From an uncultured virus (IMG/VR IMGVR_UViG_3300035136_000035) (Duplodnaviria; Heunggongvirae; Uroviricota; Caudoviricetes): a stretch of 64,000 nucleotides of DNA. A program made the translations under genes and the position numbers. Under the pieces are notes generated by a model, which was not told the origin of the DNA, ran no database searches, and saw only the letters and a program-made list of their open reading frames with translations. Below are positions 1 to 64,000 of this stretch, piece after piece (within the stretch, counting starts at the first letter, position 1; the number at the start of each line of letters is the position of its first letter). The stretch is from the IMG/VR virus record IMGVR_UViG_3300035136_000035. The stretch is one strand, 5' to 3'.

Positions 1-115
1 CAATTAAATCATAAGGTTTATAAAATTTATAAAGCATTTTTCCTTGATAAATATTCCTCTCGATAGAAACTATCACGAGAACAAGTAACATGCAAATTAT
101 AATATTTTTTTTCAT
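1..115 (-). CDS. partial second copy of the 1000..1308 membrane-anchored hypothetical protein (runs off the window edge)
   Basis: Positions 1-122 are identical to 1194-1315; ATG at 115-113 reads MKKNIIICMLL. Confidence 0.8.
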   Translation of the reverse strand, partial: MKKNIIICMLLVLVIVSIERNIYQGKMLYKFYKPYDLI

Positions 116-122
116 AGTGAAA
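1..122. repeat. direct repeat, copy of 1194-1315
   Basis: Base-by-base identity over 122 bp; it may extend beyond the window. Confidence 0.95.
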
Positions 123-154
123 TATTTTTCATTGTTTATATAAACAAGTTTAGA
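116..154 (+). mobile_element. attI-like terminal half-site of cassette array 1
   Basis: AGTGAAATATTTTTCATTGTTTATATAAACAA-GTT; 116-150 is the exact reverse complement of 58385-58419. Confidence 0.7.
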
Positions 155-161
155 AAATATA

Positions 162-440
162 CTAGTCTTCATCCCAATAATAAACATGGTCAATTTCTCC
201 AGCCTTGTACTTTTCAAGTAACTCTATACCCTTTTTTAATTTTTTAATAGAGTTATCAATGAAAGTGTCTAATTCTTCTTTTGGTACTGTTTCATTATCT
301 TCTTGCGAGTTCCAACATCGTTCTTTTCTTGGCTGGTAAATTACATAACTTGTCTCTCCGGTATCTTCATCTCTCCATAGTTGTACAGGGTAATTATAGC
401 TCCAAAATAGTTTGTCAAAATTTTCTGTTTCTTGTATCAT
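162..440 (-). CDS. hypothetical protein (cassette gene)
   Basis: 92-aa ORF between GT(T)TAGAAAATATAC at 148 and GTACGTTTTCTAAC ending 485. Confidence 0.75.
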   Translation of the reverse strand: MIQETENFDKLFWSYNYPVQLWRDEDTGETSYVIYQPRKERCWNSQEDNETVPKEELDTFIDNSIKKLKKGIELLEKYKAGEIDHVYYWDED

Positions 441-478
441 ATCATTAAGTTTTAAAAAATTAAAAAAATCCGTACGTT

Positions 479-531
479 TTCTAACACTAAATAAACCACA
501 TTAAAACGATGGTTTATTATTTACGTTAGGC
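479..531 (+). mobile_element. attC-like recombination hairpin
   Basis: TTCTAAC...GTTAGGC enclosing imperfect inverted repeat TAAATAAACCA/TGGTTTATTATTTA. Confidence 0.8.
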
Positions 532-555
532 ACAATAAAAATTTATGCCAACGCA

Positions 556-891
556 CTATTTGAGAAACGTTCGATTATATTTTATACTTTGTTTGTTTAG
601 TTTTTCGGCTTGCATCTGCATAAGTTGGCTAATGTTAAACCCATTATCTATAGCCAACCGCACCAAGTAAAATAATGCATCACCAAGTTCATCACCCATT
701 GCATTTTTTAAGTCTGGTATTGAACATATTCCATCTCCAACCCACTCAGGTTTTATTTTTTCAAACTGCATTTTTTTAGCGATATTAGCAGCCTCCCCAA
801 CCTCCCCACAAAGAGCATTACTATTGTACAATTCATTACCTGGTTGTAAGCTATGTTGCCTTACTAAGTTTTCAAAGTTCATTGTTTCCAT
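556..891 (-). CDS. MazG-like nucleotide pyrophosphohydrolase (cassette gene)
   Basis: ALCGEVGEAANIAKK and DELGDALFYL motifs; cassette ends GTTAGGCA (525) and TGCCTAAC (913-920) are perfect complements. Confidence 0.85.
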   Translation of the reverse strand: METMNFENLVRQHSLQPGNELYNSNALCGEVGEAANIAKKMQFEKIKPEWVGDGICSIPDLKNAMGDELGDALFYLVRLAIDNGFNISQLMQMQAEKLNKQSIKYNRTFLK

Positions 892-913
892 CCCAATATA
901 AATTTTAAAAGAT

Positions 914-1005
914 GCCTAACATGCGGTAAAAGTAAGCCGCAGAAAGGCTTGTGAATAATTTGAGTAGTCTACAAAGCGGCCTACTCTTACCGCTGTCCGT
1001 TATTC
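914..1005 (+). mobile_element. attC-like recombination hairpin
   Basis: GCCTAAC-atGCGGTAAAAGTAAGCCGC...GCGGCCTACTCTTACCGC-tgtcc-GTTA; a copy with identical arms lies inverted at 57462-57543. Confidence 0.85.
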
Positions 1006-1308
1006 ATCACCCCCTAAACTTTCGTTAAGTGAATCAAATTTATATGCAAATGTTAAGGAATCCAATTTCATTTGTCGAATTTCGAGTAATACATGAAACG
1101 AATCAAATTGAAATTTGGATTGTTCTATTTCATTAGAATTAATTATTCTTAACATTTCCTTATAAAGACTATCTGAAGCTTTGTTTATATCAACAATTAA
1201 ATCATAAGGTTTATAAAATTTATAAAGCATTTTTCCTTGATAAATATTCCTCTCGATAGAAACTATCACGAGAACAAGTAACATGCAAATTATAATATTT
1301 TTTTTCAT
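1000..1308 (-). CDS. hypothetical protein with N-terminal hydrophobic anchor
   Basis: 102-aa ORF; its stop codon is the TAA of the attC core. Confidence 0.75.
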   Translation of the reverse strand: MKKNIIICMLLVLVIVSIERNIYQGKMLYKFYKPYDLIVDINKASDSLYKEMLRIINSNEIEQSKFQFDSFHVLLEIRQMKLDSLTFAYKFDSLNESLGGDE

Positions 1309-1347
1309 AGTGAAAAATTTTTAATTGGTTATATATACACGTTAGTG
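1309..1347 (+). mobile_element. attI-like terminal half-site of cassette array 2
   Basis: AGTGAAAAATTTTTAATTGGTTATATATACAC-GTTAGTG; near-identical to 2249-2286. Confidence 0.7.
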
Positions 1348-1357
1348 GCAATACAAG

Positions 1358-1618
1358 TTACCACATTACTTTAACTGTTCTAAATGAATCTTGTAACATT
1401 TTATTACTTATGTACGAGTGTATTTTAGATTGTATTCTATCCACTTCGGCTTTGTTTTTAAATCTATCAAGTATTACTGTTATTGATTGGATACTGTCGT
1501 CAAAATACACATCAGAATCCTTCGGGCATAATGCTCTGATATTATCATAAAAATTATTACTGCCACTAACACTATGTAAAGTGCATGGCTGTTCTGTTTT
1601 TAAATCTTTTGTACTCAT
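1358..1618 (-). CDS. hypothetical cassette protein with N-terminus encoded inside the attC loop
   Basis: ORF crosses the core at 1564-1570 (TLHSVSGS); cassette ends GTTAGTGGCA and TGCCACTAAC are complementary. Confidence 0.75.
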   Translation of the reverse strand: MSTKDLKTEQPCTLHSVSGSNNFYDNIRALCPKDSDVYFDDSIQSITVILDRFKNKAEVDRIQSKIHSYISNKMLQDSFRTVKVMW

Positions 1619-1694
1619 ATCTAAAGTTATTTAAGTTTTGAAACTATGTAGCTTTGCTCAAGGCAGCCACGACACCTTACATTCACCGTTATGC
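1564..1694 (+). mobile_element. attC-like recombination hairpin (long loop)
   Basis: CACTAAC-actATGTAAAGTGCATGGCTG...CAGCCACGACACCTTACAT-tcacc-GTTATGC. Confidence 0.8.
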
Positions 1695-2123
1695 CCCATT
1701 GCTATATAAGTTATATAAGGCAATAACAGTTTCATATCCGGGGCTTTTAATCTTTCCAGTTTCTAATTGACTTAGGTAAGCATTTGAAATGCCCGTCTGT
1801 TTTTCAACTTCTCGGAGTGTAAGTCCCTTATCTTTTCTCATTTTTTTGAAATCTAATTCACGCAACGATGGCATAATAATATGTATAGGTAATTCTGCAT
1901 TATTTTTTACTACTTCCTGCGCATATTCTTCCATTGCTGCCAGAACATTTTCTTCTAATTTAAATTCTTTACAAAGATTTGCAATTGTTTCCCAAAAAAT
2001 AGTATGATATTTAGTATATTCTGGAATATCGCAATTTAAAGGCATTTTTTTTATTAATTTAAAAGCATTTTCCCTCACATAACACATTGGAAAATGACTG
2101 CAATTAAAACATGTTCTTTCCAT
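1689..2123 (-). CDS. XRE-family HTH protein; cassette-borne HTH fused to an upstream Cys-rich N-terminus
   Basis: KKMRKDKGLTLREVEKQTGISNAYLSQLETGKIKSP is a classical XRE HTH; HTH part bounded by GTTATGCC (1688) and GGCATAAT (1870-1877). Confidence 0.85.
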   Translation of the reverse strand: MERTCFNCSHFPMCYVRENAFKLIKKMPLNCDIPEYTKYHTIFWETIANLCKEFKLEENVLAAMEEYAQEVVKNNAELPIHIIMPSLRELDFKKMRKDKGLTLREVEKQTGISNAYLSQLETGKIKSPGYETVIALYNLYSNGA

Positions 2124-2125
2124 AA

Positions 2126-2248
2126 TTAATTCTTTAAAGTTTCACAATAAAATTCAAATTCACGTGGTATTTTACCAGTTTTAATAATAAAATCCTTCTG
2201 TCTCCTAGATAATATCTTTTGTCCTTCTTGTAATAACTTTTGTTTCAT
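2126..2248 (-). CDS. small hypothetical protein (40 aa, not in ORF track)
   Basis: MKQKLLQEGQKILSRRQKDF...; ATG directly abuts the attI-like half-site. Confidence 0.55.
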   Translation of the reverse strand: MKQKLLQEGQKILSRRQKDFIIKTGKIPREFEFYCETLKN

Positions 2249-2286
2249 AGTAAATATTTTTAATTGGTTATATATACACGTTAGCA
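2249..2286 (+). mobile_element. attI-like terminal half-site of cassette locus 3
   Basis: AGTAAATATTTTTAATTGGTTATATATACAC-GTTAGCA. Confidence 0.7.
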
Positions 2287-2292
2287 AACATG

Positions 2293-2562
2293 TTAAAGAT
2301 ACCCGATATCTTTTACAGTTGCAAAAAACATATCAGTAGGATTGTATTTATAATACAGCTCTACCACTTCAAATCTCATTATTTTCCCAGACTCCATTTT
2401 ATCACGAAATTCGTCGCCAATTTTAACCTTTGGATTTTTAATGAATCCATATAAACTTAGATTGTCATAATCTCTCCATTGGATTGAATTTCCCCATCCA
2501 TTGTGTTCCCAAATATTAAAAACACGTTTGTTAACATCAGGTACATTAATATCTATTTTCAT
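2293..2562 (-). CDS. hypothetical cassette protein
   Basis: Ends GTTAGCAAACATG (2280) and CACGTTTGTTAAC (2523-2535) are 11/13 complementary; ORF reads through the core (VPDVNKR). Confidence 0.75.
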   Translation of the reverse strand: MKIDINVPDVNKRVFNIWEHNGWGNSIQWRDYDNLSLYGFIKNPKVKIGDEFRDKMESGKIMRFEVVELYYKYNPTDMFFATVKDIGYL

Positions 2563-2574
2563 TATACAGTTATT

Positions 2575-2784
2575 TTATTGTTCAAATTCTTTTTGGATGA
2601 ATAAATCAATAGCTTCTTCACTTGCATATCCTCTGAATTCATCCATTAAATAATTATAATATTTATTAAGTAATATTTTTGAATTTTCTTTTAATAAATC
2701 ACTTAATAAATTAATAATATCATTTTTTGTGTAAATATTCTGACATAACCTATCAGCATATTCTTTTATTAAATCTTTCATCAT
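2575..2784 (-). CDS. hypothetical protein
   Basis: Closely packed ORF in the leftward operon. Confidence 0.65.
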   Translation of the reverse strand: MMKDLIKEYADRLCQNIYTKNDIINLLSDLLKENSKILLNKYYNYLMDEFRGYASEEAIDLFIQKEFEQ

Positions 2785-3053
2785 GCAATAATTTTATGGT
2801 TAAACTTATCTTTAAGAGATTCAACCTTACGATTGAATTTTTTAATATTATCAGATATAGTTTTAAGTCTATTTAAAGGCCGTACAAAGAAGTAATTTAT
2901 TTTATCTGATATTATTTCACATTGCCAGGTTTCTCCTGCACAGCAAAGAAAATCGCCTACTACAAGGCATAATTTACCTTCATGTCTTGCGATAGGTTTT
3001 TGATTAGGTATGTTACTTTCTGTAAATGTTAATTCAATTATTTGTGTATTCAT
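2781..3053 (-). CDS. hypothetical protein
   Basis: ORF with ATGA overlap to the next gene. Confidence 0.65.
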   Translation of the reverse strand: MNTQIIELTFTESNIPNQKPIARHEGKLCLVVGDFLCCAGETWQCEIISDKINYFFVRPLNRLKTISDNIKKFNRKVESLKDKFNHKIIA

Positions 3054-3064
3054 AATTTTAAAGT

Positions 3065-3256
3065 TTATTTAATTTTTATCCAACTTCTTGCTTCTGTGTC
3101 CCAATCGTATTCGTCTCTTATATCTCCATTTCCATAAAAATCTAAAGCTCTTATAGCTCCTTGACTATATCCAGCTAAAGTTATTGCTTCTGCTGGTGTT
3201 TTTCCTTTTACAATTTCCTTTTCACCTGTAAGCCAAAATAATGTGTATGTGTTCAT
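3065..3256 (-). CDS. hypothetical phage protein
   Basis: Packed ORF, ATGA overlap. Confidence 0.65.
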   Translation of the reverse strand: MNTYTLFWLTGEKEIVKGKTPAEAITLAGYSQGAIRALDFYGNGDIRDEYDWDTEARSWIKIK

Positions 3257-3435
3257 TGTTTTTTAATTTTTTTATTAGTTACATTACACCATCCGTGTAT
3301 AGTTATATTTTCAAGTGTTTTTAATTCATTAAGGACTATGTTTTGAATATCTTTATAGGTAATATCATCAAATTTTTTATTTATTGAAACTCCTACAATA
3401 TTTTTTTCATTTGTTCCTATATTTATTGTTGTCAT
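3253..3435 (-). CDS. hypothetical protein
   Basis: Packed ORF with AT-rich leader. Confidence 0.6.
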   Translation of the reverse strand: MTTINIGTNEKNIVGVSINKKFDDITYKDIQNIVLNELKTLENITIHGWCNVTNKKIKKQ

Positions 3436-3460
3436 AATTTAAGTCTTTTAAGTTCTTCTC

Positions 3461-3664
3461 TTACTTCTTTTCATCTGAATATTCATAAGAATAATATTCA
3501 TTAAAACTTTCATATTTCCCTTCTAATACTTCTGATTCATAAATATGAACAGGAGATTCACCAATATCTTGTCTGTCATAATCTAACAATATTATTTCCA
3601 TTGGTTCTTCTGTTATAGCTCGTTGAAAAGCTCCGTTTTTAATTTCAATTAGTATTTTTTTCAT
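3461..3664 (-). CDS. hypothetical protein
   Basis: Packed ORF. Confidence 0.6.
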   Translation of the reverse strand: MKKILIEIKNGAFQRAITEEPMEIILLDYDRQDIGESPVHIYESEVLEGKYESFNEYYSYEYSDEKK

Positions 3665-3676
3665 GGTTAAATGTTT

Positions 3677-3883
3677 TTAATAAGTTAAACTAAGTTGTTT
3701 TCCTTTACTGAATTTTTCTACAATAATGCCTGTTGTGGTACATACATCAGAAATAATAACACCAGGTAATTTTGATAGTTCTCTAGCTCTTATACAAGCT
3801 AAAGGTAAATTAGAAACTAATGGATTTTTAACATGTTCCATATAAGAACCATCTTTTAATTGTGCTTCTATTATATATGTCAT
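3677..3883 (-). CDS. hypothetical protein
   Basis: Packed ORF. Confidence 0.6.
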   Translation of the reverse strand: MTYIIEAQLKDGSYMEHVKNPLVSNLPLACIRARELSKLPGVIISDVCTTTGIIVEKFSKGKQLSLTY

Positions 3884-3894
3884 AGTTTTAATAT

Positions 3895-4107
3895 TTAATG
3901 TTCAACAACTACAATCTGCATGAAATTACGGTCTAATAATTCAACCGTCCAAAAGCACCCTTTTACCCTATAGTGAATAGGTAAGCGTAGATCATCCCTG
4001 GAAGATATTCCAGAGGAAGTAATAAAATGCCTTAAGCATTCACTAGCGGAAATGTCTAAAATTATTTTTTCCATTTTAGTATGATTTAGATTGATTATAT
4101 CTATCAC
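3895..4107 (-). CDS. hypothetical protein (start probably internal MEKII)
   Basis: ORF track; operon context. Confidence 0.5.
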   Translation of the reverse strand: MIDIINLNHTKMEKIILDISASECLRHFITSSGISSRDDLRLPIHYRVKGCFWTVELLDRNFMQIVVVEH

Positions 4108-4176
4108 GTATAAGTGCTATAATAGAAAACACTATAAATAACCCTATTAAAAATAATGTGTCCATAATTATATGTT

Positions 4177-4509
4177 TTAAATTAAAAGGTTAGCTGTTTC
4201 AGGGAATAAATCATAGCCTTTATTAAGGTTGAATCTTGTTTTTTTACGGTTTTTAACGAGTTGAATGAAGTATTTCCCGTAATCCGATAAAATATAAGTG
4301 TACCAACCATATGATTCTGTAAAATCATATTCATAATCAAAATTTAAAATACAATATTGATATTCACTTAATAAATTTATATCAATTACAGATTCAGGAT
4401 CATCCTTCCATACATTATACAGCACAGATAAATATAATACTGACTTATCTATATGTAAAAATTTCTTAATCTCTTTTATACAAGTTAAATCTGAATAAGA
4501 TGTTTTCAT
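4177..4509 (-). CDS. hypothetical protein
   Basis: 110-aa ORF. Confidence 0.6.
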   Translation of the reverse strand: MKTSYSDLTCIKEIKKFLHIDKSVLYLSVLYNVWKDDPESVIDINLLSEYQYCILNFDYEYDFTESYGWYTYILSDYGKYFIQLVKNRKKTRFNLNKGYDLFPETANLLI

Positions 4510-5189
4510 AATAGTGTATTTTAAATGATTAATTAATAATAGCTTTACATTTTGTTTGTGTTATTGAACAATTTTCATTCCACACACATTGATAAAGACA
4601 AATTTGATTATCTAATAATTTTTTTTCTACAAGATCACATTTTGAATAATCGTATTTTCTGATTTTTGTTCTCATACTTTATATTTTAAGTTAATATTTC
4701 AATCTAATACATAGTAACTTTTTTGGGTAATATTCTTACTACACCATTTAACCAAATTACATTATTTATAATATATATACTATATACTAAGTATATTAAT
4801 ATATATAAGAATAAATAAAGTATTAATGATTACAGAGGTCAATTTCGCCCACTTGGGTAATGGATTTAATGTTTGAATTAATGAATTTAAAATATTACCC
4901 CCAGGTTCAGAAGTTTCACCGAGAGCCTGAATTTCATTCAAACATAAATAAAACATATCCTCATTAGTCTCCTTTTTTGTTTCAACCTCGATATAATCAG
5001 GTAGCGCAGTATAGGAAGAAAGAACTGCTATGTTAGGGCTAAACATTCCTACAAATGAATAAAGGAAGGTACTAACATAAGCAGTCCTTTTAAAATTAAA
5101 TATGTATTTTGAAATCATTTGTATAATGTTTAGCTGATTCAAAAGTACATATTATTTTTTAATTTCAAACAAAATACAATATTAAATTT

Positions 5190-5260
5190 TAATTGGCTTC
5201 ATTAAACAGCCTAATAAAAGGCTGTCTACTCTGAATTTTCAGGCTTGTAACTGTCAATTA
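5190..5260 (-). ncRNA. twister self-cleaving ribozyme, type P3 permutation
   Basis: Minus strand: TAATTG-A-CAG TTACAAGC CTG-AAAA-TTCA-GAGTAG-ACAGCCT tttatt AGGCTGT-TTAA-TGAA-GC-CAATTA, matching P3/P4/P2/P1 with the UUAC/GUA and GC/GC pseudoknots. Confidence 0.85.
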
Positions 5261-5532
5261 AGATTTGTTAAAATATATTCTCCAGATTGAATTTTACTTT
5301 CAGTTTCTTTTTTAGTTTCACACAAAAACTGGTTTCTATATTTACCAGTTGTTCTTGAATAATCCCAGTAAGTTTTATCTAATTGTACTTTACCCTTGTT
5401 AGGTTTGAATGCAATTACTGACTTATAGGACTGAAAATATGCACCTTCATTTGTAATAATAATAAACTGATTTTTTACTGCTTCGCCAGTTTTATCACTG
5501 ATCATTTGTGTTACTTTTACATTTGTTTTCAT
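5254..5532 (-). CDS. small early-region phage protein
   Basis: 92-aa ORF with FQSYKSVIA and WDYSRTTGKYRNQFL motifs typical of early phage proteins. Confidence 0.75.
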   Translation of the reverse strand: MKTNVKVTQMISDKTGEAVKNQFIIITNEGAYFQSYKSVIAFKPNKGKVQLDKTYWDYSRTTGKYRNQFLCETKKETESKIQSGEYILTNLN

Positions 5533-5543
5533 GACTTTATATT

Positions 5544-5726
5544 TTAGTTAAACAATAATTTCTCATACTCTTTAAATCTATAAGAGCGAATAGGCCGTAT
5601 TTTAGGCTCAGTATCAAAATAAAGAAGTAAACAGGGTTTAATACCTTTGTAATTGTTTACATATTCAAACCCTGTTAACTCGTTATTGTTAATACGCTGT
5701 TTAATTCGATTGTGATAAGGGTACAT
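5544..5726 (-). CDS. hypothetical protein
   Basis: Packed ORF. Confidence 0.6.
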   Translation of the reverse strand: MYPYHNRIKQRINNNELTGFEYVNNYKGIKPCLLLYFDTEPKIRPIRSYRFKEYEKLLFN

Positions 5727-5728
5727 AA

Positions 5729-5890
5729 TTAATACTTTGTAATAATTATTTTTCTAATGTCAGAATCATTTTTAAATCTTTCTATTTTTTGATTTAATTT
5801 TTCATCATTTTTAATTTGCGCTTGAATTATGTAATAGTCACAATAATTTATAGCACTAAAAAAATACTTGTATTTATATTTTGCTTTCAT
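5729..5890 (-). CDS. small hypothetical protein (53 aa, not in ORF track)
   Basis: MKAKYKYKYFFSAINYCDYY...; fills the gap, with an AT-rich leader. Confidence 0.5.
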   Translation of the reverse strand: MKAKYKYKYFFSAINYCDYYIIQAQIKNDEKLNQKIERFKNDSDIRKIIITKY

Positions 5891-5925
5891 GATTTCAAAC
5901 ATTTAAGTTAATACTAAGTTAATTG

Positions 5926-5970
5926 TGCCCTATTTTCAATCGAATGAATATGCCTTTAGCGAATAGGGCA
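5926..5970 (-). ncRNA. tRNA-like minihelix element 1
   Basis: TGCCCTATT...TTCA TTCGAT TGAA..ATAGGGCA followed by CAAT. Confidence 0.5.
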
Positions 5971-5978
5971 ATTGTTTA

Positions 5979-6182
5979 TTATTCAATAATAGATAAGGCA
6001 TTATATTTATCTGCAATTGCAAATGATTTACCTTCACTATCTTTTATGTAATGGCCGTCAACACCATTTTCATAATGGCCGGTTACAATACATGGATTTT
6101 TAGGATCATTGCCGATCCCTAATCTTTTTTTCTCGTCCAATGATAATATTACATTTACTTTTGAATTAATTTGATGTTTCAT
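5979..6182 (-). CDS. hypothetical protein (start revised to MKHQINSK)
   Basis: The 5' extension in the ORF track (to 6257) overlaps a structured RNA element. Confidence 0.6.
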   Translation of the reverse strand: MKHQINSKVNVILSLDEKKRLGIGNDPKNPCIVTGHYENGVDGHYIKDSEGKSFAIADKYNALSIIE

Positions 6183-6219
6183 AATTTCAATTATTAAATT
6201 ACTGTCAATATTGACATTG

Positions 6220-6272
6220 AACCCTGTATAGGAATCGAACCTATAATCAAATCGCATCCAGCGAACAGGGTT
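6220..6272 (-). ncRNA. tRNA-like minihelix element 2 (acceptor stem plus T-arm)
   Basis: AACCCTGT...ATAGG TTCGATT CCTAT ACAGGGTT followed by CAAT; no D or anticodon arm. Confidence 0.6.
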
Positions 6273-6370
6273 AAAGTTTTAAGCACGTTTGAAATTTAAA
6301 TTACGAGTTAAATAACAAACAGCTATAAAAACAACCGAATAAATCAATAAAATAAGCATAGTTTTAAATT

Positions 6371-6571
6371 TTAATTATTTTTACAAATATATTTAAGACG
6401 TTCCATATCCTTTTTTTTCGGATATTCTGTATTTTTTGTTGCATCTATTAAAGGCATATCTGTTGTAGTTACTTTCCAAGATTTACCGGTTTTTGGACTT
6501 GTGTAAATTACCTTATAATGTCCGTAACCTGTAAATTTGAACTTGAAATCTGATATATTTATATTTTTCAT
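6371..6571 (-). CDS. hypothetical phage protein
   Basis: 66-aa ORF (GYGHYKVIYTSP) with AT-rich leader. Confidence 0.7.
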   Translation of the reverse strand: MKNINISDFKFKFTGYGHYKVIYTSPKTGKSWKVTTTDMPLIDATKNTEYPKKKDMERLKYICKNN

Positions 6572-6606
6572 GACTTTAAATTTAAATTAATAAATAAGTT
6601 AATTGT

Positions 6607-6648
6607 AAGGGAGAGAGGAAACGATCCTCTCCAAATTCCAAATCCCTC
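6607..6648 (-). ncRNA. tRNA-like minihelix element 3 (degenerate)
   Basis: GAGGGA...GAGAGG ATCGTTT CCTCTC TCCCTT followed by ACAAT. Confidence 0.4.
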
Positions 6649-6713
6649 GAATGTATAACAACTAAAGCCTTCAACCGTAAAGGTATTGTATCTCTTATTA
6701 TCGTTGTATCAGT

Positions 6714-6726
6714 ATGTCAAAGAACT
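6714..6726 (-). promoter_or_regulatory. boxA-like antitermination element
   Basis: AGTTCTTTGACAT resembles boxA (GCTCTTTAACA); preceded on the minus strand by GC-rich hairpins; second copy at 56085. Confidence 0.55.
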
Positions 6727-6809
6727 TAATGTCTTCTACTACCGAAAGCCCTGAGACCGAAGTCAGCAGGGCTGGAATGTCGCCAAGAAATGCGACAAAC
6801 TTGACGGCA

Positions 6810-7118
6810 TCATTCATCAAAGTTTATTGATTCATTTACAACATTTTCTAATGAATTCATGATTGCTGTATTAGCGTCAATCCATGCGACAAAAAAGCAA
6901 GGATTTTGATTTTCATGTGCATGTTTCCAGCCTGAGTGAGGAGTGACATAATAACAGATATAAAATTCATCTGTATCAAGATCAAAGAATAAACCGCGTG
7001 AATCTAAATCATAATCGCAATCATCATTATACAGATTTTCATCTACTTGAGATTCATACAATTTATCTAATGATTGTCTTTCACATGCTTTAAGCATTTT
7101 TTCTTTTAATTCTTTCAT
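6810..7118 (-). CDS. hypothetical acidic protein, first gene of the leftward early unit
   Basis: 102-aa ORF downstream of a TAnnTTTG promoter element. Confidence 0.7.
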   Translation of the reverse strand: MKELKEKMLKACERQSLDKLYESQVDENLYNDDCDYDLDSRGLFFDLDTDEFYICYYVTPHSGWKHAHENQNPCFFVAWIDANTAIMNSLENVVNESINFDE

Positions 7119-7159
7119 AACCGCATTTTTTAAGTTAGTAATTGATCGAAACTTGAGAA

Positions 7160-7167
7160 CAAATATA
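7160..7167 (-). promoter_or_regulatory. Bacteroidota housekeeping-sigma -7 element
   Basis: TATATTTG fits TAnnTTTG, about 40 bp upstream of the ATG at 7118. Confidence 0.6.
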
Positions 7168-7440
7168 TATCATAAAAAATCAATTATCAAGTGTTTTGCT
7201 ATTTTTTTATACAAATTTATATAAAAAAGTCTGATAGCTATTGAAATTACTGATAGTTCAGAACTTATGTATTTTATGGTACTGAAACACCTTATATTAT
7301 TGATAAATCAATTATAAAAGCATTTTAAAGCTCATACGTGAACGCAAATATTAAGTGAAGTAATACCATTACCAGATAGGAGATCGTGCAGCAGGGACGA
7401 GATATGAAAGCCAAAAGTAAAGAAAAGAGAACAAATACAA

Positions 7441-7824
7441 TCAGAAAGGCAGATATCTATTATATTTCCGCTCATATTCCAATATCGCTTCATTATATAA
7501 TTTATCATAATCAGATATCAATTCTAATCCTAATCCCGTAAACATATAATAAGACGATCTCGAATGATGATAAAGAGTAATTAATCCAGCCTTACGCAAT
7601 AAAAAAAAATTATATTGCTTATCTGAACTAAGAGAGGAGAGAAGGGAAGGAGAAAGGCGTATCTTATCTTTCTTGCTTATCGTCGAATAATAATACAATT
7701 GAAACAATACTATTATTTGTATCCGCTTTATTTTATATTTACGTTTTATTTGCTTGAAAACTAACTCGCTAAATGTTAAATATCTGCAAGCACCCTTTAT
7801 TAATGTATGTTTTCTTATTTTCAA
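7441..7824 (-). CDS. putative winged-helix DNA-binding protein
   Basis: Basic 127-aa ORF; LRKAGLI...YMFTGLGLELI resembles a wHTH wing; TTG start. Confidence 0.45.
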   Translation of the reverse strand: MKIRKHTLIKGACRYLTFSELVFKQIKRKYKIKRIQIIVLFQLYYYSTISKKDKIRLSPSLLSSLSSDKQYNFFLLRKAGLITLYHHSRSSYYMFTGLGLELISDYDKLYNEAILEYERKYNRYLPF

Positions 7825-8565
7825 ATGAAACTAGTTTATATTATAAACTTGGTAGTACTCAGTTCATTACGTTATTTACTTCTTTGATTCAAAGTTAAAA
7901 AAATATTTCAATAATTTCCATAATTATTTATTGTGAAACGCTTTTTATTGATTTACAGGTAATTAATTAAATTAAAAAAGACTTATAATTAATATTATGT
8001 TAAATAGTATTAATATTTCACAATAAAAACGCTTTATACAGGATTGTTTTATAGTGCAGAAAATCAGGGGTAAATAAATTGAAATACAGGAATAACAAGG
8101 GGGACGGGGTCGCAATTTCGATTTTGGGAAATTGGATGCACCCCCTGTTATATATACACTGAGTACCATAAAATGGACACTAAAAAAAGTATAATAATAA
8201 TCGGGGGAAATGTATCAGTAACATATATTATATAATTTATATATCATATTAACTTTGGAGGGGGTATATTTGGACGAAAAAGATATTTTGGCATGGTGTA
8301 TTCATTTGGCAAAAAAAGATTAAAATAAGGGGTATTTCATATAGTATTAATTAAGGCATAAAAAAAAGAGTAATATTTCACAGGAAATAGATAAAAAGAT
8401 GTAACAAAAGGTATGATTTCACACGGGAAAAACAAAAAATAAAATTTGAGTAAAAAGTTTTGTATTTATTGTTATTGTTGTTTTAGATGGATTTTATTTA
8501 ATTCACAAGGAAAAATTCACAAGGAATATAATTTTAAAAATGTTGCAAAATCCGTGAATTTTATA

Positions 8566-8573
8566 TAAGTTTG
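8566..8573 (+). promoter_or_regulatory. Bacteroidota -7 promoter element
   Basis: TAAGTTTG upstream of 8602. Confidence 0.6.
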
Positions 8574-8601
8574 CAGCATAAATAAGAAAAATATGTGAAA
8601 A

Positions 8602-9111
8602 ATGAGAAAAATAGAATTATTTATAAAAGAGAGAAGGATAAAGATAAAAGATATAGAGGAAGAATTAGGAATTCCAAGAAGGAGTATTCAGATGACAAAA
8701 GGGAGGGGCATTCCCGATAAATATATAAGTTTAGTTACTGAATTATTAATATTGAAATATGGTTATGTTGATGATTGTTCATTATCAGAAGTAGATATTC
8801 CTATAGGAAAACCTGAAAAGGAAATAAAAATAAATTACAGGTGGAATAAGAATTTTATACCTAAGTATACGGATGGAATAATTCGGTATCAAGATCCTGA
8901 AAATGGGTTATGGAGGAGATTATGGGAGTATCAGAGTTATGTAGAAAAAAGCAAAGATGAAAATGGTAAAGAAATAAAAACGAGGAAAATAAGGAAAGAA
9001 TTTTTACCAGAGACAGGAGAAATATTAAAAGATAAGATAGGGGAATATTATATAGCCAGGAATGGTATAAAGGTATATAGTTTTAAAGGGGATTTAGGAA
9101 AAATAAATTAG
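8602..9111 (+). CDS. hypothetical protein with possible N-terminal HTH
   Basis: IKIKDIEEELGIPRRSI is HTH-like. Confidence 0.6.
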   Translation: MRKIELFIKERRIKIKDIEEELGIPRRSIQMTKGRGIPDKYISLVTELLILKYGYVDDCSLSEVDIPIGKPEKEIKINYRWNKNFIPKYTDGIIRYQDPENGLWRRLWEYQSYVEKSKDENGKEIKTRKIRKEFLPETGEILKDKIGEYYIARNGIKVYSFKGDLGKIN

Positions 9112-9192
9112 TCATGGATTTAGAAATTAAAAAAAGCGAAAGAAGTTCAAAATATTATATAAATTAATAAAATCAATAAATTATAAAAAGTT

Positions 9193-9345
9193 ATGAGAAA
9201 AAACAGGCCAATAAATTCTAAAACATGTTTGACATGTGGTAAAAAATTCAATCCTAATTCAGCACATCATAAATATTGTAGTGATGAATGCAGGCCAAGT
9301 AAGCATGATTATTATATTAATTGGTTAATAAAAACAGCGATATGA
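9193..9345 (+). CDS. small zinc-finger protein (50 aa, not in ORF track)
   Basis: CLTCGKKF...KYCSDEC. Confidence 0.65.
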   Translation: MRKNRPINSKTCLTCGKKFNPNSAHHKYCSDECRPSKHDYYINWLIKTAI

Positions 9346-9521
9346 AAATAATAAAAGAATTATTAATATTTTTTATAATTTTCTTATTTATATCTTTAAT
9401 ATTTATTACAGAATTTTGGGATATGATGGGTTCTATTTGGAATAAGATATTATTTATAATATTTTTATTATGTGCAACAATGATGATATATTTTGGAATT
9501 TTTAAATACGATGATTTATGA
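9342..9521 (+). CDS. small two-TM membrane protein
   Basis: Two hydrophobic stretches; ATGA overlap with the upstream ORF. Confidence 0.55.
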   Translation: MKIIKELLIFFIIFLFISLIFITEFWDMMGSIWNKILFIIFLLCATMMIYFGIFKYDDL

Positions 9522-10143
9522 CAAACTGGGGTAAAGTAGAATTAATACAGCTATACGAGAAGATCGTAAGACTGAAACTAGGAGAATTATAAAACCTCAA
9601 CCAATTTTTGATAGAAATTATATGGGGAATCGTAAAATTAAGATTAATAAAAATCATTATATATCTATCAATTATATTACAAAATCACCATATGGAAAAC
9701 CAGGAAATTATTTATGGGTTCGTGAAACTTGGTCTACTGAAAGAAAATATCCTCTAGCAATAAATTCACCTAATAGAGAAGCAATAAATTATATCTATAA
9801 AGCTGATAAACTAGAGCATATTTCAAAATTAATGAAATGGAAATCTTCAATATACATGCCTAAATCAGCTTGTAGATTGATTCTCAAGATTGAAGATTTA
9901 GGAGTTGAAAGAATTCAGGATATTACGGAAGAAAGCGCGATTAATGAAGGAATATTATCATCTTCATTTGATGTTGGTGAATATGAAGAAGTTGGTTATT
10001 ACATTTATGGATCAAAAAATGATTGGGATGTAAATCCTATTAATTCTTTTCAATCCTTATATATTTCAATAAATGGTCAAAAATCTTGGGATAAAAATAT
10101 TTTTGTTTGGAGAATTAAATTTTCAAAATATATTCAAATGTGA
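9518..10143 (+). pseudogene. ASCH/PUA-like phage protein with apparent frameshift near 9550
   Basis: AIREDRKTETRRIIKPQP is in frame upstream of ATG 9622 but behind a TAA at 9532; LWVRETW, WKSSIYMP, VERIQDITEESAINEG and SWDKNIFVW family motifs. Confidence 0.6.
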
Positions 10144-10373
10144 AACTAAAATACGAAACAGTTCATTTCAAGAAAATCAAAAAAAGGAATATTCATGATC
10201 AATATAATGTATTTGAAAATACATTTAATATTCAAATTGGTTTAATAATTTGGAGTGATTATTCTAAAAAATATGGTTATTTATCAGTAATGAATAATTG
10301 GCATTGCAATGAATTACCAGAGATTATTGAATTTTTAAAACAATTGAATAATGAAAATACTAATACTGGTTAA
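10140..10373 (+). CDS. hypothetical protein
   Basis: Packed ORF. Confidence 0.55.
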   Translation: MKLKYETVHFKKIKKRNIHDQYNVFENTFNIQIGLIIWSDYSKKYGYLSVMNNWHCNELPEIIEFLKQLNNENTNTG

Positions 10374-10381
10374 AATATTGT

Positions 10382-10765
10382 GTGATGGAAAAAGAGACGA
10401 AGCCACAAAAAAGCACTGATACCCAAATGGGTTATGATACGGTGTTAGCCACAGTTTTTAGGGGTGGCAATGCTGGAATAGAATTTGATTACAAATGGTT
10501 TTTCAGATATTTAGATTATTTGCGAATTGGGTCGAAAAAATTACTGACAAAACTAAGGCTTAGAGATAAACAAAGTTGTAAATATTGTGGACGAGACCAG
10601 CATGTAGTGTGGAGTTGTAAAAATGAAGATTGGTTGAAACTACCAGAGCGGTGGCACAATACTGCTTTATGTTTGGAATGTTTTATTGCACTATATCCTG
10701 ATAATATGAACAAAGCTGATATAAAAATACTTGGTTACGATTGTGGGATGGCAAATTGTGGTTAA
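10382..10765 (+). CDS. Cys-rich (CxxC) hypothetical cassette protein
   Basis: CKYC...CLEC; cassette ends GTTAGCCACAGTTT (10444) and AAATTGTGGTTAAC (to 10766); stop codon lies in the core. Confidence 0.75.
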   Translation: MMEKETKPQKSTDTQMGYDTVLATVFRGGNAGIEFDYKWFFRYLDYLRIGSKKLLTKLRLRDKQSCKYCGRDQHVVWSCKNEDWLKLPERWHNTALCLECFIALYPDNMNKADIKILGYDCGMANCG

Positions 10766-10798
10766 CAATATGTATAACCAATTAAAATTTTTTCATTA
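10760..10798 (-). mobile_element. attI-like terminal half-site of cassette locus 4
   Basis: TAAC-AATATGTATAACCAATTAAAATTTTTTCATTA then ATG; same family as 1309 and 2249. Confidence 0.65.
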
Positions 10799-10827
10799 AT
10801 GAAAATACTAATACCGATTGAAATAAA

Positions 10828-11298
10828 ATGAATCTTGAACAAGAAATAATAAATTATATTCCTGAATTAAATAAATATTCAAAGTATCTCACTTCGTATT
10901 ATCCAAATGATTTGGTCCAAGATACTCTTGAAAAAGCATTAAGAAAAAAAAATGAATATAATGATCAGGGAAAATTGATAAAATGGCTTATTGTTATTAT
11001 GAAAAACACTCTTATTGATAGAGAAAAGTACAAAAAAGAATTTTATCCAATATTTGACTATTTTGATGAATTTGAAAATATCAAATCTTTGAAAATAGAT
11101 AGAAGAAAATTACGAAATGTGATATTTAATAGTAAAAGAAAGATTGTTGAATCTATTTATTTAAAATCATTTTTTGAACTTGAATACAAAGAAATATCAG
11201 TATTTCTTGACAAAAATATAGGTAAAGTACGACGTAACGTACATGAATTTAGAACATATATGAATAAAAACTTTAAAATGGAGGATTTTATATTATGA
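10828..11298 (+). CDS. ECF-type sigma-70 factor
   Basis: Region 2 DLVQDTLEKALR...LIKWLIVIMKNTLID; region 4 LEYKEISVFLDKNIGKVRRNVH. Confidence 0.8.
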   Translation: MNLEQEIINYIPELNKYSKYLTSYYPNDLVQDTLEKALRKKNEYNDQGKLIKWLIVIMKNTLIDREKYKKEFYPIFDYFDEFENIKSLKIDRRKLRNVIFNSKRKIVESIYLKSFFELEYKEISVFLDKNIGKVRRNVHEFRTYMNKNFKMEDFIL

Positions 11299-11422
11299 AT
11301 TTATTAACTGACATATTAGCATTTATTTTAGCTATAATAATTATGTTTATTAGTTGTTTTATTAGTTTTTTATTAGGCAGATTTTTAGCTAAATTTTTTA
11401 AAAAAATAGAAAAATAAAAATC

Positions 11423-12301
11423 ATGAAAAAACTTTTGAATTTTATGTTAGCATCTTTGTTATTAACAGGATGCACAAGTCAAAAAGATTGCACAGAATAT
11501 AAAACACAAATTGAAGCATGTAAAACAGATTTAATTCAATCAAAAAATCAAATTGAAATATTAGAAACGGATAATATTAAATTGATCAAATCTGTTGATG
11601 ATCTAAAAAAAGAAGTAAATATACTTGTTAACGATCTTAATTTATGTGAAGAAATATCCGGTAATTATACTGAAACTATAAAAAAATTATATGATAGTAT
11701 CTTAGGATTAAATTCACAAATCGAAAATCAAAAAGAATTGTTAATATATTATTTGGATCGTGTTGATAAAGCCTTATTTTTTATCGAAGATACTTTTTCA
11801 ATTGGAGATGAAAAATTCTTTGTTATTAATAGAGGAATAGATATAGATACTATTAAAATTTATCATTCAGAATCTATATACTGGATTGTTAATTACTTAT
11901 TCAAAAACGATACAATTACTAGGTATAAAAATGATTTTATTAATTTACAGGAAACAGAAGGTCATGTTGTGCTTATACTTGATGCTGAGGGGACATTTTG
12001 TCAAGGATTCTATCCTATATTAGCTGTAAATGTAAATGATACATTATATTGCAGAACTATTATAAATCACGAATCACCTATCTTAGTTCATATATTAAGG
12101 TCATATAATGATATTGATAATATTTCTCTTGAATTTATTAACGATGCTGCTGATTCAACATGTGATAGAAATGTAATAATAAATAGTGTTATATTAAACA
12201 GGATGGAAATGGATTCTATTGAACTTATTTCGCCTGCTAAAATCGTAAATGATAAAATACGATTGAATCACTCTGGGGCTAAAATTATTATTACACCATG
12301 A
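11423..12301 (+). CDS. lipoprotein with coiled coil and possible C-terminal carbohydrate-binding domain
   Basis: Lipobox LLLTGC; heptad region; FINDA...DRNVIINSV motif. Confidence 0.65.
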   Translation: MKKLLNFMLASLLLTGCTSQKDCTEYKTQIEACKTDLIQSKNQIEILETDNIKLIKSVDDLKKEVNILVNDLNLCEEISGNYTETIKKLYDSILGLNSQIENQKELLIYYLDRVDKALFFIEDTFSIGDEKFFVINRGIDIDTIKIYHSESIYWIVNYLFKNDTITRYKNDFINLQETEGHVVLILDAEGTFCQGFYPILAVNVNDTLYCRTIINHESPILVHILRSYNDIDNISLEFINDAADSTCDRNVIINSVILNRMEMDSIELISPAKIVNDKIRLNHSGAKIIITP

Positions 12302-12440
12302 GGGAATTATTAGCACGATGGTTAAATCATTATCGCAGAGGACGTGAATATGCTATAATACAGAATCTTATAATAGTCAGTATTTTTATCGAACAGTTTA
12401 TTGCTAAAAAAATTGTCAATAAATTTAATGTATTTGGATA

Positions 12441-12746
12441 ATGGAAATAGGTAGAAAATTAATTCACGGAAGTAAAAGAAAATATACTTTTGAATATGAT
12501 AAAGGAATATTTGTCATTACCTACAAACATCTTGTAAATCTTGAAAGAATGAAAAACATTGATGATATTACTGATATAAATATTCCACTTCCGATTAGAT
12601 CATATAGTGTTGTTAAATATGCTGTATTATTTTTAGGAAAAGATGGTAAAATGAAATTTTTATATAATCCTAAGGATTATTCATTAATAAAAGATATATC
12701 TAAAGAGTTTTACGAATTTATAACTGAAAATTATGACAAAATATGA
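12441..12746 (+). CDS. hypothetical protein
   Basis: ORF track. Confidence 0.6.
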   Translation: MEIGRKLIHGSKRKYTFEYDKGIFVITYKHLVNLERMKNIDDITDINIPLPIRSYSVVKYAVLFLGKDGKMKFLYNPKDYSLIKDISKEFYEFITENYDKI

Positions 12747-12861
12747 CAATGCTTGTTTATGAAACAAGAGAAACAGGATTAATAAAAGATTATTGGATTA
12801 AAGAAAATAAATTTATTCAACAAGAAATAGAATATAAAATTGAAAAAATAATTAATTTATT

Positions 12862-13176
12862 ATGAATGAAATGAAAAAAGAACAAACAGAATTATTAGAC
12901 TTTACGGTAAATCCAACTTTTCTTGAATTAATGAAGCATCCAATTAGCAGTATAAAAATCTCTAGCTACTTAAGTTTTGATATGGAACGAAATGGTAGAA
13001 TGCTTCACTGTACAATTTATAGCGGTAAAGACGGGCAAATAAACATAAGTGATATAAATAAAAATGGAATGCATGGAAATACAATACTTAGAGATTTTTG
13101 CCAAACACCAGAAGACTTTAAAAAAATGCTCGAAAAGTTGGATGATTTATTAACTAGAATACCAGTACAGGAGTAA
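12862..13176 (+). CDS. hypothetical protein (probable relic cassette)
   Basis: Followed by AATTTTTATTGTGCCTAACG, identical to the tail of the MazG cassette. Confidence 0.7.
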   Translation: MNEMKKEQTELLDFTVNPTFLELMKHPISSIKISSYLSFDMERNGRMLHCTIYSGKDGQINISDINKNGMHGNTILRDFCQTPEDFKKMLEKLDDLLTRIPVQE

Positions 13177-13186
13177 TTTTTATTGT

Positions 13187-13391
13187 GCCTAACGGCTGGC
13201 GGTATGCGGTCGTTATTTTTTACGGATTTGAAACACTTAATAAAATATAAAGATGAAAGACATTGAAAATTGGCTAAAAAACAGATACAGCGAACAATTG
13301 GTACACGCTAATAGTGCGTTTATTAGTAGCATTATATATGATTACTGCACGGAAGTATTAAAAAATAATGCCGTATTACCGCTTGTTAGCA
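13187..13391 (-). mobile_element. attC-like hairpin with protein-coding loop
   Basis: GCCTAAC-ggctgGCGGTATGCGGTCGTTATTTTTTA...TAAAAAATAATGCCGTATTACCGC-tt-GTTAGCA (as read on +). Confidence 0.8.
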
Positions 13392-13546
13392 AACGTTTTG
13401 AAATAGAGTTTAAATACGTTGACAGAACGGATGCTACATTACATAAAGATATTGTTGAAGCAGAAGATAGCGGACAAGCCATAAGTAAATTGTTTCAAAA
13501 ATACGGTTATAATATTGAGTGGTGGACAGTTAAAAATGTTTACTAA
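13253..13546 (+). CDS. hypothetical cassette protein with attC-encoded N-terminus
   Basis: Crosses the core at KNNAVLPLVSKR; ends GTTAGCAAACGTTTT and AAAATGTTTACTAAC; stop codon lies in the core. Confidence 0.75.
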   Translation: MKDIENWLKNRYSEQLVHANSAFISSIIYDYCTEVLKNNAVLPLVSKRFEIEFKYVDRTDATLHKDIVEAEDSGQAISKLFQKYGYNIEWWTVKNVY

Positions 13547-13588
13547 CATACATATAACGAAAATTTACAAACGCAAACAATATCCAAT

Positions 13589-13771
13589 ATGATAGAAAAT
13601 TATACAGAAAATGTAGAATGCAAACACTGCGGATCTTCAATGACATTTTGGTGGGATGGAGGAAAAATAAAAGGACAATTTTGGAATGCTTATAAATGTG
13701 CAGATTGTGGAAAAATAACCTCAGATGAACCGGATATTGATTTAATGTTTACTAAAAAATATAATAGATAA
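13589..13771 (+). CDS. small zinc-ribbon protein
   Basis: CKHC...CADC. Confidence 0.7.
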   Translation: MIENYTENVECKHCGSSMTFWWDGGKIKGQFWNAYKCADCGKITSDEPDIDLMFTKKYNR

Positions 13772-14064
13772 TGAAAATAAGAAATTATCATTTTGAATCA
13801 TCAAGTAAAGAACCAGTAACAATAACATGGTCAAGGCATCATGCAAGTTTATTAGCTGCATTTGGATATTATATTAAAAAAGATGGTGATTATTTTGATG
13901 TATATAAAGAAATAATTTATTATAATCAAAAAAAGAAAGAAAATGCTTACAGGGTGCATAAAAAAGATATAGTAAGTTTTCTTCAAAGAAAAGGTGCTAA
14001 ATTAAGGCTTGGAAATACAGATAAAAAAACAAGAAATTTAAGTTTCAGTAATTTTAACAATTAA
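13771..14064 (+). CDS. hypothetical protein
   Basis: Packed ORF. Confidence 0.6.
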   Translation: MKIRNYHFESSSKEPVTITWSRHHASLLAAFGYYIKKDGDYFDVYKEIIYYNQKKKENAYRVHKKDIVSFLQRKGAKLRLGNTDKKTRNLSFSNFNN

Positions 14065-14067
14065 AAT

Positions 14068-14304
14068 ATGGAAATAAATTTATCCGAATATAGACTTAAA
14101 TGGTTGATGAAACAGCCTTTAAATACTTGGATAGATATAAAGGTTGTTCCATCATTAATAGAATTTTATGGTATTATAGATGCTTTCGGAAGTAAAGTAT
14201 TGGATGAAATAGGATATGAAATGAAATTAAACAAATATTGTTCACATTTTATGATCAAGAAAAAAGAAAAATGTAATAAATTAATAGAATTTAAAATAGC
14301 ATGA
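14068..14304 (+). CDS. hypothetical protein
   Basis: Packed ORF. Confidence 0.6.
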   Translation: MEINLSEYRLKWLMKQPLNTWIDIKVVPSLIEFYGIIDAFGSKVLDEIGYEMKLNKYCSHFMIKKKEKCNKLIEFKIA

Positions 14305-14828
14305 TGACAGCATATGATATAAATAAAATACTTTATACTAATTTTTTTAATAATTATGATTATCAACTTTTTAATTCATATGTTTTTAAATGGGAATCTG
14401 ATTTTTTTGCTATTTCTAAATCTGGATATGTTCATGAAGTTGAGATAAAAATTAGTAAATCAGATTTTAAAAATGATTTTAAAAAAACAATATATCTTGA
14501 AAATATATTAAAACATGATTATATTCAAGCAAAAAAAGAATTTACACCGAATAAATTCTGGTTTGCATGTCCTAAAGAATTAATTTATACTGATGATATT
14601 CCATATTCTAATTATGGATTAATATGGATAGATAAAAATCATTGTAATATTATTAAATATCCAAAATTTTTACATAAAATAAAACATCTTGATAATAATA
14701 AATTTACAAAAATACTTTTAAATAAATTTTATAATAATAATATTGATCTTAGATATTCTTTAAATTTAGAAGAATATGATATTAAATATAGACAAAGACG
14801 TATTGATGAATATTTTTTTTATAACTAA
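14301..14828 (+). CDS. PD-(D/E)xK nuclease-like protein (MmcB-like)
   Basis: ESDFFAISKSGYVHEVEIKISKSDFKNDF and PNKFWFACP. Confidence 0.7.
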   Translation: MMTAYDINKILYTNFFNNYDYQLFNSYVFKWESDFFAISKSGYVHEVEIKISKSDFKNDFKKTIYLENILKHDYIQAKKEFTPNKFWFACPKELIYTDDIPYSNYGLIWIDKNHCNIIKYPKFLHKIKHLDNNKFTKILLNKFYNNNIDLRYSLNLEEYDIKYRQRRIDEYFFYN

Positions 14829-15056
14829 ACAATTAGTTGTATATTTGTCATGTGAAAGAATTTTTACACATAGAGACAAATAAAGGAATAACCAATTTTG
14901 AAATATTCCGTATGGGCATTTTAAGGCATCGTGTATCGATGAAAAAGATAGAAATGATAAATAGTACCACTTTATCATTAAAATTGATTATACGGCTTAA
15001 AAATGGATTTAACGATTATAAAGAAATTGAACATCTTATATTTTTAAATTAAAATT

Positions 15057-15248
15057 ATGGAAAATAAAACAAGAAAAATTTTTGAAAATAGAGGTATTTT
15101 ATCAGCTAGAAAATACGATTATTTATCTAAAGAATGGAAATTAAAAATTGATAATATAATATCAGAATTTAGAGGATTAACATACCATGAAGTTGATAAT
15201 ATAATTTCTATATTATCAGAAGAAATTAAATCAAAAGCTATATTATAA
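15057..15248 (+). CDS. hypothetical protein
   Basis: ORF track. Confidence 0.55.
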   Translation: MENKTRKIFENRGILSARKYDYLSKEWKLKIDNIISEFRGLTYHEVDNIISILSEEIKSKAIL

Positions 15249-15258
15249 ATTTGAATTA

Positions 15259-15618
15259 ATGCAGAAAAAGAAAATTAAAATTCCAATATATTTTGGAGAT
15301 TTAATTATTATTCAAGTAGAAAATTCAGAAGAAATAGAAAAAATAAAAAAACAGTATAATATTGAATTACCTAATTCATTTAACGCATTTACATTTAATA
15401 TTTATAAAAAAAAATATACAAGATATATCATGGTTTTTGAAGAAAATTGTAATCCAAGAATGATAGCACATGAATCATTACATGTTGTCAGGTATATTTT
15501 TGAAGATAGAAAAATGTGGTTTGAAACAAATAATAATGATGAAGCACAATGTTATTTACTTGGATGGATAGTTGGAGAATGTCATAAATTTTTAAATATT
15601 AAATCCATGCAACATTAA
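15259..15618 (+). CDS. HExxH zincin-like phage protein
   Basis: IAHESLH...DEAQCYL. Confidence 0.65.
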   Translation: MQKKKIKIPIYFGDLIIIQVENSEEIEKIKKQYNIELPNSFNAFTFNIYKKKYTRYIMVFEENCNPRMIAHESLHVVRYIFEDRKMWFETNNNDEAQCYLLGWIVGECHKFLNIKSMQH

Positions 15619-15694
15619 TTTAGTTATTAACTAATATTGAATATTTGTCAAACATTTTTGACATGTTTATTTTTTTCATATTTTTAAAATTTTA

Positions 15695-15727
15695 CCCATC
15701 CTGTTGTGAAACACGATGGGGTTTTTT
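15695..15727 (+). terminator. intrinsic terminator
   Basis: CCCATC...GATGGG hairpin with GTGA loop followed by a T-run. Confidence 0.65.
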
Positions 15728-15742
15728 ATATTTGTAAAATAT

Positions 15743-15815
15743 TGCGAGATAGAACAGTGAGTAGTTCGCTAGTTTCATACGCTAGAGGTCGAGGGTGCAA
15801 ATCCCTCTCTCGCTA
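15743..15815 (+). tRNA. tRNA-Met(CAT), initiator-like, atypical
   Basis: Acceptor GCGAGA/TCTCGC with 1:72 mismatch; D stem GAAC/GTTC; anticodon arm CTAGT-TTCATAC-GCTAG; T arm GAGGG-TGCAAAT-CCCTC; no encoded CCA. Confidence 0.85.
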
Positions 15816-15865
15816 CTAAAATAAGAAAGGAGGTAACCATGACGTAAAATCAATAAATAAATGTC

Positions 15866-16015
15866 ATGGCTACAAAAACAAAAACCGGAAAGGGAGGATC
15901 TAAAAAACACGGACGTAATAAACGTGGAATAGATCAAGCTACTTCTTTGTATTCAAAAGGTAAAATTAGTTTTGAACAGTATTCAAAGATGAAAGGAATT
16001 AAGAGGACAAAATAA
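15866..16015 (+). CDS. small very basic protein (49 aa, not in ORF track)
   Basis: MATKTKTGKGGSKKHGRNKR...; lies between the tRNA and a terminator. Confidence 0.65.
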   Translation: MATKTKTGKGGSKKHGRNKRGIDQATSLYSKGKISFEQYSKMKGIKRTK

Positions 16016-16028
16016 GTCCTCTTTTTTT
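16001..16028 (+). terminator. intrinsic terminator
   Basis: AAGAGGAC/GTCCTCTT followed by a T-run. Confidence 0.7.
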
Positions 16029-16104
16029 GTTGAAAAATATTTTTTGAAATAGTTTTTTAAAATATTTTTATTTTTATATTTTTGCAAAAACAAATATGTA
16101 AAAT

Positions 16105-16872
16105 ATGAATATTCAAAAATTCACAAAACAGGAATTTGGGACATTAACTACTATTACTAGCCATAAAACAGGAATTGTTATGTTCATTGCATCAGAAGTT
16201 GGAAAGATGTGGGGACATACAAATATGAAACAAGTTGTTAATAGGTTATTAGAAAAAGATGAATATAAGGTAATAAATAAATCTAATTATCCAGATTTTT
16301 TTAAACAGCTTGTTAGTAACAAAGTGTTACCATCAAAAGCTCAACGTATTCAACTTGTTACGGAAAGTGCTGTATATAAATTAGCTTTATCTTCAAATCT
16401 TGAAAAAGCAAAACCATTTCGGAATTGGGTTACACAAGAAGTTCTCCCCTCCATAAGAAAAAATGGTTATTATTCAATAGCTGATCAAACACAAAAATTA
16501 ATGATTCATACTAATCATTCAATTCAAAAACAAAATTCAAAAGATGTAAATGCAAAAAATTATATAGAATCAGGAGTTGTAGGAATTATAGAATATAACA
16601 GACAAAATTGTTTGCTTCATTCAGGTAAATTACCTCATGAACTTATTGAAGAAGGGAAAAAAATAGGATTAAAATCTAAAGATAGAAATTCAGGAAAAGA
16701 AGTATTAAGACATACAAAACCAGCTATTGCTTGTGCTATGTCATTTACTGATGATTTGGTTAAAAAAGGGTTTGATTTAAAAACGGTTAGCGAACTTAGT
16801 AAGAAGTGTGCTATACCTTTATTTGAAGGAATGATAGAACTTGGAGCTAATCCTGATGAATTAAATGATTAA
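16105..16872 (+). CDS. BRO-N domain antirepressor-like protein
   Basis: FIASEVGKMWG; TESAVYKLALSSNLEKAKPFRNWVTQEVLPSIRKNGYY. Confidence 0.9.
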   Translation: MNIQKFTKQEFGTLTTITSHKTGIVMFIASEVGKMWGHTNMKQVVNRLLEKDEYKVINKSNYPDFFKQLVSNKVLPSKAQRIQLVTESAVYKLALSSNLEKAKPFRNWVTQEVLPSIRKNGYYSIADQTQKLMIHTNHSIQKQNSKDVNAKNYIESGVVGIIEYNRQNCLLHSGKLPHELIEEGKKIGLKSKDRNSGKEVLRHTKPAIACAMSFTDDLVKKGFDLKTVSELSKKCAIPLFEGMIELGANPDELND

Positions 16873-17266
16873 AGGTGGTTATATTTTACAACCAAGAAAA
16901 GTTGATGAATCTGAGATTATGCATGATCCTCCGATTGTGCGTGAGATATGGTTTTATTTACTTAGAAAAGTCAATCATAAAAATCATAAAAATTTGAAAA
17001 GAGGACAAGGAATATTTAATTTTAACGAAATAGCTGATGATCTTCATTGGTTTGTTGGATATAGAAAAATGAAGTATTCAAAACCACAAATTACGAAAAC
17101 TCTACGAAGGTTATGCGAAAGAAACATGATAGCAACGATGAAAGCAACAAGAGGAATCATTGTAACTATTAATAATTACAGCTATTACCAGAATCCCGAA
17201 AATTACGAAAGCAACGGCGAAGAAATCACGAAAGAAATGCGAAGGCAACAGGAGGGTATCATGTAA
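16865..17266 (+). CDS. phage replication-initiator-like N-terminal domain (apparently truncated)
   Basis: GYILQPRK, WFYLLRKVNH, LKRGQ and IVTINNYSYYQ motifs; iteron-like repeats; NKNDKNDKN continues in frame after the TAA. Confidence 0.65.
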   Translation: MIKGGYILQPRKVDESEIMHDPPIVREIWFYLLRKVNHKNHKNLKRGQGIFNFNEIADDLHWFVGYRKMKYSKPQITKTLRRLCERNMIATMKATRGIIVTINNYSYYQNPENYESNGEEITKEMRRQQEGIM

Positions 17267-17635
17267 AACAAGAATGATAAGAATGATAAGAATAGAATAA
17301 TGATAAGAATGATTAAATATAATAATAAAGCTTTAACTTTTAAAAAAAGTAAAAAGTAATCTTACTAATAAAGTAAGGCAAACATCTAACTATATGAATA
17401 AACTTATATATATAAATAAAGCATGCGAATTTTTTTTAAAAAATATCGCTTAAGTAAAAATAATTATGATTGAATGGAAATTAAATAAAACTATTAAATA
17501 TAGATTTAATTATCAAAATGAATGGTCTATATTTAGAATGGAAGATACAGAAAATTGTTTTAATTTTTTTGTTTACTTACAAAATCAGGAAGAATTAGGA
17601 AAATGTGAAATAATAAACTCATTAAACACAAAAAA

Positions 17636-18115
17636 ATGAAAGAAAAAAGAAAAAATTTCGGCGAAAAGAAAAAAGAAGAATACACACTTGGTTTTGCTTT
17701 TGATAAAGAAAAAAAGCATATTGCTTTAATTAAAAAAAATCATCCTGAATGGCAAAAAGGATGTTTTAATGGTATAGGAGGACATAGAGAAAAAAATGAA
17801 ACTCCTATGCAATGTATGATTCGAGAATTTGAAGAAGAAACAGGATATAGATATGATGATTGGAATTTTTTTTTACTTATGAAATTTAATAAAGCTTTAG
17901 TTAATTGTTATTATGCTATTATGGATTTAAATAAAATTAAATCTATAACAGATGAAAAAATTTCGATAATATCTATTGATGATATTTTAAATTTAAAAAT
18001 AAAAATGATTAGTAATTTGACATGGATTATTCCTATGGTTATTGATTTTGAAAAAGAACCATTTAATCATCATGTAATTTATCATTATAATATTTATAAC
18101 CTAAAAAATAAATAA
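17636..18115 (+). CDS. NUDIX hydrolase
   Basis: Nudix box GGHREKNETPMQCMIREFEEETG. Confidence 0.9.
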   Translation: MKEKRKNFGEKKKEEYTLGFAFDKEKKHIALIKKNHPEWQKGCFNGIGGHREKNETPMQCMIREFEEETGYRYDDWNFFLLMKFNKALVNCYYAIMDLNKIKSITDEKISIISIDDILNLKIKMISNLTWIIPMVIDFEKEPFNHHVIYHYNIYNLKNK

Positions 18116-18291
18116 GATGAATACAGAAGAAAAAAACAAAATTATGTTAGAAGCATTACAACGAATAAGTATTGGTGCAGGAAGATATAATGAAGATAAA
18201 TTAATTCATGCTTCAAACACAATAGAGGACATGAAGGAATTAGCTATTGAAGCTATTAAAAAAGTAACTAACAAATAAAAACTTAAATAAG

Positions 18292-18612
18292 ATGGAAAAA
18301 ACAATTTTAGAAAAAAGAATTATAGAGAAGGCAGAAGAAAGATTTCAAAAAGATTACAAGAAATTTGTTGATTTTATAATCAATAATCCGATAGGTAAAA
18401 GATTAAAAATTATTGGATTAACTGATGGAGATATTCATTTATCTTATTTTGGATGTAATTATGCGTTATTCAATCATGAACAAAATAAAAATTCTAACAA
18501 AAAAAATACAAATTATGATTCAGTAAAAGAAGAATTAATTAAAGAATATATAAAATTTGAAACAGATGAATTATTACAAAAATTAGAGAATATAAAATAT
18601 TTGTTTGAATAA
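18292..18612 (+). CDS. hypothetical protein
   Basis: ORF track. Confidence 0.6.
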   Translation: MEKTILEKRIIEKAEERFQKDYKKFVDFIINNPIGKRLKIIGLTDGDIHLSYFGCNYALFNHEQNKNSNKKNTNYDSVKEELIKEYIKFETDELLQKLENIKYLFE

Positions 18613-18753
18613 AAATAATTCAACCATGTCAAAATATATAACAGTAATTTGTTTAACAATAATTTCAATATTAGAATTAGTTTTAACAAAACAATTATAT
18701 TGGTCTATAGGTTTATTTTTTCTTTATGGTATATATAAAATTTTAATTAAATT

Positions 18754-19128
18754 ATGAAAAACAAGTACGAATACATAGACAAGATAATAGAGAAGTTTCA
18801 AGAGTCATATTTTTTGTTTCATGGATTTGAGTATGAAATTATGACGGTTGGAAAGGAAAGAAACATGGCTGGTAAGATACTTTCATTATACAGGAAGAAA
18901 TATCCAGATTCAAACAGCGAAGAAACACTTGAAGGGTTAAAAAAATATTTCGATCTTTGTATATCAATAAATGATAGTTGGCTAAGACAAAATATGTCAC
19001 TTTCGATAATAGTCAGTAAATTTAACCAGATAAATAATATTTTACGAAATGGAAATAGAGATAAAAAAGTCGGGGCAACAAAATCAGACCTTGCAAAAAT
19101 ATTTTCAAAGGGTTTACCTAGAGGATGA
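18754..19128 (+). CDS. hypothetical protein
   Basis: ORF track. Confidence 0.65.
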   Translation: MKNKYEYIDKIIEKFQESYFLFHGFEYEIMTVGKERNMAGKILSLYRKKYPDSNSEETLEGLKKYFDLCISINDSWLRQNMSLSIIVSKFNQINNILRNGNRDKKVGATKSDLAKIFSKGLPRG

Positions 19129-19504
19129 TAAAGTATATTTAAGTCATTATACAGGTGATCAACTTGATTATAAAACTATTGTAGAACAAGCTGATAGGTT
19201 AAATGATTTTTTCCCAAGATTAACGGCAGGATATTTTGAAAGATTTAGGGAACGATTAACAGAATTATCTAATAAATTTACAAATCAAAAATTGATTGAT
19301 GCTGTAAATAATATGATTGATACTTATGAATATGAATTTCCACCATTTGCTAGGATTATTAAATTTGATAAAAGATCAAGATTATATACCAGGGATGAAA
19401 TTTTAAAAATGCAAGAAGAAGATATAAATATTTGGGATAAAGTTGAACCTAAAAAAATAAACGATAAAATTTTTTATATAAAAAAGTCACTATATGGAAA
19501 TTAA
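19049..19504 (+). CDS. hypothetical protein
   Basis: ORF track; overlaps both neighbours. Confidence 0.6.
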   Translation: MEIEIKKSGQQNQTLQKYFQRVYLEDDKVYLSHYTGDQLDYKTIVEQADRLNDFFPRLTAGYFERFRERLTELSNKFTNQKLIDAVNNMIDTYEYEFPPFARIIKFDKRSRLYTRDEILKMQEEDINIWDKVEPKKINDKIFYIKKSLYGN

Positions 19505-20114
19505 AAAAGTACTTAATGATTTTGTTTTGATAAAACTTTATGAAGGTTATGATTTCATAAAATTAAAAGATGGAAAGAAATTATGGATAGATACATCAGT
19601 TGAAGTTGAATGGCATAGGCAAATAAAAGGAGAAGTAATAAAAGTCCCTGGATTAAATAATTTAGAAATAAAAGAAAATGATATTGTATTGACATATTTT
19701 CAAGCTATTGGGAATGCATTTTCTTATGGATTTACAATTGTAGAAGATAAAAAAATATATGCTTTTGTTCATTATCCATCATTAATAGCAAGATTCGATG
19801 AAAATAAAATTTATCCTTTGAATGGTAGAATTATTGGAGAACCATTGTATAATGAAAATACTAACATGATATCAAGACTTAAAAAATCAAATCTTATTGT
19901 ACCAGATCAAATAAAGCATTCTAAAGATTCTCAATATGCAAAAATAATTTCATTAGGTTATGGGAATGAAGATTTAAAAATTGATGATATTGTTTTTTTA
20001 AGAAATAATAGTGATATTGATTTAGAATATGATTTGCATAAATCAACCGATAAAAAACTTATCCGGTTTGATAGAGATGATGTATTATGTATTATTGAAA
20101 ACAGCAAATTTTGA
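19494..20114 (+). CDS. GroES-like co-chaperonin (two tandem Cpn10-like domains)
   Basis: VLNDFVLIK...GEVIKVP...IKENDIV and YPLNGRIIGEP...SNLIVP...IISLGYG...LKIDDIV. Confidence 0.7.
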   Translation: MEIKKVLNDFVLIKLYEGYDFIKLKDGKKLWIDTSVEVEWHRQIKGEVIKVPGLNNLEIKENDIVLTYFQAIGNAFSYGFTIVEDKKIYAFVHYPSLIARFDENKIYPLNGRIIGEPLYNENTNMISRLKKSNLIVPDQIKHSKDSQYAKIISLGYGNEDLKIDDIVFLRNNSDIDLEYDLHKSTDKKLIRFDRDDVLCIIENSKF

Positions 20115-20154
20115 TTTTAAAATAATATATTTTATTTTTGAATAAAAAAATATC

Positions 20155-20403
20155 ATGGATTTAAAATTAGCAAGTAACGAAAAAGTAGAAGGAGTAAGAC
20201 TTGAAATAGCTGAAAATGGAGTTATTGTTTGTATTGAAACAAAAAAAGAAGGTAAAAAAAATTATGATACAATGTGGGATACTAAAAGATTTGCTTATGA
20301 ATTTAAAGATTCAGAAAGTGCTATTAGTGATATTACTTCTTATTACAGGAAAATAATGGAAGAACATCCTAATTACAAAAAATATAAGAAATCTAAAAAA
20401 TAA
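20155..20403 (+). CDS. hypothetical protein
   Basis: ORF with an upstream TAnnTTTG. Confidence 0.65.
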   Translation: MDLKLASNEKVEGVRLEIAENGVIVCIETKKEGKKNYDTMWDTKRFAYEFKDSESAISDITSYYRKIMEEHPNYKKYKKSKK

Positions 20404-20471
20404 CCCGATTTGCATCATAAAAAAATAATATTTAATTTGGCTGAAAAATAGTTTAATTCAATTATAAAAAA

Positions 20472-21071
20472 ATGAAAACAGTTGTTTTATATAACAAATC
20501 AAATGCTCAATCAATAGGAGCTGCAATTATCACATGGCAAAAATTTATTGATTCAAAAGTTATTGATATTTCTGAAATAGATGAATCTTTAAAAAAAATT
20601 AATAATTTTGAGTTATTGGTTATTTGCGAAAAAGTTGATAATAAAATTGTTAAATCATTTGAAAAGAAATTAATAAAAACTGATTTATCTGAACAATTCA
20701 AGAAAGAATTTAAATTAAAAAAACTTATTCTTGATTTTACATCAGATGAAAAATATTCTATAAATGCATGGAATCAATTTTATAAATCGAAATTTATTCC
20801 TGTGATTTTTTCAAATTTAAATCCTCCTGTTGTTAATGGTGAAATAAAAAAAGATAAGATTAAAAAAGCTGAAATTACAGGATTATTGATAAATATATTT
20901 TTAAATGATTTGAAAAATCCTGAAATATTAGCTGATTGGGAATCTTTAATTGATAAAGAATCTGACATTAATGATCCAACAAGAAAAAGTGTTGGTCAGA
21001 ATGTTATTTTATTAGCTAACTTATCACAATTAGCTGAACGAGTAAAAAAAGTAATTGAGTTTAATTTTTAA
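20472..21071 (+). CDS. hypothetical protein, degenerate DHH-like paralogue of 21083
   Basis: Shares colinear blocks with the next ORF. Confidence 0.55.
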   Translation: MKTVVLYNKSNAQSIGAAIITWQKFIDSKVIDISEIDESLKKINNFELLVICEKVDNKIVKSFEKKLIKTDLSEQFKKEFKLKKLILDFTSDEKYSINAWNQFYKSKFIPVIFSNLNPPVVNGEIKKDKIKKAEITGLLINIFLNDLKNPEILADWESLIDKESDINDPTRKSVGQNVILLANLSQLAERVKKVIEFNF

Positions 21072-21082
21072 AATATAAGAAG

Positions 21083-22027
21083 ATGAAAAAGATTTTGTTA
21101 TCCATATTATTTGCGTTTTTCGTTATATCTATACAAGCCCAATATAGTATAGCATGTTTTTATTCAAGTGATGTTCCTGAAACATCTCTTGGTTCTGCTA
21201 TTGTAAATGTTAAATTCAGTAGTGGACAAATTGATTTTTATGATATAGCTGGAGATGATAGTACTGCAATACATACTACAATAAGTGCTATTACAGATAG
21301 TAGCTATCATAAATTATTTTTACTTGTAGATACTGCTACTGCTGAAACAGCGAATAAAATACAAGGGTTTTTATATGATACATTAACTGTAAAATTGTTT
21401 GGTGATACTGTTATATACAGTTATCAAGGAGATACACTTCCAATCTATATTCAACCAACAACAACTAAATCTAAAAACCAAGTTTTATGGGACAGAACAG
21501 ATATGTATTACGGTAAAAATGCACCGCTAATAGTTAAATATTTAGGCCGTCAATTTTTCAGAAAAACAGGAGGTACATGTTCTTATACTGCTACTGATAG
21601 TACTGTATATGATAGTACAGCATCATGGACAATTAATGCTTATGCCGGAGATTATGTATATATAAAATCAGGTACAGGATTTGGAGAATACAGGACTATA
21701 ACATCAAACACTAGTGATACATTGGTTGTTAGTGTTGATTTTAGTTCTGATCTTAATACTACTAGTGCTTATGTAGTTAAAGATGATGGTCAATTGAATG
21801 AATTATTTTATGATATTTATTCAGAAGTATATATAAGAACATATCTTGGTGATTTTACTAGTGCTACTGTGGTAGCTAATTGGTATAAATTACTTGATGC
21901 AAATTATAATTTTAATGATGGAGGATTATACACTCCAGTTCAAGATTTAGATTATTTATGGAATACAGTTATTGCAGGAGGAAAGATAATTTACGATTAT
22001 TTGTTTGAGGTTGGAACTTCTCCATAA
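21083..22027 (+). CDS. signal-peptide protein, degenerate DHH-like fold with an inserted Thr/Gly-rich beta domain
   Basis: MKKILLSILFAFFVISIQA-Q; SLGSAIV, PLIVKYLG and WYKLLD blocks. Confidence 0.55.
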   Translation: MKKILLSILFAFFVISIQAQYSIACFYSSDVPETSLGSAIVNVKFSSGQIDFYDIAGDDSTAIHTTISAITDSSYHKLFLLVDTATAETANKIQGFLYDTLTVKLFGDTVIYSYQGDTLPIYIQPTTTKSKNQVLWDRTDMYYGKNAPLIVKYLGRQFFRKTGGTCSYTATDSTVYDSTASWTINAYAGDYVYIKSGTGFGEYRTITSNTSDTLVVSVDFSSDLNTTSAYVVKDDGQLNELFYDIYSEVYIRTYLGDFTSATVVANWYKLLDANYNFNDGGLYTPVQDLDYLWNTVIAGGKIIYDYLFEVGTSP

Positions 22028-22073
22028 TTTCCTACATATACACTTCATGTTTGATTAGTTAGTATGAATTTTT

Positions 22074-22102
22074 ATCCGGTTATTTATTAACCGGATTTTT
22101 TT
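22074..22102 (+). terminator. intrinsic terminator abutting the next -7 promoter element
   Basis: ATCCGGTT/AACCGGAT plus T-run, then TATCTTTG at 22102-22109. Confidence 0.65.
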
Positions 22103-22123
22103 ATCTTTGTAAAAAATTATTAT

Positions 22124-22792
22124 ATGCAAGATTTAAAATCTTATATTGATACATTAGAATTAGTTGATAAAGATTATAAAGATTTAATGATACCATTCCA
22201 TAAAGTAGGTGATAATGTAGAGTTAGTGAAATATTTTAAAATATTAGATAACAGGGAAGAATTTAAATTACCATTAAGCAAACTTCATAGAAATTCAGTC
22301 ATTAGGTATATCATTTTAATGTATGATATGAATTCTCCATTAATAAAGAAAATAAATGATTTTGGACAAAGAATGTTAGTCTCTGCTTATTTATCTGGAT
22401 TTTCACAAGATAAAAACGGTGCATTTAATGATGAAGTTAAAAAAATGATGGCAGGAGGTAATAATCGTGTAAATAAAATGATTATCTCATATTTAAAAGC
22501 TCATCGTTCAACGAAATGGTCTTTAATCTGCGCAAATTGGATTGTTTTTTATGAAGAAATTGAAAAAGTAATAAGAAGGGAAGAACCTAACAGAAAAATA
22601 AATATAAACACATTACAAAAAGAACTTGAAATGCAAATGATAGAATTTGCTAATCAAGATAGTAATTTACATTTACAACAAGAATTATTTGAACAAATAG
22701 AACAAGAAAATTTATTTCGATTAAGACCAGAAGGAATTGCTGAATATATTGAAGAAGGAATAGAACCTATAAATGCTGATGAAATTAGATGA
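22124..22792 (+). CDS. putative terminase small subunit
   Basis: Helical 222-aa ORF overlapping the start of terL; positional inference. Confidence 0.45.
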   Translation: MQDLKSYIDTLELVDKDYKDLMIPFHKVGDNVELVKYFKILDNREEFKLPLSKLHRNSVIRYIILMYDMNSPLIKKINDFGQRMLVSAYLSGFSQDKNGAFNDEVKKMMAGGNNRVNKMIISYLKAHRSTKWSLICANWIVFYEEIEKVIRREEPNRKININTLQKELEMQMIEFANQDSNLHLQQELFEQIEQENLFRLRPEGIAEYIEEGIEPINADEIR

Positions 22793-25097
22793 ACTTATAA
22801 AAAGATATCCTAAAGTTGATAAAAATATTCTTAAGCAATATAAAGAAGCTGAAAAATTTATTATTGTTAATGATGATCCTGACTTACATGCTATAAAAAT
22901 ACCATTACCTGATCCCCCACAGTATCATAAAATTGATGGATTTGGATTACCGGCAAACGAACAAAAATTTAAACCTCCTAAACTTCCTGATAAATTAAGA
23001 TATCTTCAACAACAAGAATTAACATTAGATGAAATATGGTATAAAATTCAAAATAACCAGCAATATTATAAAGATGAAATAAAATTTATAAAAAGACAAT
23101 GGTATTATCGTTTACATGGATATTGGTGTTTTATTAATGGAGTTCCTACTTATATTCAAAGATGGCAATGGTTTTATTGTTCATGGTGGCCAATAGATAA
23201 AGGATTACCAAAATATAGATCGAGAGATAGAAAATTTTATTTATTTGCCGAATGGTGTAAAAATGATACAACAGCATTTTATCCAATACGAGCATTAATA
23301 AATGGGCACTATCGTTATTTTGCTAATGATGATGAATTTAATTTATATGTAAAAGATGCTGAATTAAAAAATATAAAAGTAGAAAAAGGAAATTTTATAA
23401 TTGATTTTGAAAAAAAAACTTGTATGGGATTTAATTATCCTAAATTCAGACAAGAAGGCACAACATATAAATGTGGATTAATAAATTATGAAATTACAAG
23501 TAAAATAAAAAATGTTAAATCAGGAGTATCTAGTAAAGCAGAAACACATGCTAAAGCGAAATATCTTGATGCAATAGTTTATCCCTGGACAAAATTACCT
23601 TTCTTTTTCAGGCCAAATTGGGAAGGTTCAACAGAACCACAAAATGGAATATCATTTAATGAACCTTCAAGAAAAATAAGTAGTAAAGGTAGTTTAGTAA
23701 CACAAAAAATATCTCTTGATTCAAAAATAACAATAGGAATATCTGACGGATCTGATTTTGATGGGAATAATTATATTTTTATTTTTAAAGATGAAGTAGG
23801 TAAATTTGAACCTCCTCTTGATTTAATTAAAATTCATAATGTTACTAAAAGTTGTCTTATTGAACAAGGTAGTGATGAAATAAGAGGATTTGGAATTAAT
23901 GGATCGACTGTTGATAAACAAGAAAAAGGAGGTTATCAATTTAGGGAATTATGCAGATTATCTGATTATACAGTTAGAGGACAAGACGGAAGAACAGCGT
24001 CAGGATTTTATAATTTATTTATTCCTGCATGGGATGGTATATTAATTGATGAATTTGGTAATTCAATAATAGAAGATCCAAAAGAACCTGTTAAAACAGA
24101 AAGGGGATATTTTTCTAAAATAGGTGGTAAAACACTTATAAAAAATAAAAGATCACATTATATACTTAATAATGATTTAGATGGACTTGATGAATATATA
24201 AGACAATTTCCAATATTTTTTAAAGAATGCTGGAGAAAAAGAAGTGAAGAATCAGGAATGCCTTCATTTATTATACAACAAAGATTAGAAGAATTATCAT
24301 TTAGTAATCCGACAAAAAGAAGGGGTAATTTTTATTGGGTTGATGGTAGAGATAGCCGGGTTGAATTCATGGATGATCCATTAGGAAGATGGTATTTATC
24401 TATAAGGTTGCCTAAAAATGAAACTAATTTAAGGACATGGGATAAATATAATAAAACATGGATACCATTAAGGCCAAATAAATTTATTGGTGGTGCTGAT
24501 CCACATAAACAAGATAAAGTAAAATATACAAATAGGGCATCAAAAACAGGTGGTGTTATATTTTATCCTCATGATCCTATACTTGATACCTCTGATTCAT
24601 TTCAAGATTGGAAATATAGTGAAAGATTTGTATGTACTTATGAAAATAAATCTTATGATAAATATGAGAATGCAGAAGATTTATTAATGATGTGTGTTTA
24701 TTTTGGATGTTTAGTTAATTGTGAAACAGATATTGGTACAATTGTTGACCATTTTATTTCAAGAAAATATGGTGGATATTTATTTCACATGAGAGATTTA
24801 ATTACAGGTAAAATAAACATTAATCCAGGAGTTAAAACAGGGAATAATTCGATAAAACAAGATGGATATACCGGATTATGCACACATTACCAAAGACATT
24901 CACATATTGAAGTACATGATGAATTGATGGAAGATGCTTTAGATATAGTAGGAATTGATGAAATGAGATATTATGATAGATTTACGGCAGCTTGTCATGC
25001 ATGGGTAGCATCAAGAAATATATATGTTTTAAAAGAAGAAGAAGAAAAAGAAAAAGTAGATTTAAGATCATTTATAAACGTGTATAAATATAACTGA
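22773..25097 (+). CDS. terL: terminase large subunit
   Basis: Walker A-like YPKFRQEGTTY, Walker B IFKDEVGK, coupling motif GST, RNase H-like GGADP and YYDRFTA. Confidence 0.88.
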   Translation: MLMKLDELIKRYPKVDKNILKQYKEAEKFIIVNDDPDLHAIKIPLPDPPQYHKIDGFGLPANEQKFKPPKLPDKLRYLQQQELTLDEIWYKIQNNQQYYKDEIKFIKRQWYYRLHGYWCFINGVPTYIQRWQWFYCSWWPIDKGLPKYRSRDRKFYLFAEWCKNDTTAFYPIRALINGHYRYFANDDEFNLYVKDAELKNIKVEKGNFIIDFEKKTCMGFNYPKFRQEGTTYKCGLINYEITSKIKNVKSGVSSKAETHAKAKYLDAIVYPWTKLPFFFRPNWEGSTEPQNGISFNEPSRKISSKGSLVTQKISLDSKITIGISDGSDFDGNNYIFIFKDEVGKFEPPLDLIKIHNVTKSCLIEQGSDEIRGFGINGSTVDKQEKGGYQFRELCRLSDYTVRGQDGRTASGFYNLFIPAWDGILIDEFGNSIIEDPKEPVKTERGYFSKIGGKTLIKNKRSHYILNNDLDGLDEYIRQFPIFFKECWRKRSEESGMPSFIIQQRLEELSFSNPTKRRGNFYWVDGRDSRVEFMDDPLGRWYLSIRLPKNETNLRTWDKYNKTWIPLRPNKFIGGADPHKQDKVKYTNRASKTGGVIFYPHDPILDTSDSFQDWKYSERFVCTYENKSYDKYENAEDLLMMCVYFGCLVNCETDIGTIVDHFISRKYGGYLFHMRDLITGKININPGVKTGNNSIKQDGYTGLCTHYQRHSHIEVHDELMEDALDIVGIDEMRYYDRFTAACHAWVASRNIYVLKEEEEKEKVDLRSFINVYKYN

Positions 25098-25144
25098 AAT
25101 TGTATTTGTTGATTTTATATTTTATTTTTGGATAAAAAATAGCC

Positions 25145-27460
25145 ATGAGATTTTATAATTTGGATAAATATTTAAATAGATTATATGAGTTTGCTTTTCC
25201 ACCACAAGATTTATCACCAGAAGAAAAAAATGAAAAAGATTGGAATTTACAAATGTGTGAAGCTATATGGGCTTTACAAGTAAATAATAAATGTGGAATA
25301 AAATATTCAGAATTAAATAAAATAAGAACAAATAGGCTATATTCTCAGGCTTCTCAAGATTCATCACAATATCAAGAAAAAATATTTGAATGGCAACAAG
25401 ATGATTTAGAGAAAAAAGGATATGTTAATTTAAATTTTAAAAATATATCCGTTATGCCTAAAATGCTTCAAATATATTTAGCAATAGCAGAAAATATAAA
25501 TTATAAAATAAGGGCTAATGCTATTGATCCATATTCAATGACACAAAAAGAATATCAGAAATATAAAATTTGGTATCAGAAAGAATTTGCAAAAGAAAAT
25601 AGAGAAATTGATCAACAATTAGGAATAGAATCTCAACAAGTAGATTTTAATCCAGATAGTTTAGATGAAATAGATGTTTACATGGATTTAGGAGGCTTTA
25701 AATTAATTCCAGAACTAGCTATTGAAGAATCTTTAATTCATACTTATGATATTAGTAATTGGAAAGAAATTAGCAGAAAAATACATACTGGATTATGGGA
25801 AAATAATGGGGCTTTTTGTCATGCTTATTATGATCCGATAGATAAAAAAGTTAAAATAAAGTATATTCCTTTAGATGAATTGATTATTCAATATTCAAAA
25901 AGTAATGATTTTGAAAATTCTCATTTTGGAGGACATTTAGAACCATATACTCCTGTTGAGTTAAGACGAGAAGCTCCCTGGTTAAAAGAAGAAGATATTA
26001 AAGATATTTGTAAAAACCAACAAGGATACTATGGAAACCCTAACTTTAATGAAGGTAATTGGTATAATGATATGTGGGATACAAATACAAAAAAATATTT
26101 ATATGATAATTTTATTATTTGGGTTTTAAATTGCTCATATATTTCAATTAATACAGAATATGATCAAAAGAAAAAAAATAGTTATGGTAATGAAATGTAT
26201 GTACCTCAAAAATCAGGAGGAAAAATATCCAGAAGAAAATATAATACCGAAAAAAGAAAAACTGTTATTTCAGAAATAGGGATGTTATATAATTCAAAAT
26301 GGATAATAGGAACTGATAAATTAATTCGATATGGTAAGGCTGATTATGTTCCAAGAAAAAATGAACGTGTACATATTCCTTATTATGGATATTTAATACC
26401 AGGCCCATCTAAAGTTGAAACATCACAGGTATTTATTGATAATGCTCAATTGGCATATCTTAAAATACAGAATTTATCTATAATGGCTACTCCTAATATT
26501 ATTGCTATTGAAGAATCAGCTTTAGATAATTTAGATTTTGGAGCAGGTCCAGTACCTAAATTAGAATTATTTAAAATAACTACACAGACAGGGAGATTAA
26601 TATATAAAGCAACTACGGCTAGAGGGAATTTAACTAACCCTGCTGCCATGCATCCTATTACAGAATTACGAGGTGGCATAGGTCCAGCATTACAAGAACA
26701 GATTTTAATACTTGATAAAAATCTTGAAATGATAAGAGAAGTTACCGGATTAAATAGAATAGCAGATGCAAGTACTCCTGATCCTGAACAAAGTGTAAAA
26801 GGAAGCCAGATAGCATTACTTGGAGCTAATAATGCTTTAAAAATGTTGTTATATGCTTTTCTTGATATTTATAAAAAATCGGCAAGAAGTATATGTATGA
26901 CAATAAAAGATCTTATTACATTAAATGAGAAATCAAGAGAGGCTTATATTTCTGTTATTGGTAAAATAAAAACAGATGTTATGAAATTAATAGCTGGATT
27001 ATCAGAAGCCGATTTAAGTATTCTTGTAGAGCCTTTACCTGATGATGAACAAAAGATGAAATTAGAACAAAGAATATTAGCAGCAATGAGACCAGGTAAA
27101 GAAGGGGTAACACCACTTACAATGAGAGATAGTATGATTCTTGATAGATTAATTAATTCTGGTAATTATAAATACGCTGAATTATATCTTGCTAAACGTG
27201 AATTTGAAAATGAACAATTTGCTATGCAGAAAATAATGGAAAATCAGAATATGAATGCCCAACAAAATATAGCAATGGAAGAAAAGAAAAAAAATGATGA
27301 AAAAGAAAGAATAACGCATGAAACAAATGAAAAGATTCGTGAATACAAAGAGATGAAAGAAATCGATAAAGGATTTGAAGAAACAAAACATAATTTTAAG
27401 TTAGAAGAAATTGAAAAGCAAAATGAATTTAAAAAAAGTGAAAAAACTCAACCTGTTTAA
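25145..27460 (+). CDS. portal protein
   Basis: 771 aa directly after terL; NRLYSQASQD, ANAIDP and IREVTGLNRIADASTPDP motifs like Bacteroidota podophage portals. Confidence 0.8.
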   Translation: MRFYNLDKYLNRLYEFAFPPQDLSPEEKNEKDWNLQMCEAIWALQVNNKCGIKYSELNKIRTNRLYSQASQDSSQYQEKIFEWQQDDLEKKGYVNLNFKNISVMPKMLQIYLAIAENINYKIRANAIDPYSMTQKEYQKYKIWYQKEFAKENREIDQQLGIESQQVDFNPDSLDEIDVYMDLGGFKLIPELAIEESLIHTYDISNWKEISRKIHTGLWENNGAFCHAYYDPIDKKVKIKYIPLDELIIQYSKSNDFENSHFGGHLEPYTPVELRREAPWLKEEDIKDICKNQQGYYGNPNFNEGNWYNDMWDTNTKKYLYDNFIIWVLNCSYISINTEYDQKKKNSYGNEMYVPQKSGGKISRRKYNTEKRKTVISEIGMLYNSKWIIGTDKLIRYGKADYVPRKNERVHIPYYGYLIPGPSKVETSQVFIDNAQLAYLKIQNLSIMATPNIIAIEESALDNLDFGAGPVPKLELFKITTQTGRLIYKATTARGNLTNPAAMHPITELRGGIGPALQEQILILDKNLEMIREVTGLNRIADASTPDPEQSVKGSQIALLGANNALKMLLYAFLDIYKKSARSICMTIKDLITLNEKSREAYISVIGKIKTDVMKLIAGLSEADLSILVEPLPDDEQKMKLEQRILAAMRPGKEGVTPLTMRDSMILDRLINSGNYKYAELYLAKREFENEQFAMQKIMENQNMNAQQNIAMEEKKKNDEKERITHETNEKIREYKEMKEIDKGFEETKHNFKLEEIEKQNEFKKSEKTQPV

Positions 27461-27530
27461 AACATGTTAATAAAATTATTTTTTATTTATTAACAATAAG
27501 AATTAATTTTGATGAATAAAAATATATTTT

Positions 27531-28793
27531 ATGAATGATCAAAATGTAGTTTCTACAGGATTAATAGATGAATTAGAAAATTTAGAATTACAACCTCAAT
27601 TTAAATCACAAGAAAATAATACTAATAAAGATCAAAACACAGAATTAAATCAAGGAAATACTGTTAATAATAATCAAAATAATTCTAGTGACAATAAGGA
27701 TGATTTATCGCAAAATACAAATCAACAAGTTAATCAGGATAATCAACAGCAAAACACGAATCAAGATATTCCAAAATATACACTAAACGAGATGTTTGGT
27801 GATTCTTTTTCTTCTATTGAAGAAGTAAAATCCGCTAATATTCCTAATGTTTTAAATGAATATAAAAAATTAAAAAGTGATATTCAGTCGAGAGACGAAA
27901 AACTTAATTTATATTCACAAAAATTAAAGGAAAAATTTCAGCCTTACAAAAATGATGAACAAGCGCAGTTTATTAGTTTTTGGAATGAAACTGGAATTGA
28001 TGATATTAAAGCCTTTAAATTATTAAAAACAAAGGAATTTTCAGAAATGTCTGATAAGGATGTTTTGATCATGAATACTATGATTGAAAATCCAACATTG
28101 ATCGGTAATCGAGAGAAAGCCGAAAAAATGGTTGATCTTAAATTTAAGATTGGCAAATATTCTCCTACTAAACAAATAAAAACAGGAGAAGATGAAGATG
28201 GGAAAGATATTTTTACTGATGAAGTAAATAAGGATGAATTAGAACTTAACGAGATGTATGTTCTAGGTGAAGCTAAAAAAGCTAGGGAAAATCTTTCCAA
28301 TTTAAAATTAAAGATCAAATCAGAAGTTAATAACTTTGATGATAAGCAACTTGAAGGAAATTTAGAAACTTTTAAGAATGCTTGGAATCAAATATCTCCC
28401 ATTATTGCAAATAAATTTAATAAATTGCCTATTTTTGGAGATACAGATGAACCGATAGCTAATTTTGAAGTTCCGCAAGAAATAATTAAAGATATTGCTG
28501 GTCAAATTCAAAATATGGCTGTCAATAATCAAATGCCATTTGATGAAAAAAATGGTATAGAATCTGTAAAAAATCTTCATGCAAATTTTTTAACAATTCT
28601 CTATGGTCGTTTTGCAAAAGAAATGCAACGTGAATCATATAAAAAAGGGAAAAGTGATGCTACTGAAAAAATAAAAAAGCAATATAATTTATCTGGTCTT
28701 GAAAAACCTGAGTATAATCAAATTGTAGATGATTTACCGGAAGGATATTCAGACAAACAGTCAGTTATTAAAGAATTGTATGATGGGATGTAA
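27531..28793 (+). CDS. putative capsid scaffolding protein
   Basis: N/Q/acidic low-complexity N-terminus, helical; lies between portal and MCP. Confidence 0.6.
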   Translation: MNDQNVVSTGLIDELENLELQPQFKSQENNTNKDQNTELNQGNTVNNNQNNSSDNKDDLSQNTNQQVNQDNQQQNTNQDIPKYTLNEMFGDSFSSIEEVKSANIPNVLNEYKKLKSDIQSRDEKLNLYSQKLKEKFQPYKNDEQAQFISFWNETGIDDIKAFKLLKTKEFSEMSDKDVLIMNTMIENPTLIGNREKAEKMVDLKFKIGKYSPTKQIKTGEDEDGKDIFTDEVNKDELELNEMYVLGEAKKARENLSNLKLKIKSEVNNFDDKQLEGNLETFKNAWNQISPIIANKFNKLPIFGDTDEPIANFEVPQEIIKDIAGQIQNMAVNNQMPFDEKNGIESVKNLHANFLTILYGRFAKEMQRESYKKGKSDATEKIKKQYNLSGLEKPEYNQIVDDLPEGYSDKQSVIKELYDGM

Positions 28794-28822
28794 ATTATGT
28801 TTAACTTTTAAAATTTAAAAAA

Positions 28823-30214
28823 ATGGCTGATCCTACCGCCGTAATAGGCGCATACGCATATCAAATCATGTCCGGTTACGATATATGGAAACCGGATGAA
28901 TATAATGTACTTATGGCTAAGTACAATGATCAAGGAGCTACCTTTCATAATATGATTGGGATGCTTGGATTCTCTAAACCAGTTGCACGTGATATTTATT
29001 ATTGGACAGAAGATGATTGGTTACATGAAAATTTCAGAATTTTAGGCACTGTTGCTGATCAAGGAGCAGGAAATGAACTTGAAGTTACTTTACATGGTGA
29101 TAGTGTTGATTCAAATAATAGGTATTATCCAAGATTATGTGATGAAGTTATAATGCCTAATGAATCTCCTGGATTAATAGTTGATATTGACGTAACTACA
29201 CCAACTGCACCTGTTATTAAAATTGAACCTCTTGATGCAACAGATACTTTAGGTGGTGTTACTGCCGGTGATTATCTTGCAATATGTTCAGATGCTTTTG
29301 CTGAACGTTCTGGACAACCTGATGGAAGGATATCAAATGTTAATAAATATTATAATTATGCACAGATAATTAAAGAAACTATTCAAGCATCAGGTAGTGA
29401 ACTTACTCGTCAGGAATGGATAGATTCTTGGAAGGTTATGCCGAATGATAAAAATCCTAATCGTCCATTTTTGTATCATAAAGGACTTAGTTTTGATCTT
29501 GATTATAGGATAAGTTTAGCACAAGGTGGTGCTTATCTTGTTGGTAAAAAAACAACAAATACTTCTGTTGTAGATCAAACTAGTGGACTTGCAATTAGGA
29601 CAACAGAAGGTTTAATACCTAGTATTAGAGGCAGGGGAAATGTTTATCCTAAAGCAGTAGGTTCATTTGCATTGACAGATTGGAAAGCTATCAATAAAGT
29701 TCTTGATAAGAAATATGTAAGTAATAATGTTCTTATGTTACTTGGAGTTGATAGGCATCACGAACTTGAAGATTTATTAAAAACAGAGATGGCAAATACT
29801 AATATTAACTTTGCTAAACAAGCTAGTAATGCTGCTTTGTTTAATAATAATGATTCTCTTAGTATTGCTATTAACTTTAAATATCTTGTATATGGAGAAA
29901 GGACTTTCCACATGAAAAGATGTCCAGAATTTCATCATCCTAAAGTTCTTGGAACAACAGGATATTCTTATGAAGATATGGGAATCATTCTTCCATTAAA
30001 TAAGAAAAAAGTTAATGGAGAAATGACATCTTATTTTGGTGAAAGATATCGTCAACTTGGAACTTATAACCGTAAATATGAATTATGGGATGTAGGTGGA
30101 GCTGGTGAAGGTCTTAAAGTAACCGATATAGATGAAAGAAATACTTATCTTCGTACTCATTCTGGATTTCATTGTATGTGTCCTGAACAAATGTTACTTA
30201 TTTCCGCTGCCTAA
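28823..30214 (+). CDS. major capsid protein
   Basis: 463 aa; YYWTED, YNYAQIIKET and TTEGLIPSI motifs; follows the scaffold gene and precedes a strong terminator. Confidence 0.8.
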   Translation: MADPTAVIGAYAYQIMSGYDIWKPDEYNVLMAKYNDQGATFHNMIGMLGFSKPVARDIYYWTEDDWLHENFRILGTVADQGAGNELEVTLHGDSVDSNNRYYPRLCDEVIMPNESPGLIVDIDVTTPTAPVIKIEPLDATDTLGGVTAGDYLAICSDAFAERSGQPDGRISNVNKYYNYAQIIKETIQASGSELTRQEWIDSWKVMPNDKNPNRPFLYHKGLSFDLDYRISLAQGGAYLVGKKTTNTSVVDQTSGLAIRTTEGLIPSIRGRGNVYPKAVGSFALTDWKAINKVLDKKYVSNNVLMLLGVDRHHELEDLLKTEMANTNINFAKQASNAALFNNNDSLSIAINFKYLVYGERTFHMKRCPEFHHPKVLGTTGYSYEDMGIILPLNKKKVNGEMTSYFGERYRQLGTYNRKYELWDVGGAGEGLKVTDIDERNTYLRTHSGFHCMCPEQMLLISAA

Positions 30215-30220
30215 ACTTTT

Positions 30221-30246
30221 AACCTCCCCAATGTTGGGGAGGTTTT
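30221..30246 (+). terminator. intrinsic terminator after MCP
   Basis: AACCTCCCC/GGGGAGGTT followed by TT. Confidence 0.7.
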
Positions 30247-30259
30247 AATTATAAAATTT

Positions 30260-31144
30260 ATGCCATTATTAAAGAATAATAAACAAATAACTGGGGCTGA
30301 TCAAAATAAAATTGATTCTATTTTAAAAGAACAATTTCCTGAATGGCCTAAAAAAAGAGTAACTTTAAAAATACTTCTTAGATTAATCAAAAGAGAAGGA
30401 GATAATAAAAAATTAGATTATCCATCTTGTCCATTAATTTGGGATCAAGAAGTAAATGTTCCACAAAAAGATGGGACAATATCAAAAGAAAGATGGATAT
30501 ATTATGAATCTATGAGAAAGGATAATAATCGTGAAATTTATGAACCTGGTAGTGAACCGTTTGATAAAAGCATTTCATTTGGACCGGCTGATAAAGAAAA
30601 ATTATTTTTCACATATTACTGTATACCTCAAGTAGAAAATGGATTTAACGCTTCAAATGCAAAGATTCATTATTATGAATTTGATAGGCCACAATTAAAA
30701 GCTGCTAAACTTATTGAAAAAGAAAAAAATATTAAAAAGATAAAAGATATTATATTAGATGATAATATAACTGAAAATCTTTTAAGAGAATATGCTAATG
30801 CTTTATTTGTTTCAAATGTTAAAGATTTAAGCAAAGAAGAAATACAAGCAAAAATTATTTCAATAGCTGAAACAAATCAAAATAATATTGATTCTATCAT
30901 AAAATTGATAGGAGCAGATACATATAGAGAAACAAAAGCAATAGTTCAACAAGCTATTGATGAAGGATTTTTATTAGAAGATAGAAGATCGCATGCATGG
31001 TTTTGGTTAGTTGATGGTAAAAAAGATACTCAAATATGTAAAATACCTATTGGAGTAAATTCAAAAGAAGCTGTTTTTAATCATCTAACATCTAATAAAG
31101 ATGATTTTGAAAGAATTAAAAATGCTATTGAAATACTTTCTTAA
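30260..31144 (+). CDS. hypothetical protein downstream of MCP
   Basis: 294-aa ORF in the head module. Confidence 0.65.
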   Translation: MPLLKNNKQITGADQNKIDSILKEQFPEWPKKRVTLKILLRLIKREGDNKKLDYPSCPLIWDQEVNVPQKDGTISKERWIYYESMRKDNNREIYEPGSEPFDKSISFGPADKEKLFFTYYCIPQVENGFNASNAKIHYYEFDRPQLKAAKLIEKEKNIKKIKDIILDDNITENLLREYANALFVSNVKDLSKEEIQAKIISIAETNQNNIDSIIKLIGADTYRETKAIVQQAIDEGFLLEDRRSHAWFWLVDGKKDTQICKIPIGVNSKEAVFNHLTSNKDDFERIKNAIEILS

Positions 31145-31195
31145 TATAGAAATTTTTGTAAGTAGGCTCATATATTTAGATTAGTACTTTGAAAA

Positions 31196-31228
31196 GGCCA
31201 CGATTTTTTTAATTGTGGCTTTTTTTTT
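31196..31228 (+). terminator. intrinsic terminator
   Basis: GGCCACGATT/AATTGTGGCT followed by a T-run. Confidence 0.7.
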
Positions 31229-31243
31229 ACTTTAGTAAAAAAT

Positions 31244-32239
31244 TTGATAATGACTGTTCATGATTTATTTTTATATAACAATTATCTTGCTAGACGTGAT
31301 CCAATAGGAAATGATATAAAACCAGATCAATTTAATTTAATACTTCCTGTTCTTGCATTTGAATATTTTAAAAAAATAACTGGATTACCTGAAAAATTCA
31401 GAAAAGGAGAAAATGTATTACAATATGGAATAGGCAGAGATCAAGTAATAAATGATAAGACAAGATATTTAATGTCAGAAGATGATCTAACAATTGATGT
31501 CAATGGACAAGATACACTTCCTGCTGATTATTTTTATTATGAATCTATATTACATGAATCATCGGCAGATGTATTTACTCCAGTTACTATATTAAATAAA
31601 CAGAAATTTGATGCTAGGAATTCATCTTCAATAAATATTCCTGATTCTGATAATCCTATATGTACAATAAGAAATGGATTTTTACAATTTTCACCTATTG
31701 ATTTAGGAGATGATGTATCAACTACTTTATATTACATAAAATATCCGACTACGCCATACATGGCTTATGCTATAAATAGCACAACAGCAGAAATAGTATA
31801 TATAGAAAACGGGTCTTATTTTTTTGTAACGGTTGCTGGTTCAGCAAGTGATACAATAGAAGCTGTTGTTGCACCTGGAGATATTTCAATAGGGTCTTAT
31901 ACTGTTCAATCTGGAGATACAATAGATGATGTAATGCAAGGCATAACAGATGATATTAATGAAGATTATTTAACACATGGAATAAAAGCTATATTTGATG
32001 GAGATAAAGTATGGTTAAAAGATACAACAGGGACTTATACAACATTAACTATTAATATCACAGGTAGTGTAGCTGCAACAAAAGTTAATTTTAGTGATTT
32101 ATCAACTCAATTTGATTGGGAAGATGATTATGATGCCATGAATGAAATATCTGAATTATTATTAACAAAAACAGGTATTTCTATACGTGATATTTCATTA
32201 ACACAATGGGCTGAATTACAAAAACAAAATAATGACTAA
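31244..32239 (+). CDS. putative tail ring/adaptor protein
   Basis: LPADYFYY and LYYIKYPTTP motifs; position in the module. Confidence 0.55.
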   Translation: MIMTVHDLFLYNNYLARRDPIGNDIKPDQFNLILPVLAFEYFKKITGLPEKFRKGENVLQYGIGRDQVINDKTRYLMSEDDLTIDVNGQDTLPADYFYYESILHESSADVFTPVTILNKQKFDARNSSSINIPDSDNPICTIRNGFLQFSPIDLGDDVSTTLYYIKYPTTPYMAYAINSTTAEIVYIENGSYFFVTVAGSASDTIEAVVAPGDISIGSYTVQSGDTIDDVMQGITDDINEDYLTHGIKAIFDGDKVWLKDTTGTYTTLTINITGSVAATKVNFSDLSTQFDWEDDYDAMNEISELLLTKTGISIRDISLTQWAELQKQNND

Positions 32240-32855
32240 AAGACAAATTATAGAATTATGCCAGATACAAATTAGTGGTGGTGATGTTACAGCAGATGTA
32301 TTAACAAAATATCCAACACAAACTGTTGAAAAAATAGCAGAAATTATGTTTAATGATTTAGTCGTTAATACATATAAAGAAAATCCGAATTATTTCAGGA
32401 ATGATTTGAGTACTTTTGTTAAAAGATATACCGATATTGATATATTAACAGATTCTTCAACAGGTGAAAAGTATATTCCATTACCTAGTAAATTAATTCA
32501 ATTACCACATGATTCTGCAATAAAATGTGTATATTCTCATGAAAATAGTGATTATCCATTAATTTATAGGGATAATAAAATGGATGGTTCATATAAATAT
32601 TTAATGGTAGGAACTATTGTTGCAAAAAAGAGTTTTTATATACTTGGAAATAGATTGTATTTAAGAAATATGGTTGTTGGAGATTTAACAATGTATATTG
32701 ATATTGTTGTTCCATTTAGTGCTTATTTATCAACTGATGAAATTGTTTTACCCCATGATAAAGAAACATTTTTTGTTGATTCAATAGTAGCCAGATTATT
32801 AGGTACATTAACATCAGACCAAATTGAAGATGCTAAATTAATACGAACCAAATGA
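32232..32855 (+). CDS. putative tail ring protein
   Basis: Position; FYILGNRLYL. Confidence 0.5.
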   Translation: MTKRQIIELCQIQISGGDVTADVLTKYPTQTVEKIAEIMFNDLVVNTYKENPNYFRNDLSTFVKRYTDIDILTDSSTGEKYIPLPSKLIQLPHDSAIKCVYSHENSDYPLIYRDNKMDGSYKYLMVGTIVAKKSFYILGNRLYLRNMVVGDLTMYIDIVVPFSAYLSTDEIVLPHDKETFFVDSIVARLLGTLTSDQIEDAKLIRTK

Positions 32856-33637
32856 GTACTGATATATTAAAAACAGGATCACGAATATCATTCGATGAAA
32901 TAGCTGCTGAAGCTGAAATCGAATTAGAAGTTGAACCTCAAACATACAGGGAAAAATTTATTCAACTTGCAATGAGATGTTATGCCCATTTAAATATATT
33001 TAATTCAAATCATATAGAAGTAGATTATTTTGAGATGAATTCCACAACTGGTATTGTAGATTTATCTTCCCTTACTGATTTTATTGATTATGTAAAAATA
33101 GGAATGCCTATTAATGGTAAAATATGGATTCTTGATATTAATAATAAAATATTATTACCTAGAGATACTTTAAGTGATGATGCTGCCAGTAAAATATTTA
33201 ATAATAATGATAGTGATGTATTAGTACATTGTGGATATTATTTTTGTGATCATTATTGTAATGGAAATTTTATAAGTGGATTATATGGAGTAGGTGGTGG
33301 ATTTAGCCGTTCATATTGTCGTGTTGATAAAGAAAATATGCAAATACAATTTGATACGTCAGTTCCTAATAATGAAATAGTGCTTGAATATATTTCAACA
33401 GGGATAAAAGCAAGTGGGGCTACATTAGTTCCTGTTGAATGTAAGGAATTATTAGTAGCATGGATAGTATGGAAACATTATACGCCTAAACGAAATATTT
33501 ACCCGGCTGAAAAAAGAGATTATAAACAGGAATATTTAGAAAGAGAAAGAGAATTAAGATCATTTCAAAAGAAATGGACTTTACAAGAATATACTAATGC
33601 TTTATATTCAACATTTAGAGCAACAGCAAAAAGATAA
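32852..33637 (+). CDS. putative tail ring protein
   Basis: Position; DFIDYVKIG and IVLEYISTG motifs. Confidence 0.55.
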   Translation: MSTDILKTGSRISFDEIAAEAEIELEVEPQTYREKFIQLAMRCYAHLNIFNSNHIEVDYFEMNSTTGIVDLSSLTDFIDYVKIGMPINGKIWILDINNKILLPRDTLSDDAASKIFNNNDSDVLVHCGYYFCDHYCNGNFISGLYGVGGGFSRSYCRVDKENMQIQFDTSVPNNEIVLEYISTGIKASGATLVPVECKELLVAWIVWKHYTPKRNIYPAEKRDYKQEYLERERELRSFQKKWTLQEYTNALYSTFRATAKR

Positions 33638-34164
33638 TGCAAGTAATTGATGAAATATTATTTACTCCAAATGGAGGCATGAATAAAGATGTTGATCCAA
33701 GATCAATACCTAAAGGAGATGTTATTGAAGTCTTAAATGGAAGATGGTGTAAAAGTTTTGCAAACAATATTGGGTCATTAGAAAAAATTATAGGAAATAA
33801 ACTTATAAATTTTGTTTTTCCAGAAGGTGATAATACAATAATTAAAACAGTAGAAGATACTAAAAGAAATTATATATATGCTTTATCATATAATGAATAT
33901 GGAAAACATTGTGTTTTAAGAATAAATCCTATTATTGAAGAAATTGATCCGATATTATATGATGAAGATATTCTTAATTTTAATTTGAATTATCCAGTTC
34001 ATTTGGATTTTACAGAAATAGGAGTAGAAGGTATGTTATTTTGGACTGATAAATATAATCCTCCTAGACATTTGGATATTGAAAGATATAGAAAATATAC
34101 AATAGAAAAATATAATGAAGGAATTGGATATTGGATAATTTCTGATGATTTTGTAATTAGTTAA
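33637..34164 (+). CDS. tail stabilisation/nozzle protein, N-terminal part
   Basis: GGMNKDVDPRSIPKG...LFWTDKYNPPRHLDI. Confidence 0.65.
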   Translation: MQVIDEILFTPNGGMNKDVDPRSIPKGDVIEVLNGRWCKSFANNIGSLEKIIGNKLINFVFPEGDNTIIKTVEDTKRNYIYALSYNEYGKHCVLRINPIIEEIDPILYDEDILNFNLNYPVHLDFTEIGVEGMLFWTDKYNPPRHLDIERYRKYTIEKYNEGIGYWIISDDFVIS

Positions 34165-34175
34165 AAAATAATAAT

Positions 34176-34511
34176 ATGAAAACTTTATTTTTATTATCAT
34201 TTATAATTTTATCATCAAATTTATATAGTCAGAATAAATTAAATGATAAAGATCATTTTTTGATGTTAAAATTTGAAAAAATTAAAAAAGCCAAAAAATG
34301 TGTAAATATATTTTATAAAGAAGGTATTCAAAAAGATATTATCGAAAAAGATAATAAATATTATATTGAAATAGAAGAAGATGAAATAAATATGAAAAGT
34401 GTAAATCATAAAGGATATATTTTATCAAGAAAATGGATTAAAAATAATCTCGAATATTTTGAAATTTTTGAAATAGGAAAAACTTCAATAGGTGATGGAT
34501 TTGTAAATTAA
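34176..34511 (+). CDS. hypothetical protein with signal-peptide-like N-terminus
   Basis: MKTLFLLSFIILSSNLYS-Q. Confidence 0.6.
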   Translation: MKTLFLLSFIILSSNLYSQNKLNDKDHFLMLKFEKIKKAKKCVNIFYKEGIQKDIIEKDNKYYIEIEEDEINMKSVNHKGYILSRKWIKNNLEYFEIFEIGKTSIGDGFVN

Positions 34512-34522
34512 TATCTAATAAA

Positions 34523-37141
34523 ATGAAAAAAATAATATTATTTATAATAATAATGATGATTGGAATAAATATTTATTCTCAAACATCAAAAGCAATTCTT
34601 AAAACATACTTCGAAACTGGAGATAAACCTACACAAGAACAATTTTGGGAATTCATTGATAATAGTTATAATCAAGGGACAGATGGAATACTTGAATATA
34701 CTGGCAATAGCTTAAATATAGATTTTTCTCCATATACAAGTAAATCTGATTCAGGAATATTATATACAGGAACAGATATTCCAACGGATACTACTACATT
34801 TTTAAATTACAATGGAACATTCAGGGCTGCAAAAATAAAAATAGGCAATATAGAGATTGATCCAGAAGGTGTAGGGACTACATATTCATCAGGTAGTGGT
34901 ATATATGTAGATAATGTAAATGATCAAATAGATTGGGTAGGGACATTAGATACTGATGCTGATATTGAAATGTCAACAAATAGGATTTATTTTTATACTC
35001 CATCAGGAGGAAGATTTGAATTTGATGATGATTACATGATATTACAACAACCATCTTCAAAAATAATTACAATAAGTTCATCTGGAGGCAGTTCTATTTA
35101 TGGGGCTACAGGAGTACAAATTTCTGGAACATCAACAGGTGATGTAAATATAAAAACATCAACAAATGCTGCATCTGATATAATAATTACAGATCAAAAA
35201 ACAACAAAAACAGGAATAGTATATGCAGCAGATTATTCATCTGATATAATAAGCAATAATTTATCTTTGATTAATGTTGGAATGACTCTTGATCTTATTA
35301 ATGACACAGCTATTGATGTTAGATCAGATTTATCTGATTCATGTGCTGTTTTAAGATCACTTATTGGAGGAAGTGGAATATGGACTCAATCAGGGAATAA
35401 AATATATCCAATAAGTAGTAATGATAGTTTAGGTATAGGAGGAGTCCCTACTGACAAATTTTATGTTAATGGGAATATAACAGCTTCTAATATAACTCTT
35501 GGAACAAATATGAATGCATATAGATCAATTACTACATTTTGTAATTCTGAATATTTTGGTGTATATGGTAAAATAGATTTTTTTGATAATAATGCTAGTA
35601 TAAGTAATTATTATACTGATTTAAGATTTTATGATGAAAATGCAGGAACTAAAACATTATCTCAATTAGCAAATATAACAACTTCAGCTAGTGGTTTAAC
35701 AACTACTAGTGATGTACATAGATTAGGAGGACCATTAGCTCAAAATACTACTATATCAGGTTCTTATGAAATGAATTTTACAAATAGTACATTTTCAGCT
35801 ACTCCTATTTCATCATTAGAATTAAGTTCAGATGCAAATGTTGTATTGGAATATGGATATGATAGTGTATCTATTGAAAATGGATCAATAGGAAATCATG
35901 GGCCTCATATTACAGATTTAAAAACAGTACCAGAAGGATTAAAATATTTTGAAGAATATGATTTAGCGAGTAATAAATTATCTATTCCTTATGTTGGAAT
36001 GGAATGGGATACTATATTTGTAGGAAATACTAAAATATCAAGAAATAATGCATATCCGGCATATTTGCAATTTTATAATACAACAAATGATAGAGGATTT
36101 TATTGGAATTTAGGTTCTTTTGCTAGTGGACTATTTGATATGAGCATACCTTCTGGATTATTATTCCATGATGATCATACGGCTATTATATATGATAATG
36201 ATTATTTATATTGGGAAGGTTCTAATATTCTAAGAACATCAACTGATACAGCAGCGTGGCTTAGTGATGTAAGATCAATGGCAGGTGGTGGAGATGTCAG
36301 TATTTCAGGAACGCCTGCTGATAATCAAATTGCTGTTTGGACTGATGCGAGTACTATTGAAGGTAATTCTACTTTTACTTTTTCAGAAAATAGTGATACT
36401 TTAATAATTGATAATTTATATAAAATATATAGAAATACAACAAGTGGACATTTAATTTTTGCTTATCAAAATACTCCATATTTTTCAGTGGGAAACGCAA
36501 GTTACTGGGGCTACGTAAATACAAATGGGGCTATGATTGGAAATTTTGCTAGAAGTAATACACTACCATCTTATACGTGGGAAGGAGATAATAATACTGG
36601 AATTGGAAGTCCTTCAGATGATAGATTGTATTTACAAGCTGGAGGAGATAAACTAATTGAAATAGCTATAGATTCAGTAATAGCAAATGATACTATTTAT
36701 TTAGATTATTTAGGAGTAGGATCAGAAGGTGCATGGTTATATTTAACCCCAGATAATGCTATTGATACAGGTACATTAGCAGATGCCGGATTTGGTCTTA
36801 CAATGGATATTCCTGAGACAATGACTGAATTTATGAATGATAATTATAATGATGAATTACCATATTTTTATAAAGATGCTAATGGTGTTATACAAAAAAC
36901 ATATACATTAAAAGGAGGATGGGCTAATCAAGCTTTTCAAAAAATAGGTTCTAGGGTTGAAATAACAATGAGATATGTTCGGGAGCTTGAAAAAAAGAAT
37001 AATGAATTAGAAAGCAGAATTGAACGATTAGAAAAATTATTATTAAATAGTGTGGGGGATCAAGGAATATTGCCTGAAAATATTGATGAAATATTAGAAC
37101 AATCAAAACAAGAGACTGATGAAATACTTAATTTATATTAG
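34523..37141 (+). CDS. tail fibre-like protein
   Basis: LKTYFETGDKPTQEQF N-terminal motif, G/S/T-rich beta repeats, C-terminal coiled coil. Confidence 0.65.
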   Translation: MKKIILFIIIMMIGINIYSQTSKAILKTYFETGDKPTQEQFWEFIDNSYNQGTDGILEYTGNSLNIDFSPYTSKSDSGILYTGTDIPTDTTTFLNYNGTFRAAKIKIGNIEIDPEGVGTTYSSGSGIYVDNVNDQIDWVGTLDTDADIEMSTNRIYFYTPSGGRFEFDDDYMILQQPSSKIITISSSGGSSIYGATGVQISGTSTGDVNIKTSTNAASDIIITDQKTTKTGIVYAADYSSDIISNNLSLINVGMTLDLINDTAIDVRSDLSDSCAVLRSLIGGSGIWTQSGNKIYPISSNDSLGIGGVPTDKFYVNGNITASNITLGTNMNAYRSITTFCNSEYFGVYGKIDFFDNNASISNYYTDLRFYDENAGTKTLSQLANITTSASGLTTTSDVHRLGGPLAQNTTISGSYEMNFTNSTFSATPISSLELSSDANVVLEYGYDSVSIENGSIGNHGPHITDLKTVPEGLKYFEEYDLASNKLSIPYVGMEWDTIFVGNTKISRNNAYPAYLQFYNTTNDRGFYWNLGSFASGLFDMSIPSGLLFHDDHTAIIYDNDYLYWEGSNILRTSTDTAAWLSDVRSMAGGGDVSISGTPADNQIAVWTDASTIEGNSTFTFSENSDTLIIDNLYKIYRNTTSGHLIFAYQNTPYFSVGNASYWGYVNTNGAMIGNFARSNTLPSYTWEGDNNTGIGSPSDDRLYLQAGGDKLIEIAIDSVIANDTIYLDYLGVGSEGAWLYLTPDNAIDTGTLADAGFGLTMDIPETMTEFMNDNYNDELPYFYKDANGVIQKTYTLKGGWANQAFQKIGSRVEITMRYVRELEKKNNELESRIERLEKLLLNSVGDQGILPENIDEILEQSKQETDEILNLY

Positions 37142-38909
37142 TTTATTATTTATTTCTATTTATTGTAATTCTCAGGAATTAAGTCATTCTGAAGCTAGAA
37201 TAGTTGTGCCTAGCGATGCTGTAAATGGAGATTATGTCACCCATATAACTGCCTTTCCTACTGTAAAAGATACGACTGGAAATTCTATATCATATTCAGA
37301 ATATAATGACATTGATGATATTTGTTCGATTAATTCATCCACTGGAGAGGTATTAATAAATGATTATACTAATTTATCAATTGGAACATCATTATATATA
37401 TTTCAAACAACAAATGGAAGTCAGACAGATATTGATACCCTTACTATTGAAGTTAAAAGTAGTTCCGATTGTTATTATATTGAGCCTGGGACATCAGGAT
37501 CAGGAACTAGGGCTAGTCCTTTCAGTTGGTCTGATGTTACATCATTTACGGCAGGTAAAGCATATTTACAAAAATGTGCTACTACACAAACAAGTATAGT
37601 AAGTCTTGATGATGACGATGATGGAACAAGTGAAAATCATATTGTATTAGGCAGTTATGGAACGGGGTATAGGCCTATTATTGATCCGGCTTCTGGCCCC
37701 TGTATGTCACTTGGTTCTTATAATGCTGGAGCAGATGAGGGAACGCTTTATGTTGATATATATAATTTTAGGATACAAGGTGGTGAGGGGATTCTTGGTG
37801 AAGCTGGATGTAAATATATTCGTCATTATAATATTGATGTTTATGATTGTTCTGACAATGGTCAGATTTATTATAAACGTTCATTAGAACCTCCGTATGA
37901 TGACCAATATATGGGATTGGAATTTATAAATTGCATTTCAGATTCTACAAATAGTTATCCAACTCAATATCATTGTTATAAGATTGAGACTGGAGCTTAT
38001 TTTCTAGGGTGTGAGGCTTCAAGAGCAGGAGGAAAAGGATATTCTGTTGGAAGTCAATCCACACTTAAATATTGTATGTCAAAAAATGCATCTACTGGTA
38101 ATCTCGAAGCACAAGGAGATAGTATACTTATACAATATTGCATAGCATCTGGTGGAACTGATGCTGTTATAACAACTAATTATGATGGTCATGGAGATAC
38201 AAAGGCGGATTATATAAGAGTACTTGATTCTTATTTTTATAATAGTGATTATACCGTTGAAATTAATGGGTGTAATAAATGTTATTTTCAACGAAATACT
38301 ATAGTAAATAGTACAACGCATGGTGTTTTTTTAGGATATGAAGGTGTAAATGACAGTGTATATATAGAACGAAATTGGATAGAAAATTCAGAATATGATG
38401 GCATTAGGTCAAACCCACAAAGTGGGAATGATACTTATATTTTCATTCATTACAATATAATTATTGATTGTAATAATCAAGCTAGTTCTGATGCTATAGA
38501 TCTTCGTGATATAACGAATGCGTTTATCTATAACAATACATGCTATAATAATACGAATGGTATTGAAATAGAGACAGGAATGACAGGAATAATAGCTCGT
38601 AATAATTTTGCAAATACATTTACTAATATAAACACAGTATCAAATAATATTGATATTGACACAATAACAGACAGTAATTATTGGACAGATGCAGCAAGTG
38701 ATGATTTTACAACATTTGAAGGAGCTTATGGTATTAATAATGGCTATGATGTTGGATTAAGTTCTGATTATTTATTGAATCCAATTATTGGTTTACCAGA
38801 TATTGGAGCTTATGAATTCGGAGAACAAAATAGAAAATATCCTTATAAAAAAGGAATACAAAAAAAATTCTTTAAAGGAGTTGAAAAAAAGCTTTATAAA
38901 ACAAAATAA
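37119..38909 (+). CDS. right-handed beta-helix protein (tailspike/depolymerase-like)
   Basis: IVLGSYGTGYRPII, repeated I.RN.I.N / IYNNTCYNN rungs, C-terminal PDIGAYEF. Confidence 0.75.
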   Translation: MKYLIYISLLFISIYCNSQELSHSEARIVVPSDAVNGDYVTHITAFPTVKDTTGNSISYSEYNDIDDICSINSSTGEVLINDYTNLSIGTSLYIFQTTNGSQTDIDTLTIEVKSSSDCYYIEPGTSGSGTRASPFSWSDVTSFTAGKAYLQKCATTQTSIVSLDDDDDGTSENHIVLGSYGTGYRPIIDPASGPCMSLGSYNAGADEGTLYVDIYNFRIQGGEGILGEAGCKYIRHYNIDVYDCSDNGQIYYKRSLEPPYDDQYMGLEFINCISDSTNSYPTQYHCYKIETGAYFLGCEASRAGGKGYSVGSQSTLKYCMSKNASTGNLEAQGDSILIQYCIASGGTDAVITTNYDGHGDTKADYIRVLDSYFYNSDYTVEINGCNKCYFQRNTIVNSTTHGVFLGYEGVNDSVYIERNWIENSEYDGIRSNPQSGNDTYIFIHYNIIIDCNNQASSDAIDLRDITNAFIYNNTCYNNTNGIEIETGMTGIIARNNFANTFTNINTVSNNIDIDTITDSNYWTDAASDDFTTFEGAYGINNGYDVGLSSDYLLNPIIGLPDIGAYEFGEQNRKYPYKKGIQKKFFKGVEKKLYKTK

Positions 38910-41900
38910 ATGGCGGATGCTTTAAAAATATTAGATAAACAAACATTAGATGTAATAAAATATGCACCTGTTAAATCTCCAATTTCTGAATATGGATCAG
39001 ATAATGAATCTAATTATAATAATTTAAGAGGTAAAATTTTTCAATTTGCATATAATTATATTTATCAAAATAGTGAAGAAAGTGTTTTAAGTCCAGCTAG
39101 TCAAATTGCAATTCCACAGAATGAAGAATTAATAAATGGAGATTATGTAGAAAACAATCATGTTAATAATTATATAGCTATAAAATGTAAATTAGGACAT
39201 TTTACTGCTGAAAAAATACAATTATATATACGAGAAGGTAATAATGGGAAATGGTTTTATTATGAAAAATATATAAAACCAACTTCTTCAATTGTTACAT
39301 CAGGAACTAAAATATATGAAAATGGACATTATTGGTTAATGAGTGTAGGTGCTTATGGAGGTGTAGATACTAGCGAATTAAAAGAAGGGATGTATTTAAA
39401 AAATGAATGGGTTGATGCTTATATAGTTTATGTAGATTATGAAAATAATCAAATTTTATTAAGTCAAGAACCAACTGCTACTGGAATACCTAATATAAAT
39501 GTTGATGAAGAATATTATTATTTTATTTTCAGGAATAATAAATTAAAGATAGGTATTGATCAGGATAAAATAAATTTACCATATCATAATGTTCCATTAA
39601 AAGCAGGAAGTCAATCAATAATAGAAGGGAATAGGCTTGTTTATGGTAATATTTTAGAAGGTTATGATAATGTTGATATTGATGTATTATTAGAATTTGA
39701 TTATGATACTATTCCTGATTATAGAAAAATAGAAGATTTAATTGATGAGCCGGAAGAATTTTATTGTAATGATTGTCAATTAGCTTCTGGTAAAAATAGA
39801 GCATTATTAATTGTTTTAAAAGATGAAATTATTGTTAATGAATATTATGAAATTACATTAATATATACAGATAGTTCTTTTGATAAAATAAATTATTTAA
39901 TAAAAGAAGGAGATGATGAAGATAGTATTAGTTTATCAATTGCAGATCAAATTGAATCAACAAATAAATTCGATACTGTTAGAAACGGATCTGAAATATT
40001 AAGTATAATTGTAAATTATAATCCGGCTACTTATTATTATAATACGGTTATTGTAAGATATAACAATAATTTATATGTAACAAAAGATTCATATGTTTAT
40101 GCAGGTCAATATCCATCAGGGACTTCTTCTGATAATACATGGTGGATTTATTTAACTTCAAATGATGAATATAACAGAATTATTCAAGCTACACAAAATG
40201 CTACACCATATTTAAATATTAACGATGTTTCAGCATATATTTATACATCAAAAACAAAGTATAAATCATTTAAATATAATTCTGAAAATCAAATTGCAAT
40301 TGAATATTTAGATGAAGCAGGACGTTCAGGAAATGCAAATACAAATAATAAATGTGTTAAATTTTTAGAAGTAAATATTCCCGAATTATTTTTATTTAAT
40401 AATGATTTTTTTAAAATAAATTTATTATTAAATGTAAAACATCAACCTCCTGATTGGGCATATTATTATAGGATTTTATATTATTATCCTAAAATATGGT
40501 TTGAACAATTCATGATTTATGGATTTGGACATTCTACTCCTGATATATATTTACATGCAGATGGGAAATATCATATTAAAATAAATAGGGCAATAAGATA
40601 TTTTAATGAATTATATAAAAAATCTATTTTATCTGAATATATATTTGAAAAAGGAGATAGGATAAAAATAATAGGAAATATAAGTGGTACATTAAGATAT
40701 AATAGATTTGAAAATTTACAGGATTTAGAAATAATAGGATGGGATTATCCAACAGGGAATGATAGTTATGAACAGGATGAAGCAACAGGAGATGATCAGG
40801 AATATATCCGTGATGATAAAGGAAACAAAATAAGAGATACTTCTAAATATGAGATAATAATTGAAAATTTAAATATAGATTCATTAATATCTGATTCTGA
40901 ATATCTCATATATGAGATTTATAGGCCAAATAAAGAATTAGAATCTAAAGTTTTTTATACTATTGGACAAGATTTTGAAATTGGTAATCCGACTAAGTGG
41001 AATAGATATCATAAAGGAAGTATACAAGATCAAGCATATTATGATCCATCAAACACACCTGCAAAGATAAAAATTGATAATGGTGCTTGTTATATTAAAA
41101 TTAAATTAGTTGAACCTGGTATTGTTTTTCCTGCTGAATCAATGTTATTATCTGATTTTTATGAATCTAATTCAATAGATATAGGCAAATCTAATATTGA
41201 ATCAGAAAGCGGACAATTTGATAAATTTCAATCAATAAAATGGGGGAATAAATATCTTGAAGGAACAAAAACAAATGGCATTTGTGAATTTGAATTTATT
41301 GATAATGAAAAAGTATTTGAAAGCAAAAATGGTTCAGTAAATGGATTAAAACAATCTGGATGGGTATTACGTGTTGTACAAGATAAAGAAATTACAAGTT
41401 TGTATATAGGAAGGGAATCAATAATTAATCCAGATGGCACTGAAACATTGCAAATAATTAAAGGGAGTGTATTTGGTACTGTAAGGCCATATCTTCAAAG
41501 TTATGGAAGTAAATATGCGAATAGTTTAGTTACTAAAGATTCATATTTATATTTTTTTGATAGTATAAGAGGGAAATATTGCAGGGCTGCATTTAATGGT
41601 ATATTTCCAATATCTGATTATGGTATGTCAAATGAATTCATGGAATTATCAAAAGAATTTGAAAGATCAGCTATTAAAAAAATAACTTCTGTTTATGATT
41701 ATGAATATGATGAATTATTAACATCATTTCAATATTATGAAAATATAGATTATGATATTAGTATAGGAGGATATTGTGTTAATGGAAGCAATATATTAAC
41801 TAAAGTATATACTGATGCAGGAACAGATTTGGATGATTTAAAAGATGGATTTATAATGTTTCCTTCTATATCTGGAATAGTCCCTGATAATACTTATATA

Positions 41901-42578
41901 TTAAAATTTGATAAATATAATCGAACAATCACGTTAAATAATAATGTCACTCCAGGATCAGAAACTCCAGTATTAAGAGGATTTACAGTAACAAAAAGAT
42001 TAATAAGAAAAACACATTCATTTGTTGATTCTATTGAAGGAATGGGGAATATAAATAAATGGAAGGAAAAATTATCCTTTGTACCTGAAATGTATGGACA
42101 ATTAGGAAAACATTTATTTAGTTTTGAAAAAGGACAGGCATGGTATCAGTATAAATTGAAAAGCGGGGATGATTATGTATTTAATAAATTTTATGATGTT
42201 GAATATCCTTTGGAAATAACATTTTCAAGTAATGGGGATAATTTAAATAAATTATATGATGGAATAGAAATAATGTCTAATGAAAAATTATTTGCTAAAT
42301 ATAAAGGTGATATTTACATATTGGCAAATACAGATGGTGAGCAAAAAATATTAGAAAGTAAATTACCTTCTGATAAATTTAAAAAAATTTCAGGTAAATT
42401 TGTAAGTGAATTTTTAAGAGATATGAATAGTCCTGAATTTACAAATGAAAATTTAGCTTTAATAAATGGCAGATATTTAAGAGGACAGGCTGCTATTATT
42501 AAATTAACGAATGAGACAATTAATGAATTTGTATTACATTCAATAAAATTGTATATTACACCAAGTAAAATATTATAA
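38910..42578 (+). CDS. tail stabilisation/nozzle protein, C-terminal part
   Basis: LDVIKYAP...KIFQFAYNYIYQNSEESVLSP, VPLKAGSQSIIEGNRLVYGNILEGYD, YFFDSIRG, ISDYGMS and GRYLRG motifs. Confidence 0.7.
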   Translation: MADALKILDKQTLDVIKYAPVKSPISEYGSDNESNYNNLRGKIFQFAYNYIYQNSEESVLSPASQIAIPQNEELINGDYVENNHVNNYIAIKCKLGHFTAEKIQLYIREGNNGKWFYYEKYIKPTSSIVTSGTKIYENGHYWLMSVGAYGGVDTSELKEGMYLKNEWVDAYIVYVDYENNQILLSQEPTATGIPNINVDEEYYYFIFRNNKLKIGIDQDKINLPYHNVPLKAGSQSIIEGNRLVYGNILEGYDNVDIDVLLEFDYDTIPDYRKIEDLIDEPEEFYCNDCQLASGKNRALLIVLKDEIIVNEYYEITLIYTDSSFDKINYLIKEGDDEDSISLSIADQIESTNKFDTVRNGSEILSIIVNYNPATYYYNTVIVRYNNNLYVTKDSYVYAGQYPSGTSSDNTWWIYLTSNDEYNRIIQATQNATPYLNINDVSAYIYTSKTKYKSFKYNSENQIAIEYLDEAGRSGNANTNNKCVKFLEVNIPELFLFNNDFFKINLLLNVKHQPPDWAYYYRILYYYPKIWFEQFMIYGFGHSTPDIYLHADGKYHIKINRAIRYFNELYKKSILSEYIFEKGDRIKIIGNISGTLRYNRFENLQDLEIIGWDYPTGNDSYEQDEATGDDQEYIRDDKGNKIRDTSKYEIIIENLNIDSLISDSEYLIYEIYRPNKELESKVFYTIGQDFEIGNPTKWNRYHKGSIQDQAYYDPSNTPAKIKIDNGACYIKIKLVEPGIVFPAESMLLSDFYESNSIDIGKSNIESESGQFDKFQSIKWGNKYLEGTKTNGICEFEFIDNEKVFESKNGSVNGLKQSGWVLRVVQDKEITSLYIGRESIINPDGTETLQIIKGSVFGTVRPYLQSYGSKYANSLVTKDSYLYFFDSIRGKYCRAAFNGIFPISDYGMSNEFMELSKEFERSAIKKITSVYDYEYDELLTSFQYYENIDYDISIGGYCVNGSNILTKVYTDAGTDLDDLKDGFIMFPSISGIVPDNTYILKFDKYNRTITLNNNVTPGSETPVLRGFTVTKRLIRKTHSFVDSIEGMGNINKWKEKLSFVPEMYGQLGKHLFSFEKGQAWYQYKLKSGDDYVFNKFYDVEYPLEITFSSNGDNLNKLYDGIEIMSNEKLFAKYKGDIYILANTDGEQKILESKLPSDKFKKISGKFVSEFLRDMNSPEFTNENLALINGRYLRGQAAIIKLTNETINEFVLHSIKLYITPSKIL

Positions 42579-42580
42579 TT

Positions 42581-43264
42581 ATGGATCCTGCAACGATTGC
42601 ATTATTAGCACCTCAATTATTAAAAATAGGAACTGGATTATTTCAAACAATATCCGGTAAAAAATATTCAAAATACGAACGTCCAAAATATGAAATCCCA
42701 CAAGCTGCTTATGATGAAATTGATATAGCTAAAATGTTAGCTTCAATAAATAAATTACCAGGACAGCAAGCTACAGAAGAAAGATTAGCTTCAAGTACAG
42801 GTGCAGGATTAGAAGCAGTTAAAGATGTTGGGAGATCATCTGCTGATATTACAGGAGCTATACCAAGTATATTAGAAAAAGAACAAGAAAAATTAACTGA
42901 TCTTGGAACAGCAGCAGGACAATATAAATTAAATGCACAAAGAATGGTAGGACAGGCATTAGGTAATTTAGCTTCATATCAGGATAAACAATGGCAATTA
43001 AATGAATACATGCCTTATTTAAGTGCTATGGAAGCAGCAAGGGGATTATCAGGATCAGGCATGCAAAATATTTATGGTGGAATAAGTAATATAGGTGGGA
43101 TAGCTTCACAAGCATTTGGAGGTAATTTTGGTTCATTAGGTATGGGTTCTACTGATTTTGAAGATATGACTATTGAAGATTTATTAAAACAATTAAATGT
43201 TGTCACTAAAAATAAAGATCAATTAAATATTCCTGATTATAATTATAATTTAGATAGTTTTTAA
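42581..43264 (+). CDS. putative internal virion/ejection protein
   Basis: A/G/Q-rich helical protein after the tail genes. Confidence 0.55.
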   Translation: MDPATIALLAPQLLKIGTGLFQTISGKKYSKYERPKYEIPQAAYDEIDIAKMLASINKLPGQQATEERLASSTGAGLEAVKDVGRSSADITGAIPSILEKEQEKLTDLGTAAGQYKLNAQRMVGQALGNLASYQDKQWQLNEYMPYLSAMEAARGLSGSGMQNIYGGISNIGGIASQAFGGNFGSLGMGSTDFEDMTIEDLLKQLNVVTKNKDQLNIPDYNYNLDSF

Positions 43265-43267
43265 AAT

Positions 43268-44764
43268 ATGCGTGATCCATTATCCATAGCTCCAGTTCAA
43301 TTACAGGATACTTATGATCCTGTTAAATTGCAAAGACAGATACTTCTTGATAAGGAATTAAAAGAAAAAGAAAGATTATCTTCTTTTGCAACAGAACTTC
43401 CTAAATTAAATAAATGGGAAGATCCTAAATATATGGAATTATTACAAAAAAGAAATGCTTTAGATAAATTAGGAATAGCATATTATCAAAAAGGAGTTGA
43501 TTTAAAAAAAGGAATGTCAAAAAATGATTTAGAAGCAAGATCAAAATTTAATATAGCTAGGCAAAATTTAATGACAGATGTTGCTGATTATAATAATTTA
43601 AGTAAAGTATATGATGAAGCAAGTAAAACATTAATGAGAGATTATGCCAAAGGGGAAGGAGATAGAATTTTTGATTATGAAGAATCACTTAAAAGATTAA
43701 ATCAATTTAAAAATGCTCCTGATTTAAAATTAGCTAAAAAAATATTTAATCAATTTGGATCAAGTGGATTTTTAGCAACAAAACCTCAAAAGATTGATTT
43801 AATAAAAGAAGCTTCTGATACAATAAAAAAATATGCTCCTGAATTTGAGACAAAAGAACCTCGTTTAGATAAAGAAACAGGAATAGTAACAACAAGAGAA
43901 GAAAAAGGACGTACAGAAGAATCAGTACGAAAAGCATTAAGAACATCATTAACAGAAGGAATTGGTATATGGGATGATATCATAAGAAGAAGGACAAATA
44001 CTGATATTGATTTTGATCCTGATGAATTTTCTAAATTAAATAGAGAAGAACAAATTAAATCAAATGAAGATTGGTATTTTGAAAATTTTGGGAAACAATT
44101 TGTTACTAAAACCACTAAACGAGATATAAAAAAGATTAGTGGTATTGGAGAAAAAAAGAAAGAAGAAGATTTTAATATAATTCCAGGAACTATTACAACA
44201 GATTTAAAAACAATTGCTGATATAGGAAAAGGAAGAATGCAAGTAGAAGGTGAAAATGTAATAGGATTTCCTGATAAGAAATTAACAGTTAATACAGGAA
44301 GTGATGCTGTTTCAATTACAACAGGAGTTCGTCATCCAAAAAGTGAATTAGTAGAATTTACACCAATAACAAGTGCTGAATACCCTTATTTAAAAAGAGA
44401 TTATTTTAGAAAAAATCATATAGTAACACAAGAAGATATTGATTCTGGATTATTTCCTACTTGGAATGAAAAAAAGAAAAAAGATATGATTGGTAAAAAA
44501 GTTAATTTAAAATATCCAGCCGGTTCTATTGTAACTCAAAAAATGATAGAAAATAAAAAGTTTAAACCGGAAGATATAGGTAAAAGAAGGTATGTTGAAG
44601 GTTCAGGAAGGACAATAGCAGGAAAAGCGGGAGCGGAAGAAGAATATAAATTACTTATTCCTTATAAAAATATAAAATATAAGATGGAATCTACTTTTAA
44701 AGGATTAAGTGATTTTCTTAAAAAAGAAGAAAAACAAGAAAATAAGATTAAATTAACTTGGTAA
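43268..44764 (+). CDS. putative internal virion/ejection protein
   Basis: Position; charged helical protein. Confidence 0.5.
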   Translation: MRDPLSIAPVQLQDTYDPVKLQRQILLDKELKEKERLSSFATELPKLNKWEDPKYMELLQKRNALDKLGIAYYQKGVDLKKGMSKNDLEARSKFNIARQNLMTDVADYNNLSKVYDEASKTLMRDYAKGEGDRIFDYEESLKRLNQFKNAPDLKLAKKIFNQFGSSGFLATKPQKIDLIKEASDTIKKYAPEFETKEPRLDKETGIVTTREEKGRTEESVRKALRTSLTEGIGIWDDIIRRRTNTDIDFDPDEFSKLNREEQIKSNEDWYFENFGKQFVTKTTKRDIKKISGIGEKKKEEDFNIIPGTITTDLKTIADIGKGRMQVEGENVIGFPDKKLTVNTGSDAVSITTGVRHPKSELVEFTPITSAEYPYLKRDYFRKNHIVTQEDIDSGLFPTWNEKKKKDMIGKKVNLKYPAGSIVTQKMIENKKFKPEDIGKRRYVEGSGRTIAGKAGAEEEYKLLIPYKNIKYKMESTFKGLSDFLKKEEKQENKIKLTW

Positions 44765-47700
44765 TGAATGATGATTTAAATAAATTATATAATTCTATTT
44801 CTTCACATTTTGATGTTGGAACATTTGAAGATTTTTCTTCAAATATGAAAACTACTGATCAAAGAAAAAGATTTTATGATGCTATAACAAATAAAGGTTA
44901 TGATATAGGTAATTATGATGAATTTGAAAACAGATTAAAAAAAAAAGTTTATGGAGAAGAATTATACCAAGAATCAAAGATACCGGAACAGGATTCTCAA
45001 TTACGTGGTGAAGGCTTTAGAACTGTTGCAGAAAAATTTGAAAAGCCAGAAAAAATAATAACTCCATCTATTAATGATTTATTTGAAGCAGGAATAATAA
45101 CAGAACAACAATTAATAGATTCAACAAAACCAAAAATAACAGCCAAAGAAATAAATCAAGAATATGCTGATCAAAAGGTAAGTGAAGAAAATTGGAAAGC
45201 ACTTAAATCATCAAGTATAAGGACTGCTGGAGGAGTTGCAGGAGTTTCTAATATAGTTCATTCTACTATATTTGAATTTATTGGTAAACCTATATTAAAA
45301 GGGATGGGAGCTTCTGATGAAGAAATTGAACAAACAAGAGAAATTTCAAAAATATTGCCATTTACAGGAATGTTACCAACAGCAGCCCAATCAGAAGAAA
45401 TGCAACAAAAATTAAATGAATCAGCTTCAAATATAGAAGCTACTATGAAACAATATGAATATGGTATTGTAAATAGTTTTAGAACTGGTAATTATTCTGA
45501 TGGTTTTAGGCAATTATTAAAAGGATTTACTGAATCACTTCCATATTTAGCTATGGTTGCAGGTACATCTGGAGGAGGAAGTGCTGCAACATTATCTACT
45601 TTAGGTTCTGTATCTGCATCTCAAAGATATGGGGAGTTAGAAGAAGAAGGAATAATGAAAGGAGAGGAAAGTAAAAAATTAATTAATGCATGGTTATATG
45701 GAGGATTTGAAGCAGCCGGAGAATTATTTACAGCAGGTGTTTTAAATAGGATGAAATCAGCATTAAAAGGAGTTTCAACAGAAATATTACAACAAGAATC
45801 TAAAAAAATAGCATCTACATTTTTGAAAGATATATTAGGTGAAGGTATTTCAGAAGGTGCAATTACTGAACTTGGACAACAATTAACTGATTATTTTATG
45901 GATCAAAAAGAATCTATTGATCTTGCACAAATAGGTGATGCAGCACTTGTAGGAAGTTTTGCCGTAACTCCAATAGCAGGTACAACAGCAATTACTAATT
46001 CTATAAAAGGTTCACGAATAGCATCTAATGAAGATGTTCAAAAAGTTCAGGAAAATAATGATAAAATAGTTGATCTTAAAAATCAAAGAATTTCAATAGA
46101 AAATAAAATAGCAAAAGAATCAATTAATAAAGAAATAAATAAAATTGAAACTGAAAATGAAAAAATAATTGATAAAAATATTGAAAAAGCAAAGCAGTTA
46201 AATGAAGAAGAATTTAATAAAGTTGATCAGTTAAATAAATCTATTGCTATATATGATCAACGTATTATTGATAAAAAAGAAAATAATGAAGATACTTCTC
46301 TTGAAGAACAAATTCGAGATAAATTAATATCTGATAAGAATAATATATTAGAAAAACCTTCTGGAATGATTGAAGGTATCATACAAGAAGAAAAACCAAA
46401 AGTTGAAGAAAAGGTTAAGCCAGAAGAAAAAGTTGTCACAGAGGCCGAAAAAGAGATTGAGACAGAAAAAAAAGCTAGACCTACTTTTAAAGGAAAAAAA
46501 TTCACTTATGGAGTTTTTAATCCAATTGATAATACAATAGAAAATGTATATTCAATTTCTGAACAAGAATCAAAGAGACATAAAACATATATGAAACCTT
46601 CAGATATAGAAGGATATGAATCAGGAGAATTAATACAATTTACTGTTACAAATAAAGGAGAAGTTATAGGAGGCACAAAAGAAGGTCAATCATTAACAGA
46701 ACAACAAAAAGAATTTATTAAAAATCAAATAGAATTACCTAAAATAAAGGAGGAAACAAGCTATGCCGAAAAAATTAGAAAAGAAATTAAAGAAACAGGT
46801 ATCAAAGAAGAATTGGTCGAAGGAGAGGAAGGACGCTTACGTGTACGGGACATTGAGAAAGACAGGTTGGAAACCAAGCCATCAGAAGAAAAAATAATAA
46901 AAATTGGAGAGAAAGAAATTAATATAGATAAAATTATTGAAGAAAATTCTCCTAAAGATATTGAAATAAGTAAAAAAGAAATTGCTAAAAATAAAATATC
47001 ATCTGGATTACAAGATTTAGCAACTTCTTTAGGCATAATAAAATTGGTGGAAGGAACAGAAAAACCTGATGCAGTTAAAGCAGTTAAACAAATTGCGGAA
47101 GGTTTTATGGAATTAGGTATTGAAAATGTTAAAGAATTAACTGATAAAATAAAAAAATATCTTGAAAGTAATTTAGGTGTAAAACCAGAAAAATCAGATG
47201 AATTAATATCTAAATCGGATTTAGAATCAACATATAAAGAATGGAAAAAAGTAAAAGAAAAACCAATTATAGAAGATATTGGAGAATATAAAGAAGTTGA
47301 TAAAAATATTCCTGTTATTGAAAAAGTTGATAAAAATATTATTAAAGAAAAAATAAATCAAGCTAAAAAAATTGAACTTCAAAATAAAAAAGAAGTTAAG
47401 AATAAAATAAGAGAATCAATAATAGAAAGAAGATCTGATTTAAATTTATCAATTTTAGAAACAAATTTATTTGTAGAAGGATTAAATAAAGAATTATCTA
47501 AACAAGAAAGAGAATCAATTCCATTTATTATTGAAAAAACAATAGTCCCAGATAAATTAGAAAGATCAGATTTACAAGATATTGTTAACAATAAACAATA
47601 TATAACAAAGAAAGGAAGAAAATTAACAGAAGTTGCAAATGATGTTAAAAAACATTTTGATGAAGTATGGGATAATATAATAAAAAATACAGACAAATTA

Positions 47701-49734
47701 AGTGTTGATCAAATACAAGATTATGTAACTCATATTTGGGACATTCCTAAAAATAAAATAGATGATGTTACTAAATGGTTTGCCACTAAAAATAGGTTTT
47801 TAAATAAAAGATATATTGATACTTATGCAGCAGGAATAGAATTATTTGGGTTAAAGCCTAAAACATTAGATATAGGAGAAATAATACGTATTCATGATTC
47901 AATGTCTAATACAGTTATTGCTAATAATAAATTTTTAAAAGATTTAAAAAATATGGAAGTTAATGGATTTCCAATTATAAAAATAAAATCTAAAGCTCCA
48001 TCAAATTATATTGATATTAAACACCCGGCTTTAACTGTGAAAAAATTAATTCCATATGAAGGAAAAGACATTTTAATGACAGAACCATATTTAGTACATC
48101 CTGATGCTGTTAAACCATTATCTGTAATATTTGGACATAGATTAAATGATCAAATTGGAATTATAAAAGGATATGAACAAGCAGGTGCTATACTTAAAAA
48201 AACACAATTAAGTTTATCTTTATTTCATCATATAGCTTTAACTGAAACAGGAATAGGATTTATGGGATTACTAAAAACCATGAAAGCATTTGGTAGAATT
48301 ACGTATGATGCAGCAAAAGGTAATACGCCTTCTTTTGCAAATAAAGAATTAGCTAAAGATGCTGCTAAACATACACTTCAATTTGGAGCTACACAAGATA
48401 TTCCTATTAAACAAATTCAATTAATGACTGAAAAATTACATGAATTTGCTAAAAAGAAAAATATTCCAGTAGGAAAACAAATGACATGGTTGTTAAAAGA
48501 ATTTAATAAAACATGGGATAAAGGATTATGGGATTATTTACATGATGGTCTTAAATTATATGCTTATGAAGATTCAGTTAGTAATATGCCAGACAGAATA
48601 AAAACTCCAGAAGATATAAAAAGATACAAAATTGAAATGGCTCAACTTATTAATGATACATTTGGAGGTCAAAATTGGGATATATTAATGATAAATCCAC
48701 AAGTACAACAAATATTAAGATGGACATTGCTTTCTCCTGACTGGACAATATCAACTATAAGACAGGCTTTATCTCCATTAGGTATAGGAAATGTATATAA
48801 AAGTGATAAATTTTGGTCTGGTTCTAAAACAACAAGAGCTAAAAAAGGAACAGCATTTTGGCTTAAAGCAGGATTATATTTCGGTATTGGAATTAATTTA
48901 TTAAATATATATTTCAGGAAAAAAGATGAAGAAGAAAATTCTGAATTATATGAAGATGAACTTACTTTTAAAGAAAGAACATTATTAGGAAATACTATTG
49001 GACATAAATCTCATTTATTTATAGGAAGATATGAAAATGGAGAAGAAAAATATTTAAGATGGGGAAAACAATTTAGAGAATTGCCAGAATTAGTAGAAAG
49101 TCCTTTAAAAAAAATAGGAGGTAAAGCATCTCCTCAATTACAATTAGGTTCTCAATTATTTACAGGACATTCATTAAGTGGTTATGAAAATTGGGATTTA
49201 AAGGATAAAAAAGGATTAGATTGGATTTATGGAGCTACAAAAACAGTAAGTAAATCATTTTTACCATTTTCATCTTCAAATATAGTAAGATCAGATAAAG
49301 AATGGAAACCAATAGATTTATTTATGCCTTCAAGTAAAGGAATGTCACCTTCACAAGCTATAAAATATTATAAAAAAGGAATGTCATTTAATGAAGAAAC
49401 AGGATTAATTGATTTTGATTTAGATTATATTACTGATATATATGAAGCCGCTGTTAGAAATAAATTAGATGCTTATGGATTATATAAAATATCTGTTACA
49501 TCTGTTAAATCAGAGAGGACTAATGATATAAAAAAGAATTTAAAATCAATAGAAGATGCTAAAGAACAATTGAAAAAAACTAAAAATGAATCTGATAGGA
49601 AAAGAATAGAAAGACAAATAAAAAATATGAATAAAAAACAAGAAAATATAAAAAAATCATGGAATAATCTTCATAAATTAGAAAATGAATTATTAAATCA
49701 AGAAGAAAAAGAAACAAAAAGTATTTATGAATAG
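44758..49734 (+). CDS. large internal virion/ejection protein
   Basis: 1658 aa; DVGTFEDFSSNM N-terminus, A/G-rich amphipathic region, INDTFGGQNW...LLSPDW block. Confidence 0.6.
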   Translation: MVMNDDLNKLYNSISSHFDVGTFEDFSSNMKTTDQRKRFYDAITNKGYDIGNYDEFENRLKKKVYGEELYQESKIPEQDSQLRGEGFRTVAEKFEKPEKIITPSINDLFEAGIITEQQLIDSTKPKITAKEINQEYADQKVSEENWKALKSSSIRTAGGVAGVSNIVHSTIFEFIGKPILKGMGASDEEIEQTREISKILPFTGMLPTAAQSEEMQQKLNESASNIEATMKQYEYGIVNSFRTGNYSDGFRQLLKGFTESLPYLAMVAGTSGGGSAATLSTLGSVSASQRYGELEEEGIMKGEESKKLINAWLYGGFEAAGELFTAGVLNRMKSALKGVSTEILQQESKKIASTFLKDILGEGISEGAITELGQQLTDYFMDQKESIDLAQIGDAALVGSFAVTPIAGTTAITNSIKGSRIASNEDVQKVQENNDKIVDLKNQRISIENKIAKESINKEINKIETENEKIIDKNIEKAKQLNEEEFNKVDQLNKSIAIYDQRIIDKKENNEDTSLEEQIRDKLISDKNNILEKPSGMIEGIIQEEKPKVEEKVKPEEKVVTEAEKEIETEKKARPTFKGKKFTYGVFNPIDNTIENVYSISEQESKRHKTYMKPSDIEGYESGELIQFTVTNKGEVIGGTKEGQSLTEQQKEFIKNQIELPKIKEETSYAEKIRKEIKETGIKEELVEGEEGRLRVRDIEKDRLETKPSEEKIIKIGEKEINIDKIIEENSPKDIEISKKEIAKNKISSGLQDLATSLGIIKLVEGTEKPDAVKAVKQIAEGFMELGIENVKELTDKIKKYLESNLGVKPEKSDELISKSDLESTYKEWKKVKEKPIIEDIGEYKEVDKNIPVIEKVDKNIIKEKINQAKKIELQNKKEVKNKIRESIIERRSDLNLSILETNLFVEGLNKELSKQERESIPFIIEKTIVPDKLERSDLQDIVNNKQYITKKGRKLTEVANDVKKHFDEVWDNIIKNTDKLSVDQIQDYVTHIWDIPKNKIDDVTKWFATKNRFLNKRYIDTYAAGIELFGLKPKTLDIGEIIRIHDSMSNTVIANNKFLKDLKNMEVNGFPIIKIKSKAPSNYIDIKHPALTVKKLIPYEGKDILMTEPYLVHPDAVKPLSVIFGHRLNDQIGIIKGYEQAGAILKKTQLSLSLFHHIALTETGIGFMGLLKTMKAFGRITYDAAKGNTPSFANKELAKDAAKHTLQFGATQDIPIKQIQLMTEKLHEFAKKKNIPVGKQMTWLLKEFNKTWDKGLWDYLHDGLKLYAYEDSVSNMPDRIKTPEDIKRYKIEMAQLINDTFGGQNWDILMINPQVQQILRWTLLSPDWTISTIRQALSPLGIGNVYKSDKFWSGSKTTRAKKGTAFWLKAGLYFGIGINLLNIYFRKKDEEENSELYEDELTFKERTLLGNTIGHKSHLFIGRYENGEEKYLRWGKQFRELPELVESPLKKIGGKASPQLQLGSQLFTGHSLSGYENWDLKDKKGLDWIYGATKTVSKSFLPFSSSNIVRSDKEWKPIDLFMPSSKGMSPSQAIKYYKKGMSFNEETGLIDFDLDYITDIYEAAVRNKLDAYGLYKISVTSVKSERTNDIKKNLKSIEDAKEQLKKTKNESDRKRIERQIKNMNKKQENIKKSWNNLHKLENELLNQEEKETKSIYE

Positions 49735-49795
49735 TCAATTTTTATCTTAAAATAAAACTTCGTAAACTTGTATATAATTTTAAAAATTAAATATC

Positions 49796-50206
49796 ATGAT
49801 AACAATAGTAAACCAAGAACATTATATTTTACTTCAACATGGGAATGGGGATGAAGATAGAATTGCTAAAAGAAATATAATTGGGTTAAAAAAAAATATT
49901 CAAGCTGGATGTGTAACAATTGAAAGAGTTGAAAATAAAGATATAAATATTTATTTTAGAAATATATCAGGAATAAATAATGTAATTGATTTATATGCTT
50001 TATTAAAATTATATTGGGAAGTAGATGAAAGTGTTGATCTTATTGAAGAAGTAGATTCAGATACTATATATCTTGGATATGGTAAAGCTAATGCATGTGC
50101 TATTAAGAAATATGATGCCGGAACATATAAATGGGCTGATGGAACTAATGAAAGAACAAAAACATGGGCTAATAGGGCTTCATATACTTATTCTGAAATA
50201 TCATAA
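49796..50206 (+). CDS. hypothetical virion-associated protein
   Basis: C-terminal WADG...TWANRASYTY. Confidence 0.6.
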   Translation: MITIVNQEHYILLQHGNGDEDRIAKRNIIGLKKNIQAGCVTIERVENKDINIYFRNISGINNVIDLYALLKLYWEVDESVDLIEEVDSDTIYLGYGKANACAIKKYDAGTYKWADGTNERTKTWANRASYTYSEIS

Positions 50207-51316
50207 ATGAAAAAGATATTTATTATAATATTAACTATTTTAATAGGATTTACTTGTTTAAGCCAAGAACCTCATATTGATAAAGAAAAAGGTATAACTC
50301 GTATATTAAAGAAAATATCTCATATTATTAGTGGAAAAGCATATATTGATGAAAAGGGAGATATTATTATTGATGATAGGAATTATATTTCAGGAGGAGA
50401 TGCTTCATTGTTATCAAATTATAATTCAAATAATGTAACGAAGACAGGATTGACATACAATTCAACTGGAGATACTATTGTTTCTGTTTCTGATAACATA
50501 GTTGTAATTGATGGGTATGATGATGCAGTAGTAGGTAATTCTATACGATTTGGAGACCCTGAATCAGAAACAATTTATACTATTCTTTCTATTGATGGTG
50601 ATGAATTAACATTAGATCAGACTTGTACCGGTAATATAGGAGATGAGTTTTTTATTGGTTGTGATGGATTGATTAACGATCAATCAATTTATGACAATGA
50701 TGGTGTTCAAACAATTGGAGCATATCAAGCGAAAAACATTTGGACAGAAATTGATTCAAGTAGTTGGTTACTTGATGGCGTGGATGATTATTATTTAATT
50801 GATGAAAATGGTGATTCATTTGGGAAAACAATGTGTAATAATGGTTGTGCTATTTCATTTTGGGCCTATCCGCTTTCATTGCATGATGGTATTATTGTAG
50901 GAAGGTACGACCCTACAAACGATGATGGTTTTTTTAGAGTAGAATTTTTCCCGGATGGGAATTTATACAATGCGCTTAGTGGTGATGGGACTACAGGTGA
51001 AAGAATTTTAACAACAACCTCATTTTCTGTTGATGAATGGATTCATATAGTTATGATATATGATGGTAGTACTTCTGAAGCCGGAAATATAATAACTTAT
51101 AAAAACGGATCATTAGATGAAACATCAACAGGAACGACTACAATTAATTCATCAGCATGGGAAGATGATGAGGATGTTTATTTGGGAGTACACGACGAGA
51201 CTAATCATAATGCTTATTTTGATGGATATTTTGACGAAGTATATATATATAAAAGAACATTAACAACTGATGAAATAACAGAGTTATACGAAAATTCAAA
51301 ACATTATAACGAATGA
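50207..51316 (+). CDS. LamG/concanavalin-like domain protein
   Basis: DGVDDY, ISFW, WIHIVMIYDG and FDGYFDEVYIYKRTLTTDEI motifs. Confidence 0.85.
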   Translation: MKKIFIIILTILIGFTCLSQEPHIDKEKGITRILKKISHIISGKAYIDEKGDIIIDDRNYISGGDASLLSNYNSNNVTKTGLTYNSTGDTIVSVSDNIVVIDGYDDAVVGNSIRFGDPESETIYTILSIDGDELTLDQTCTGNIGDEFFIGCDGLINDQSIYDNDGVQTIGAYQAKNIWTEIDSSSWLLDGVDDYYLIDENGDSFGKTMCNNGCAISFWAYPLSLHDGIIVGRYDPTNDDGFFRVEFFPDGNLYNALSGDGTTGERILTTTSFSVDEWIHIVMIYDGSTSEAGNIITYKNGSLDETSTGTTTINSSAWEDDEDVYLGVHDETNHNAYFDGYFDEVYIYKRTLTTDEITELYENSKHYNE

Positions 51317-52104
51317 AAAATTTATTTGCAATATTGCAATTATTAATAGTAGTTAATGTAAATGCACAATTAGAAAAGATTAACGAAGATACTTTATACA
51401 TGCCTGAAGAATATATGTTAATTGAAAAAGATTCAATTAATTATATAAATAATTACCCCAGGGGACCGGGAAAAACTACTACTGATTATATTTGGTATCA
51501 TTATTTTCCAGAATTGAATTCTACAAAAATGTTAGTTAATCGTGTAACTAAAAAAAGATTTAAAATAATTATATTTGATACATTACAATTACCAGTTGTT
51601 AGGGTAAAGATGGATTCTGTAATAAAATACCCAGATTTTAAACAAACTGTAGAAAATCAAATATCAAATAGGGGCTGGTGTTATGATAAAAACAACGGCA
51701 ATTTACGGATGTTCAATTTTAATGAAGACGTGGATACACTTTATACAATGAACCATATTTGGAAATTTGATAGTTTAGGTGGTAAAGTTTGGAATTTTGA
51801 TTTATTCGGTGTTGTGGCTTATGCTAATATGGATGAAGTTGTAGGCGGATATACGATTAGACAAATATGTAATAGCATGGATTTTATTTGCAAGCGCAAA
51901 TCTAATAATCAGATTTCAATACATTTAAAAAGAAAAAATGGTGAGTTTCCAAATTGGAATGAAATAAAATTACTTGATGATAATTATTTTACAATAGCAA
52001 CATTGCCCGATTTCAGAACATATTATATTACTTATGAAATTTGTGAAGTTAATAATGTAGATGAAGATGTAACAGAGTGTACACCAATAACTAGTTATCC
52101 ATGA
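51313..52104 (+). CDS. hypothetical protein with signal-peptide-like N-terminus
   Basis: MKNLFAILQLLIVVNVNA-Q. Confidence 0.6.
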   Translation: MKNLFAILQLLIVVNVNAQLEKINEDTLYMPEEYMLIEKDSINYINNYPRGPGKTTTDYIWYHYFPELNSTKMLVNRVTKKRFKIIIFDTLQLPVVRVKMDSVIKYPDFKQTVENQISNRGWCYDKNNGNLRMFNFNEDVDTLYTMNHIWKFDSLGGKVWNFDLFGVVAYANMDEVVGGYTIRQICNSMDFICKRKSNNQISIHLKRKNGEFPNWNEIKLLDDNYFTIATLPDFRTYYITYEICEVNNVDEDVTECTPITSYP

Positions 52105-52457
52105 AAACATTAATATTAATACAAATATTATTTATAGTAATCGGAGAATTTGTTTATGAAGGATTTTTTCATAGAGGATTAAAGAATTTGAGTAAACATA
52201 TTCAAACTATATGGTTAATTAATTTTGGTATATTATGGTATTATGCTATTTTTAATTGGTTACTCATTGGTATATATGCTTTATTTAGAATATTATTCGG
52301 TGGATATATATGGAACATATCAGCAGGACAAAAATGGGATTATATAGGAGTAGGATGGTATGATAAAAAAATAGAACCATATATTAGAACTATATTTGTA
52401 TGGCCTTTGTTATTTTTTGTATTGATTATTTTAATTATTAAATATTATGAATTTTAA
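52101..52457 (+). CDS. membrane protein
   Basis: Several hydrophobic segments. Confidence 0.65.
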   Translation: MKTLILIQILFIVIGEFVYEGFFHRGLKNLSKHIQTIWLINFGILWYYAIFNWLLIGIYALFRILFGGYIWNISAGQKWDYIGVGWYDKKIEPYIRTIFVWPLLFFVLIILIIKYYEF

Positions 52458-52468
52458 AACTTATAATT

Positions 52469-52903
52469 ATGTCACCAGATCATCCAGATAATCCTCCTAT
52501 TGGAGGTAAAAATAAGAATCCTTTAATAATGACAAGAATTTCAAAAGATATAAATTTTTGGATTATATTTTTTATTCTTGTATATATAATAGGATTGGCA
52601 ATGTATACATGGATAGGTAAGAAAGGAATTAATAAAGAACAATGGGATTTATTTTATTTTTATAATGAAAATTATTTAAAAGTCATTATTCCTTTTCTTA
52701 TTGCTAGAATATTAACTATAAAATTTCTTAAGACTATTTTTTATGGATTAGCAGCATTTCAATTTATTGCATTCTCATTCTCATTACTTAAATTGTTGCA
52801 TATTTGTTCAAATATCTTATTATATAAGATTTTAACACTTACAGGAATATTAATTTTAATGGGTATGATTTATGTCAGCATTAGAAAATTACGTAAAGAA
52901 TAA
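52469..52903 (+). CDS. membrane protein
   Basis: About four hydrophobic segments. Confidence 0.65.
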   Translation: MSPDHPDNPPIGGKNKNPLIMTRISKDINFWIIFFILVYIIGLAMYTWIGKKGINKEQWDLFYFYNENYLKVIIPFLIARILTIKFLKTIFYGLAAFQFIAFSFSLLKLLHICSNILLYKILTLTGILILMGMIYVSIRKLRKE

Positions 52904-53150
52904 ACCATTGACAGGTCATTTAATAACTTTGTCGATAGCTCTTATATGTGTATTTGTATTATGGGGATTAAGTAGAGGTAATGTAAGAGAAGAAGATTTA
53001 AATATTAAATTAGACAAAAAAGCAGATAAAGTATATGTTGACAGTATTATATTTAATCATGAAATAGAAGAAACAAAAAGATATAACCGTATTGACAGTT
53101 TTCTTGTTAATATAATTGATATTTTAAAATATGAAAACACCAATAAATAA
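52872..53150 (+). CDS. single-TM protein (lysis region)
   Basis: N-terminal TM segment. Confidence 0.55.
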   Translation: MSALENYVKNKPLTGHLITLSIALICVFVLWGLSRGNVREEDLNIKLDKKADKVYVDSIIFNHEIEETKRYNRIDSFLVNIIDILKYENTNK

Positions 53151-53421
53151 TCAAAATTTTAGTTTAAAAGATGTAATTCAATATTGTATAATTGTAGGTG
53201 GATTTGTATCTACATTTACATTTTTTCAAGCAAAAGTAAATTCAAATGAAAAAGAAATTGAAAAAATAAATAAATTGCTTGATGAAGTAGAATTAAAAGT
53301 ATTACGGTCTGAAATAAAAACTATTAAAGAAGATGTATCTGAAATAAAAGGACAAACTGATGAAATTCTTACTAGTATTAATGATCTTTTTAGGGATATT
53401 TATAAAAGAGATAGTAAATAA
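53131..53421 (+). CDS. single-TM coiled-coil protein, holin candidate
   Basis: TM plus coiled coil upstream of the endolysin. Confidence 0.5.
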   Translation: MKTPINNQNFSLKDVIQYCIIVGGFVSTFTFFQAKVNSNEKEIEKINKLLDEVELKVLRSEIKTIKEDVSEIKGQTDEILTSINDLFRDIYKRDSK

Positions 53422-53535
53422 ACCTGATACTACTTTAAAAGATACTACAAAAACTGTCTATGATTCTATTTCAATTGATTTAGATGATATATCTAATAAA
53501 TATAATCAGATTGATTCACTTTTAAATAAATTAAA

Positions 53536-54009
53536 ATGAGAAAAATAACTGGCATCGTGATTCATTGTAGTGCTACTTTTGAATGTATAGATATAGATTC
53601 TAATACTATAAGAAGCTGGCATACTACACCTAAAAATATGGGAGGTCGTGGTTGGTCTGATATAGGATATCATTACATTATAAGACTTGATGGGGCAGTT
53701 GAAAGGGGAAGATATGAAGAAAAAATAGGAGCACATGTCAGAGGGCATAATAAAAACACTTTAGGAATATGTTATATAGGTGGATTAGACAATAAAGGAA
53801 AACCTAAAGATACCAGGACAAAAGCGCAAAAACATGCTTTATTAATGCTTATAGAAAGTCTATGTGATAAATATCAAATTAAATCAATAAAAGGTCATAG
53901 GGATTATTCAGAAGATCAGAATAAAGATGGTATTATAGAGAAATGGGAATGGATGAAAAGTTGTCCTTGTTTTGATGTCGAAACAGAATACAAACATTTA
54001 ATAAAATGA
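53536..54009 (+). CDS. endolysin, N-acetylmuramoyl-L-alanine amidase (T7 lysozyme-like)
   Basis: VIHCSAT, GWSDIGYHY, GAHVRGHN, GICYIGG, GHRD and KSCPCF. Confidence 0.93.
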   Translation: MRKITGIVIHCSATFECIDIDSNTIRSWHTTPKNMGGRGWSDIGYHYIIRLDGAVERGRYEEKIGAHVRGHNKNTLGICYIGGLDNKGKPKDTRTKAQKHALLMLIESLCDKYQIKSIKGHRDYSEDQNKDGIIEKWEWMKSCPCFDVETEYKHLIK

Positions 54010-54221
54010 AAATATTAATTCATATATGGAAAATATTAGACGGAAATAAATCAATTATATGTTCGTCAGTACCGACTGTTATATATGGAATGATAAAATT
54101 TGAAATAATACACGAAACTAAATTTTGGTCATTTATAATTTGGATATTTACTACATTATTAGCACCTTCATTATATCACCACATCAAAAAAGGTTATTTA
54201 AAAAAAGATAAAGGAAATTAA
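54006..54221 (+). CDS. small two-TM protein, holin candidate
   Basis: Two hydrophobic segments and a basic tail; overlaps the endolysin stop. Confidence 0.5.
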   Translation: MKILIHIWKILDGNKSIICSSVPTVIYGMIKFEIIHETKFWSFIIWIFTTLLAPSLYHHIKKGYLKKDKGN

Positions 54222-54260
54222 AATATTTTCATGTGAAATATTTTTCATATATTTGCATAG

Positions 54261-54388
54261 ATATTACGTAAAATATAAGATTAGTAAGGGATTAAAAGCA
54301 GTAGCCTACCTTATTACTCCGAACTAAATTAAAGGCACAATTGCACAAACCAGCACAATACCCTTATTAATTTTATATGGTGTTATGC
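54261..54388 (-). mobile_element. attC-like hairpin (one core degenerate)
   Basis: ATATTAC-gtaaaa-TATAAGATTAGTAAGGG...CCCTTATTAATTTTATA-tggt-GTTATGC (as read on +). Confidence 0.7.
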
Positions 54389-54403
54389 GCTGCCGATTTT
54401 ATT

Positions 54404-54775
54404 ATGAAAAGAGAATATTATATACGAAAGAAATGCACGGAAGAAGGATGTAATGAGGAAGGGATTTATAGTTACAAAACACAAAGAGAGTACCGTGAGG
54501 CATTAAAGAAAAACAAACCTTACATATGCAACAGGCACACCCGACCGAATGAAGTACTGAGCGAAGGCAATTTAAAAACAGAAGTTGAATTGAAATGTGT
54601 AGGTAAAAGCTACAGTACAGAAAGATGTAATTTTTGGCAACGTGCGGAGCATTTCGGAACTGACAAATTAGACAGCGGATTTCAATATGGAAACGGATAT
54701 AAGGCATGGGCTAAAGACTTTCCAGAAGGAACAATACTTAAAGTAACAGCAGAAATTATATTACCAGATGCGTAG
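54404..54775 (+). CDS. Cys/His-containing hypothetical cassette protein inserted in the lysis module
   Basis: Ends GTTATGCGC (54382) and GCGCATAAA (54779-54787); start at MKREYY or 54377. Confidence 0.7.
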   Translation: MKREYYIRKKCTEEGCNEEGIYSYKTQREYREALKKNKPYICNRHTRPNEVLSEGNLKTEVELKCVGKSYSTERCNFWQRAEHFGTDKLDSGFQYGNGYKAWAKDFPEGTILKVTAEIILPDA

Positions 54776-54906
54776 GTTGCGCATAAAAAAGAAAATATAA
54801 AATTAAATGAAATCTCGAATAAAATAATTAAAATAAATTAAATTGTATTAGTAAAATTTCATAATTTTGATTTGATAATATATTATTAATTTAAAAATTA
54901 AATTTT

Positions 54907-55248
54907 ATGTCTAAAAAAGAAGATGTCGACAAATTAGTATTAGGAATTACAACCGGAGCTAAAATTTATGGTGGTGTTTTAACTGCAAAAGAAGATGACA
55001 ACAAAGTATCCTGGACAGAAGGTGCTTCTTTAGCACTTAAGTATGGTGGAGATGCTTTTAATTTTTTTAAATCTCTCCCGGAAGTAGGAAATGAAATTGC
55101 TGATATTGATTCAGCAGAAGGAGAAGAAGTAGCAACTGCTATTGAAGGATTTTTCCCGAATAATCCAAAAGCCAAAGAAGGTGCAAAGAAATGTATTCAA
55201 GCTGCTATTTTGATGAAAGAAGGTTTGACTGAATTGGTTGGAAAGTAA
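54907..55248 (+). CDS. hypothetical protein
   Basis: 113-aa ORF followed by a terminator. Confidence 0.7.
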   Translation: MSKKEDVDKLVLGITTGAKIYGGVLTAKEDDNKVSWTEGASLALKYGGDAFNFFKSLPEVGNEIADIDSAEGEEVATAIEGFFPNNPKAKEGAKKCIQAAILMKEGLTELVGK

Positions 55249-55265
55249 AATTCATTCATTTTATT

Positions 55266-55293
55266 AATCCCATCTTTTACGATGGGATTTTTT
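55266..55293 (+). terminator. intrinsic terminator
   Basis: AATCCCATC/GATGGGATT followed by a T-run. Confidence 0.7.
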
Positions 55294-55316
55294 ATATCAT
55301 AATTTAAATTATAATC

Positions 55317-55994
55317 ATGAAATTATCTATATCAAAAAATAAAATTATAGTTGGTATTATTTTATTATTATTAATAAGTAATGGCTTATTTTTTAAAATG
55401 TACAGAAAACAAGTAAAGACTAAAAATTCTATTAGAAATAATTATATAGCAATTACAGACAGTCTAAAAATATATAAATCTAAATCTGGTAATTATTATG
55501 TCCAGGCTAAAGAATTAACATTTCGTGTTCGGGAATTAAAGGAAACTGTTAATAGTAAAGATTCATTATTATCATCAATTCATTTTTCAATAAAAGACAA
55601 GGATAAACAAATCAGGACATTGAAAGATTTATTATACGTATATATAGAAAATGAAGGAAAAGGAGAAGGAAAACTAGAAGAAGTTAAACAAGGCATAGGT
55701 ACTGATTATGGGTTTGAAATATCAGAAGAAAAATGCAAAGAATTAATCATTGATGATGGATATTTAAATTTACAGGCATTAATTTGTATTGACCAAGAAA
55801 ATTCTCCTTATTCATATACCGATAATATATATGTAGAAGTAATAACAGATGTATATAGAAAGCCAAATAAAAATGGCAAACAAGTAATTATTCCTTTCAG
55901 GTGGTTCAGGAAATGGATTGGCCGTACTACTGTATCTTCACAAAATCCTAATTCACAAGTAAAATCAGCTACTAAAGTAAATATTATAAAATAA
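55317..55994 (+). CDS. putative spanin/lysis accessory protein
   Basis: N-terminal TM, coiled coil, C-terminal PFRWF...SQNPNS; lies at the end of the lysis block. Confidence 0.5.
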   Translation: MKLSISKNKIIVGIILLLLISNGLFFKMYRKQVKTKNSIRNNYIAITDSLKIYKSKSGNYYVQAKELTFRVRELKETVNSKDSLLSSIHFSIKDKDKQIRTLKDLLYVYIENEGKGEGKLEEVKQGIGTDYGFEISEEKCKELIIDDGYLNLQALICIDQENSPYSYTDNIYVEVITDVYRKPNKNGKQVIIPFRWFRKWIGRTTVSSQNPNSQVKSATKVNIIK

Positions 55995-56041
55995 TTATAA
56001 ACTTTTTATACAAATTTGTATAATTGAATTAATATTTTACT

Positions 56042-56097
56042 TATCTTTGTATATAGTTTTTTCATAGGGTTATTTGATTTAGTTAGTTCTTTGACAA
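56042..56097 (+). promoter_or_regulatory. -7 promoter element plus boxA-like element
   Basis: TATCTTTG at 56042-56049; AGTTCTTTGACAA at 56085-56097. Confidence 0.55.
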
Positions 56098-56255
56098 TCT
56101 GTATGAAAAGATGCATATCATCAGTAGATACAAACGAATAGCTTGAGCGATTGAGATAAGCCCCTCACAATATTTGTAATGGAGTGAGCATCGTAAATAA
56201 AAAATAGGCAAATCAAGACAAACGTCCCTGTACAAATTCTACCATATAGATTGTC
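56093..56255 (+). ncRNA. candidate structured leader/ncRNA
   Basis: 13-bp closing stem GACAATCTGTATG/CATATAGATTGTC around a non-coding segment of higher GC. Confidence 0.5.
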
Positions 56256-56270
56256 TTTTAAATTAAAATT

Positions 56271-56498
56271 ATGGATAATAAAGAATGGGAAAAAATAAAA
56301 AAAGAAAGAGAACAGAAAATTAATAAATTTGCAAAAGAATTAAAAAAATTAATGAATAAACATAAAATTACTTTTGCAGAAAATGAGCAGTATGATGGAC
56401 ATGAAAATTATTGTGGTAGTGATTTATATTTCGCGGTAGACGGAGAGATATATTGGAGTAAAATGGTTGCAGAAATATTAAATGAATTATATGAATGA
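56271..56498 (+). CDS. hypothetical protein
   Basis: ORF track. Confidence 0.65.
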   Translation: MDNKEWEKIKKEREQKINKFAKELKKLMNKHKITFAENEQYDGHENYCGSDLYFAVDGEIYWSKMVAEILNELYE

Positions 56499-56829
56499 TT
56501 TTTTAATTCAACCTCATAAAATAGATGAAGATTTTTTATTAGAAATTAGTAATAAAACAGGAGTTTATTTAGACCAAGTAAAATATATATTTAGGCATAA
56601 TGTTATGTCAATAGACCAGATGGCTTTTTTACTTCGTAGAAGTAGGATGGTAATAAATTATGCTTTACAAAGTAAGATTGATTCAAAAACAAAAGAAGAA
56701 ATTGAACCTTCATTAACATCAATTAATCCATTTCAAACTGCAATTAATCCAGGACAAACATTAATTGTTATTGATGATAAATGTATTGAATTTATTAAGC
56801 ATAAATTAAGAATGGTAAAATTTTATTAA
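56482..56829 (+). CDS. hypothetical protein, possible HTH
   Basis: MSIDQMAFLLRRSRMVI. Confidence 0.55.
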   Translation: MNYMNDFLIQPHKIDEDFLLEISNKTGVYLDQVKYIFRHNVMSIDQMAFLLRRSRMVINYALQSKIDSKTKEEIEPSLTSINPFQTAINPGQTLIVIDDKCIEFIKHKLRMVKFY

Positions 56830-56830
56830 C

Positions 56831-57175
56831 ATGAAAGAATTAATATTAGGGAATTACAAAATAGAAAGTGATAAATTTGGATTTATTATTTCAGAAAAGA
56901 AAATAAATAAAGGTCAATCTAAAAACAAAAAAAGTAATCCTGATAATATTGGTAAGGAATATTTTACTTATCATACTTATCATTCAAATATTGAAAGTGT
57001 AGTAACTAATCTATTAGAAAGAGGGGCAAGAGAATATATAGACGATTTAAAAAAAATGTTTTCTTTTTATGTGAAGATTAAAAATTCATTTCATAATTTT
57101 TTGGAATTAGAATTACAACGAAACATAACGTCAAAAGATAAAGCAAGTGTTTATAAAAGCACTAAAGTAACATAG
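56831..57175 (+). CDS. hypothetical protein whose C-terminus runs into an attC-like arm
   Basis: The last ~16 codons lie inside 57123-57201. Confidence 0.65.
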   Translation: MKELILGNYKIESDKFGFIISEKKINKGQSKNKKSNPDNIGKEYFTYHTYHSNIESVVTNLLERGAREYIDDLKKMFSFYVKIKNSFHNFLELELQRNITSKDKASVYKSTKVT

Positions 57176-57201
57176 CGCATTAATTTTATACATTGTTATA
57201 C
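57123..57201 (-). mobile_element. attC-like hairpin
   Basis: ACATAAC-gtcaaaagATAAA...TTTTATACATT-GTTATAC; same right arm as at 57747-57760. Confidence 0.6.
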
Positions 57202-57213
57202 GCTTTTAATTAG

Positions 57214-57450
57214 GTGATTATGAATTTATTTAAGCAAAGAAAAACAACCCTATATAATGGGCAAAAAGTAAAAGAAGGCGATAAAGTATACTTCATAAAT
57301 TCAGACGGTGTTAAATGTGAAGGATTAATTGAAAGAAGGCTTTTTGATTGCGTTCATTCAGATACAAATGAGAGGTTGAAAAAAGGCACATTATTCTTTT
57401 GGAACAACTCATTTAAGCCTTCTGATTATAGAAGTTTGGTTGTGTCTTAA
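57214..57450 (+). CDS. hypothetical cassette protein
   Basis: Lies between attC-like sites; downstream core degenerate (GCACACAAA). Confidence 0.7.
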   Translation: MIMNLFKQRKTTLYNGQKVKEGDKVYFINSDGVKCEGLIERRLFDCVHSDTNERLKKGTLFFWNNSFKPSDYRSLVVS

Positions 57451-57454
57451 TTGC

Positions 57455-57546
57455 ACACAAAGGACAGCGGTAAGAGTAGGCCGCTTTGTAGACTGCTCAA
57501 ATTTAGTAATAGCTTTCATGCGGCTTACTTTTACCGCATGTTATAA
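57455..57546 (-). mobile_element. attC-like hairpin, sister of 914-1005
   Basis: GGACAGCGGTAAGAGTAGGCCGC...GCGGCTTACTTTTACCGCAT-GTTA; arms identical, loop diverged. Confidence 0.85.
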
Positions 57547-57558
57547 ATTGTAAAAATT

Positions 57559-57714
57559 ATGGACGAATTTGAAGTACAATGTAATGAGTGCGATTGGCAA
57601 GGTTATGCACTTGATTTAGTAAGCAAAACAGCAGATTTAGACGACAAAGATTTTAAATACTGTCCTAATTGCGGGTCGGACGATATAGATGATATTGATT
57701 ATGAAGATTATTAA
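57559..57714 (+). CDS. acidic zinc-ribbon cassette protein (51 aa, not in ORF track)
   Basis: MDEFEVQCNECDWQG...YCPNCGSDDIDDIDYEDY. Confidence 0.75.
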   Translation: MDEFEVQCNECDWQGYALDLVSKTADLDDKDFKYCPNCGSDDIDDIDYEDY

Positions 57715-57764
57715 TAACGTTGAGTATAAAATTTCGTTTTAATGAATTTTATACATTGTTACCG
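57712..57764 (-). mobile_element. attC-like hairpin, sister of 479-531
   Basis: TAAC-gttgaG TATAAAATT tcgttttaatg AATTTTATAC att-GTTACCG; loop TCGTTTTAATG shared with 499-509 (minus). Confidence 0.8.
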
Positions 57765-57806
57765 TGTCGTTTTGTGCGGTGGTAGTGTATAGCAAAATAA
57801 ATAAAT

Positions 57807-58010
57807 ATGATTATAGATAATAGTAGATATTACGACACAGATGTACATTGTAGTACATGTGGAAAGGTTTACAGACCTTCTAAAGATGCAGATATTAAAG
57901 AAAAGCTTAATGTACCTCCATTAGTTGCAAATATTTTTTGCAGCAGAGAGTGTAAAGAGAAGTACGATGAATTTTTAGAACAAAACCGAGCGGTGGCAAA
58001 TGCACGGTAA
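57807..58010 (+). CDS. zinc-finger cassette protein
   Basis: CSTC...FCSREC; ends GTTACCGTG (57758) and CACGGTAAC (58003-58011) are perfectly complementary; stop codon lies in the core. Confidence 0.8.
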   Translation: MIIDNSRYYDTDVHCSTCGKVYRPSKDADIKEKLNVPPLVANIFCSRECKEKYDEFLEQNRAVANAR

Positions 58011-58234
58011 CGGACAGGTATATGAGCCGTGCGGATTAACCCACGGACAATCGAACGAGGTACATAGTAATAATTTTAAAATATTTTTTAGGGATGGAAA
58101 AATCTACAGAAACATTAGTAAAAATGATTGAATTAAATAATTCAATTAATCAGGTTAATAAAGAAAATGAAATGACAAAAAATAACGAAACTCCAGCAAC
58201 CGACAAGGCTATGCAATATGAGTCTGTGTTAGCA
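58005..58234 (-). mobile_element. long, degenerate or hybrid attC-like site with coding loop
   Basis: CGGTAAC-GGACAG... to ...CTGT-GTTAGCA; arms pair only partially. Confidence 0.5.
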
Positions 58235-58375
58235 AACGTTTTATCAAATACAGACCATTGGTTTGACTGCAATTTGAGAGCTTTGCTTGGCGCAGAAATA
58301 GCCCTTATTAAAAAGGGGAAAAAGAAACAGATTGACAGAAAAATGTTAGCAGACTGGATTACTAACCACCTTTAA
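58094..58375 (+). CDS. hypothetical cassette protein with attC-encoded N-terminus
   Basis: Crosses the core at MQYESVLANV; ends GTTAGCAAACGTTT and AAATGTTTGCTAAC. Confidence 0.7.
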   Translation: MEKSTETLVKMIELNNSINQVNKENEMTKNNETPATDKAMQYESVLANVLSNTDHWFDCNLRALLGAEIALIKKGKKKQIDRKMLADWITNHL

Positions 58376-58380
58376 ATGTT

Positions 58381-58419
58381 TGCTAACTTGTTTATATAAA
58401 CAATGAAAAATATTTCACT
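58381..58419 (-). mobile_element. attI-like terminal half-site of the four-cassette array
   Basis: 35 bp identical (inverted) to 116-150. Confidence 0.75.
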
Positions 58420-58478
58420 AATGGAAAACTCTGAACAGGTAAGGAATAGAATAGTTGAACTCGTAAAAATTTAAAATT

Positions 58479-58709
58479 ATGACAGATTTAAAAAACGATA
58501 TTATATTATTTAATAAGTGGTTATTCGATAATAATTTTATTCCTAATAATTCTTTTTTATGGTTTGATCACACAAAAAGTATAGATGAAATATTATTTTT
58601 TGAATTAGAAGAATTATTTGATGCATTTAACAATGGATTAACTATTGAAGAATTAATACAAAAAAAGAATAATGATATAAAAATTTTTTTTAATAAATAT
58701 TGTTTATGA
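58479..58709 (+). CDS. hypothetical protein
   Basis: ORF track. Confidence 0.55.
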   Translation: MTDLKNDIILFNKWLFDNNFIPNNSFLWFDHTKSIDEILFFELEELFDAFNNGLTIEELIQKKNNDIKIFFNKYCL

Positions 58710-59368
58710 ATATGATAGAAAATAATTATTTAACAAATATTCCAAAAGATGTTTCAAATTATGGATTATGCAAAGTATTTGCTGTAAGGAGAGAAATAAT
58801 ACATATAAAACATATTTTAACTGAAATATTCGTTAGAAGAACTATTGATATTGAATATTATTTAATACAATTAGATATGTCATTATTTAGTTATATTGAA
58901 TATATTACAAATAGAATTAGGAAAATACATCATTTTACAAGAAAATACTTTAATGATATTGATAAAATTATAAAGGATGATAGAGATAAATTTTTCCCTA
59001 CATTGAATTTATATAAAGGATTAAATAATTGTATTGTTTTAGATTTTGATGATGTTATAACTAAAAATAATTTTAATGAACTTTATGAACTATGTTGTAT
59101 AAGATCAATAGTTCATGTATGTTCAGCGAATCCTACTATTGATATTAGCTTTTTTAATAAAAGAGGATTAAGTATTCCATATCAAATTCATTCTATGAAA
59201 GGTAAAATAAAAAAGATAAAAAGATTATTAGAGATACAAAAAAAATATGATTATGTTTTTTATGTAGATAATGAGATTGAATATTTAAAATTTGCATGGA
59301 TATTTGGGATTCAAACATATCATTGGAATAACAAAGAAATAAAATATTTTTCTCTTAAAAGTAGATAA
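58700..59368 (+). CDS. HAD-superfamily-like protein
   Basis: IVLDFDDVI (motif I), VCSA (motif II), FYVDNE (motif IV). Confidence 0.65.
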   Translation: MFMNMIENNYLTNIPKDVSNYGLCKVFAVRREIIHIKHILTEIFVRRTIDIEYYLIQLDMSLFSYIEYITNRIRKIHHFTRKYFNDIDKIIKDDRDKFFPTLNLYKGLNNCIVLDFDDVITKNNFNELYELCCIRSIVHVCSANPTIDISFFNKRGLSIPYQIHSMKGKIKKIKRLLEIQKKYDYVFYVDNEIEYLKFAWIFGIQTYHWNNKEIKYFSLKSR

Positions 59369-61831
59369 ATGAAACCTATTTTACAAAATATTGATTTTGG
59401 TAAATTACCACCTTCTGCAATTGATATAGAATGTGCTATTTTAGGGGCTGTTTTAAATTATCCAGAATCATTAAATGAAATAACAGATATATTAATTCCA
59501 GAATCATTTTATAAGGATGAACATCAGAAGATATATTCAGCCATATTAGAACTTGATAGGAACGATAATAAGATTGATATATTGACAGTTCAAGAAGAAT
59601 TAAGAAAAAAAAATGAACTTGAAGATATAGGCGGTCCTGTATATATAACAGGATTGATTTCAAAAGTAATATCTTCTTCTCATATATTAGAACATGCACG
59701 TATAATAAAGGAAAAATATTTAGCTAGGGAATTAATTATGATATCTTCTGAAATTAATACTATGGCATTTGATGATTCAGTAGACATATCTGATCGTATA
59801 GATAGAGCTAATCAATTATTTGATGACTTTAATGAGTTAGCAGCCGGCAAGTCATATTTTAAACATTTAAATGGAGTCCTTAATAAAGTTATGGAAATAT
59901 TTGTAAAGAGAGAGGCATTGGCAAAAGAAGGTAAATTGGTAGGATTAAGAACTCCTTTAAAGGAACTTAATAAGTTAACTGGCGGATGGAGAAGTGAGTT
60001 GATTATTATTGCTGCTCGCCCTGGGGCGGGAAAATGTCTTGGAAGAGGGACAAAGATATTAATGTATGATGGAAGTTATAAATGTGTTGAAAATATTAAT
60101 AAGAATGATTTGCTAATGGGAATTGATTCAAAACCACGAAAAGTATTACAAACTTGTATTGGAATTGATCAAATGTATCTTATTAAACAAAAAAATGGAT
60201 ATAATTATAGATGTAATGGAAATCATATATTATCATTAAAAGTTAGTGGAAAAGATTTTCAAAAAACGTATGGTAAATTATATAATATATCTGTTAAAGA
60301 TTATTTTAATTTACCAAATAGATTACAAGATAAATTAAAAGGGTATAAAATTGGGATTGAATTTGAAGAAAATAATGATTTATTAATACCACCTTATTTA
60401 TTAGGAGTATGGTTAGCTGATGGATCATCATCAAAATCAGTAATACATAATCCAGATATAGAAATTGAAGAATATATAAAACAATATTGTTATGAGAACA
60501 ATTTTAAGTATTCAAAAAAAATATATGATTTAAAAAACTGTCCAGAACATCGGATAACTGGAGAGTATTATAGAAATTTTTTACAATTACTTAGAAAATT
60601 AAATATATTAAATAATAAACATATTCCGAAAGAATATCTTATTAATTCAAGAAAAAACAGATTAGAATTATTGGCAGGTTTATTAGATGGAGATGGTTAT
60701 AGATATGGTTTTTCTTATGAAATATCTCAAAAAAGAGAAATATTAGCACAGCAAATATTATATCTGTCAAATACATTGGGATTTGGAACATCTATATCGC
60801 ATGAAAAGAAAAGAATAAAATCGATAGACTTTGAAGGATATTATTACAGATTACATATTAGTGGAGAAATAAAAGATATTCCTTGTAGAATTAATAGAAA
60901 AAAAGCACCTAATAGAAAAAAGTTAGCTAATTATTCAACAACTTATGGTGTTGAAATAATAAAAGATAAAATAGATTTTTATTATGGGTTTGAATTAGAC
61001 GGAGATGGATTATTTTTATTAGAAGATAATACAGTAACACATAATTCTGCAATAGCATTAGCTATATCAAAAACATTAGCATTTGAAAATATTCCAGTCT
61101 GTATATATAGTCTTGAAATGTCTGATTATTCGTTAGGAGAAAGGCTTGTATATGCAGAAGCAGACATGGATGATGGAGATATATATAAGGCTAATCATGG
61201 GTACATGAATGATACTTTATGGGTGAAGATTAAAAGGTCTAAAGCAAGACTCGAAAAACTTCCTATATATATTGATGATAATTCTTGTGTAGATGTTAAT
61301 TATATAAAATCTCATTCAAGGATAATGAAGAAAAAGAATCTATGTGGTATTATTATAATAGATTATCTTCAATTAGCCTCTGGTAAAAGAGAAAGAGGCA
61401 AGAGTAAGGCTGAAATGATAAGCGATATTTGCAGGGAATTAAGAACACTAAGGAAGAATTTAGACATTCCAATTATAGTTTTAAGCCAGTTAAATAGGGA
61501 GGTAGAAAAAAGAGGAGGAGATAAAAGACCTCAATTATCAGATATAAAAGAAAGTGGAGGTGTGGAAGAAAGTGCAGATATGATTATGTTTATTCATCGT
61601 CCAGCATATTACAATGTTCCTATTGATGAAAAAGGCAATTCGACCGAAAGAATGGGAGAACTAATAATTTCCAAGAATAAGAACGGTCCTATAGATACAA
61701 TAAAATTCAGTCATAATAAAAGTCTTACTAAAATAACTGATTATTTACCAATTAAAGAAGAAAAAGAACCTGAAAAGATAAAAACACAACCGGATTTATT
61801 TAAAAATAGTTTAGATGATGTACCATTTTAA
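59369..61831 (+). CDS. dnaB: replicative DNA helicase DnaB containing an intein
   Basis: LPPSAIDIECAILG, AARPGAGK/S, YSLEMS, IIDYLQL, LSQLNREVE and LSDIKESGGVEESAD. Confidence 0.97.
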   Translation: MKPILQNIDFGKLPPSAIDIECAILGAVLNYPESLNEITDILIPESFYKDEHQKIYSAILELDRNDNKIDILTVQEELRKKNELEDIGGPVYITGLISKVISSSHILEHARIIKEKYLARELIMISSEINTMAFDDSVDISDRIDRANQLFDDFNELAAGKSYFKHLNGVLNKVMEIFVKREALAKEGKLVGLRTPLKELNKLTGGWRSELIIIAARPGAGKCLGRGTKILMYDGSYKCVENINKNDLLMGIDSKPRKVLQTCIGIDQMYLIKQKNGYNYRCNGNHILSLKVSGKDFQKTYGKLYNISVKDYFNLPNRLQDKLKGYKIGIEFEENNDLLIPPYLLGVWLADGSSSKSVIHNPDIEIEEYIKQYCYENNFKYSKKIYDLKNCPEHRITGEYYRNFLQLLRKLNILNNKHIPKEYLINSRKNRLELLAGLLDGDGYRYGFSYEISQKREILAQQILYLSNTLGFGTSISHEKKRIKSIDFEGYYYRLHISGEIKDIPCRINRKKAPNRKKLANYSTTYGVEIIKDKIDFYYGFELDGDGLFLLEDNTVTHNSAIALAISKTLAFENIPVCIYSLEMSDYSLGERLVYAEADMDDGDIYKANHGYMNDTLWVKIKRSKARLEKLPIYIDDNSCVDVNYIKSHSRIMKKKNLCGIIIIDYLQLASGKRERGKSKAEMISDICRELRTLRKNLDIPIIVLSQLNREVEKRGGDKRPQLSDIKESGGVEESADMIMFIHRPAYYNVPIDEKGNSTERMGELIISKNKNGPIDTIKFSHNKSLTKITDYLPIKEEKEPEKIKTQPDLFKNSLDDVPF
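60035..61045 (+). mobile_element. intein (337 aa) with LAGLIDADG homing endonuclease
   Basis: Begins CLGRGT after Walker A GK and ends VTHN before Ser; LLGVWLADGS and LLAGLLDGDG helices. Confidence 0.95.
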
Positions 61832-61841
61832 ATTATAAATT

Positions 61842-62195
61842 ATGAAAAACAAATTTCCAAGAGTTAAAATACCTCAATTAACATGTTTTTACAGGATGGA
61901 AATAAGACAAATATATTCTGATTATATTTTATTGCCATTTTGGAAAAGATGGATAGTATCATTATTAAATCAAAAAGAAAAATATTTATCATACCGTATT
62001 GATTTGATATGTCCTAATTTTCAGAATAAATTTAAAAAGAATGATTATTTTATGATGGGCAGGCATCAATTCAAAACGATAAGTATTGAAGAAAAATTAA
62101 TCCATATAAGTACTATTGTTAAGGATTTAAGTATTTTTATACTCGATATAACACATATTCATTATTCTCACAGTTTAAATATATACAAGAAATGA
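61842..62195 (+). CDS. hypothetical protein
   Basis: Packed ORF. Confidence 0.55.
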   Translation: MKNKFPRVKIPQLTCFYRMEIRQIYSDYILLPFWKRWIVSLLNQKEKYLSYRIDLICPNFQNKFKKNDYFMMGRHQFKTISIEEKLIHISTIVKDLSIFILDITHIHYSHSLNIYKK

Positions 62196-62584
62196 GTAAA
62201 CTAGACATTGAAAATATTGATCCAATTGTAAAAAAAGCATGGGAATTATTAGATGAATTTAATGAAAAGACATTAATTCCTATGAAAAACAATTTAGAAA
62301 TTCAATGGAATGAATTACAAAATGGTATGAAAATTGAGAATTATGATATTTCAAAAGCTAGGTATGAAAAGTTTTATAATATATATCTTAGTTGTAAAGA
62401 AGCGTTGGATGATTATATTTCTTTATTAGTATCATTTTATAATATAAAGATTCAAATAGAAAAGAGTAAAATTAAAGAAAGTGTAGAAAAAGGAAGATTA
62501 TTACCAAGCCAGATTACAGTTACAAAGTCTATAATAAATCTCATGTATGAATTATTTGATTATTATGAAAGGAAAAATAAATGA
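62192..62584 (+). CDS. hypothetical helical protein
   Basis: Packed ORF. Confidence 0.6.
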   Translation: MSKLDIENIDPIVKKAWELLDEFNEKTLIPMKNNLEIQWNELQNGMKIENYDISKARYEKFYNIYLSCKEALDDYISLLVSFYNIKIQIEKSKIKESVEKGRLLPSQITVTKSIINLMYELFDYYERKNK

Positions 62585-63765
62585 AAACAGATAATTTAAC
62601 ATTTTATAGGATACCATTACATACTGATGCATGGTATAGATTCAGGACAACAGGCTTAACAAAAGAAGATGCGAAACAATATAATTGTCCTGTTTTTACA
62701 GGAGGTGTCGGATCTTCTGAAATAGCTACAATATTAAGGCATCCACCATCTGAAAAAGCAAGGCCAATTATTCAAGATTATTATCATTGGAAATTAGGGA
62801 CTATTATACCAGATAATGAAACAACTGAATTAATGATAGGAGGATTGGAAGATGAAGAAAGGATTAAAAATAGGTGGAGATGTTATGCTGGCGAAAATGA
62901 TTTTATTGATAGATATTGGAATTGGTATAATGCACCTCCAAATGAAAAAAGTAAATATATTATCAGGAATGCTAAACGTATTAATGCTTATATAGTAAAT
63001 AAAAAATATCCCTGGTTATTTAGTTCATTTGATTTTTGGGCTGAAAAAAATTCTCATTCATTTGACGGAATAATTAAACTGGAAGGTTTTCCACTTGAAA
63101 CAAAAAGTACTTCTTATTTTTATATTAGAAATTTTGAAGATCAATTTCCTGATTCGTTTAACATACAAGTACATCAAGAGATGATTATATCTGAATCTGA
63201 TTATGCAGAAGTAGGATTATTAGTTGATAGGAGGTTCAGGTGTATACCAGTCGAACGAAATGAAAAGCTTTGTAATTGGATTCTTGAAAAATCGTATGAA
63301 TTTTGGCAAACAGTTCTTAAAGGCAGGGAATATCTTGTTGAAAGAAATAAAGCCTTAGAAAAAAATAACATCGAAGAATTTAATAAATTTCAGGCTTATA
63401 TAGACAGTTTAGAACCATTACCGGACGACAATCCTGCTTATGAAGATTTGATCAAAGAGAGACACGTTCAAGATATCGAGATGGTAAAAGGAAGTATAGA
63501 AGATTACAAGAATGCTAAATTATATGATTCTATTCTTGAATATGAAAAATTACTTGGTTCTAAAAAACAATTTGCTAAAAATTTATTATTAAAAAAATTA
63601 GATGATAATAATGCAGGTCAAATTGATTTTGATAAACTAGGAAAAGTAACACATATAATAGAGGGTAAAAAAACAAATCCTACTTTTAGAGTAAGTTTAA
63701 AAGAATCAGTAAATAAGAAATCAATAAAAGAAGAATTTGATAAAATTAATTTTAATAAATTATGA
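62581..63765 (+). CDS. YqaJ/lambda-exonuclease-like recombination nuclease
   Basis: WYRFR, GVGSSEIATI, PWLFSSFD, LETKST and QVHQEM motifs. Confidence 0.8.
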   Translation: MKTDNLTFYRIPLHTDAWYRFRTTGLTKEDAKQYNCPVFTGGVGSSEIATILRHPPSEKARPIIQDYYHWKLGTIIPDNETTELMIGGLEDEERIKNRWRCYAGENDFIDRYWNWYNAPPNEKSKYIIRNAKRINAYIVNKKYPWLFSSFDFWAEKNSHSFDGIIKLEGFPLETKSTSYFYIRNFEDQFPDSFNIQVHQEMIISESDYAEVGLLVDRRFRCIPVERNEKLCNWILEKSYEFWQTVLKGREYLVERNKALEKNNIEEFNKFQAYIDSLEPLPDDNPAYEDLIKERHVQDIEMVKGSIEDYKNAKLYDSILEYEKLLGSKKQFAKNLLLKKLDDNNAGQIDFDKLGKVTHIIEGKKTNPTFRVSLKESVNKKSIKEEFDKINFNKL

Positions 63766-64000
63766 AAACAACATTAACACAACAAGAATTAAGTAATATA
63801 ATAAGATTTTTTAGTATGTTTTATGTTACAAATCCAATATTAATTAATGAAAATATTAATATTGATGGATTAGAAACAAATGGATTTAAATTTATAAAAA
63901 ATAAACAAATTAAAGGAATTGTTGCTTTTAGTAAAGAATATATTTTAAATGGTTTAGATATATTAATAAAAGATTATTTTGAAATAATAGATAAATATTT
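63762..64000 (+). CDS. hypothetical protein, partial (runs off the window)
   Basis: ATGA overlap; MKTTLTQQELSNIIRFF... stays open to the window end. Confidence 0.55.
   Translation, partial: MKTTLTQQELSNIIRFFSMFYVTNPILINENINIDGLETNGFKFIKNKQIKGIVAFSKEYILNGLDILIKDYFEIIDKY

Follow-up and report, generated by a model that had tools for sequence, protein, structure and literature searches.

Accessory genes at both ends of a putative crAss-type phage fragment are probably cassettes of an integron-like, non-integron recombination system

At its two ends, the 64,000-nucleotide stretch of DNA analysed here (the window) carries small accessory genes that are probably cassettes of a site-specific recombination system that is integron-like without being an integron. 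This system occurs in phages and in bacterial genomes, the latter sampled from a single phylum, the one to which a Sphingobacteriales genome belongs. The window is a phage fragment with a GC content of 26.7%, and the crAss-type identity proposed in an earlier sequence-only reading is plausible in view of a crAss_MUZ (Pfam) match above the family cut-off and of proteins matching terminase, portal and structural-protein families of PHROG. A close relative of the window phage was looked for and none was found, which counts against our reading.

In gene sense, a cassette runs from an imperfect hairpin through an arm X and the gene to a complementary arm X' ending in TAAC, and a row of cassettes ends at a simple, non-hairpin site, where TAAC is followed by a TATAT-rich stretch and which may play an attI-like role. 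The hairpin opens with TAAC-G and a 2-4-nt bulge, continues through a variable stem to its loop and returns along the stem to T-GTTA, and the start codon of the cassette gene may fall in the loop. In the mechanism that we propose, a recombinase, presumably a Xer-like enzyme acting on a single-stranded substrate, would cut the folded gene-sense strand at its TAAC core, leading to cassette swap, excision or insertion, and in an excised circle the joining of X' to X would extend the hairpin.

The sequence-only reading had described small genes bracketed by GTT-core and AAC-core sites that complement each other cassette by cassette, and the sequences and coordinates of these sites were as it gave them (Table 1). 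The cassette-specific complementarity is real: in the form GTTA-X ... X'-TAAC, four pairs of ends are exact, three carry one mismatch and some others are weaker. The bracketing has to be qualified, however, in that three left GTTA cores fall within annotated ORFs because the ORF start lies in the hairpin, and of the locus 1341-1877 only the 1341/1561 pair stood, the 1688-1877 half being merely a 7-nt repeat inside the HTH gene. In the degenerate unit at 54382, the homology of the ORF to proteins of Gordonia, Mycobacterium, Streptomyces and Sphingopyxis phages begins at residue 8-11. Several window sites are visibly decayed.

Table 1. Cassettes, hairpins (H), simple junctions (A) and repeats (D, I) of the window; fold z values are against shuffles.
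Feature	Position	Strand	Description
Junction A1	116..153	-	core CTAAAC, one A more than TAAC; conserved 32-nt leader to ATG 113-115
Cassette	154..481	-	ORF 162-440, 92 aa, no family; ends 148-157 / 481-489, GTTAGAAAA and TTTTCTA-AAC, complementary apart from a 1-nt indel (weaker pair)
H5, 48-nt family	475..535	-	loop TCGTTTTAATG, R'' TTGTGCCTAAC, R' GTTAGAAAACG; 61 bits on family model; fold 482-528 z -1.9
Cassette	526..920	-	MazG-like pyrophosphatase ORF 556-891 (PF03819, 22.7 bits; phrog_229); ends 913-920 GTTAGGCA and 526-533 TGCCTAAC, exact pair, arm GGCA
H1	917..1002	-	86 nt, GC-rich, TAAC to GTTA; -17.8 kcal/mol, z -4.6, equalled by 0/200 shuffles
ORF behind A2	1000..1308	-	102 aa; first ~37 codons duplicated at 2-115
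Junction A2	1309..1350	-	R'' TGCCACTAAC, conserved leader; repeat D4
Cassette	1341..1691	-	H3, GTTAGTGGCA, remainder of ORF 1358-1618, TGCCACTAAC; ends 1341-1350 / 1561-1570 (gene sense), exact pair, arm GTGGCA
H3	1567-1691	-	-16.6 kcal/mol, z -2.9, 0/200 shuffles; contains ATG (1616-1618) of ORF 1358-1618
Two genes behind A3	1689..2248	-	ORF 2126-2248; HTH_3/Xre-type ORF 1689-2123 (PF01381, 8e-10), its stop overlapping TAAC of H3
Junction A3	2249..2289	-	R'' GTTTGCTAAC, conserved leader; repeats D4, I3
Cassette	2280..2571	-	ORF 2293-2562; ends GTTAACAAAC and GTTTGCTAAC (2280/2535), 5/6, one mismatch; preceding hairpin weak (2525-2571, 10.8 bits, E 7.3 on model R1, not significant)
Orphan TAAC...GTTA hairpin	8093..8150	+	divergent region; -11.1 kcal/mol, z -2.9, 1/200 shuffles
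Cassette body	10444..10766	+	ORF ending at 10765, start at 10385 or 10429; ends GTTAGCCACA and TGTGGTTAAC, 5/6, one mismatch; upstream hairpin not found
Junction A4	10763..10801	+	TAAC, leader; repeat I6; followed by sigma-70-like gene (10828-11298)
H2, long site	13183..13394	+	R'' TTGTGCCTAAC, ~28 bp closing stem, R' GTTAGCAAAC; ATG 13253 in loop; arms at -14.7 kcal/mol, second of 942 TAAC...GTTA combinations; 13190-13388: closing stem in MFE and centroid, but whole-sequence z just -0.6
Cassette body	13385..13588	+	remainder of ORF 13253-13546, R'' GTTTACTAAC, junction A5; ends 13385/13546, 5/6, one mismatch
Junction A5	within 13385..13588	+	in cassette body of ORF 13253-13546
Degenerate unit	54382..54788	+	GTTATGCGC, ORF 54404-54775 (phrog_23378), GCGCATAA; ends 54382 / 54781 pair, yet right core is TAAA, decayed from TAAC (weaker pair)
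H1', second H1 copy	57459..57543	+	repeat I1, 87%; fold 57455-57543 z -4.4; 5' core decayed (ACAAA vs CTAAC in relative)
H6, 48-nt family	57708..57768	+	62.6 bits on family model; fold 57715-57761 z -2.6
Cassette	57758..58011	+	ORF 57807-58010, 67 aa, Cys-rich; ends 57758-57766 GTTACCGTG / 58003-58011 CACGGTAAC, exact pair, CCGTG
H4, putative long site	58008..58231	+	includes start of ORF 58094-58375; fold unsupported (arms -8.9 kcal/mol, MFE leaves ends open, z -0.4)
Cassette body with A6	58228..58424	+	ORF 58094-58375 reaches into it; ends 58228-58237 GTTAGCAAAC / 58378-58387 GTTTGCTAAC, exact pair, 6/6, GCAAAC
Junction A6	within 58228..58424	+	ATG 58422-58424; repeat I5; rank 1 of 527
Repeat D1	1-150 = 1194-1343		direct, 97%
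Repeat I5	115-150 / 58385-58420		100% complementary
Repeat I1	917-1001 / 57459-57543		87%
Repeat D5	10344/10792		30-nt direct repeat on both sides of the 10374-10791 unit

When support for the hairpins was judged by folding energy against the shuffles, at least six TAAC...GTTA hairpins of the window were supported, while those at 58008-58231, 54265-54385 and 57126-57199 folded no better than shuffles, which counts against our reading at these loci. It is also against this reading that only two window sites, H5 and H6, match the family model R1, since both belonged to its seed. The simple site is present in six window copies, each 35-45 nt before a resident gene, and its resemblance to the site next to the array-linked recombinase described below is modest (8.0 and 3.8 bits; ranks 1, 4, 5 and 15 of 527), a further point against. 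Four internal repeats (D1, I5, I1 and I3) end at a core or at most 3 nt away from one.

Simply counted, paired ends are no more numerous in the window than for control cores, and this too weighs against our reading: 26 of 522 TAAC readings (5.0%) have a partner matching at least 5/6 within 100-600 nt, against 1.2-5.8% for 11 control cores of equal composition, and 7 of the 13 distinct TAAC pairs lie in other genes and are AT-rich. In favour of our reading, at the junctions set independently by the conserved 32-35-nt leader, five of six TAAC sites have a partner matching at least 5/6 (product of the per-site chance values ~1e-8). GTTA pairs above 13 bits number only three, every one at loci picked out by that reading.

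A pattern scan of IMG/VR in which only the cores and the 11-nt loop were fixed showed that the 48-nt hairpin occurs at no fewer than 131 loci, from which 94 distinct sites, mostly 48 nt long, were obtained. In an alignment of 96 sites, both partners vary in each of the 12 variable stem pairs, and 93.2% of stem cells are paired, vs 70.3% in shuffles and 31-54% with the partner slid. The data support a hairpin family that is real, widespread and structurally conserved, with the window sites as members; of the 151 genomes that were sampled from the bacterial phylum named above, 10 carry it too. The stems hold 57 G.T and T.G pairs vs 16 A.C and C.A pairs, and therefore the gene-sense strand folds better, a bias that is equally compatible with an RNA hairpin and to that extent counts against our reading. 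H1, with the same GGCAC arms, was also found in the 92%-complete record of an unrelated phage, where it flanks an unrelated cargo gene; this record carries no tyrosine recombinase.

The family arrays support the pairing logic, in that a cassette's own ends pair and hybrid sites do not, as had been proposed from the window: 9 of 28 consecutive site pairs have perfect 6-nt X/X' complementarity, these nine all being spaced at most 580 bp, vs none of 145 same-site flanks reaching 6 of 7. Cassette-wise variation at the core was likewise found, since contigs L070 and L001 have a common backbone (95.6% identity downstream, 87% upstream) and different cassettes, with homology stopping at TAAC on both sides. 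Among 77 same-hairpin pairs, 8 have just X in common and 3 just X', with equal enrichment, and thus the hairpin type follows neither flank preferentially, which does not favour our reading.

The arrays are linked to a Xer-like tyrosine recombinase of 265-268 aa. PF00589 was found in three of five array-bearing records, and 11 of 70 distinct contigs have a full-length homologue behind the array, no more than 4 kb from a site (with one remnant in addition), vs none in 80 control phage loci totalling 928 kb. The recombinase gene is preceded by X'-TAAC-TAnnnTATAT in 11 loci, and in complete arrays this simple site lies ~55 nt before it. Against our reading, 59 of the 70 site-bearing contigs have no recombinase within 4 kb, none of 14 loci around more distant homologues matches R1, and in bacterial genomes a homologue of at least 40% identity lay within 8 kb at just two of nine fetched loci. 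Within the window, as the sequence-only reading had stated, an integrase is missing: none of 100 ORFs matches a Pfam recombinase family (E <= 0.01), and tblastn with the array-linked recombinases gave a best E-value of only 0.37. Given hairpins and simple sites with no recombinase in the window, its cassettes would therefore be moved in trans, by an enzyme of the host, of a co-infecting phage or of the part of the genome outside the window, or they may be relics; current activity in the window phage is conceivable.

That the sites are genuine integron attC sites (CALIN), recombined at G^TT by a host IntI-type integrase, was the mechanism favoured by the sequence-only reading, and we consider it quite unlikely. 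Integron-like traits are the AAC...GTT cores, the R-L-loop-L-R layout and the paired cassette ends, and a family member between methylase genes of Polaribacter phage P12002L is scored as attC by HattCI and appears in the literature as 'attC1' of a CALIN (Qi et al., 2023). IntI1 recombined at the GTTAGGC core of 'attC2' of the same phage (Qi et al., 2023), a site that by our own mapping onto the P12002L record is the opposite strand of the end of that cassette. However, in this only published test of a family hairpin with IntI1, P12002L_attC1 was alone among six sites in giving no verified junction. The array-linked enzyme, unlike IntI, lacks ~48 residues at the position of the IntI-specific VchIntIA insertion, can be aligned over its whole length with a XerC-like structure and scores 151-159 bits with TIGR02249, under the 265-bit cut-off. 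In addition, array polarity is the mirror image of that of an integron, in that every gene has its hairpin on the 5' side and the 3' end is taken by the simple site with the recombinase. Thus, the observation made from the window is confirmed and its interpretation is partly supported: the logic is integron-like, but the system is not an integron.

Regulatory mRNA or DNA elements (terminators, processing sites or promoters), with genes shuffled by homologous recombination between repeats and no dedicated recombinase, as for the PeSLs of T4-type phages, are an unlikely explanation. This would fit the gene-sense orientation and G.T(U) bias of the sites, a leader that stops at the start codon and reaches up to 100% identity between loci, and the RecE-like exonuclease encoded in the window (PHROG); both PeSL exchange and the occurrence of mini-circles have been described (Arbiol et al., 2010). 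Yet the stems vary, so that identity between sites is often just the 11-nt loop and the 5-nt cores, the hairpins are followed by no T-run (3' flank consensus GTTAnnnnTnG), the leader motif occurs, among the matches listed, only at TAAC junctions and not before other genes, and homologous exchange leaves unexplained both the cassette-specific complementary ends and the linkage to one recombinase clade. Small transposons, either MITE-like with terminal inverted repeats or of the IS200/IS605 single-strand type, with a transposase encoded elsewhere, are highly improbable. In their favour, the ends of every unit are inverted and their outermost bases conserved, hairpins adjoin the unit ends, and the D5 repeats flank the 10374-10791 unit. 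But no other target duplication was noticed in an informal look around the remaining units, and the inner arms differ between units and remain complementary, which points to pairing and not to protein recognition of a fixed repeat; moreover, units abut head to tail with shared hybrid sites, no transposase family was found among the window ORFs by Pfam profile search, and the array-linked gene is a tyrosine recombinase.

With one family member already published as part of a phage CALIN (Qi et al., 2023), the novelty suggested for the window sites holds only in part; the integron-like system to which we assign its cassettes is nevertheless widespread and barely described.

The sequence-only reading had described small genes that are each bracketed by a GTT-core and an AAC-core site complementary to one another, and these motifs were found at the positions it gave. 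With X denoting the arm after GTTA at the 5′ end of a cassette and X′ the complementary arm before TAAC at its 3′ end, the window contained four exact GTTA-X...X′-TAAC pairs, three pairs with one mismatch, one that differs by an indel and one whose core has decayed (see table). Decay was visible at 54781, 57455 and 148. The bracketing of genes by cores stood with regard to the paired ends, but several left GTTA cores fall within ORFs, since the ORF starts within the hairpin, and two start codons were located inside hairpins. Six of the window hairpins were more stable than their shuffled versions, whereas three further candidates were not (see table).

Cassette ends, hairpins and neighboring features of the window
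Feature	Position	z vs shuffles	Remark
Hairpin H1	917-1002	-4.6	minus strand
Hairpin H1′ (second copy of H1)	57455-57543	-4.4	plus strand; 5′ core lost, as seen by comparison with L250
Hairpin H3	1567-1691	-2.9	minus strand; contains ATG 1616-1618
Hairpin	8093-8150	-2.9	
Hairpin	57715-57761	-2.6	
Hairpin	482-528	-1.9	
199-nt site	13190-13388		long closing stem, rank 2 of 942 TAAC...GTTA combinations; overall z unremarkable
Start codon in hairpin H2	ATG 13253		H2, 13183-13394(+)
Candidate rejected as hairpin site	57126-57199	+0.6	
Candidate rejected as hairpin site	54265-54385	-0.3	
Candidate rejected as hairpin	58008-58231	-0.4	retained only as putative site
Exact pair	913-920/526-533		
Exact pair	1341-1350/1561-1570		
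Exact pair	57758/58003		
Exact pair	58228/58378		
One-mismatch pair	10444/10766		
One-mismatch pair	13385/13546		
One-mismatch pair	2280/2535		
Pair with 1-nt indel	148/481		
Pair with decayed core	54382/54781		
30-nt direct repeat	10344-10373/10792-10821		83% identity, 17-nt exact core; left copy is the 3′ end of the upstream ORF
Unit between the repeats	10374-10791		cassette plus its leader
Sigma-70-like protein	10828-11298		regions 2 and 4; directly behind leader junction A4
Degenerate-cassette protein	54404-54775		phrog_23378
Twister ribozyme, type P3 (RF03154)	5189-5261(-)		59.2 bits, gathering score 39.9; intergenic, amid small minus-strand genes
tRNA-Met gene	15743-15816		anticodon CAT
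DnaB-type helicase	59369-61831(+)		split by an intein with a LAGLIDADG homing-endonuclease domain (Hom_end_hint, LAGLIDADG_3)
Muzzle/phrog_14478 ORFs	33637-34164; 38910-42578		one matches the N-terminal part, the other an internal part

Raw counts of these paired ends lay within the range expected by chance. In a blind count, 26 of 522 TAAC readings (5.0%) had a partner matching in at least 5 of 6 positions, compared with 1.2-5.8% for control cores of the same composition, so there is no excess of pairs in the window, and 7 of the 13 distinct pairs were AT-rich pairs elsewhere in it. The stronger pairs did stand out, however: only three in the window exceeded 13 bits, all of them at the loci of the sequence-only reading. 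So did six TAAC junctions without a hairpin (A1-A6), which were defined independently of pairing by a conserved 32-35-nt leader and each lie before a resident gene; 5 of the 6 had a partner matching in at least 5 of 6 positions 160-330 nt upstream, and the product of conservative per-site chance values was about 1e-8. The pairing signal emerges once information content and context are used. In addition, four window-internal repeats terminate at a core or within 3 nt of one, as would be expected of the trace left by exchange at cores. The 30-nt repeat that brackets one cassette and its leader looks like a duplication produced on insertion. The nearest relatives of the degenerate-cassette protein among GenBank phages were in those of Gordonia, Mycobacterium, Streptomyces and Sphingopyxis (26 records), at below 60% identity and at 37-40% among the 15 rows listed; since the homology begins at residue 8-11, its true start is probably ATG 54404.

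A search of Rfam at E ≤ 1 gave no matches at the window sites. Two of the window hairpins, 475-535(-) and 57708-57768(+), share the loop TCGTTTTAATG and differ in their stems; both fit the pattern and structure of a 48-nt hairpin family, and their scores with the covariance model of this family (R1) hold by construction as both are in its seed. The remaining window hairpins are other subtypes. One of them, H1, has a counterpart in L250, an unrelated phage record of 92% completeness that lacks a tyrosine recombinase; the two copies have a nearly identical 5′ arm and loop and the same GGCAC arms, and carry different cargo genes.

To search for the family, a pattern was used that fixed only TAACG, the loop TCGTTTTAATG and TGTTA and left the stems free, so that pairing in the stems was not imposed by the search, unlike the five core pairs that the pattern fixed. 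It hit at least 131 loci in IMG/VR, many of them repeatedly, where our own rough estimate, made without a computational tool, would be about one match by chance. Among the matches listed there were 94 distinct sites, mostly of 48 nt, with the layout TAAC(G), a 2-4-nt bulge, a 12-bp stem, an 11-nt loop, the returning stem and (T)GTTA. In an alignment of 96 sites, both partners vary in each of the 12 stem pairs, and 93.2% of the cells were paired, compared with 70.3% after shuffling and 31-54% with the partner slid. The hairpins thus have the attC architecture (R″-L″-loop-L′-R′ with AAC/GTT cores) that the sequence-only reading had called for. Wobble-type mismatches favored the gene-sense strand by 57 to 16 among the matches listed. 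Outside IMG/VR, the family model identified six sites at E ≤ 0.001 in Polaribacter phage P12002L (NC_028924), of which three adjoin methyltransferase genes at 29248-32126 and two flank a methyltransferase gene at 38118-38816; the genes between sites are annotated as DNA methyltransferases. Of 151 genomes sampled from the phylum of a Sphingobacteriales genome, 10 had R1 sites as well. A strict generic hairpin scan of nine bacterial loci returned nothing and missed the known R1 sites too; it was too strict and was discarded. One array hairpin in L131 1-900, the IMG/VR record of contig L070, has 5′ and 3′ arms of different stem types, and two or three such hybrid-stem hairpins occur among the 94 sites from the matches listed, as if exchange sometimes falls within the conserved loop.

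The rule that the two ends of a cassette pair with each other while the sites between cassettes are hybrid, which had been proposed from the window, held there and extended to the family. Among the matches listed, 9 of 28 consecutive same-strand site pairs showed perfect 6-nt complementarity between the sequence after GTTA and that before the next TAAC, all nine being neighbors spaced at most 580 bp apart, whereas none of 145 flank pairs of the same site reached 6 of 7. Cassette-wise variation with breakpoints at the core was likewise borne out at the level of the family by the comparison of two array-bearing contigs, L070 and L001. These are 95.6% identical from the last TAAC through a recombinase gene and 87% identical upstream. 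The cassettes enclosed by the shared blocks, four in L070 and three in L001, are unrelated, with homology stopping at TAAC on either side and matching ends in 7 of the 8 cassettes compared.

Of 5 array-bearing records, 3 contained a tyrosine recombinase domain (PF00589), in every case immediately after the array and in the same orientation. By tblastn, a full-length homolog lay within 4 kb of a site in 11 of 70 distinct site-bearing contigs among the matches listed, with one further remnant, and in none of 80 control loci (928 kb), which were reused from a search with the DnaB C-terminal domain. The array-linked recombinases are 265-268 aa long. Their best model is the archaeal XerA, at 184-194 bits and below its 220-bit cut-off, and the IntI model TIGR02249 scored 151-159 bits against a cut-off of 265 bits. 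The enzyme aligns end to end with an XerC-like structure, while its alignment to VchIntIA falls into two blocks (18-176 with 17-179 and 214-265 with 265-316), and the gap between them leaves about 48 residues missing. An extra I2 helix defines IntI and is lacking in Xer proteins (Escudero et al., 2020; PMC7790495). Recombination by an IntI-type integrase, as the sequence-only reading had suggested, is not supported by an array-linked enzyme that lacks these residues and falls below the IntI cut-off. A simple site, X′-TAAC-TAnnnTATAT, about 55 nt before the recombinase start codon was common to 11 loci among the matches listed. With a weight matrix built from such recombinase-proximal sites, the leader junctions of the window ranked 1, 4, 5 and 15 of 527 TAAC sites, at low scores, and we infer that the six window leaders may be copies of the simple site. 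R1 matched nowhere around 14 more divergent recombinase homologs in MAG contigs, only a few of which showed family-like hairpins in a generic scan.

The window itself lacks such an enzyme, as had been stated: none of its 100 ORFs matched a tyrosine recombinase in Pfam at E ≤ 0.01, and the array-linked recombinases gave a best tblastn E-value of 0.37 against it. Its G+C content is 26.7%, with minus-strand genes up to 8169 and plus-strand genes from 8602 onward. Their products include a large terminase, portal, structural proteins, a RecE-like exonuclease and a DnaB helicase with an intein, and one protein passes the Pfam crAss muzzle model, which makes its assignment to the crAss-like phages plausible. 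Two separate ORFs match the muzzle (phrog_14478) protein, and this gene may be split or rearranged. Close relatives were found neither among GenBank phages by megablast, nor in IMG/VR with three single-protein scans and one leader-motif scan, nor in JGI metagenomes with a one-protein scan, and the search with the DnaB C-terminal domain returned only relatives of at most 44% identity. Parts of the window were present in seven runs. Among 148 fetched loci, the only match to 16 window cassette proteins was an HTH match of 44 residues. The accessory cargo includes MazG, an Xre-type regulator and zinc-ribbon proteins.

The cassette units noted in the sequence-only reading are real. As in integrons, small promoter-poor genes stand in rows separated by imperfect hairpins with AAC...GTT cores, each cassette has ends that pair with one another and hybrid sites separate the cassettes, both in the window and in the family, a simple primary site adjoins the gene of a tyrosine recombinase, and one strand folds better than the other. 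In contrast to integrons, the recombinase beside the arrays is Xer-like and without the I2 insertion, conservation lies in the loop and variation in the stems, start codons can fall in the hairpin loop, and the window sites are dispersed over seven loci with no recombinase present. The polarity is also mirrored. Whereas in integrons attI and intI lie upstream, genes point away from intI and each is followed 3′ by its attC, here four cassettes have four hairpins, each 5′ of its gene, and the genes read towards a simple site and a recombinase that lie at the 3′ end in the same orientation. The integron analogy holds for logic and fails for membership.

One member of the family has been treated as an integron site before. 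Clusters of attC sites lacking an integrase (CALINs) have been reported in 17 phages, where HattCI called the P12002L member an attC, and the P12002L sites were filed as an integron attC cluster and assayed with IntI1; P12002L_attC1 is the only one of six sites for which no IntI1 junction was verified (Qi et al., 2023, Front Microbiol; PMC9892861). The 'attC1' primer corresponds to the R1 site at 30001-30063 of NC_028924 (67 bits), and 'attC2' is the opposite strand of the GTGCCTAAC end of the methylase cassette. The ends of that cassette, GTTAGGCAC and GTGCCTAAC, are those of the MazG cassette in the window, and both phages are virulent; here, however, the phage is of the crAss type and the sites are scattered. 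No Xer-type recombinase is named in that report, as 'Xer', 'crAss' and 'Bacteroid' are absent from its main text, and the part available dealt with neither a wider family nor the cassette-end rule. It is the only work among the literature found, with subscription journals outside the scope, that touches such a system, and within that scope we found no account of TAAC/GTTA hairpin cassettes linked to an Xer-like recombinase. Promoter-early stem-loops (PeSLs) of T4-type phages are similar in that repeated stem-loops flank small non-essential genes in plastic regions (Arbiol et al., 2010, PMC2839356; Comeau et al., 2014, PMC4122927) and in that exchange between motifs shuffles genes and can yield mini-circles, yet they are conserved promoter and terminator sequences that recombine by homology (PMC2839356). 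Here the stems covary and differ between copies, the consensus of the 3′ flank has no terminator T-run, each cassette has ends of its own and the arrays are linked to a dedicated recombinase. As far as the available parts of these papers go, PeSLs are the nearest phage analog and are unlike the present sites in every structural respect tested. CTX phage and IMEX resemble the proposed system in the use of an Xer-type enzyme lacking I2 on a single-stranded hairpin that mimics a duplex site, but are single elements that enter chromosomal dif via the host XerCD (PMC7790495), whereas the present arrays comprise many cassettes and have a recombinase gene and cores of their own.

Complete arrays hold one hairpin per cassette, 5′ of its gene, with the simple site and the recombinase at the 3′ end of the array. 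Seen from the opposite strand, the order is that of an integron (intI, attI, cassette, attC and so on) except that the genes are inverted. In the working that we propose, the better-folding gene-sense strand would correspond to the recombined bottom strand of integrons. A cut in the TAAC core of the gene-sense strand would keep the gene together with a hairpin that may hold its start codon; the co-inheritance of hairpins and flanks points to no single cut position. The window would be a carrier, its cassettes being either moved in trans or decaying, with six putative copies of the simple site 35-45 nt before resident genes. It is possible, though on balance we think it rather unlikely, that an Xer-like recombinase without the IntI helix operates a whole cassette system by way of folded single strands, and that this system is a sister or a forerunner of integrons at home mainly in phages. 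In this lytic crAss-type phage it would be spread genome-wide over six attI-like docks, at several of which an enzyme acting in trans could insert cassettes that bring along their own hairpin and, with it, their start codon.

The origin of integrons is thought to lie in the acquisition of the I2 helix by an Xer-like enzyme (Escudero et al., 2020; PMC7790495). For annotation, the sites mark the boundaries of accessory genes, including genes that truly start inside a hairpin. If the joint reading is true, attC-like hairpin cassettes served by a plain Xer-like enzyme would be of direct relevance to this origin, and they would explain how small accessory genes are exchanged among virulent phages, including crAss-type phages that carry no integrase.

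Follow-up and report, generated by a model that had tools for sequence, protein, structure and literature searches.

A short conserved motif at the last junction of integron-type cassette runs in a crAss-like phage

Cassette runs and junction modules

The window, as the whole stretch of 64,000 nucleotides analysed here is called, belongs to a crAss-like phage, whose host is probably a member of the Flavobacteriaceae, and it carries integron-type cassettes. In five of the eight cassettes the opening box is a 6/6 reverse complement of the box found after the cassette's own ORF, against 3-4/6 within a hairpin. The features are listed in Table 1. The hairpin at 479..533 matches Cellulophaga phage phi17:1 at 79% and that at 913..994 matches 57459-57543 at 87%. 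In the latter, the distal box of R' is a 6/6 reverse complement of the R'' located after MazG, and the same 6/6 relation to the next R'' is seen in the junction 57715..57806. A crude finder of AAC...GTT hairpins was too noisy and was dropped.

Table 1. Motif copies, cassette junctions and repeats in the window (positions are those of the window)
Feature	Position	Strand	Remarks
Start of second 102-aa gene copy	1..115	-	100% identical to 1194-1308; other motif type ahead
Motif copy 1	116..150	-	A-type; perfect 16-bp palindrome; 33.9 bits; gene-sense order AAC, motif, ATG (115-113) of second 102-aa gene copy
Distal part of R'' box, 92-aa cassette (162-440)	151..156	-	reverse complement of opening box with 1-nt bulge
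Full attC-type hairpin	479..533	-	between MazG-like gene and 92-aa ORF; R'' GCCTAAC, R' GTTAGAA, loop TCGTTTTAATG
Full attC-type hairpin	913..994	-	between 102-aa gene and MazG-like gene
Motif copy 2	1309..1343	-	B-type; abuts ATG of 102-aa gene 1000-1308; 42.2 bits
Degenerate attC-like junction	1619..1688	-	R'' GCATAAC, weak stem
Motif copy 3	2249..2282	-	B-type 5' part, A-type base near 3' end; 39.5 bits; followed by 40-aa ORF 2126-2248, then HTH gene 1689-2123
Direct repeat, left	10344..10373	+	3' end of upstream gene
Motif copy 4	10764..10798	+	30.0 bits; followed by 10-codon mini-ORF 10799-10831
Direct repeat, right	10792..10821	+	begins in last bases of motif copy 4
Short attC-type hairpin	13186..13218	+	precedes single cassette 13253-13546
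End of single cassette	13253-13546		...TTTACTAAC plus motif look-alike
Orphan L'-R' half site	57181..57201	+	TAATTTTATACATT GTTATAC; upstream end of run 57220-58375
attC-type hairpin junction	57451..57558	+	homologous to 913-994
attC-type hairpin junction	57715..57806	+	L'-R' arm as in 57181-57201
Junction module	58011..58093	+	widespread AACGGACAGGTATATGA family, conserved up to next ATG
Motif copy 5	58385..58419	+	A-type, identical to copy 1; 38.6 bits; followed by 17-codon ORF 58421-58474, whose 94-aa homologue in phage G2 also lies behind a motif copy

Four cassette runs (162-999, 1358-2248, 10385-10765 and 57220-58375) are closed by the same short motif. A previous reading made from the DNA letters alone (hereafter the sequence-only reading) had stated that this motif ends most arrays, which is roughly right: it describes these four runs, whereas the single cassette 13253-13546 ends in a look-alike of only 3.5 bits, unsupported by the profile described below. 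The long junction modules are likewise conserved from AAC to ATG whatever ORFs flank them, and the motif is the shortest, hairpin-less member of these modules, conserved from the AAC of R'' to the next start codon.

Anatomy of the motif and its relation to attC arms

All five copies in the window were recovered by a degenerate 23-mer core with at most three mismatches, which matched at no other place; 0.38 matches were expected from shuffled sequence, the maximum was two, and five were reached in 0/100 shuffles. The motif is also present twice in G2, a complete and unrelated 40-kb phage. A profile model built from seven copies scores the window copies at 30-42 bits and the next-best place in the 64 kb at 7.7 bits; two look-alikes, 13547-13588 and 49757-49795, score 3.5 and 2.4 bits, lie within noise and were left uncounted. 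The coordinates and the gene-sense order AAC-motif-ATG given by the sequence-only reading, which had also proposed such a model, are thus confirmed for the five copies, and the 35/35 identity that it had noticed when comparing the first copy with the last extends to 36/36 complementary positions (115-150 against 58385-58420) located 58 kb apart.

In gene sense, every window copy reads ...TAAC or ...AAAC, then the motif, then an ATG 0-1 nt later; when the two G2 copies and one from a third phage, G1, are included, an ATG lies 0-4 nt past ...TTTCA in 8/8 copies. In all seven full copies conservation sets in sharply, immediately 3' of AAC, the cassettes lie upstream of the motif and read towards it, and an R''-type box stands ahead of it, with distal bases that vary by cassette and a constant motif side. 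On the reverse strand these seven copies read G↓TTAGC (the arrow marking the crossover position), GTTAGT, GTTTAG, GTTAAC or GTTATA, and TTATATA is found 5 nt upstream of ...G↓TTAGC. The palindrome of the A-type copies 1 and 5 is TTGTTTATATAAACAA; B-type copies are not palindromic.

The AAC box ahead of the motif has proved to be a real cassette R'' at copy 116, where it belongs to the 92-aa cassette, and at G2 ORF7 (G2 31330-31503). An RYYYAAC R'' box is here paired with a cassette-opening TTRRRY, as in attC sites: the closing box of G2 ORF7 is a 6/6 reverse complement of its opening box, and the boxes of the 92-aa cassette pair at 3/6 positions ungapped and, by reading, at 6/6 with a 1-nt bulge. 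The other cassettes adjacent to the motif have no readable upstream R'.

A complementary arm within 150 nt downstream was found in none of six of the seven copies of the window and G2 (z from -2.1 to 1.8), while copy 1309 is borderline (z 2.7, 2/200 shuffles). The earlier statement that no partner arm is present thus stands for four window copies and is less clear-cut for copy 1309. None of the window copies has a significant arm in the 3 kb upstream of it either, and folds of the gaps gave no hairpin at the motif copies, which do not show the R''-L''/L'-R' repeats that fold as one hairpin in attC sites. In gene sense, the B-type copies resemble the reverse complement of an orphan L'-R' arm of G2, termed J6, with z 3.1-5.9 and a score equalled by 0-1 of 300 shuffles, while forward alignments remain at z < 1; for the A-type, kinship to attC arms is weak (z 0.2-2.0). 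This resemblance to L'-R' arms in reverse complement would make the motif an R''-side arm without its partner, that is, half an attC. The sequence-only reading had treated the motif as attI-like, and had itself named a truncated attC arm that does not recombine as an outcome that would speak against this view; the kinship with attC arms counts against the claim.

A half site could also arise from an excised circle, or a small element with inverted ends, that was cut open in its attC loop and entered the phage after a stop codon and ahead of a start codon; its left end would then keep the L'-R' arm and its right end the R''-L'' arm, i.e., the motif. G2 ORF7 looks like such an element: it is bracketed by both halves, with the partner arm placed 221 nt upstream (z 5.2, 0/200), its ends fold together at -14.5 kcal/mol (z -5.9) and its flanking boxes match 6/6; moreover, the G2 array and the run 57220-58375 each have an orphan L'-R' half at their upstream end. 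Nevertheless, such an origin is quite improbable as a general explanation, as a significant partner arm is seen in only one of seven copies, the end boxes of the window runs, as read, do not pair (GTTATAC at 57195, TGCTAAC at 58381), the module 1000-1343 opens with the motif and not with an L'-R' half, and no candidate nuclease or transposase was identified.

The position of the motif before a start codon, already described earlier as that of a leader of the next gene, is confirmed by the ATG following all eight copies, and a leader function itself may be proposed on this basis. TAAAA or TTAAA occurs at -22..-4 in 60/99 ORFs, and the A-rich part of the motif fits this pre-ATG pattern. By reading, an A is present at -3 in 5/8 copies, and A-3 is described as a positive determinant in Flavobacterium in the available part of the source (PMC6847099). 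A regulatory site, either a promoter with a leader that is very short or absent, or an operator bound by an XRE-type repressor, is very improbable. It would agree with the fixed distance between motif and ATG, with AAAAAT 7-9 nt ahead of the latter, with the perfect palindrome of copies 1 and 5, and with the HTH_3 genes 1689-2123 (by copy 2249) and G2 2433-2726 (by the G2 copy at 2785). Against it, the recognisable promoters of the phage are absent from the motif: the Bacteroidota -7 box TAnnTTTG stands upstream of about 12 genes, with a 3.5-fold enrichment in the + strand between genes, and a count by the sigma-A promoter pattern, TAnnTTTG with TTG about 19-21 nt upstream, gives 14 boxes ahead of called ORFs, but none lies in or beside a motif copy. 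Furthermore, B-type copies form no palindrome, a sigma factor was not detected in G2, and no relationship is detectable between the two HTH proteins. A LexA box was also considered and rejected, as the Bacteroidetes motifs GGA-N5-TCC and CTAA-N5-TTAG, as given in the part of the source available (PMC8565304), do not fit the motif.

Occurrence in other phages and signs of recombination

G2 has cassettes and tail-fibre genes in common with the window phage. In G1, the 25-nt core of the motif lies between the genes of a 131-aa and a 79-aa protein in a replication operon, and this copy has no AAC box, hairpin or adjoining cassette; an identical 25-nt core is thus present in three unrelated phages. 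Hairpin-less junctions after an R'' box also occur without the motif, in 3/8 G2 junctions; one of these can be read as the long module 58011-58093 with a deletion.

A viral scan for TAAC-N5-core returned 120 loci, of which only the two G2 copies and a partial copy in contig L182 were genuine. The flanks of the family were seen in none of the loci listed by a metagenome scan with a 19-mer (at least 116 loci), and in none of the seven matches of a 23-mer in a genome collection. A parent of long form was not found in scans with S3 alone (33 loci) or S1S2 alone (17 loci). Against GenBank phages, a 56-nt query gave a best E of 0.03, inside genes, and blastn of 55300-61900 and 1-4700 gave just short unrelated pieces. 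Searches with three proteins (one of 220 aa, one of 89 aa from a cassette and one of 94 aa from G2) yielded no further viral loci. A match in G4 (19.7 bits) was discarded, being inside an ORF on the opposite strand. The sequencing runs listed as matching were eight of DNA and none of RNA; runs among them contain 71% and 13% of the words of 54000-63900.

The unit upstream, the type of the motif and the gene downstream occur in free combination. The stretch 1-150 repeats 1194-1343 with 100% identity in the gene part and 79% in the motif part, so that the 102-aa gene stands, fully identical, behind both an A-type and a B-type motif, and its G2 homologue has a different leader. The family of the ORF at 58421 lies behind the A-type in the window and the B-type in G2, and copy 2249 is an A/B chimera. 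The ATG-side edge of the motif is a recombination joint too. An imperfect direct repeat of 30 nt lies on either side of the cassette 10385-10765 plus motif copy 4; it scores 21.5, while shuffles reached 17.5 at most. Neither this repeat nor that of 1-150 had been noticed in the sequence-only reading. Joints right after AAC also separate units in related contigs: L282 and L293 share a stretch of 287 nt, 99.3% identical, with AAC at both boundaries, and one R'' box precedes four different hairpin cores. Among right ends of HSPs, 11/56 fall after AAC, six of these internal to one module, and left ends at AAC are biased by the choice of loci.

Capture site or fixed arm

These AAC joints bear on the proposal of the sequence-only reading that the phage carries several independent landing pads. 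In a refined form of this idea, a double-stranded site like attI or attG would have the motif as its resident half, and a host integron integrase would join cassette circles there with a crossover at AA↓C of the cassette R'', top strand, so that cassettes would enter in sense directly upstream of a resident gene, with its start codon left intact. The variable box and constant motif side of the seven full copies, the two boxes that are the cassette's own R'', the genuine integron-type cassettes and the TTATATA 5 nt from G↓TTAGC are all consistent with this; as that box belongs to the cassette, the G↓TT crossover of GTTRRRY type would lie in R''. In addition, IntI1 can use attC sites of virulent phages and double-stranded secondary sites exist, as stated in the available parts of two sources (PMC9892861; Loot et al., bioRxiv 10.1101/2022.09.11.507474).

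Several observations argue against it. No tyrosine recombinase or integrase (PF00589 or other), and no adjoining cognate intI, was found in the 99 ORFs of the 64-kb window or the 57 of the complete G2. The motif occupies the ORF-distal, 3' end of the arrays in the seven full copies, and not the promoter-proximal end upstream of cassette ORFs where attI resides. The longer of the two hairpin arms is the one with AAC on the gene strand, which would therefore be the non-recombining top strand, and a crossover at R'' would be a reaction in the wrong orientation, although this call of polarity is suggestive only, as the asymmetry lies mostly in the spacer beside the R box. Top-strand recombination is 10^3-10^4-fold rarer, and cassettes in the wrong orientation have never been observed in integrons (PMC5027507). 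The G1 copy has neither AAC nor cassettes, homogeneous attC families or homologous exchange would equally give AAC edges, and the ATG-side joint and the repeat around copy 10764 are left unexplained. No empty site, and no pair of empty and filled sites, was found in the sequences scanned. IntI exceeded the cut-off in 2/401 sampled Bacteroidota genomes, both of high GC, and the motif was not found near three intI loci (57-66% GC) of this sample, which was not chosen for Flavobacteriaceae. The half-attC nature of the motif also counts against the proposal, which is partly supported overall; an attI/attG-like site is rather unlikely. The fuller claim of multi-copy, double-stranded capture sites carried by lytic Bacteroidota phages, into which a host integrase inserts via the disfavoured top strand with crossover at R'', is unlikely.

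We tentatively favour, at somewhat less than an even chance, a reading in which an orphan attC arm has come to act as translation leader and, in module shuffling, as a short patch of homology. An R''-side attC arm, together with a loop-like A-rich stretch, would have been fused straight to the next gene's start codon. The leader, unstructured and A/U-rich, would serve the gene that follows the cassettes, with two of the copies acting via a mini-ORF that overlaps the next ATG, as does the stop of 10799-10831 with the ATG of the sigma-like gene 10828-11298. As a patch of 32-45 bp, the motif could be used by phage recombination (a RecE-like exonuclease is encoded at 62581-63765 in the window and RecT in G2), which could swap flanking DNA, duplicate modules and move them between co-infecting phages. 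The motif would then mark the sites of fixation of cassette DNA to resident genes, without being an integrase target itself. Some points count against this orphan-arm reading: homologous exchange leaves the origin of 32 nt before five genes unexplained; the onset of conservation after AAC coincides, in 7/7 full copies, with the integrase cleavage position, given as AA↓C in the part of the Loot preprint available (bioRxiv 10.1101/2022.09.11.507474); the 36/36 identity and the 25-nt core in three unrelated phages exceed the usual need of a leader; and the relatedness to attC arms is of moderate strength (z 3-6), that of the A-type copies being weak.

Relation to known systems and significance

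Conserved repeats between variable ORFs are typical of sedentary chromosomal integrons such as those with the VCRs of Vibrio, in which cassette homology begins at R''. Unlike in VCRs, conservation here extends up to the following start codon, and the motif lacks the repeat's 3' half. As far as the available text of the preprint goes (Loot et al., bioRxiv 10.1101/2022.09.11.507474), attI and attG are, like the motif, non-hairpin sites joined at AAC/GTT alongside which cassettes stack, but the motif differs in being ORF-distal, in needing a top-strand crossover at R'', in having no adjacent intI, and in its five copies per genome, its abutting on a start codon and its relation to attC arms. The integrase-less runs of R''...R' hairpins in a lytic-type Bacteroidota phage recall the attC sites and CALINs of virulent phages (Qi et al., 2023, PMC9892861). 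In the portion of that article available, GTTRRRY-like motifs are described at CALIN boundaries and a terminal motif of the present kind does not appear; the motif differs from what is described there in being a half site, recurrent at the last junction and common to unrelated phages. A further likeness is with the PeSLs of T4-type phages (Arbiol et al., 2010, PMC2839356), short conserved intergenic elements associated with accessory genes and modular shuffling, which, in the part of the article available, flank small genes in hyperplastic regions and, as direct copies, could loop out mini-circles. Repetition and mosaic exchange are seen with the motif, but a PeSL consists of a sigma70 promoter and a terminator stem-loop, whereas the motif has no recognisable promoter or stem-loop and is of integron-type origin.

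Cassette arrays of phages have been known only as scattered attC clusters. The motif marks the exact joint between cassette and resident gene, and it recurs within a genome and in at least one unrelated phage. If it were a recombination partner, phages would own capture sites with an unusual choice of strand: captured genes would be placed in sense just upstream of a resident gene and be co-expressed with it, and an integrase-less integron platform would have multiplied in a virus and be common to unrelated phages. If it is instead a domesticated half-site, mobile cassettes would become stable, translated parts of operons, and short junctions would drive mosaicism. On either reading, the motif is a short sequence that integration and reporter assays can test.

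Motif copies and the cassettes beside them

The degenerate core of the motif, the ~32-nt sequence standing in gene sense between a cassette's R'' box and the next start codon, was found at five places in the window against 0.38 expected, exactly those proposed in the sequence-only reading, and is thus real and more than chance (see the table). With a profile built from seven copies, the window copies score 30-42 bits and the next best window place 7.7 bits. Every copy has the layout that had been described, a TAAC or AAAC box followed by ~32 conserved bases and an ATG 0-1 nt further on, and the identity claimed for the first and last copies holds over 36 nt.

Features of the window and their positions
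Feature	Position (strand)	Remarks
Motif copy 1	116-150 (-)	type A, with perfect 16-bp palindrome
Motif copy 2	1309-1343 (-)	type B
Motif copy 3	2249-2282 (-)	type B, one type-A base near 3' end
Motif copy 4	10764-10798 (+)	type B
Motif copy 5	58385-58419 (+)	type A, with perfect 16-bp palindrome
Look-alikes	13547-13588; 49757-49795	within profile noise, not counted as copies
102-aa gene	1000-1308 (-)	second, partial copy at 1-115 (-)
126-aa cassette run	10385-10765 (+)
Mini-ORFs	10799-10831; 113-133 (-)	begin at or inside motif
Hairpins with loop TCGTTTTAATG	479-533; 57715-57806
Gap upstream of packed genes 2293-4074	4075-4176 (-)	resembles 3' arm of 479-533 hairpin (GGTTATTTATAGT GTTTTCT)
48-aa gene	4529-4675 (-)	G2: 33577-33723
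Tail-fibre genes	34523-38909	common to G2, 29-38% protein identity
Promoter region, 50 nt, TATATTTG box	54217-54266	G2: 29334-29383, 96% identical
Type-P3 twister ribozyme (RF03154)	5189-5261 (-)	59.2 bits, gathering score 39.9; on gene strand, in gap separating two small early-region genes
tRNA-Met (CAT) gene	15743-15816 (+)	in 247-nt gap, beside hairpin and TAnnTTTG box
DnaB-like helicase	59369-61831 (+)	intein with Hint and LAGLIDADG domains, residues ~223-500

The small ORFs of the window alternate with imperfect hairpins that start with ...AAC and end with GTT.... In a covariation test, the six bases that follow the G in the opening GTT box were compared with the six that precede the C in the AAC box behind the ORF: they are reverse complementary at all six positions in five of eight cassettes, and at five, four and three in the others (the last rising to six once a one-base bulge is allowed), while the two boxes within one hairpin match at just 3-4 of 6. 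This is the pattern expected of cassettes circularising through one attC, the R''-L''...L'-R' hairpin site, and it is the strongest evidence for integron-type cassettes. It also identifies the boxes that precede motif copy 1 and the copy at 31517 in G2, a 40-kb IMG/VR record, as the upstream cassette's own R''. Clusters of attC in virulent phages, a Polaribacter phage included, have already been published (PMC9892861).

The 11-nt loop TCGTTTTAATG caps hairpins with quite different stems, both in the window and at four viral contig loci (L288, L300, L282 and L293); in four contigs it is also seen where an R' box is followed by the next R'' box without an intervening ORF, and the reading frame of a conserved 66-nt element of these contigs varies from one ORF to another. 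A stretch in the gap at 4075-4176 is a possible orphan L'-R' half, whose box and the R'' preceding motif copy 3 do not form a pair.

Joints, leaders and junction forms

The motif has a joint at each of its edges. The units upstream differ in all copies, the 102-aa gene is found 100% identical over 115 nt behind both a type-A and a type-B copy, and the leader of its G2 homologue is unrelated, homology stopping at the ATG. On either side of copy 4 and the 126-aa cassette lies an imperfect direct repeat, 30 nt long, of the upstream gene's 3' end, a pattern that fits insertion of Campbell type or through short homology.

The junction at 58011 opens with a 17-mer that is present in 27 viral contigs, whose long-form junctions are conserved from AAC to the next ATG independently of the flanking ORFs; two short forms (J5 of G2, and locus L307) retain these first 17 nt together with the A/T-rich part before the ATG. 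Moreover, four of eight G2 junctions have an R'' box without a hairpin, and only one of these four has the motif. This makes the motif the shortest member of a general junction class, and its described role as the next gene's leader is true of the whole class: like the others, it feeds the next start codon. The stops of the two mini-ORFs overlap the next ATG (ATGA), one after 10 codons before the sigma-like gene and one after 6 codons (MKNISL) before the 102-aa gene copy at 115, an arrangement that suggests translational coupling. At loci L284, L296 and L304, the gene behind one hairpin family has an N-terminus resembling, by eye, C5 DNA methyltransferases (...LSLFDGMSCGQ...), and in two contigs it is co-inherited with its upstream hairpin.

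The promoters of the window phage have the Bacteroidota -7 box TAnnTTTG; none of the 14 boxes upstream of ORFs lies at a motif copy, Rfam gave no match at the copies, and the motif is without a recognisable promoter. That it is a regulatory site, in spite of its place before start codons, is very improbable. A LexA site was also considered and set aside, as neither of the two published Bacteroidetes LexA motifs matches.

Phages carrying the motif

Annotation of the 99 called ORFs with Pfam and PHROGs revealed a crAss muzzle domain, large terminase (phrog_6681), portal (phrog_6547), amidase, DnaB helicase with an intein, a sigma-like protein and a RecE-like exonuclease. Since the large terminase has ~24% identity to its counterparts in Cellulophaga and Flavobacterium podoviruses and the G+C content is ~26%, the host is probably a member of the Flavobacteriaceae.

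G2 has only five proteins in common with the window, including two tail-fibre proteins and a 48-aa protein at 96% identity, and carries two full motif copies (33 bits), one preceding a homologue of window ORF 58421 and the other after an HTH gene. A 69.7-kb phage record, G1, with no proteins in common with the window, has an identical 25-nt core with an ATG after 3 nt, between the 131-aa and 79-aa genes of a replication operon, with neither AAC box nor hairpin around it; a third record has the box and the first 18 nt of type A, then other sequence. No further members were found in metagenomes (among the matches listed), one genome per prokaryote species or GenBank phages, so that the motif is a rare one, limited to a few DNA-exchanging phages. 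The 48-aa gene, with 95% DNA identity between otherwise unrelated phages, is a sign of recent exchange between the window phage and G2. In both, the TATATTTG-box promoter region heads a variable small-gene run ending at a motif copy.

Orphan arm or capture site

In gene sense, type-B copies are similar to orphan L'-R' arms ...TATACATT GTTAYA read as reverse complement (z 3.1-5.9 against junction J6 of G2, a score reached by 0-1 of 300 shuffles); forward alignments of motif and arms score no better than shuffles, and the likeness of type A is weak (z 0.2-2.0). The type-B likeness thus points to an R''-side arm running on into an A-rich stretch. This stretch resembles the complement of the recurrent loop TCGTTTTAATG. 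As had been noted, the partner arm is missing, with no match within 150 nt downstream or, in the window, within 3 kb upstream. ORF7 of G2 has both halves, one on each side, and the fold that joins its two ends has an energy of -14.5 kcal/mol (z -5.9). That the motif is a cassette end opened at the hairpin apex is improbable.

The sequence-only reading had likened the motif to the simple site of attI, a putative resemblance as regards attI1, and saw in it an attI-like landing pad. This interpretation is partly supported: the joint after AAC is indeed a true cassette end. However, the motif lies at the wrong array end for attI, appears from its likeness to L'-R' arms to be half an attC itself, has no integrase nearby (no tyrosine recombinase was detected among the 99 ORFs by Pfam and PHROGs) and occurs once, in G1, without a cassette. 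A landing pad is favoured by the 287-nt unit common to L282 and L293 (99.3% identity, AAC at both bounds) and by one R'' box followed by four different hairpin cores, but homogeneous repeat families or homologous exchange would equally produce AAC-bounded units. Furthermore, the crossover between AA and C at R'' that a landing pad requires would be the rare top-strand reaction: in three hairpins compared by reading, the gene-strand AAC arm is 2-3 nt longer than the other, and in known attC sites it is the AAC arm of the top strand, the one that does not recombine, which carries the extra bases. According to PMC5027507, top-strand events are 10^3-10^4-fold rarer and wrong-orientation cassettes 'have never been observed'. 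This polarity is no more than suggestive, most of the asymmetry being located in the spacer beside the R box. Altogether, a true capture site seems unlikely.

A published description of such a terminal motif was not found in those parts of the literature reached by our search. We tentatively prefer, as a possibility somewhat short of even, that the motif is an orphan attC arm, which would have been kept as a translation leader and, at the same time, as a homology patch through which phage recombination proteins could shuffle modules.

Follow-up and report, generated by a model that had tools for sequence, protein, structure and literature searches.

The locus and its putative loop-borne start codon

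The hairpin site at 13190–13388 lies in a window of 64,000 nucleotides, the whole stretch of viral DNA analysed here, and an open reading frame (ORF 13253) runs from its loop through the GTTA at its 3′ base (Table 1). The start codon, ATG 13253, stands 63 nt into the site. The leader, encoded within the site, ends in GTT, read as valine, the junction being CTT GTT AGC (L-V-S), and the body that follows is devoid of methionine. The stop codon, TAA 13544–13546, is the TAA of the TAAC at 13544–13547. The arm duplex of the site amounts to −14.4 kcal/mol on the gene strand versus −11.3 on the opposite strand, and the closing stem of 13186–13392 is present in both the MFE and the centroid folds. The two ends of the body are complementary as well, with 13 Watson–Crick pairs and one G:T over the 15 positions of 13385–13399 and 13533–13547.

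ORF 13253 has just two database relatives, P0002 and P0003, which match its residues 1–46 at 87% and 80% identity. Their C-termini differ from its own, and the switch, seen at the protein level, comes right after V-S, which corresponds to GTT AGC. DNA coding for these relatives was found neither among viral contigs, nor among metagenome contigs with a profile, nor with a back-translated pattern.

A similar arrangement is found on the minus strand at 1567..1691, where ORF 1618 begins. The gene strand of this site folds at −17.2 kcal/mol versus −12.3 for the opposite strand, and 5 of 200 shuffles fold equally well. ORF 2123..1689 ends on the TAA contained in the TAAC of this site. The junction of ORF 1618 reads S-V-S-G, the ORF stops shortly before the next TAAC, and its body ends, 1570..1558 and 1353..1341, form 12 Watson–Crick pairs and one G:T over 13 positions. 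The single database relative, P0078, shares 19 of the first 20 residues, followed by weak similarity for 14 more, and the leader clusters with one found in another phage locus (L197) on a different body. A switch of homology exactly at the junction had been put forward in the preliminary description as a way to check this arrangement; the relatives of both ORFs indeed keep the leader and then diverge.

Table 1. Coordinates of the hairpin sites and associated ORFs in the window
Feature	Coordinates	Strand	Remarks
Long-form hairpin site	13190..13388	+	TAAC 13190–13193, GC-rich 5′ arm, 150-nt loop, 3′ arm, GTTA 13385–13388
97-codon ORF	13253..13546	+	Leader codons 1–45 (13253–13387) inside the site; body 13388–13543
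Left end of the ORF 13253 cassette body (GTTA + 11 nt)	13385..13399	+	Complementary to 13533–13547
Right end of the ORF 13253 cassette body (11 nt + TAAC), holds the stop codon	13533..13547	+	
Long-form hairpin site, 125 nt, ATG 1618 in loop	1567..1691	−	−17.2 kcal/mol, z −2.25
86-codon ORF	1358..1618	−	17-codon leader in loop and 3′ arm, then V-S-G-S, then body
86-nt hairpin site, TAAC..GTTAGGCA	917..1002	−	−21.3 kcal/mol, z −3.96
Second copy of hairpin 917..1002, without the 5′ TAAC	57459..57545	+	z −4.13
Short-form site, 47 nt, conserved loop TCGTTTTAATG	482..528	−	Covariance model R1 59.8 bits, E 9e-10 (scored at 476–534; site belonged to the alignment behind R1)
Short-form site, 47 nt	57715..57761	+	R1 63.5 bits (scored at 57709–57767; site belonged to the alignment behind R1)
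TAAC...GTTA hairpin, 58 nt	8093..8150	strand-switch region	−13.9 / −12.7 kcal/mol on the two strands, z −3.64
ORF, first ~20 codons before GTTA bracket	10382..10766	+	10444–10457 pairs with 10753–10766; stop is the TAA of a TAAC
ORF, 45 codons before GTTA bracket	58094..58387	+	58228–58241 pairs with 58374–58387
ORF, 9 codons before GTTA bracket	2280..2562	−	2535..2521 pairs with 2294..2280
ORF starting ATG GTG TTA	54377..54786	+	GTTATGCGC (54382–54390) pairs with GCGCATAA (54779–54786)

Other starts and stops in the window

Seven ORFs had been listed beforehand as starting within or upstream of a hairpin and reading through GTT. This holds for ORFs 13253 and 1618, whose hairpins are supported, and not for the other five. 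Four of these (10382, 58094, 2562 and 54377) do have a GTTA core, the 5–11 nt after which pair with the end of their own gene, without a convincing hairpin: folding gave none around 10382 (10371–10450, z −0.16) or 54377 (54320–54390, z +0.72), 2575..2529 is unfolded around start 2562, and no closing stem from TAAC 58008 appears in the fold of 58004–58236. For start 2123, neither a TAAC/GTTA site nor a hairpin exists at the claimed junction. The five stop codons ascribed to a TAAC (1000, 1689, 10765, 13546 and 58010) are all confirmed. Five body-end brackets of 13–15 nt were delineated in the window, with 12–13 Watson–Crick and one or two G:T pairs per 13–15 positions.

The body of ORF 10382 is a zinc-ribbon with 72 relatives. 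Its leader is present in one of 13 aligned body relatives, most of which start near the junction, and the GTG at the junction could be a real start there. ORF 58094 has no relative in the protein collection, and the right end of ORF 54377 is degenerate (TAAA). A tblastn search of seven window ORFs against all fetched loci returned self-matches only. The likeness of arm-encoded peptides reported between ORF 2123 (EVVKNNAELP) and ORF 13253 (EVLKNNAVLP) is real, weak, and spans the junction (36% identity over 47 residues, E 4e-4). A domain switch between these two ORFs was considered and rejected, as the weak similarity crosses the junction and ORF 2123 is without a site.

Hairpin sites of the window

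The window has a G+C content of about 26%, with minus-strand genes up to ~8.2 kb and plus-strand genes beyond. A Pfam scan of its 103 ORFs matched the crAss muzzle protein, an intein-bearing DnaB and small accessory genes; the source phage is crAss-like. The G+C-rich islands correspond to the positions of TAAC...GTTA palindromes. Every TAAC/GTTA pair 30–260 nt apart was scored for arm duplex energy on both strands, and the outliers are 1002..917 (−) at −21.3, 1691..1567 (−) at −17.2 and 13190–13388 (+) at −14.4 kcal/mol, followed by 8093–8150 and the 47-nt sites 528..482 and 57715–57761. Over both strands, four pairs reach −14 kcal/mol or lower and three −17 or lower; the corresponding numbers in 30 dinucleotide shuffles of the window are 0.1 on average and zero. 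Folding supports the hairpins at 1695..1563, 1006..913, 57455–57548 and 8154..8089 (z −2.3 to −4.1). No Rfam family matched at the hairpins.

The TAAC of hairpin 917..1002 (−) supplies the stop codon of ORF 1308..1000, and the MazG-like gene that follows has its start codon downstream of the site. This hairpin is 87% identical to its second copy (917–1002 versus 57459–57543). GTTACCGTG of the short-form site 57715..57761 pairs with CACGGTAAC at 58003–58011. A truncated short-form site was also observed at 57162–57204 (+), of which only the 3′ arm and GTTA are kept, this arm being nearly identical to that of 57715–57761. The hairpin at 8093–8150 stands where the gene strands diverge, within a 65-codon minus-strand ORF.

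A widespread hairpin family

An exact 23-mer of hairpin 917–1002 is also found in a 76-kb phage contig (G001), which has no DNA similarity to positions 8400–16000 of the window. Nine sites, most of them ~125 nt long, follow one another on the same strand of this contig. Each GTTA is followed there by 5 nt complementary to the last 5 nt ahead of the next TAAC, and an ATG from which the frame reads through GTTA is present in three of the loops.

The short form, 47–48 nt in length, was searched with the pattern TAAC, stem, TCGTTTYAATG, stem, GTTA. It occurs in more than 130 IMG/VR stretches among the matches listed, including contigs of 256–362 kb, and in more than 122 stretches of bacterial genome contigs. 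Within 80 fetched bacterial loci, 91 pattern matches were counted, repeats from overlapping loci included, of which 34 have a real stem; most of these 34 come from contigs assigned to Bacteroidota. The 15-mer TTATTGTGCCTAACG was found in 115 viral stretches, about the chance number by a rough estimate from collection size, and only one locus (L017) was used. In an alignment of 84 short sites, 92.5% of the stem cells are paired, and both partners vary in 11 of the 12 upper-stem pairs (292 cells). Covariation reaches a score of 0.566, versus 0.152 for shuffled data (none of 500 reaching the observed value) and 0.08–0.12 with slid pairs; TAAC, GTTA and the 11-nt loop were fixed by the search pattern, and their invariance carries no information. 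These stems show that the hairpin fold is under selection.

The short-form covariance model R1 misses long-form sites. It gives 12.6 bits on the focal long site, from the left arm only, and this site was placed in the family because of its base, its arm pattern and hairpin 917–1002. A set of 234 sites (224 unique) was called at our own threshold of −11 kcal/mol in the window, G001, the Polaribacter phage locus L251 and viral loci, the latter chosen for holding a short site. Loop sizes range from 11 to ~170 nt.

The gene strand folds better at 182 of the 213 sites with a clear gene strand (8 equal, 23 worse). Mismatches in short-site stems are more often G:T (54) than A:C (20), and the sense strand is the more stable one in 59 of 84. 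Better folding of the gene strand fits a role in mRNA equally well, and since the gene strand is the better folder, a reading in which the hairpins act in mRNA is a serious rival to one based on recombination. They would then be 5′ stabilisers, processing sites, terminators or presenters of translation starts in regulatory cassettes, with the shared leaders as a by-product and the shuffling due to ordinary or short-homology recombination at conserved motifs, as has been proposed, in the part of that literature available, for the promoter-early/stem-loop cassettes (PeSLs) of T4-type phages. The excess of G:T over A:C, the start codons in open A-rich loops and the conserved leader- or promoter-like sequence after short sites, with an ATG ~34 nt downstream, agree with such a role. 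On the whole of the evidence, including that given below, we rate it as unlikely.

In loci L121–L200, conserved leader families were observed between GTTA and ATG after short sites, for example ...GTACGGATTATTAAC...AAACTTAAATAGAATG; a weaker version of this sequence follows window sites 482 and 13190. Another observation concerns the chromosome of Polaribacter glomeratus, which holds at ~281–290 kb (L259–L261) a row of unrelated genes separated by a related hairpin subfamily. These genes encode SnoaL-like, DUF711, fatty-acid hydroxylase, Fic/DOC with HTH, and PhzF-fragment products. Unlike in the phages, the loop motif and the genes are there on opposite strands. The P. glomeratus genome yielded no integron integrase above cut-off.

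Cassette signature and homology borders

Among 142 pairs of consecutive sites, 103 have the 8 nt following GTTA matched to the 8 nt preceding the next TAAC by six or more base pairs; shuffling the partners lowers this number to 31 on average, with a maximum of 43. Across one and the same site, pairing between the flanks does not exceed chance (2.9 of 8, versus 2.8 for shuffled partners). The start of a unit is thus complementary to its own end and not to the flank across the site, as in a cassette array. Such pairing of body ends across whole genes argues against a role confined to mRNA, all the more so as, with an ATG upstream of the left end, the pairing would enclose the body only and exclude the start.

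Homology borders were found at the same motifs. A 480-nt block common to two loci (L150 and L133) extends exactly from TAAC to the next TAAC, and the borders of the long hairpins common to L138 and L175 are exactly TAAC and GTTA. Downstream homology of at least 50 nt is seen in 198 HSPs, 87 of which start at TAAC, and upstream homology in only 8 HSPs; part of this asymmetry is due to the conserved leader- or promoter-like stretch after short sites. That HSPs with downstream homology most often begin at TAAC would suit the mRNA reading. Against it stands the size of the motifs at which homology stops, 4 nt being too little for homologous exchange.

In 325 of 361 pairs of near-identical hairpins, neither flank is common to both members (61 of 69 long, 264 of 292 short); the downstream flank is shared in 35 pairs and the upstream flank in one. 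Since the hairpin is co-inherited far more often with the downstream than with the upstream gene, the start codon usually comes with the unit of its gene and not from a neighbouring one. The sites had been described as dual-coding and perhaps able to swap N-terminal leaders or domains. The coding overlap and the re-pairing of leaders and bodies (see below) support this in part. With neither flank shared in most pairs of near-identical hairpins, the crossover may lie on either side. A crossover within the conserved loop was rejected, because it would break the arm pairing that the short-site stems retain.

The many near-identical hairpins with unrelated flanks on both sides also recall selfish palindromic repeats of the MITE or REP type, sitting before genes whose real starts would be downstream, the read-through ORFs being annotation artefacts. 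A related repeat is indeed dispersed in Flavobacteriaceae chromosomes, and most body relatives of ORF 10382, which has a GTG at its junction, have no leader. Against recent copying, the stems covary over a wide sequence range, and the pairing of body ends with each other is likewise at odds with selfish repeats. This explanation is considered quite improbable, also in view of the reading-frame data that follow.

Leaders on interchangeable bodies

Among the 152 unique long sites, 53 have an in-site ATG with an ORF running at least 40 codons beyond GTTA. These loop-start ORFs have a median leader of 21 codons and a median body of 64 codons. Of the 99 remaining long sites, 87 have a downstream ATG, at a median distance of 34 nt. 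Two phases of read-through, GTT as a Val codon or GTG-TTA, had been noted in the window, and they hold family-wide: out of 55 loop-start ORFs, 43 use GTT as a codon, 9 read xxG-TTA and 3 xGT-TAx, two duplicates from overlapping loci being included in this total. Four related leaders measure 85, 82, 76 and 67 nt from ATG to GTTA, differences that are all multiples of 3. Such a phase bias and such in-frame length changes speak against annotation artefacts. Starting at the next in-frame ATG, a median of 17.5 codons into the body, would moreover cost the bodies a median 36% of their length, and seven bodies have no in-frame ATG at all. We infer that the loop ATGs are real starts.

Comparison of 54 loop-start proteins from related phage loci yielded 41 pairs with similar leaders, none of which has similar bodies, and 10 pairs with similar bodies, none of which has similar leaders. 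One cluster of 12 leaders is carried on 12 different bodies. As judged from these sequences, leaders and bodies appear clearly to have been re-paired at GTTA. Leader codon differences are synonymous versus non-synonymous in a ratio of 17 to 29 in one group and 5 to 28 in another; the leader residues are only weakly constrained. One leader group keeps a helix-like (heptad-like) spacing of hydrophobic residues, a conservation hardly expected from selfish repeats.

A recombinase next to some arrays

A tyrosine recombinase domain (PF00589) is present in four of five large site-holding contigs, with one gene each. In three mapped arrays (L174, L125 and L129), the gene lies one or two genes past the last array site and is co-oriented with the array, a position that the mRNA reading does not account for. 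In 8 of 70 contigs, a homologue of the recombinase (41–67% identity) lies no more than 4 kb from a short site. The array-end enzyme has 265–268 residues with intact catalytic motifs. The families that it resembles most are XerA-type and XerC/D, none of them reaching the cut-off, and it aligns end to end with archaeal XerA structures. The L174 enzyme matches IntI4 over residues 10–177 and 260–313 only, ~48 residues being missing between 177 and 260, and the array-end recombinases score 151–159 bits against TIGR02249, versus a cut-off of 265. The end-to-end alignment with XerA and the partial one with IntI4 thus designate the array-end recombinase as Xer-like, not IntI.

The scan of the 103 window ORFs revealed no tyrosine recombinase (PF00589), and none was found in G001, which is 92% complete. 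This double absence fits the mRNA reading; the related chromosomal array of P. glomeratus, with hairpins oriented opposite to the genes, does not. Being scattered and without a recombinase, the window sites may be relics, or may depend on an enzyme acting in trans. Neither excision products nor empty sites nor presence/absence variants were encountered in the sequences analysed, which counts against an active exchange of units.

Comparison with integron attC sites

The likeness to integron cassettes is extensive. Here too, imperfect palindromes with an AAC/GTT base and a variable terminal loop fold from single strands, each unit of an array carries a single small gene and begins with a sequence complementary to its own site-proximal end, stop codons lie in TAAC, and a tyrosine recombinase of the Xer/IntI branch adjoins some arrays. 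Some copies even read GCCTAAC/GTTAGGC; at the focal site, the left box GCCTAAC fits the attC consensus and the right box GTTAGCA does not. It could thus be proposed that the sites are genuine attC, forming integrase-less clusters (CALINs) serviced by host integron integrases as in bacterial integrons.

Several features make this highly improbable. The R-box consensus is at chance level, RYYYAAC fitting 21 and GTTRRRY 30 of 224 sites, with ~28 expected by chance beyond the fixed TAAC/GTTA. Unlike attC, the short form has a conserved 11-nt loop, and loops of the family carry start codons and leaders. An attC site stands at the 3′ end of its cassette and recombines through the strand complementary to the gene; here the hairpin is 5′ of its gene (35 versus 1 shared flanks) and the gene strand is the better folder (182 of 213). 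Nor was an IntI with its specific extra segment found beside an attI and an array: the associated recombinase is without the IntI insert (159 bits versus the TIGR02249 cut-off of 265), is of 265–268 residues, and is co-oriented at the downstream end of the array; no attI was identified. No integrase scoring above cut-off was found in P. glomeratus, whose chromosome carries a related array. The sites are attC-like in shape, not canonical attC.

A member of the family has in fact been assayed already. CALINs have been reported in virulent phages (Qi et al. 2023, PMC9892861), and the CALIN described there in Polaribacter phage P12002L holds two short-form sites, which we find together with a methyltransferase gene bracketed by GTTAGGCAC...GTGCCTAAC; all sites in the stretch of this phage analysed are of the short form. 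The P12002L_attC1 oligonucleotide of the supplement (PMC9892861) is L251 4883–4943, a short-form member, and attC2 of that study is the reverse strand of the sequence after GTGCCTAAC. HattCI thus called the same family attC (PMC9892861), which favours the integron interpretation. According to the part of the report available, P12002L_attC1 was predicted by HattCI only and not by INFERNAL, and is the sole one of six phage sites without verified IntI1 recombinants (Qi et al. 2023, PMC9892861). IntI1 is not the cognate enzyme of the hairpin family. The attC label given in the preliminary description is not borne out, as the consensus failed, no IntI was found and one member was negative in the IntI1 assay, as far as the available part of that report goes (Qi et al. 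2023).

A probable hairpin-bounded gene-cassette system

Taken together, the focal locus is probably a unit of a hairpin-bounded gene-cassette system widespread in Bacteroidota phages, integron-like in its working without being an integron. Its sites have TAAC and GTTA at their two ends and, in between, an imperfect covarying stem closed by a loop, which is either the conserved 11-nt TCGTTTTAATG or an insert of 60–170 nt. The body starts with GTTA and ~10 nt, which pair with the ~10 nt and TAAC at its own end; self-complementary body ends are what would be expected if a unit closes as a circle and re-enters at the base of a hairpin. In about one-third of the long sites, the loop carries an A-rich leader sequence, an ATG and 15–45 codons, the frame of which continues in a fixed phase across the 3′ arm and GTT (Val) and on into the body. 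Such fixed-phase read-through would result in a site-encoded N-terminal leader fused to an interchangeable body. The exchange of units may be the work of the array-end recombinase, or of a host enzyme, acting on the folded gene strand at the base of the hairpin.

A more specific proposal, offered tentatively and somewhat short of probable, is that of a dedicated exchange system of Bacteroidota phages, from crAss-like to jumbo, which would stand apart from integrons, would use a small Xer-like recombinase and gene-strand hairpins lying before the genes, would have sites that serve as expression heads as well, providing the start codon and a translated N-terminal leader, and would naturally produce in-frame fusions of leaders and bodies through site-specific recombination. 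If the loop starts are real, the recombination site is also the first exon-like module of a gene, and exchange at the site core would re-pair leaders and bodies with the frame intact. Integrons are not known to do so, and re-pairing of this kind has so far been an engineering idea only. The system would help explain the turnover of small accessory genes in phages of a dominant gut and marine bacterial phylum. The analysis yields defined sites and a candidate enzyme with which it can be put to the test.

Parallels exist in other systems. In T4, the internal proteins have a capsid-targeting leader, a short shared N-terminus on variable cargo. The sharing of a short N-terminal leader by variable proteins is alike here, and no evidence points to targeting by the leaders of the hairpin family. 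Acinetobacter plasmids have dif modules, in which gene modules lie between sites for Xer-type recombinases; unlike these 28-bp dif-like duplex sites, the sites described here are hairpins. PeSLs, which combine a sigma-70 early promoter with a stem-loop in T4-type myoviruses, a different phage group and host from those of the hairpin family, are considered to recombine via sequence homology, and are not known to have self-complementary gene ends or an associated recombinase, or to encode protein. They are cassettes with repeated modules of a hairpin and expression signals between small accessory genes, for which modular shuffling has been proposed, and they resemble the present family in these respects, as far as the available parts of the reports go (Arbiol et al. 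2010, PMC2839356; Comeau et al. 2014, PMC4122927). Synthetic attC sites have been placed in coding sequence (Nivina et al. 2020, PMC7439510). As in that work, a structure-specific recombination site lies within an ORF; unlike that engineered design, as described in the part of the report available (PMC7439510), the present arrangement occurs in nature, with a start codon provided by the site itself. The literature searched held no description of the system beyond the phage CALIN report (Qi et al. 2023, PMC9892861).

Other elements of the window

A third type of junction module was observed at 106–151, 1299–1344 and 2238–2283 (−) and at 10769–10813 and 58371–58415 (+). Its layout is a right-end TAAC, a conserved stretch of ~35 nt with a palindrome (TTGTTTATATAAACAA or a variant), AAAAATATTTCACT, then the ATG of the next gene. 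No GTTA partner goes with this module, which may be a promoter or an operator. Positions 1–150 and 1194–1343 are 97% identical, the 5′ part of ORF 1308..1000 being duplicated at the window edge, so that two copies of this small gene lie 1.2 kb apart. The DnaB-type helicase gene at 59369–61831 (+) is split by an intein with Hint and LAGLIDADG homing-endonuclease domains. Lastly, a type-P3 twister ribozyme is found at 5189–5261 (−), between two small ORFs of the early region, with 59.2 bits versus a gathering score of 39.9.
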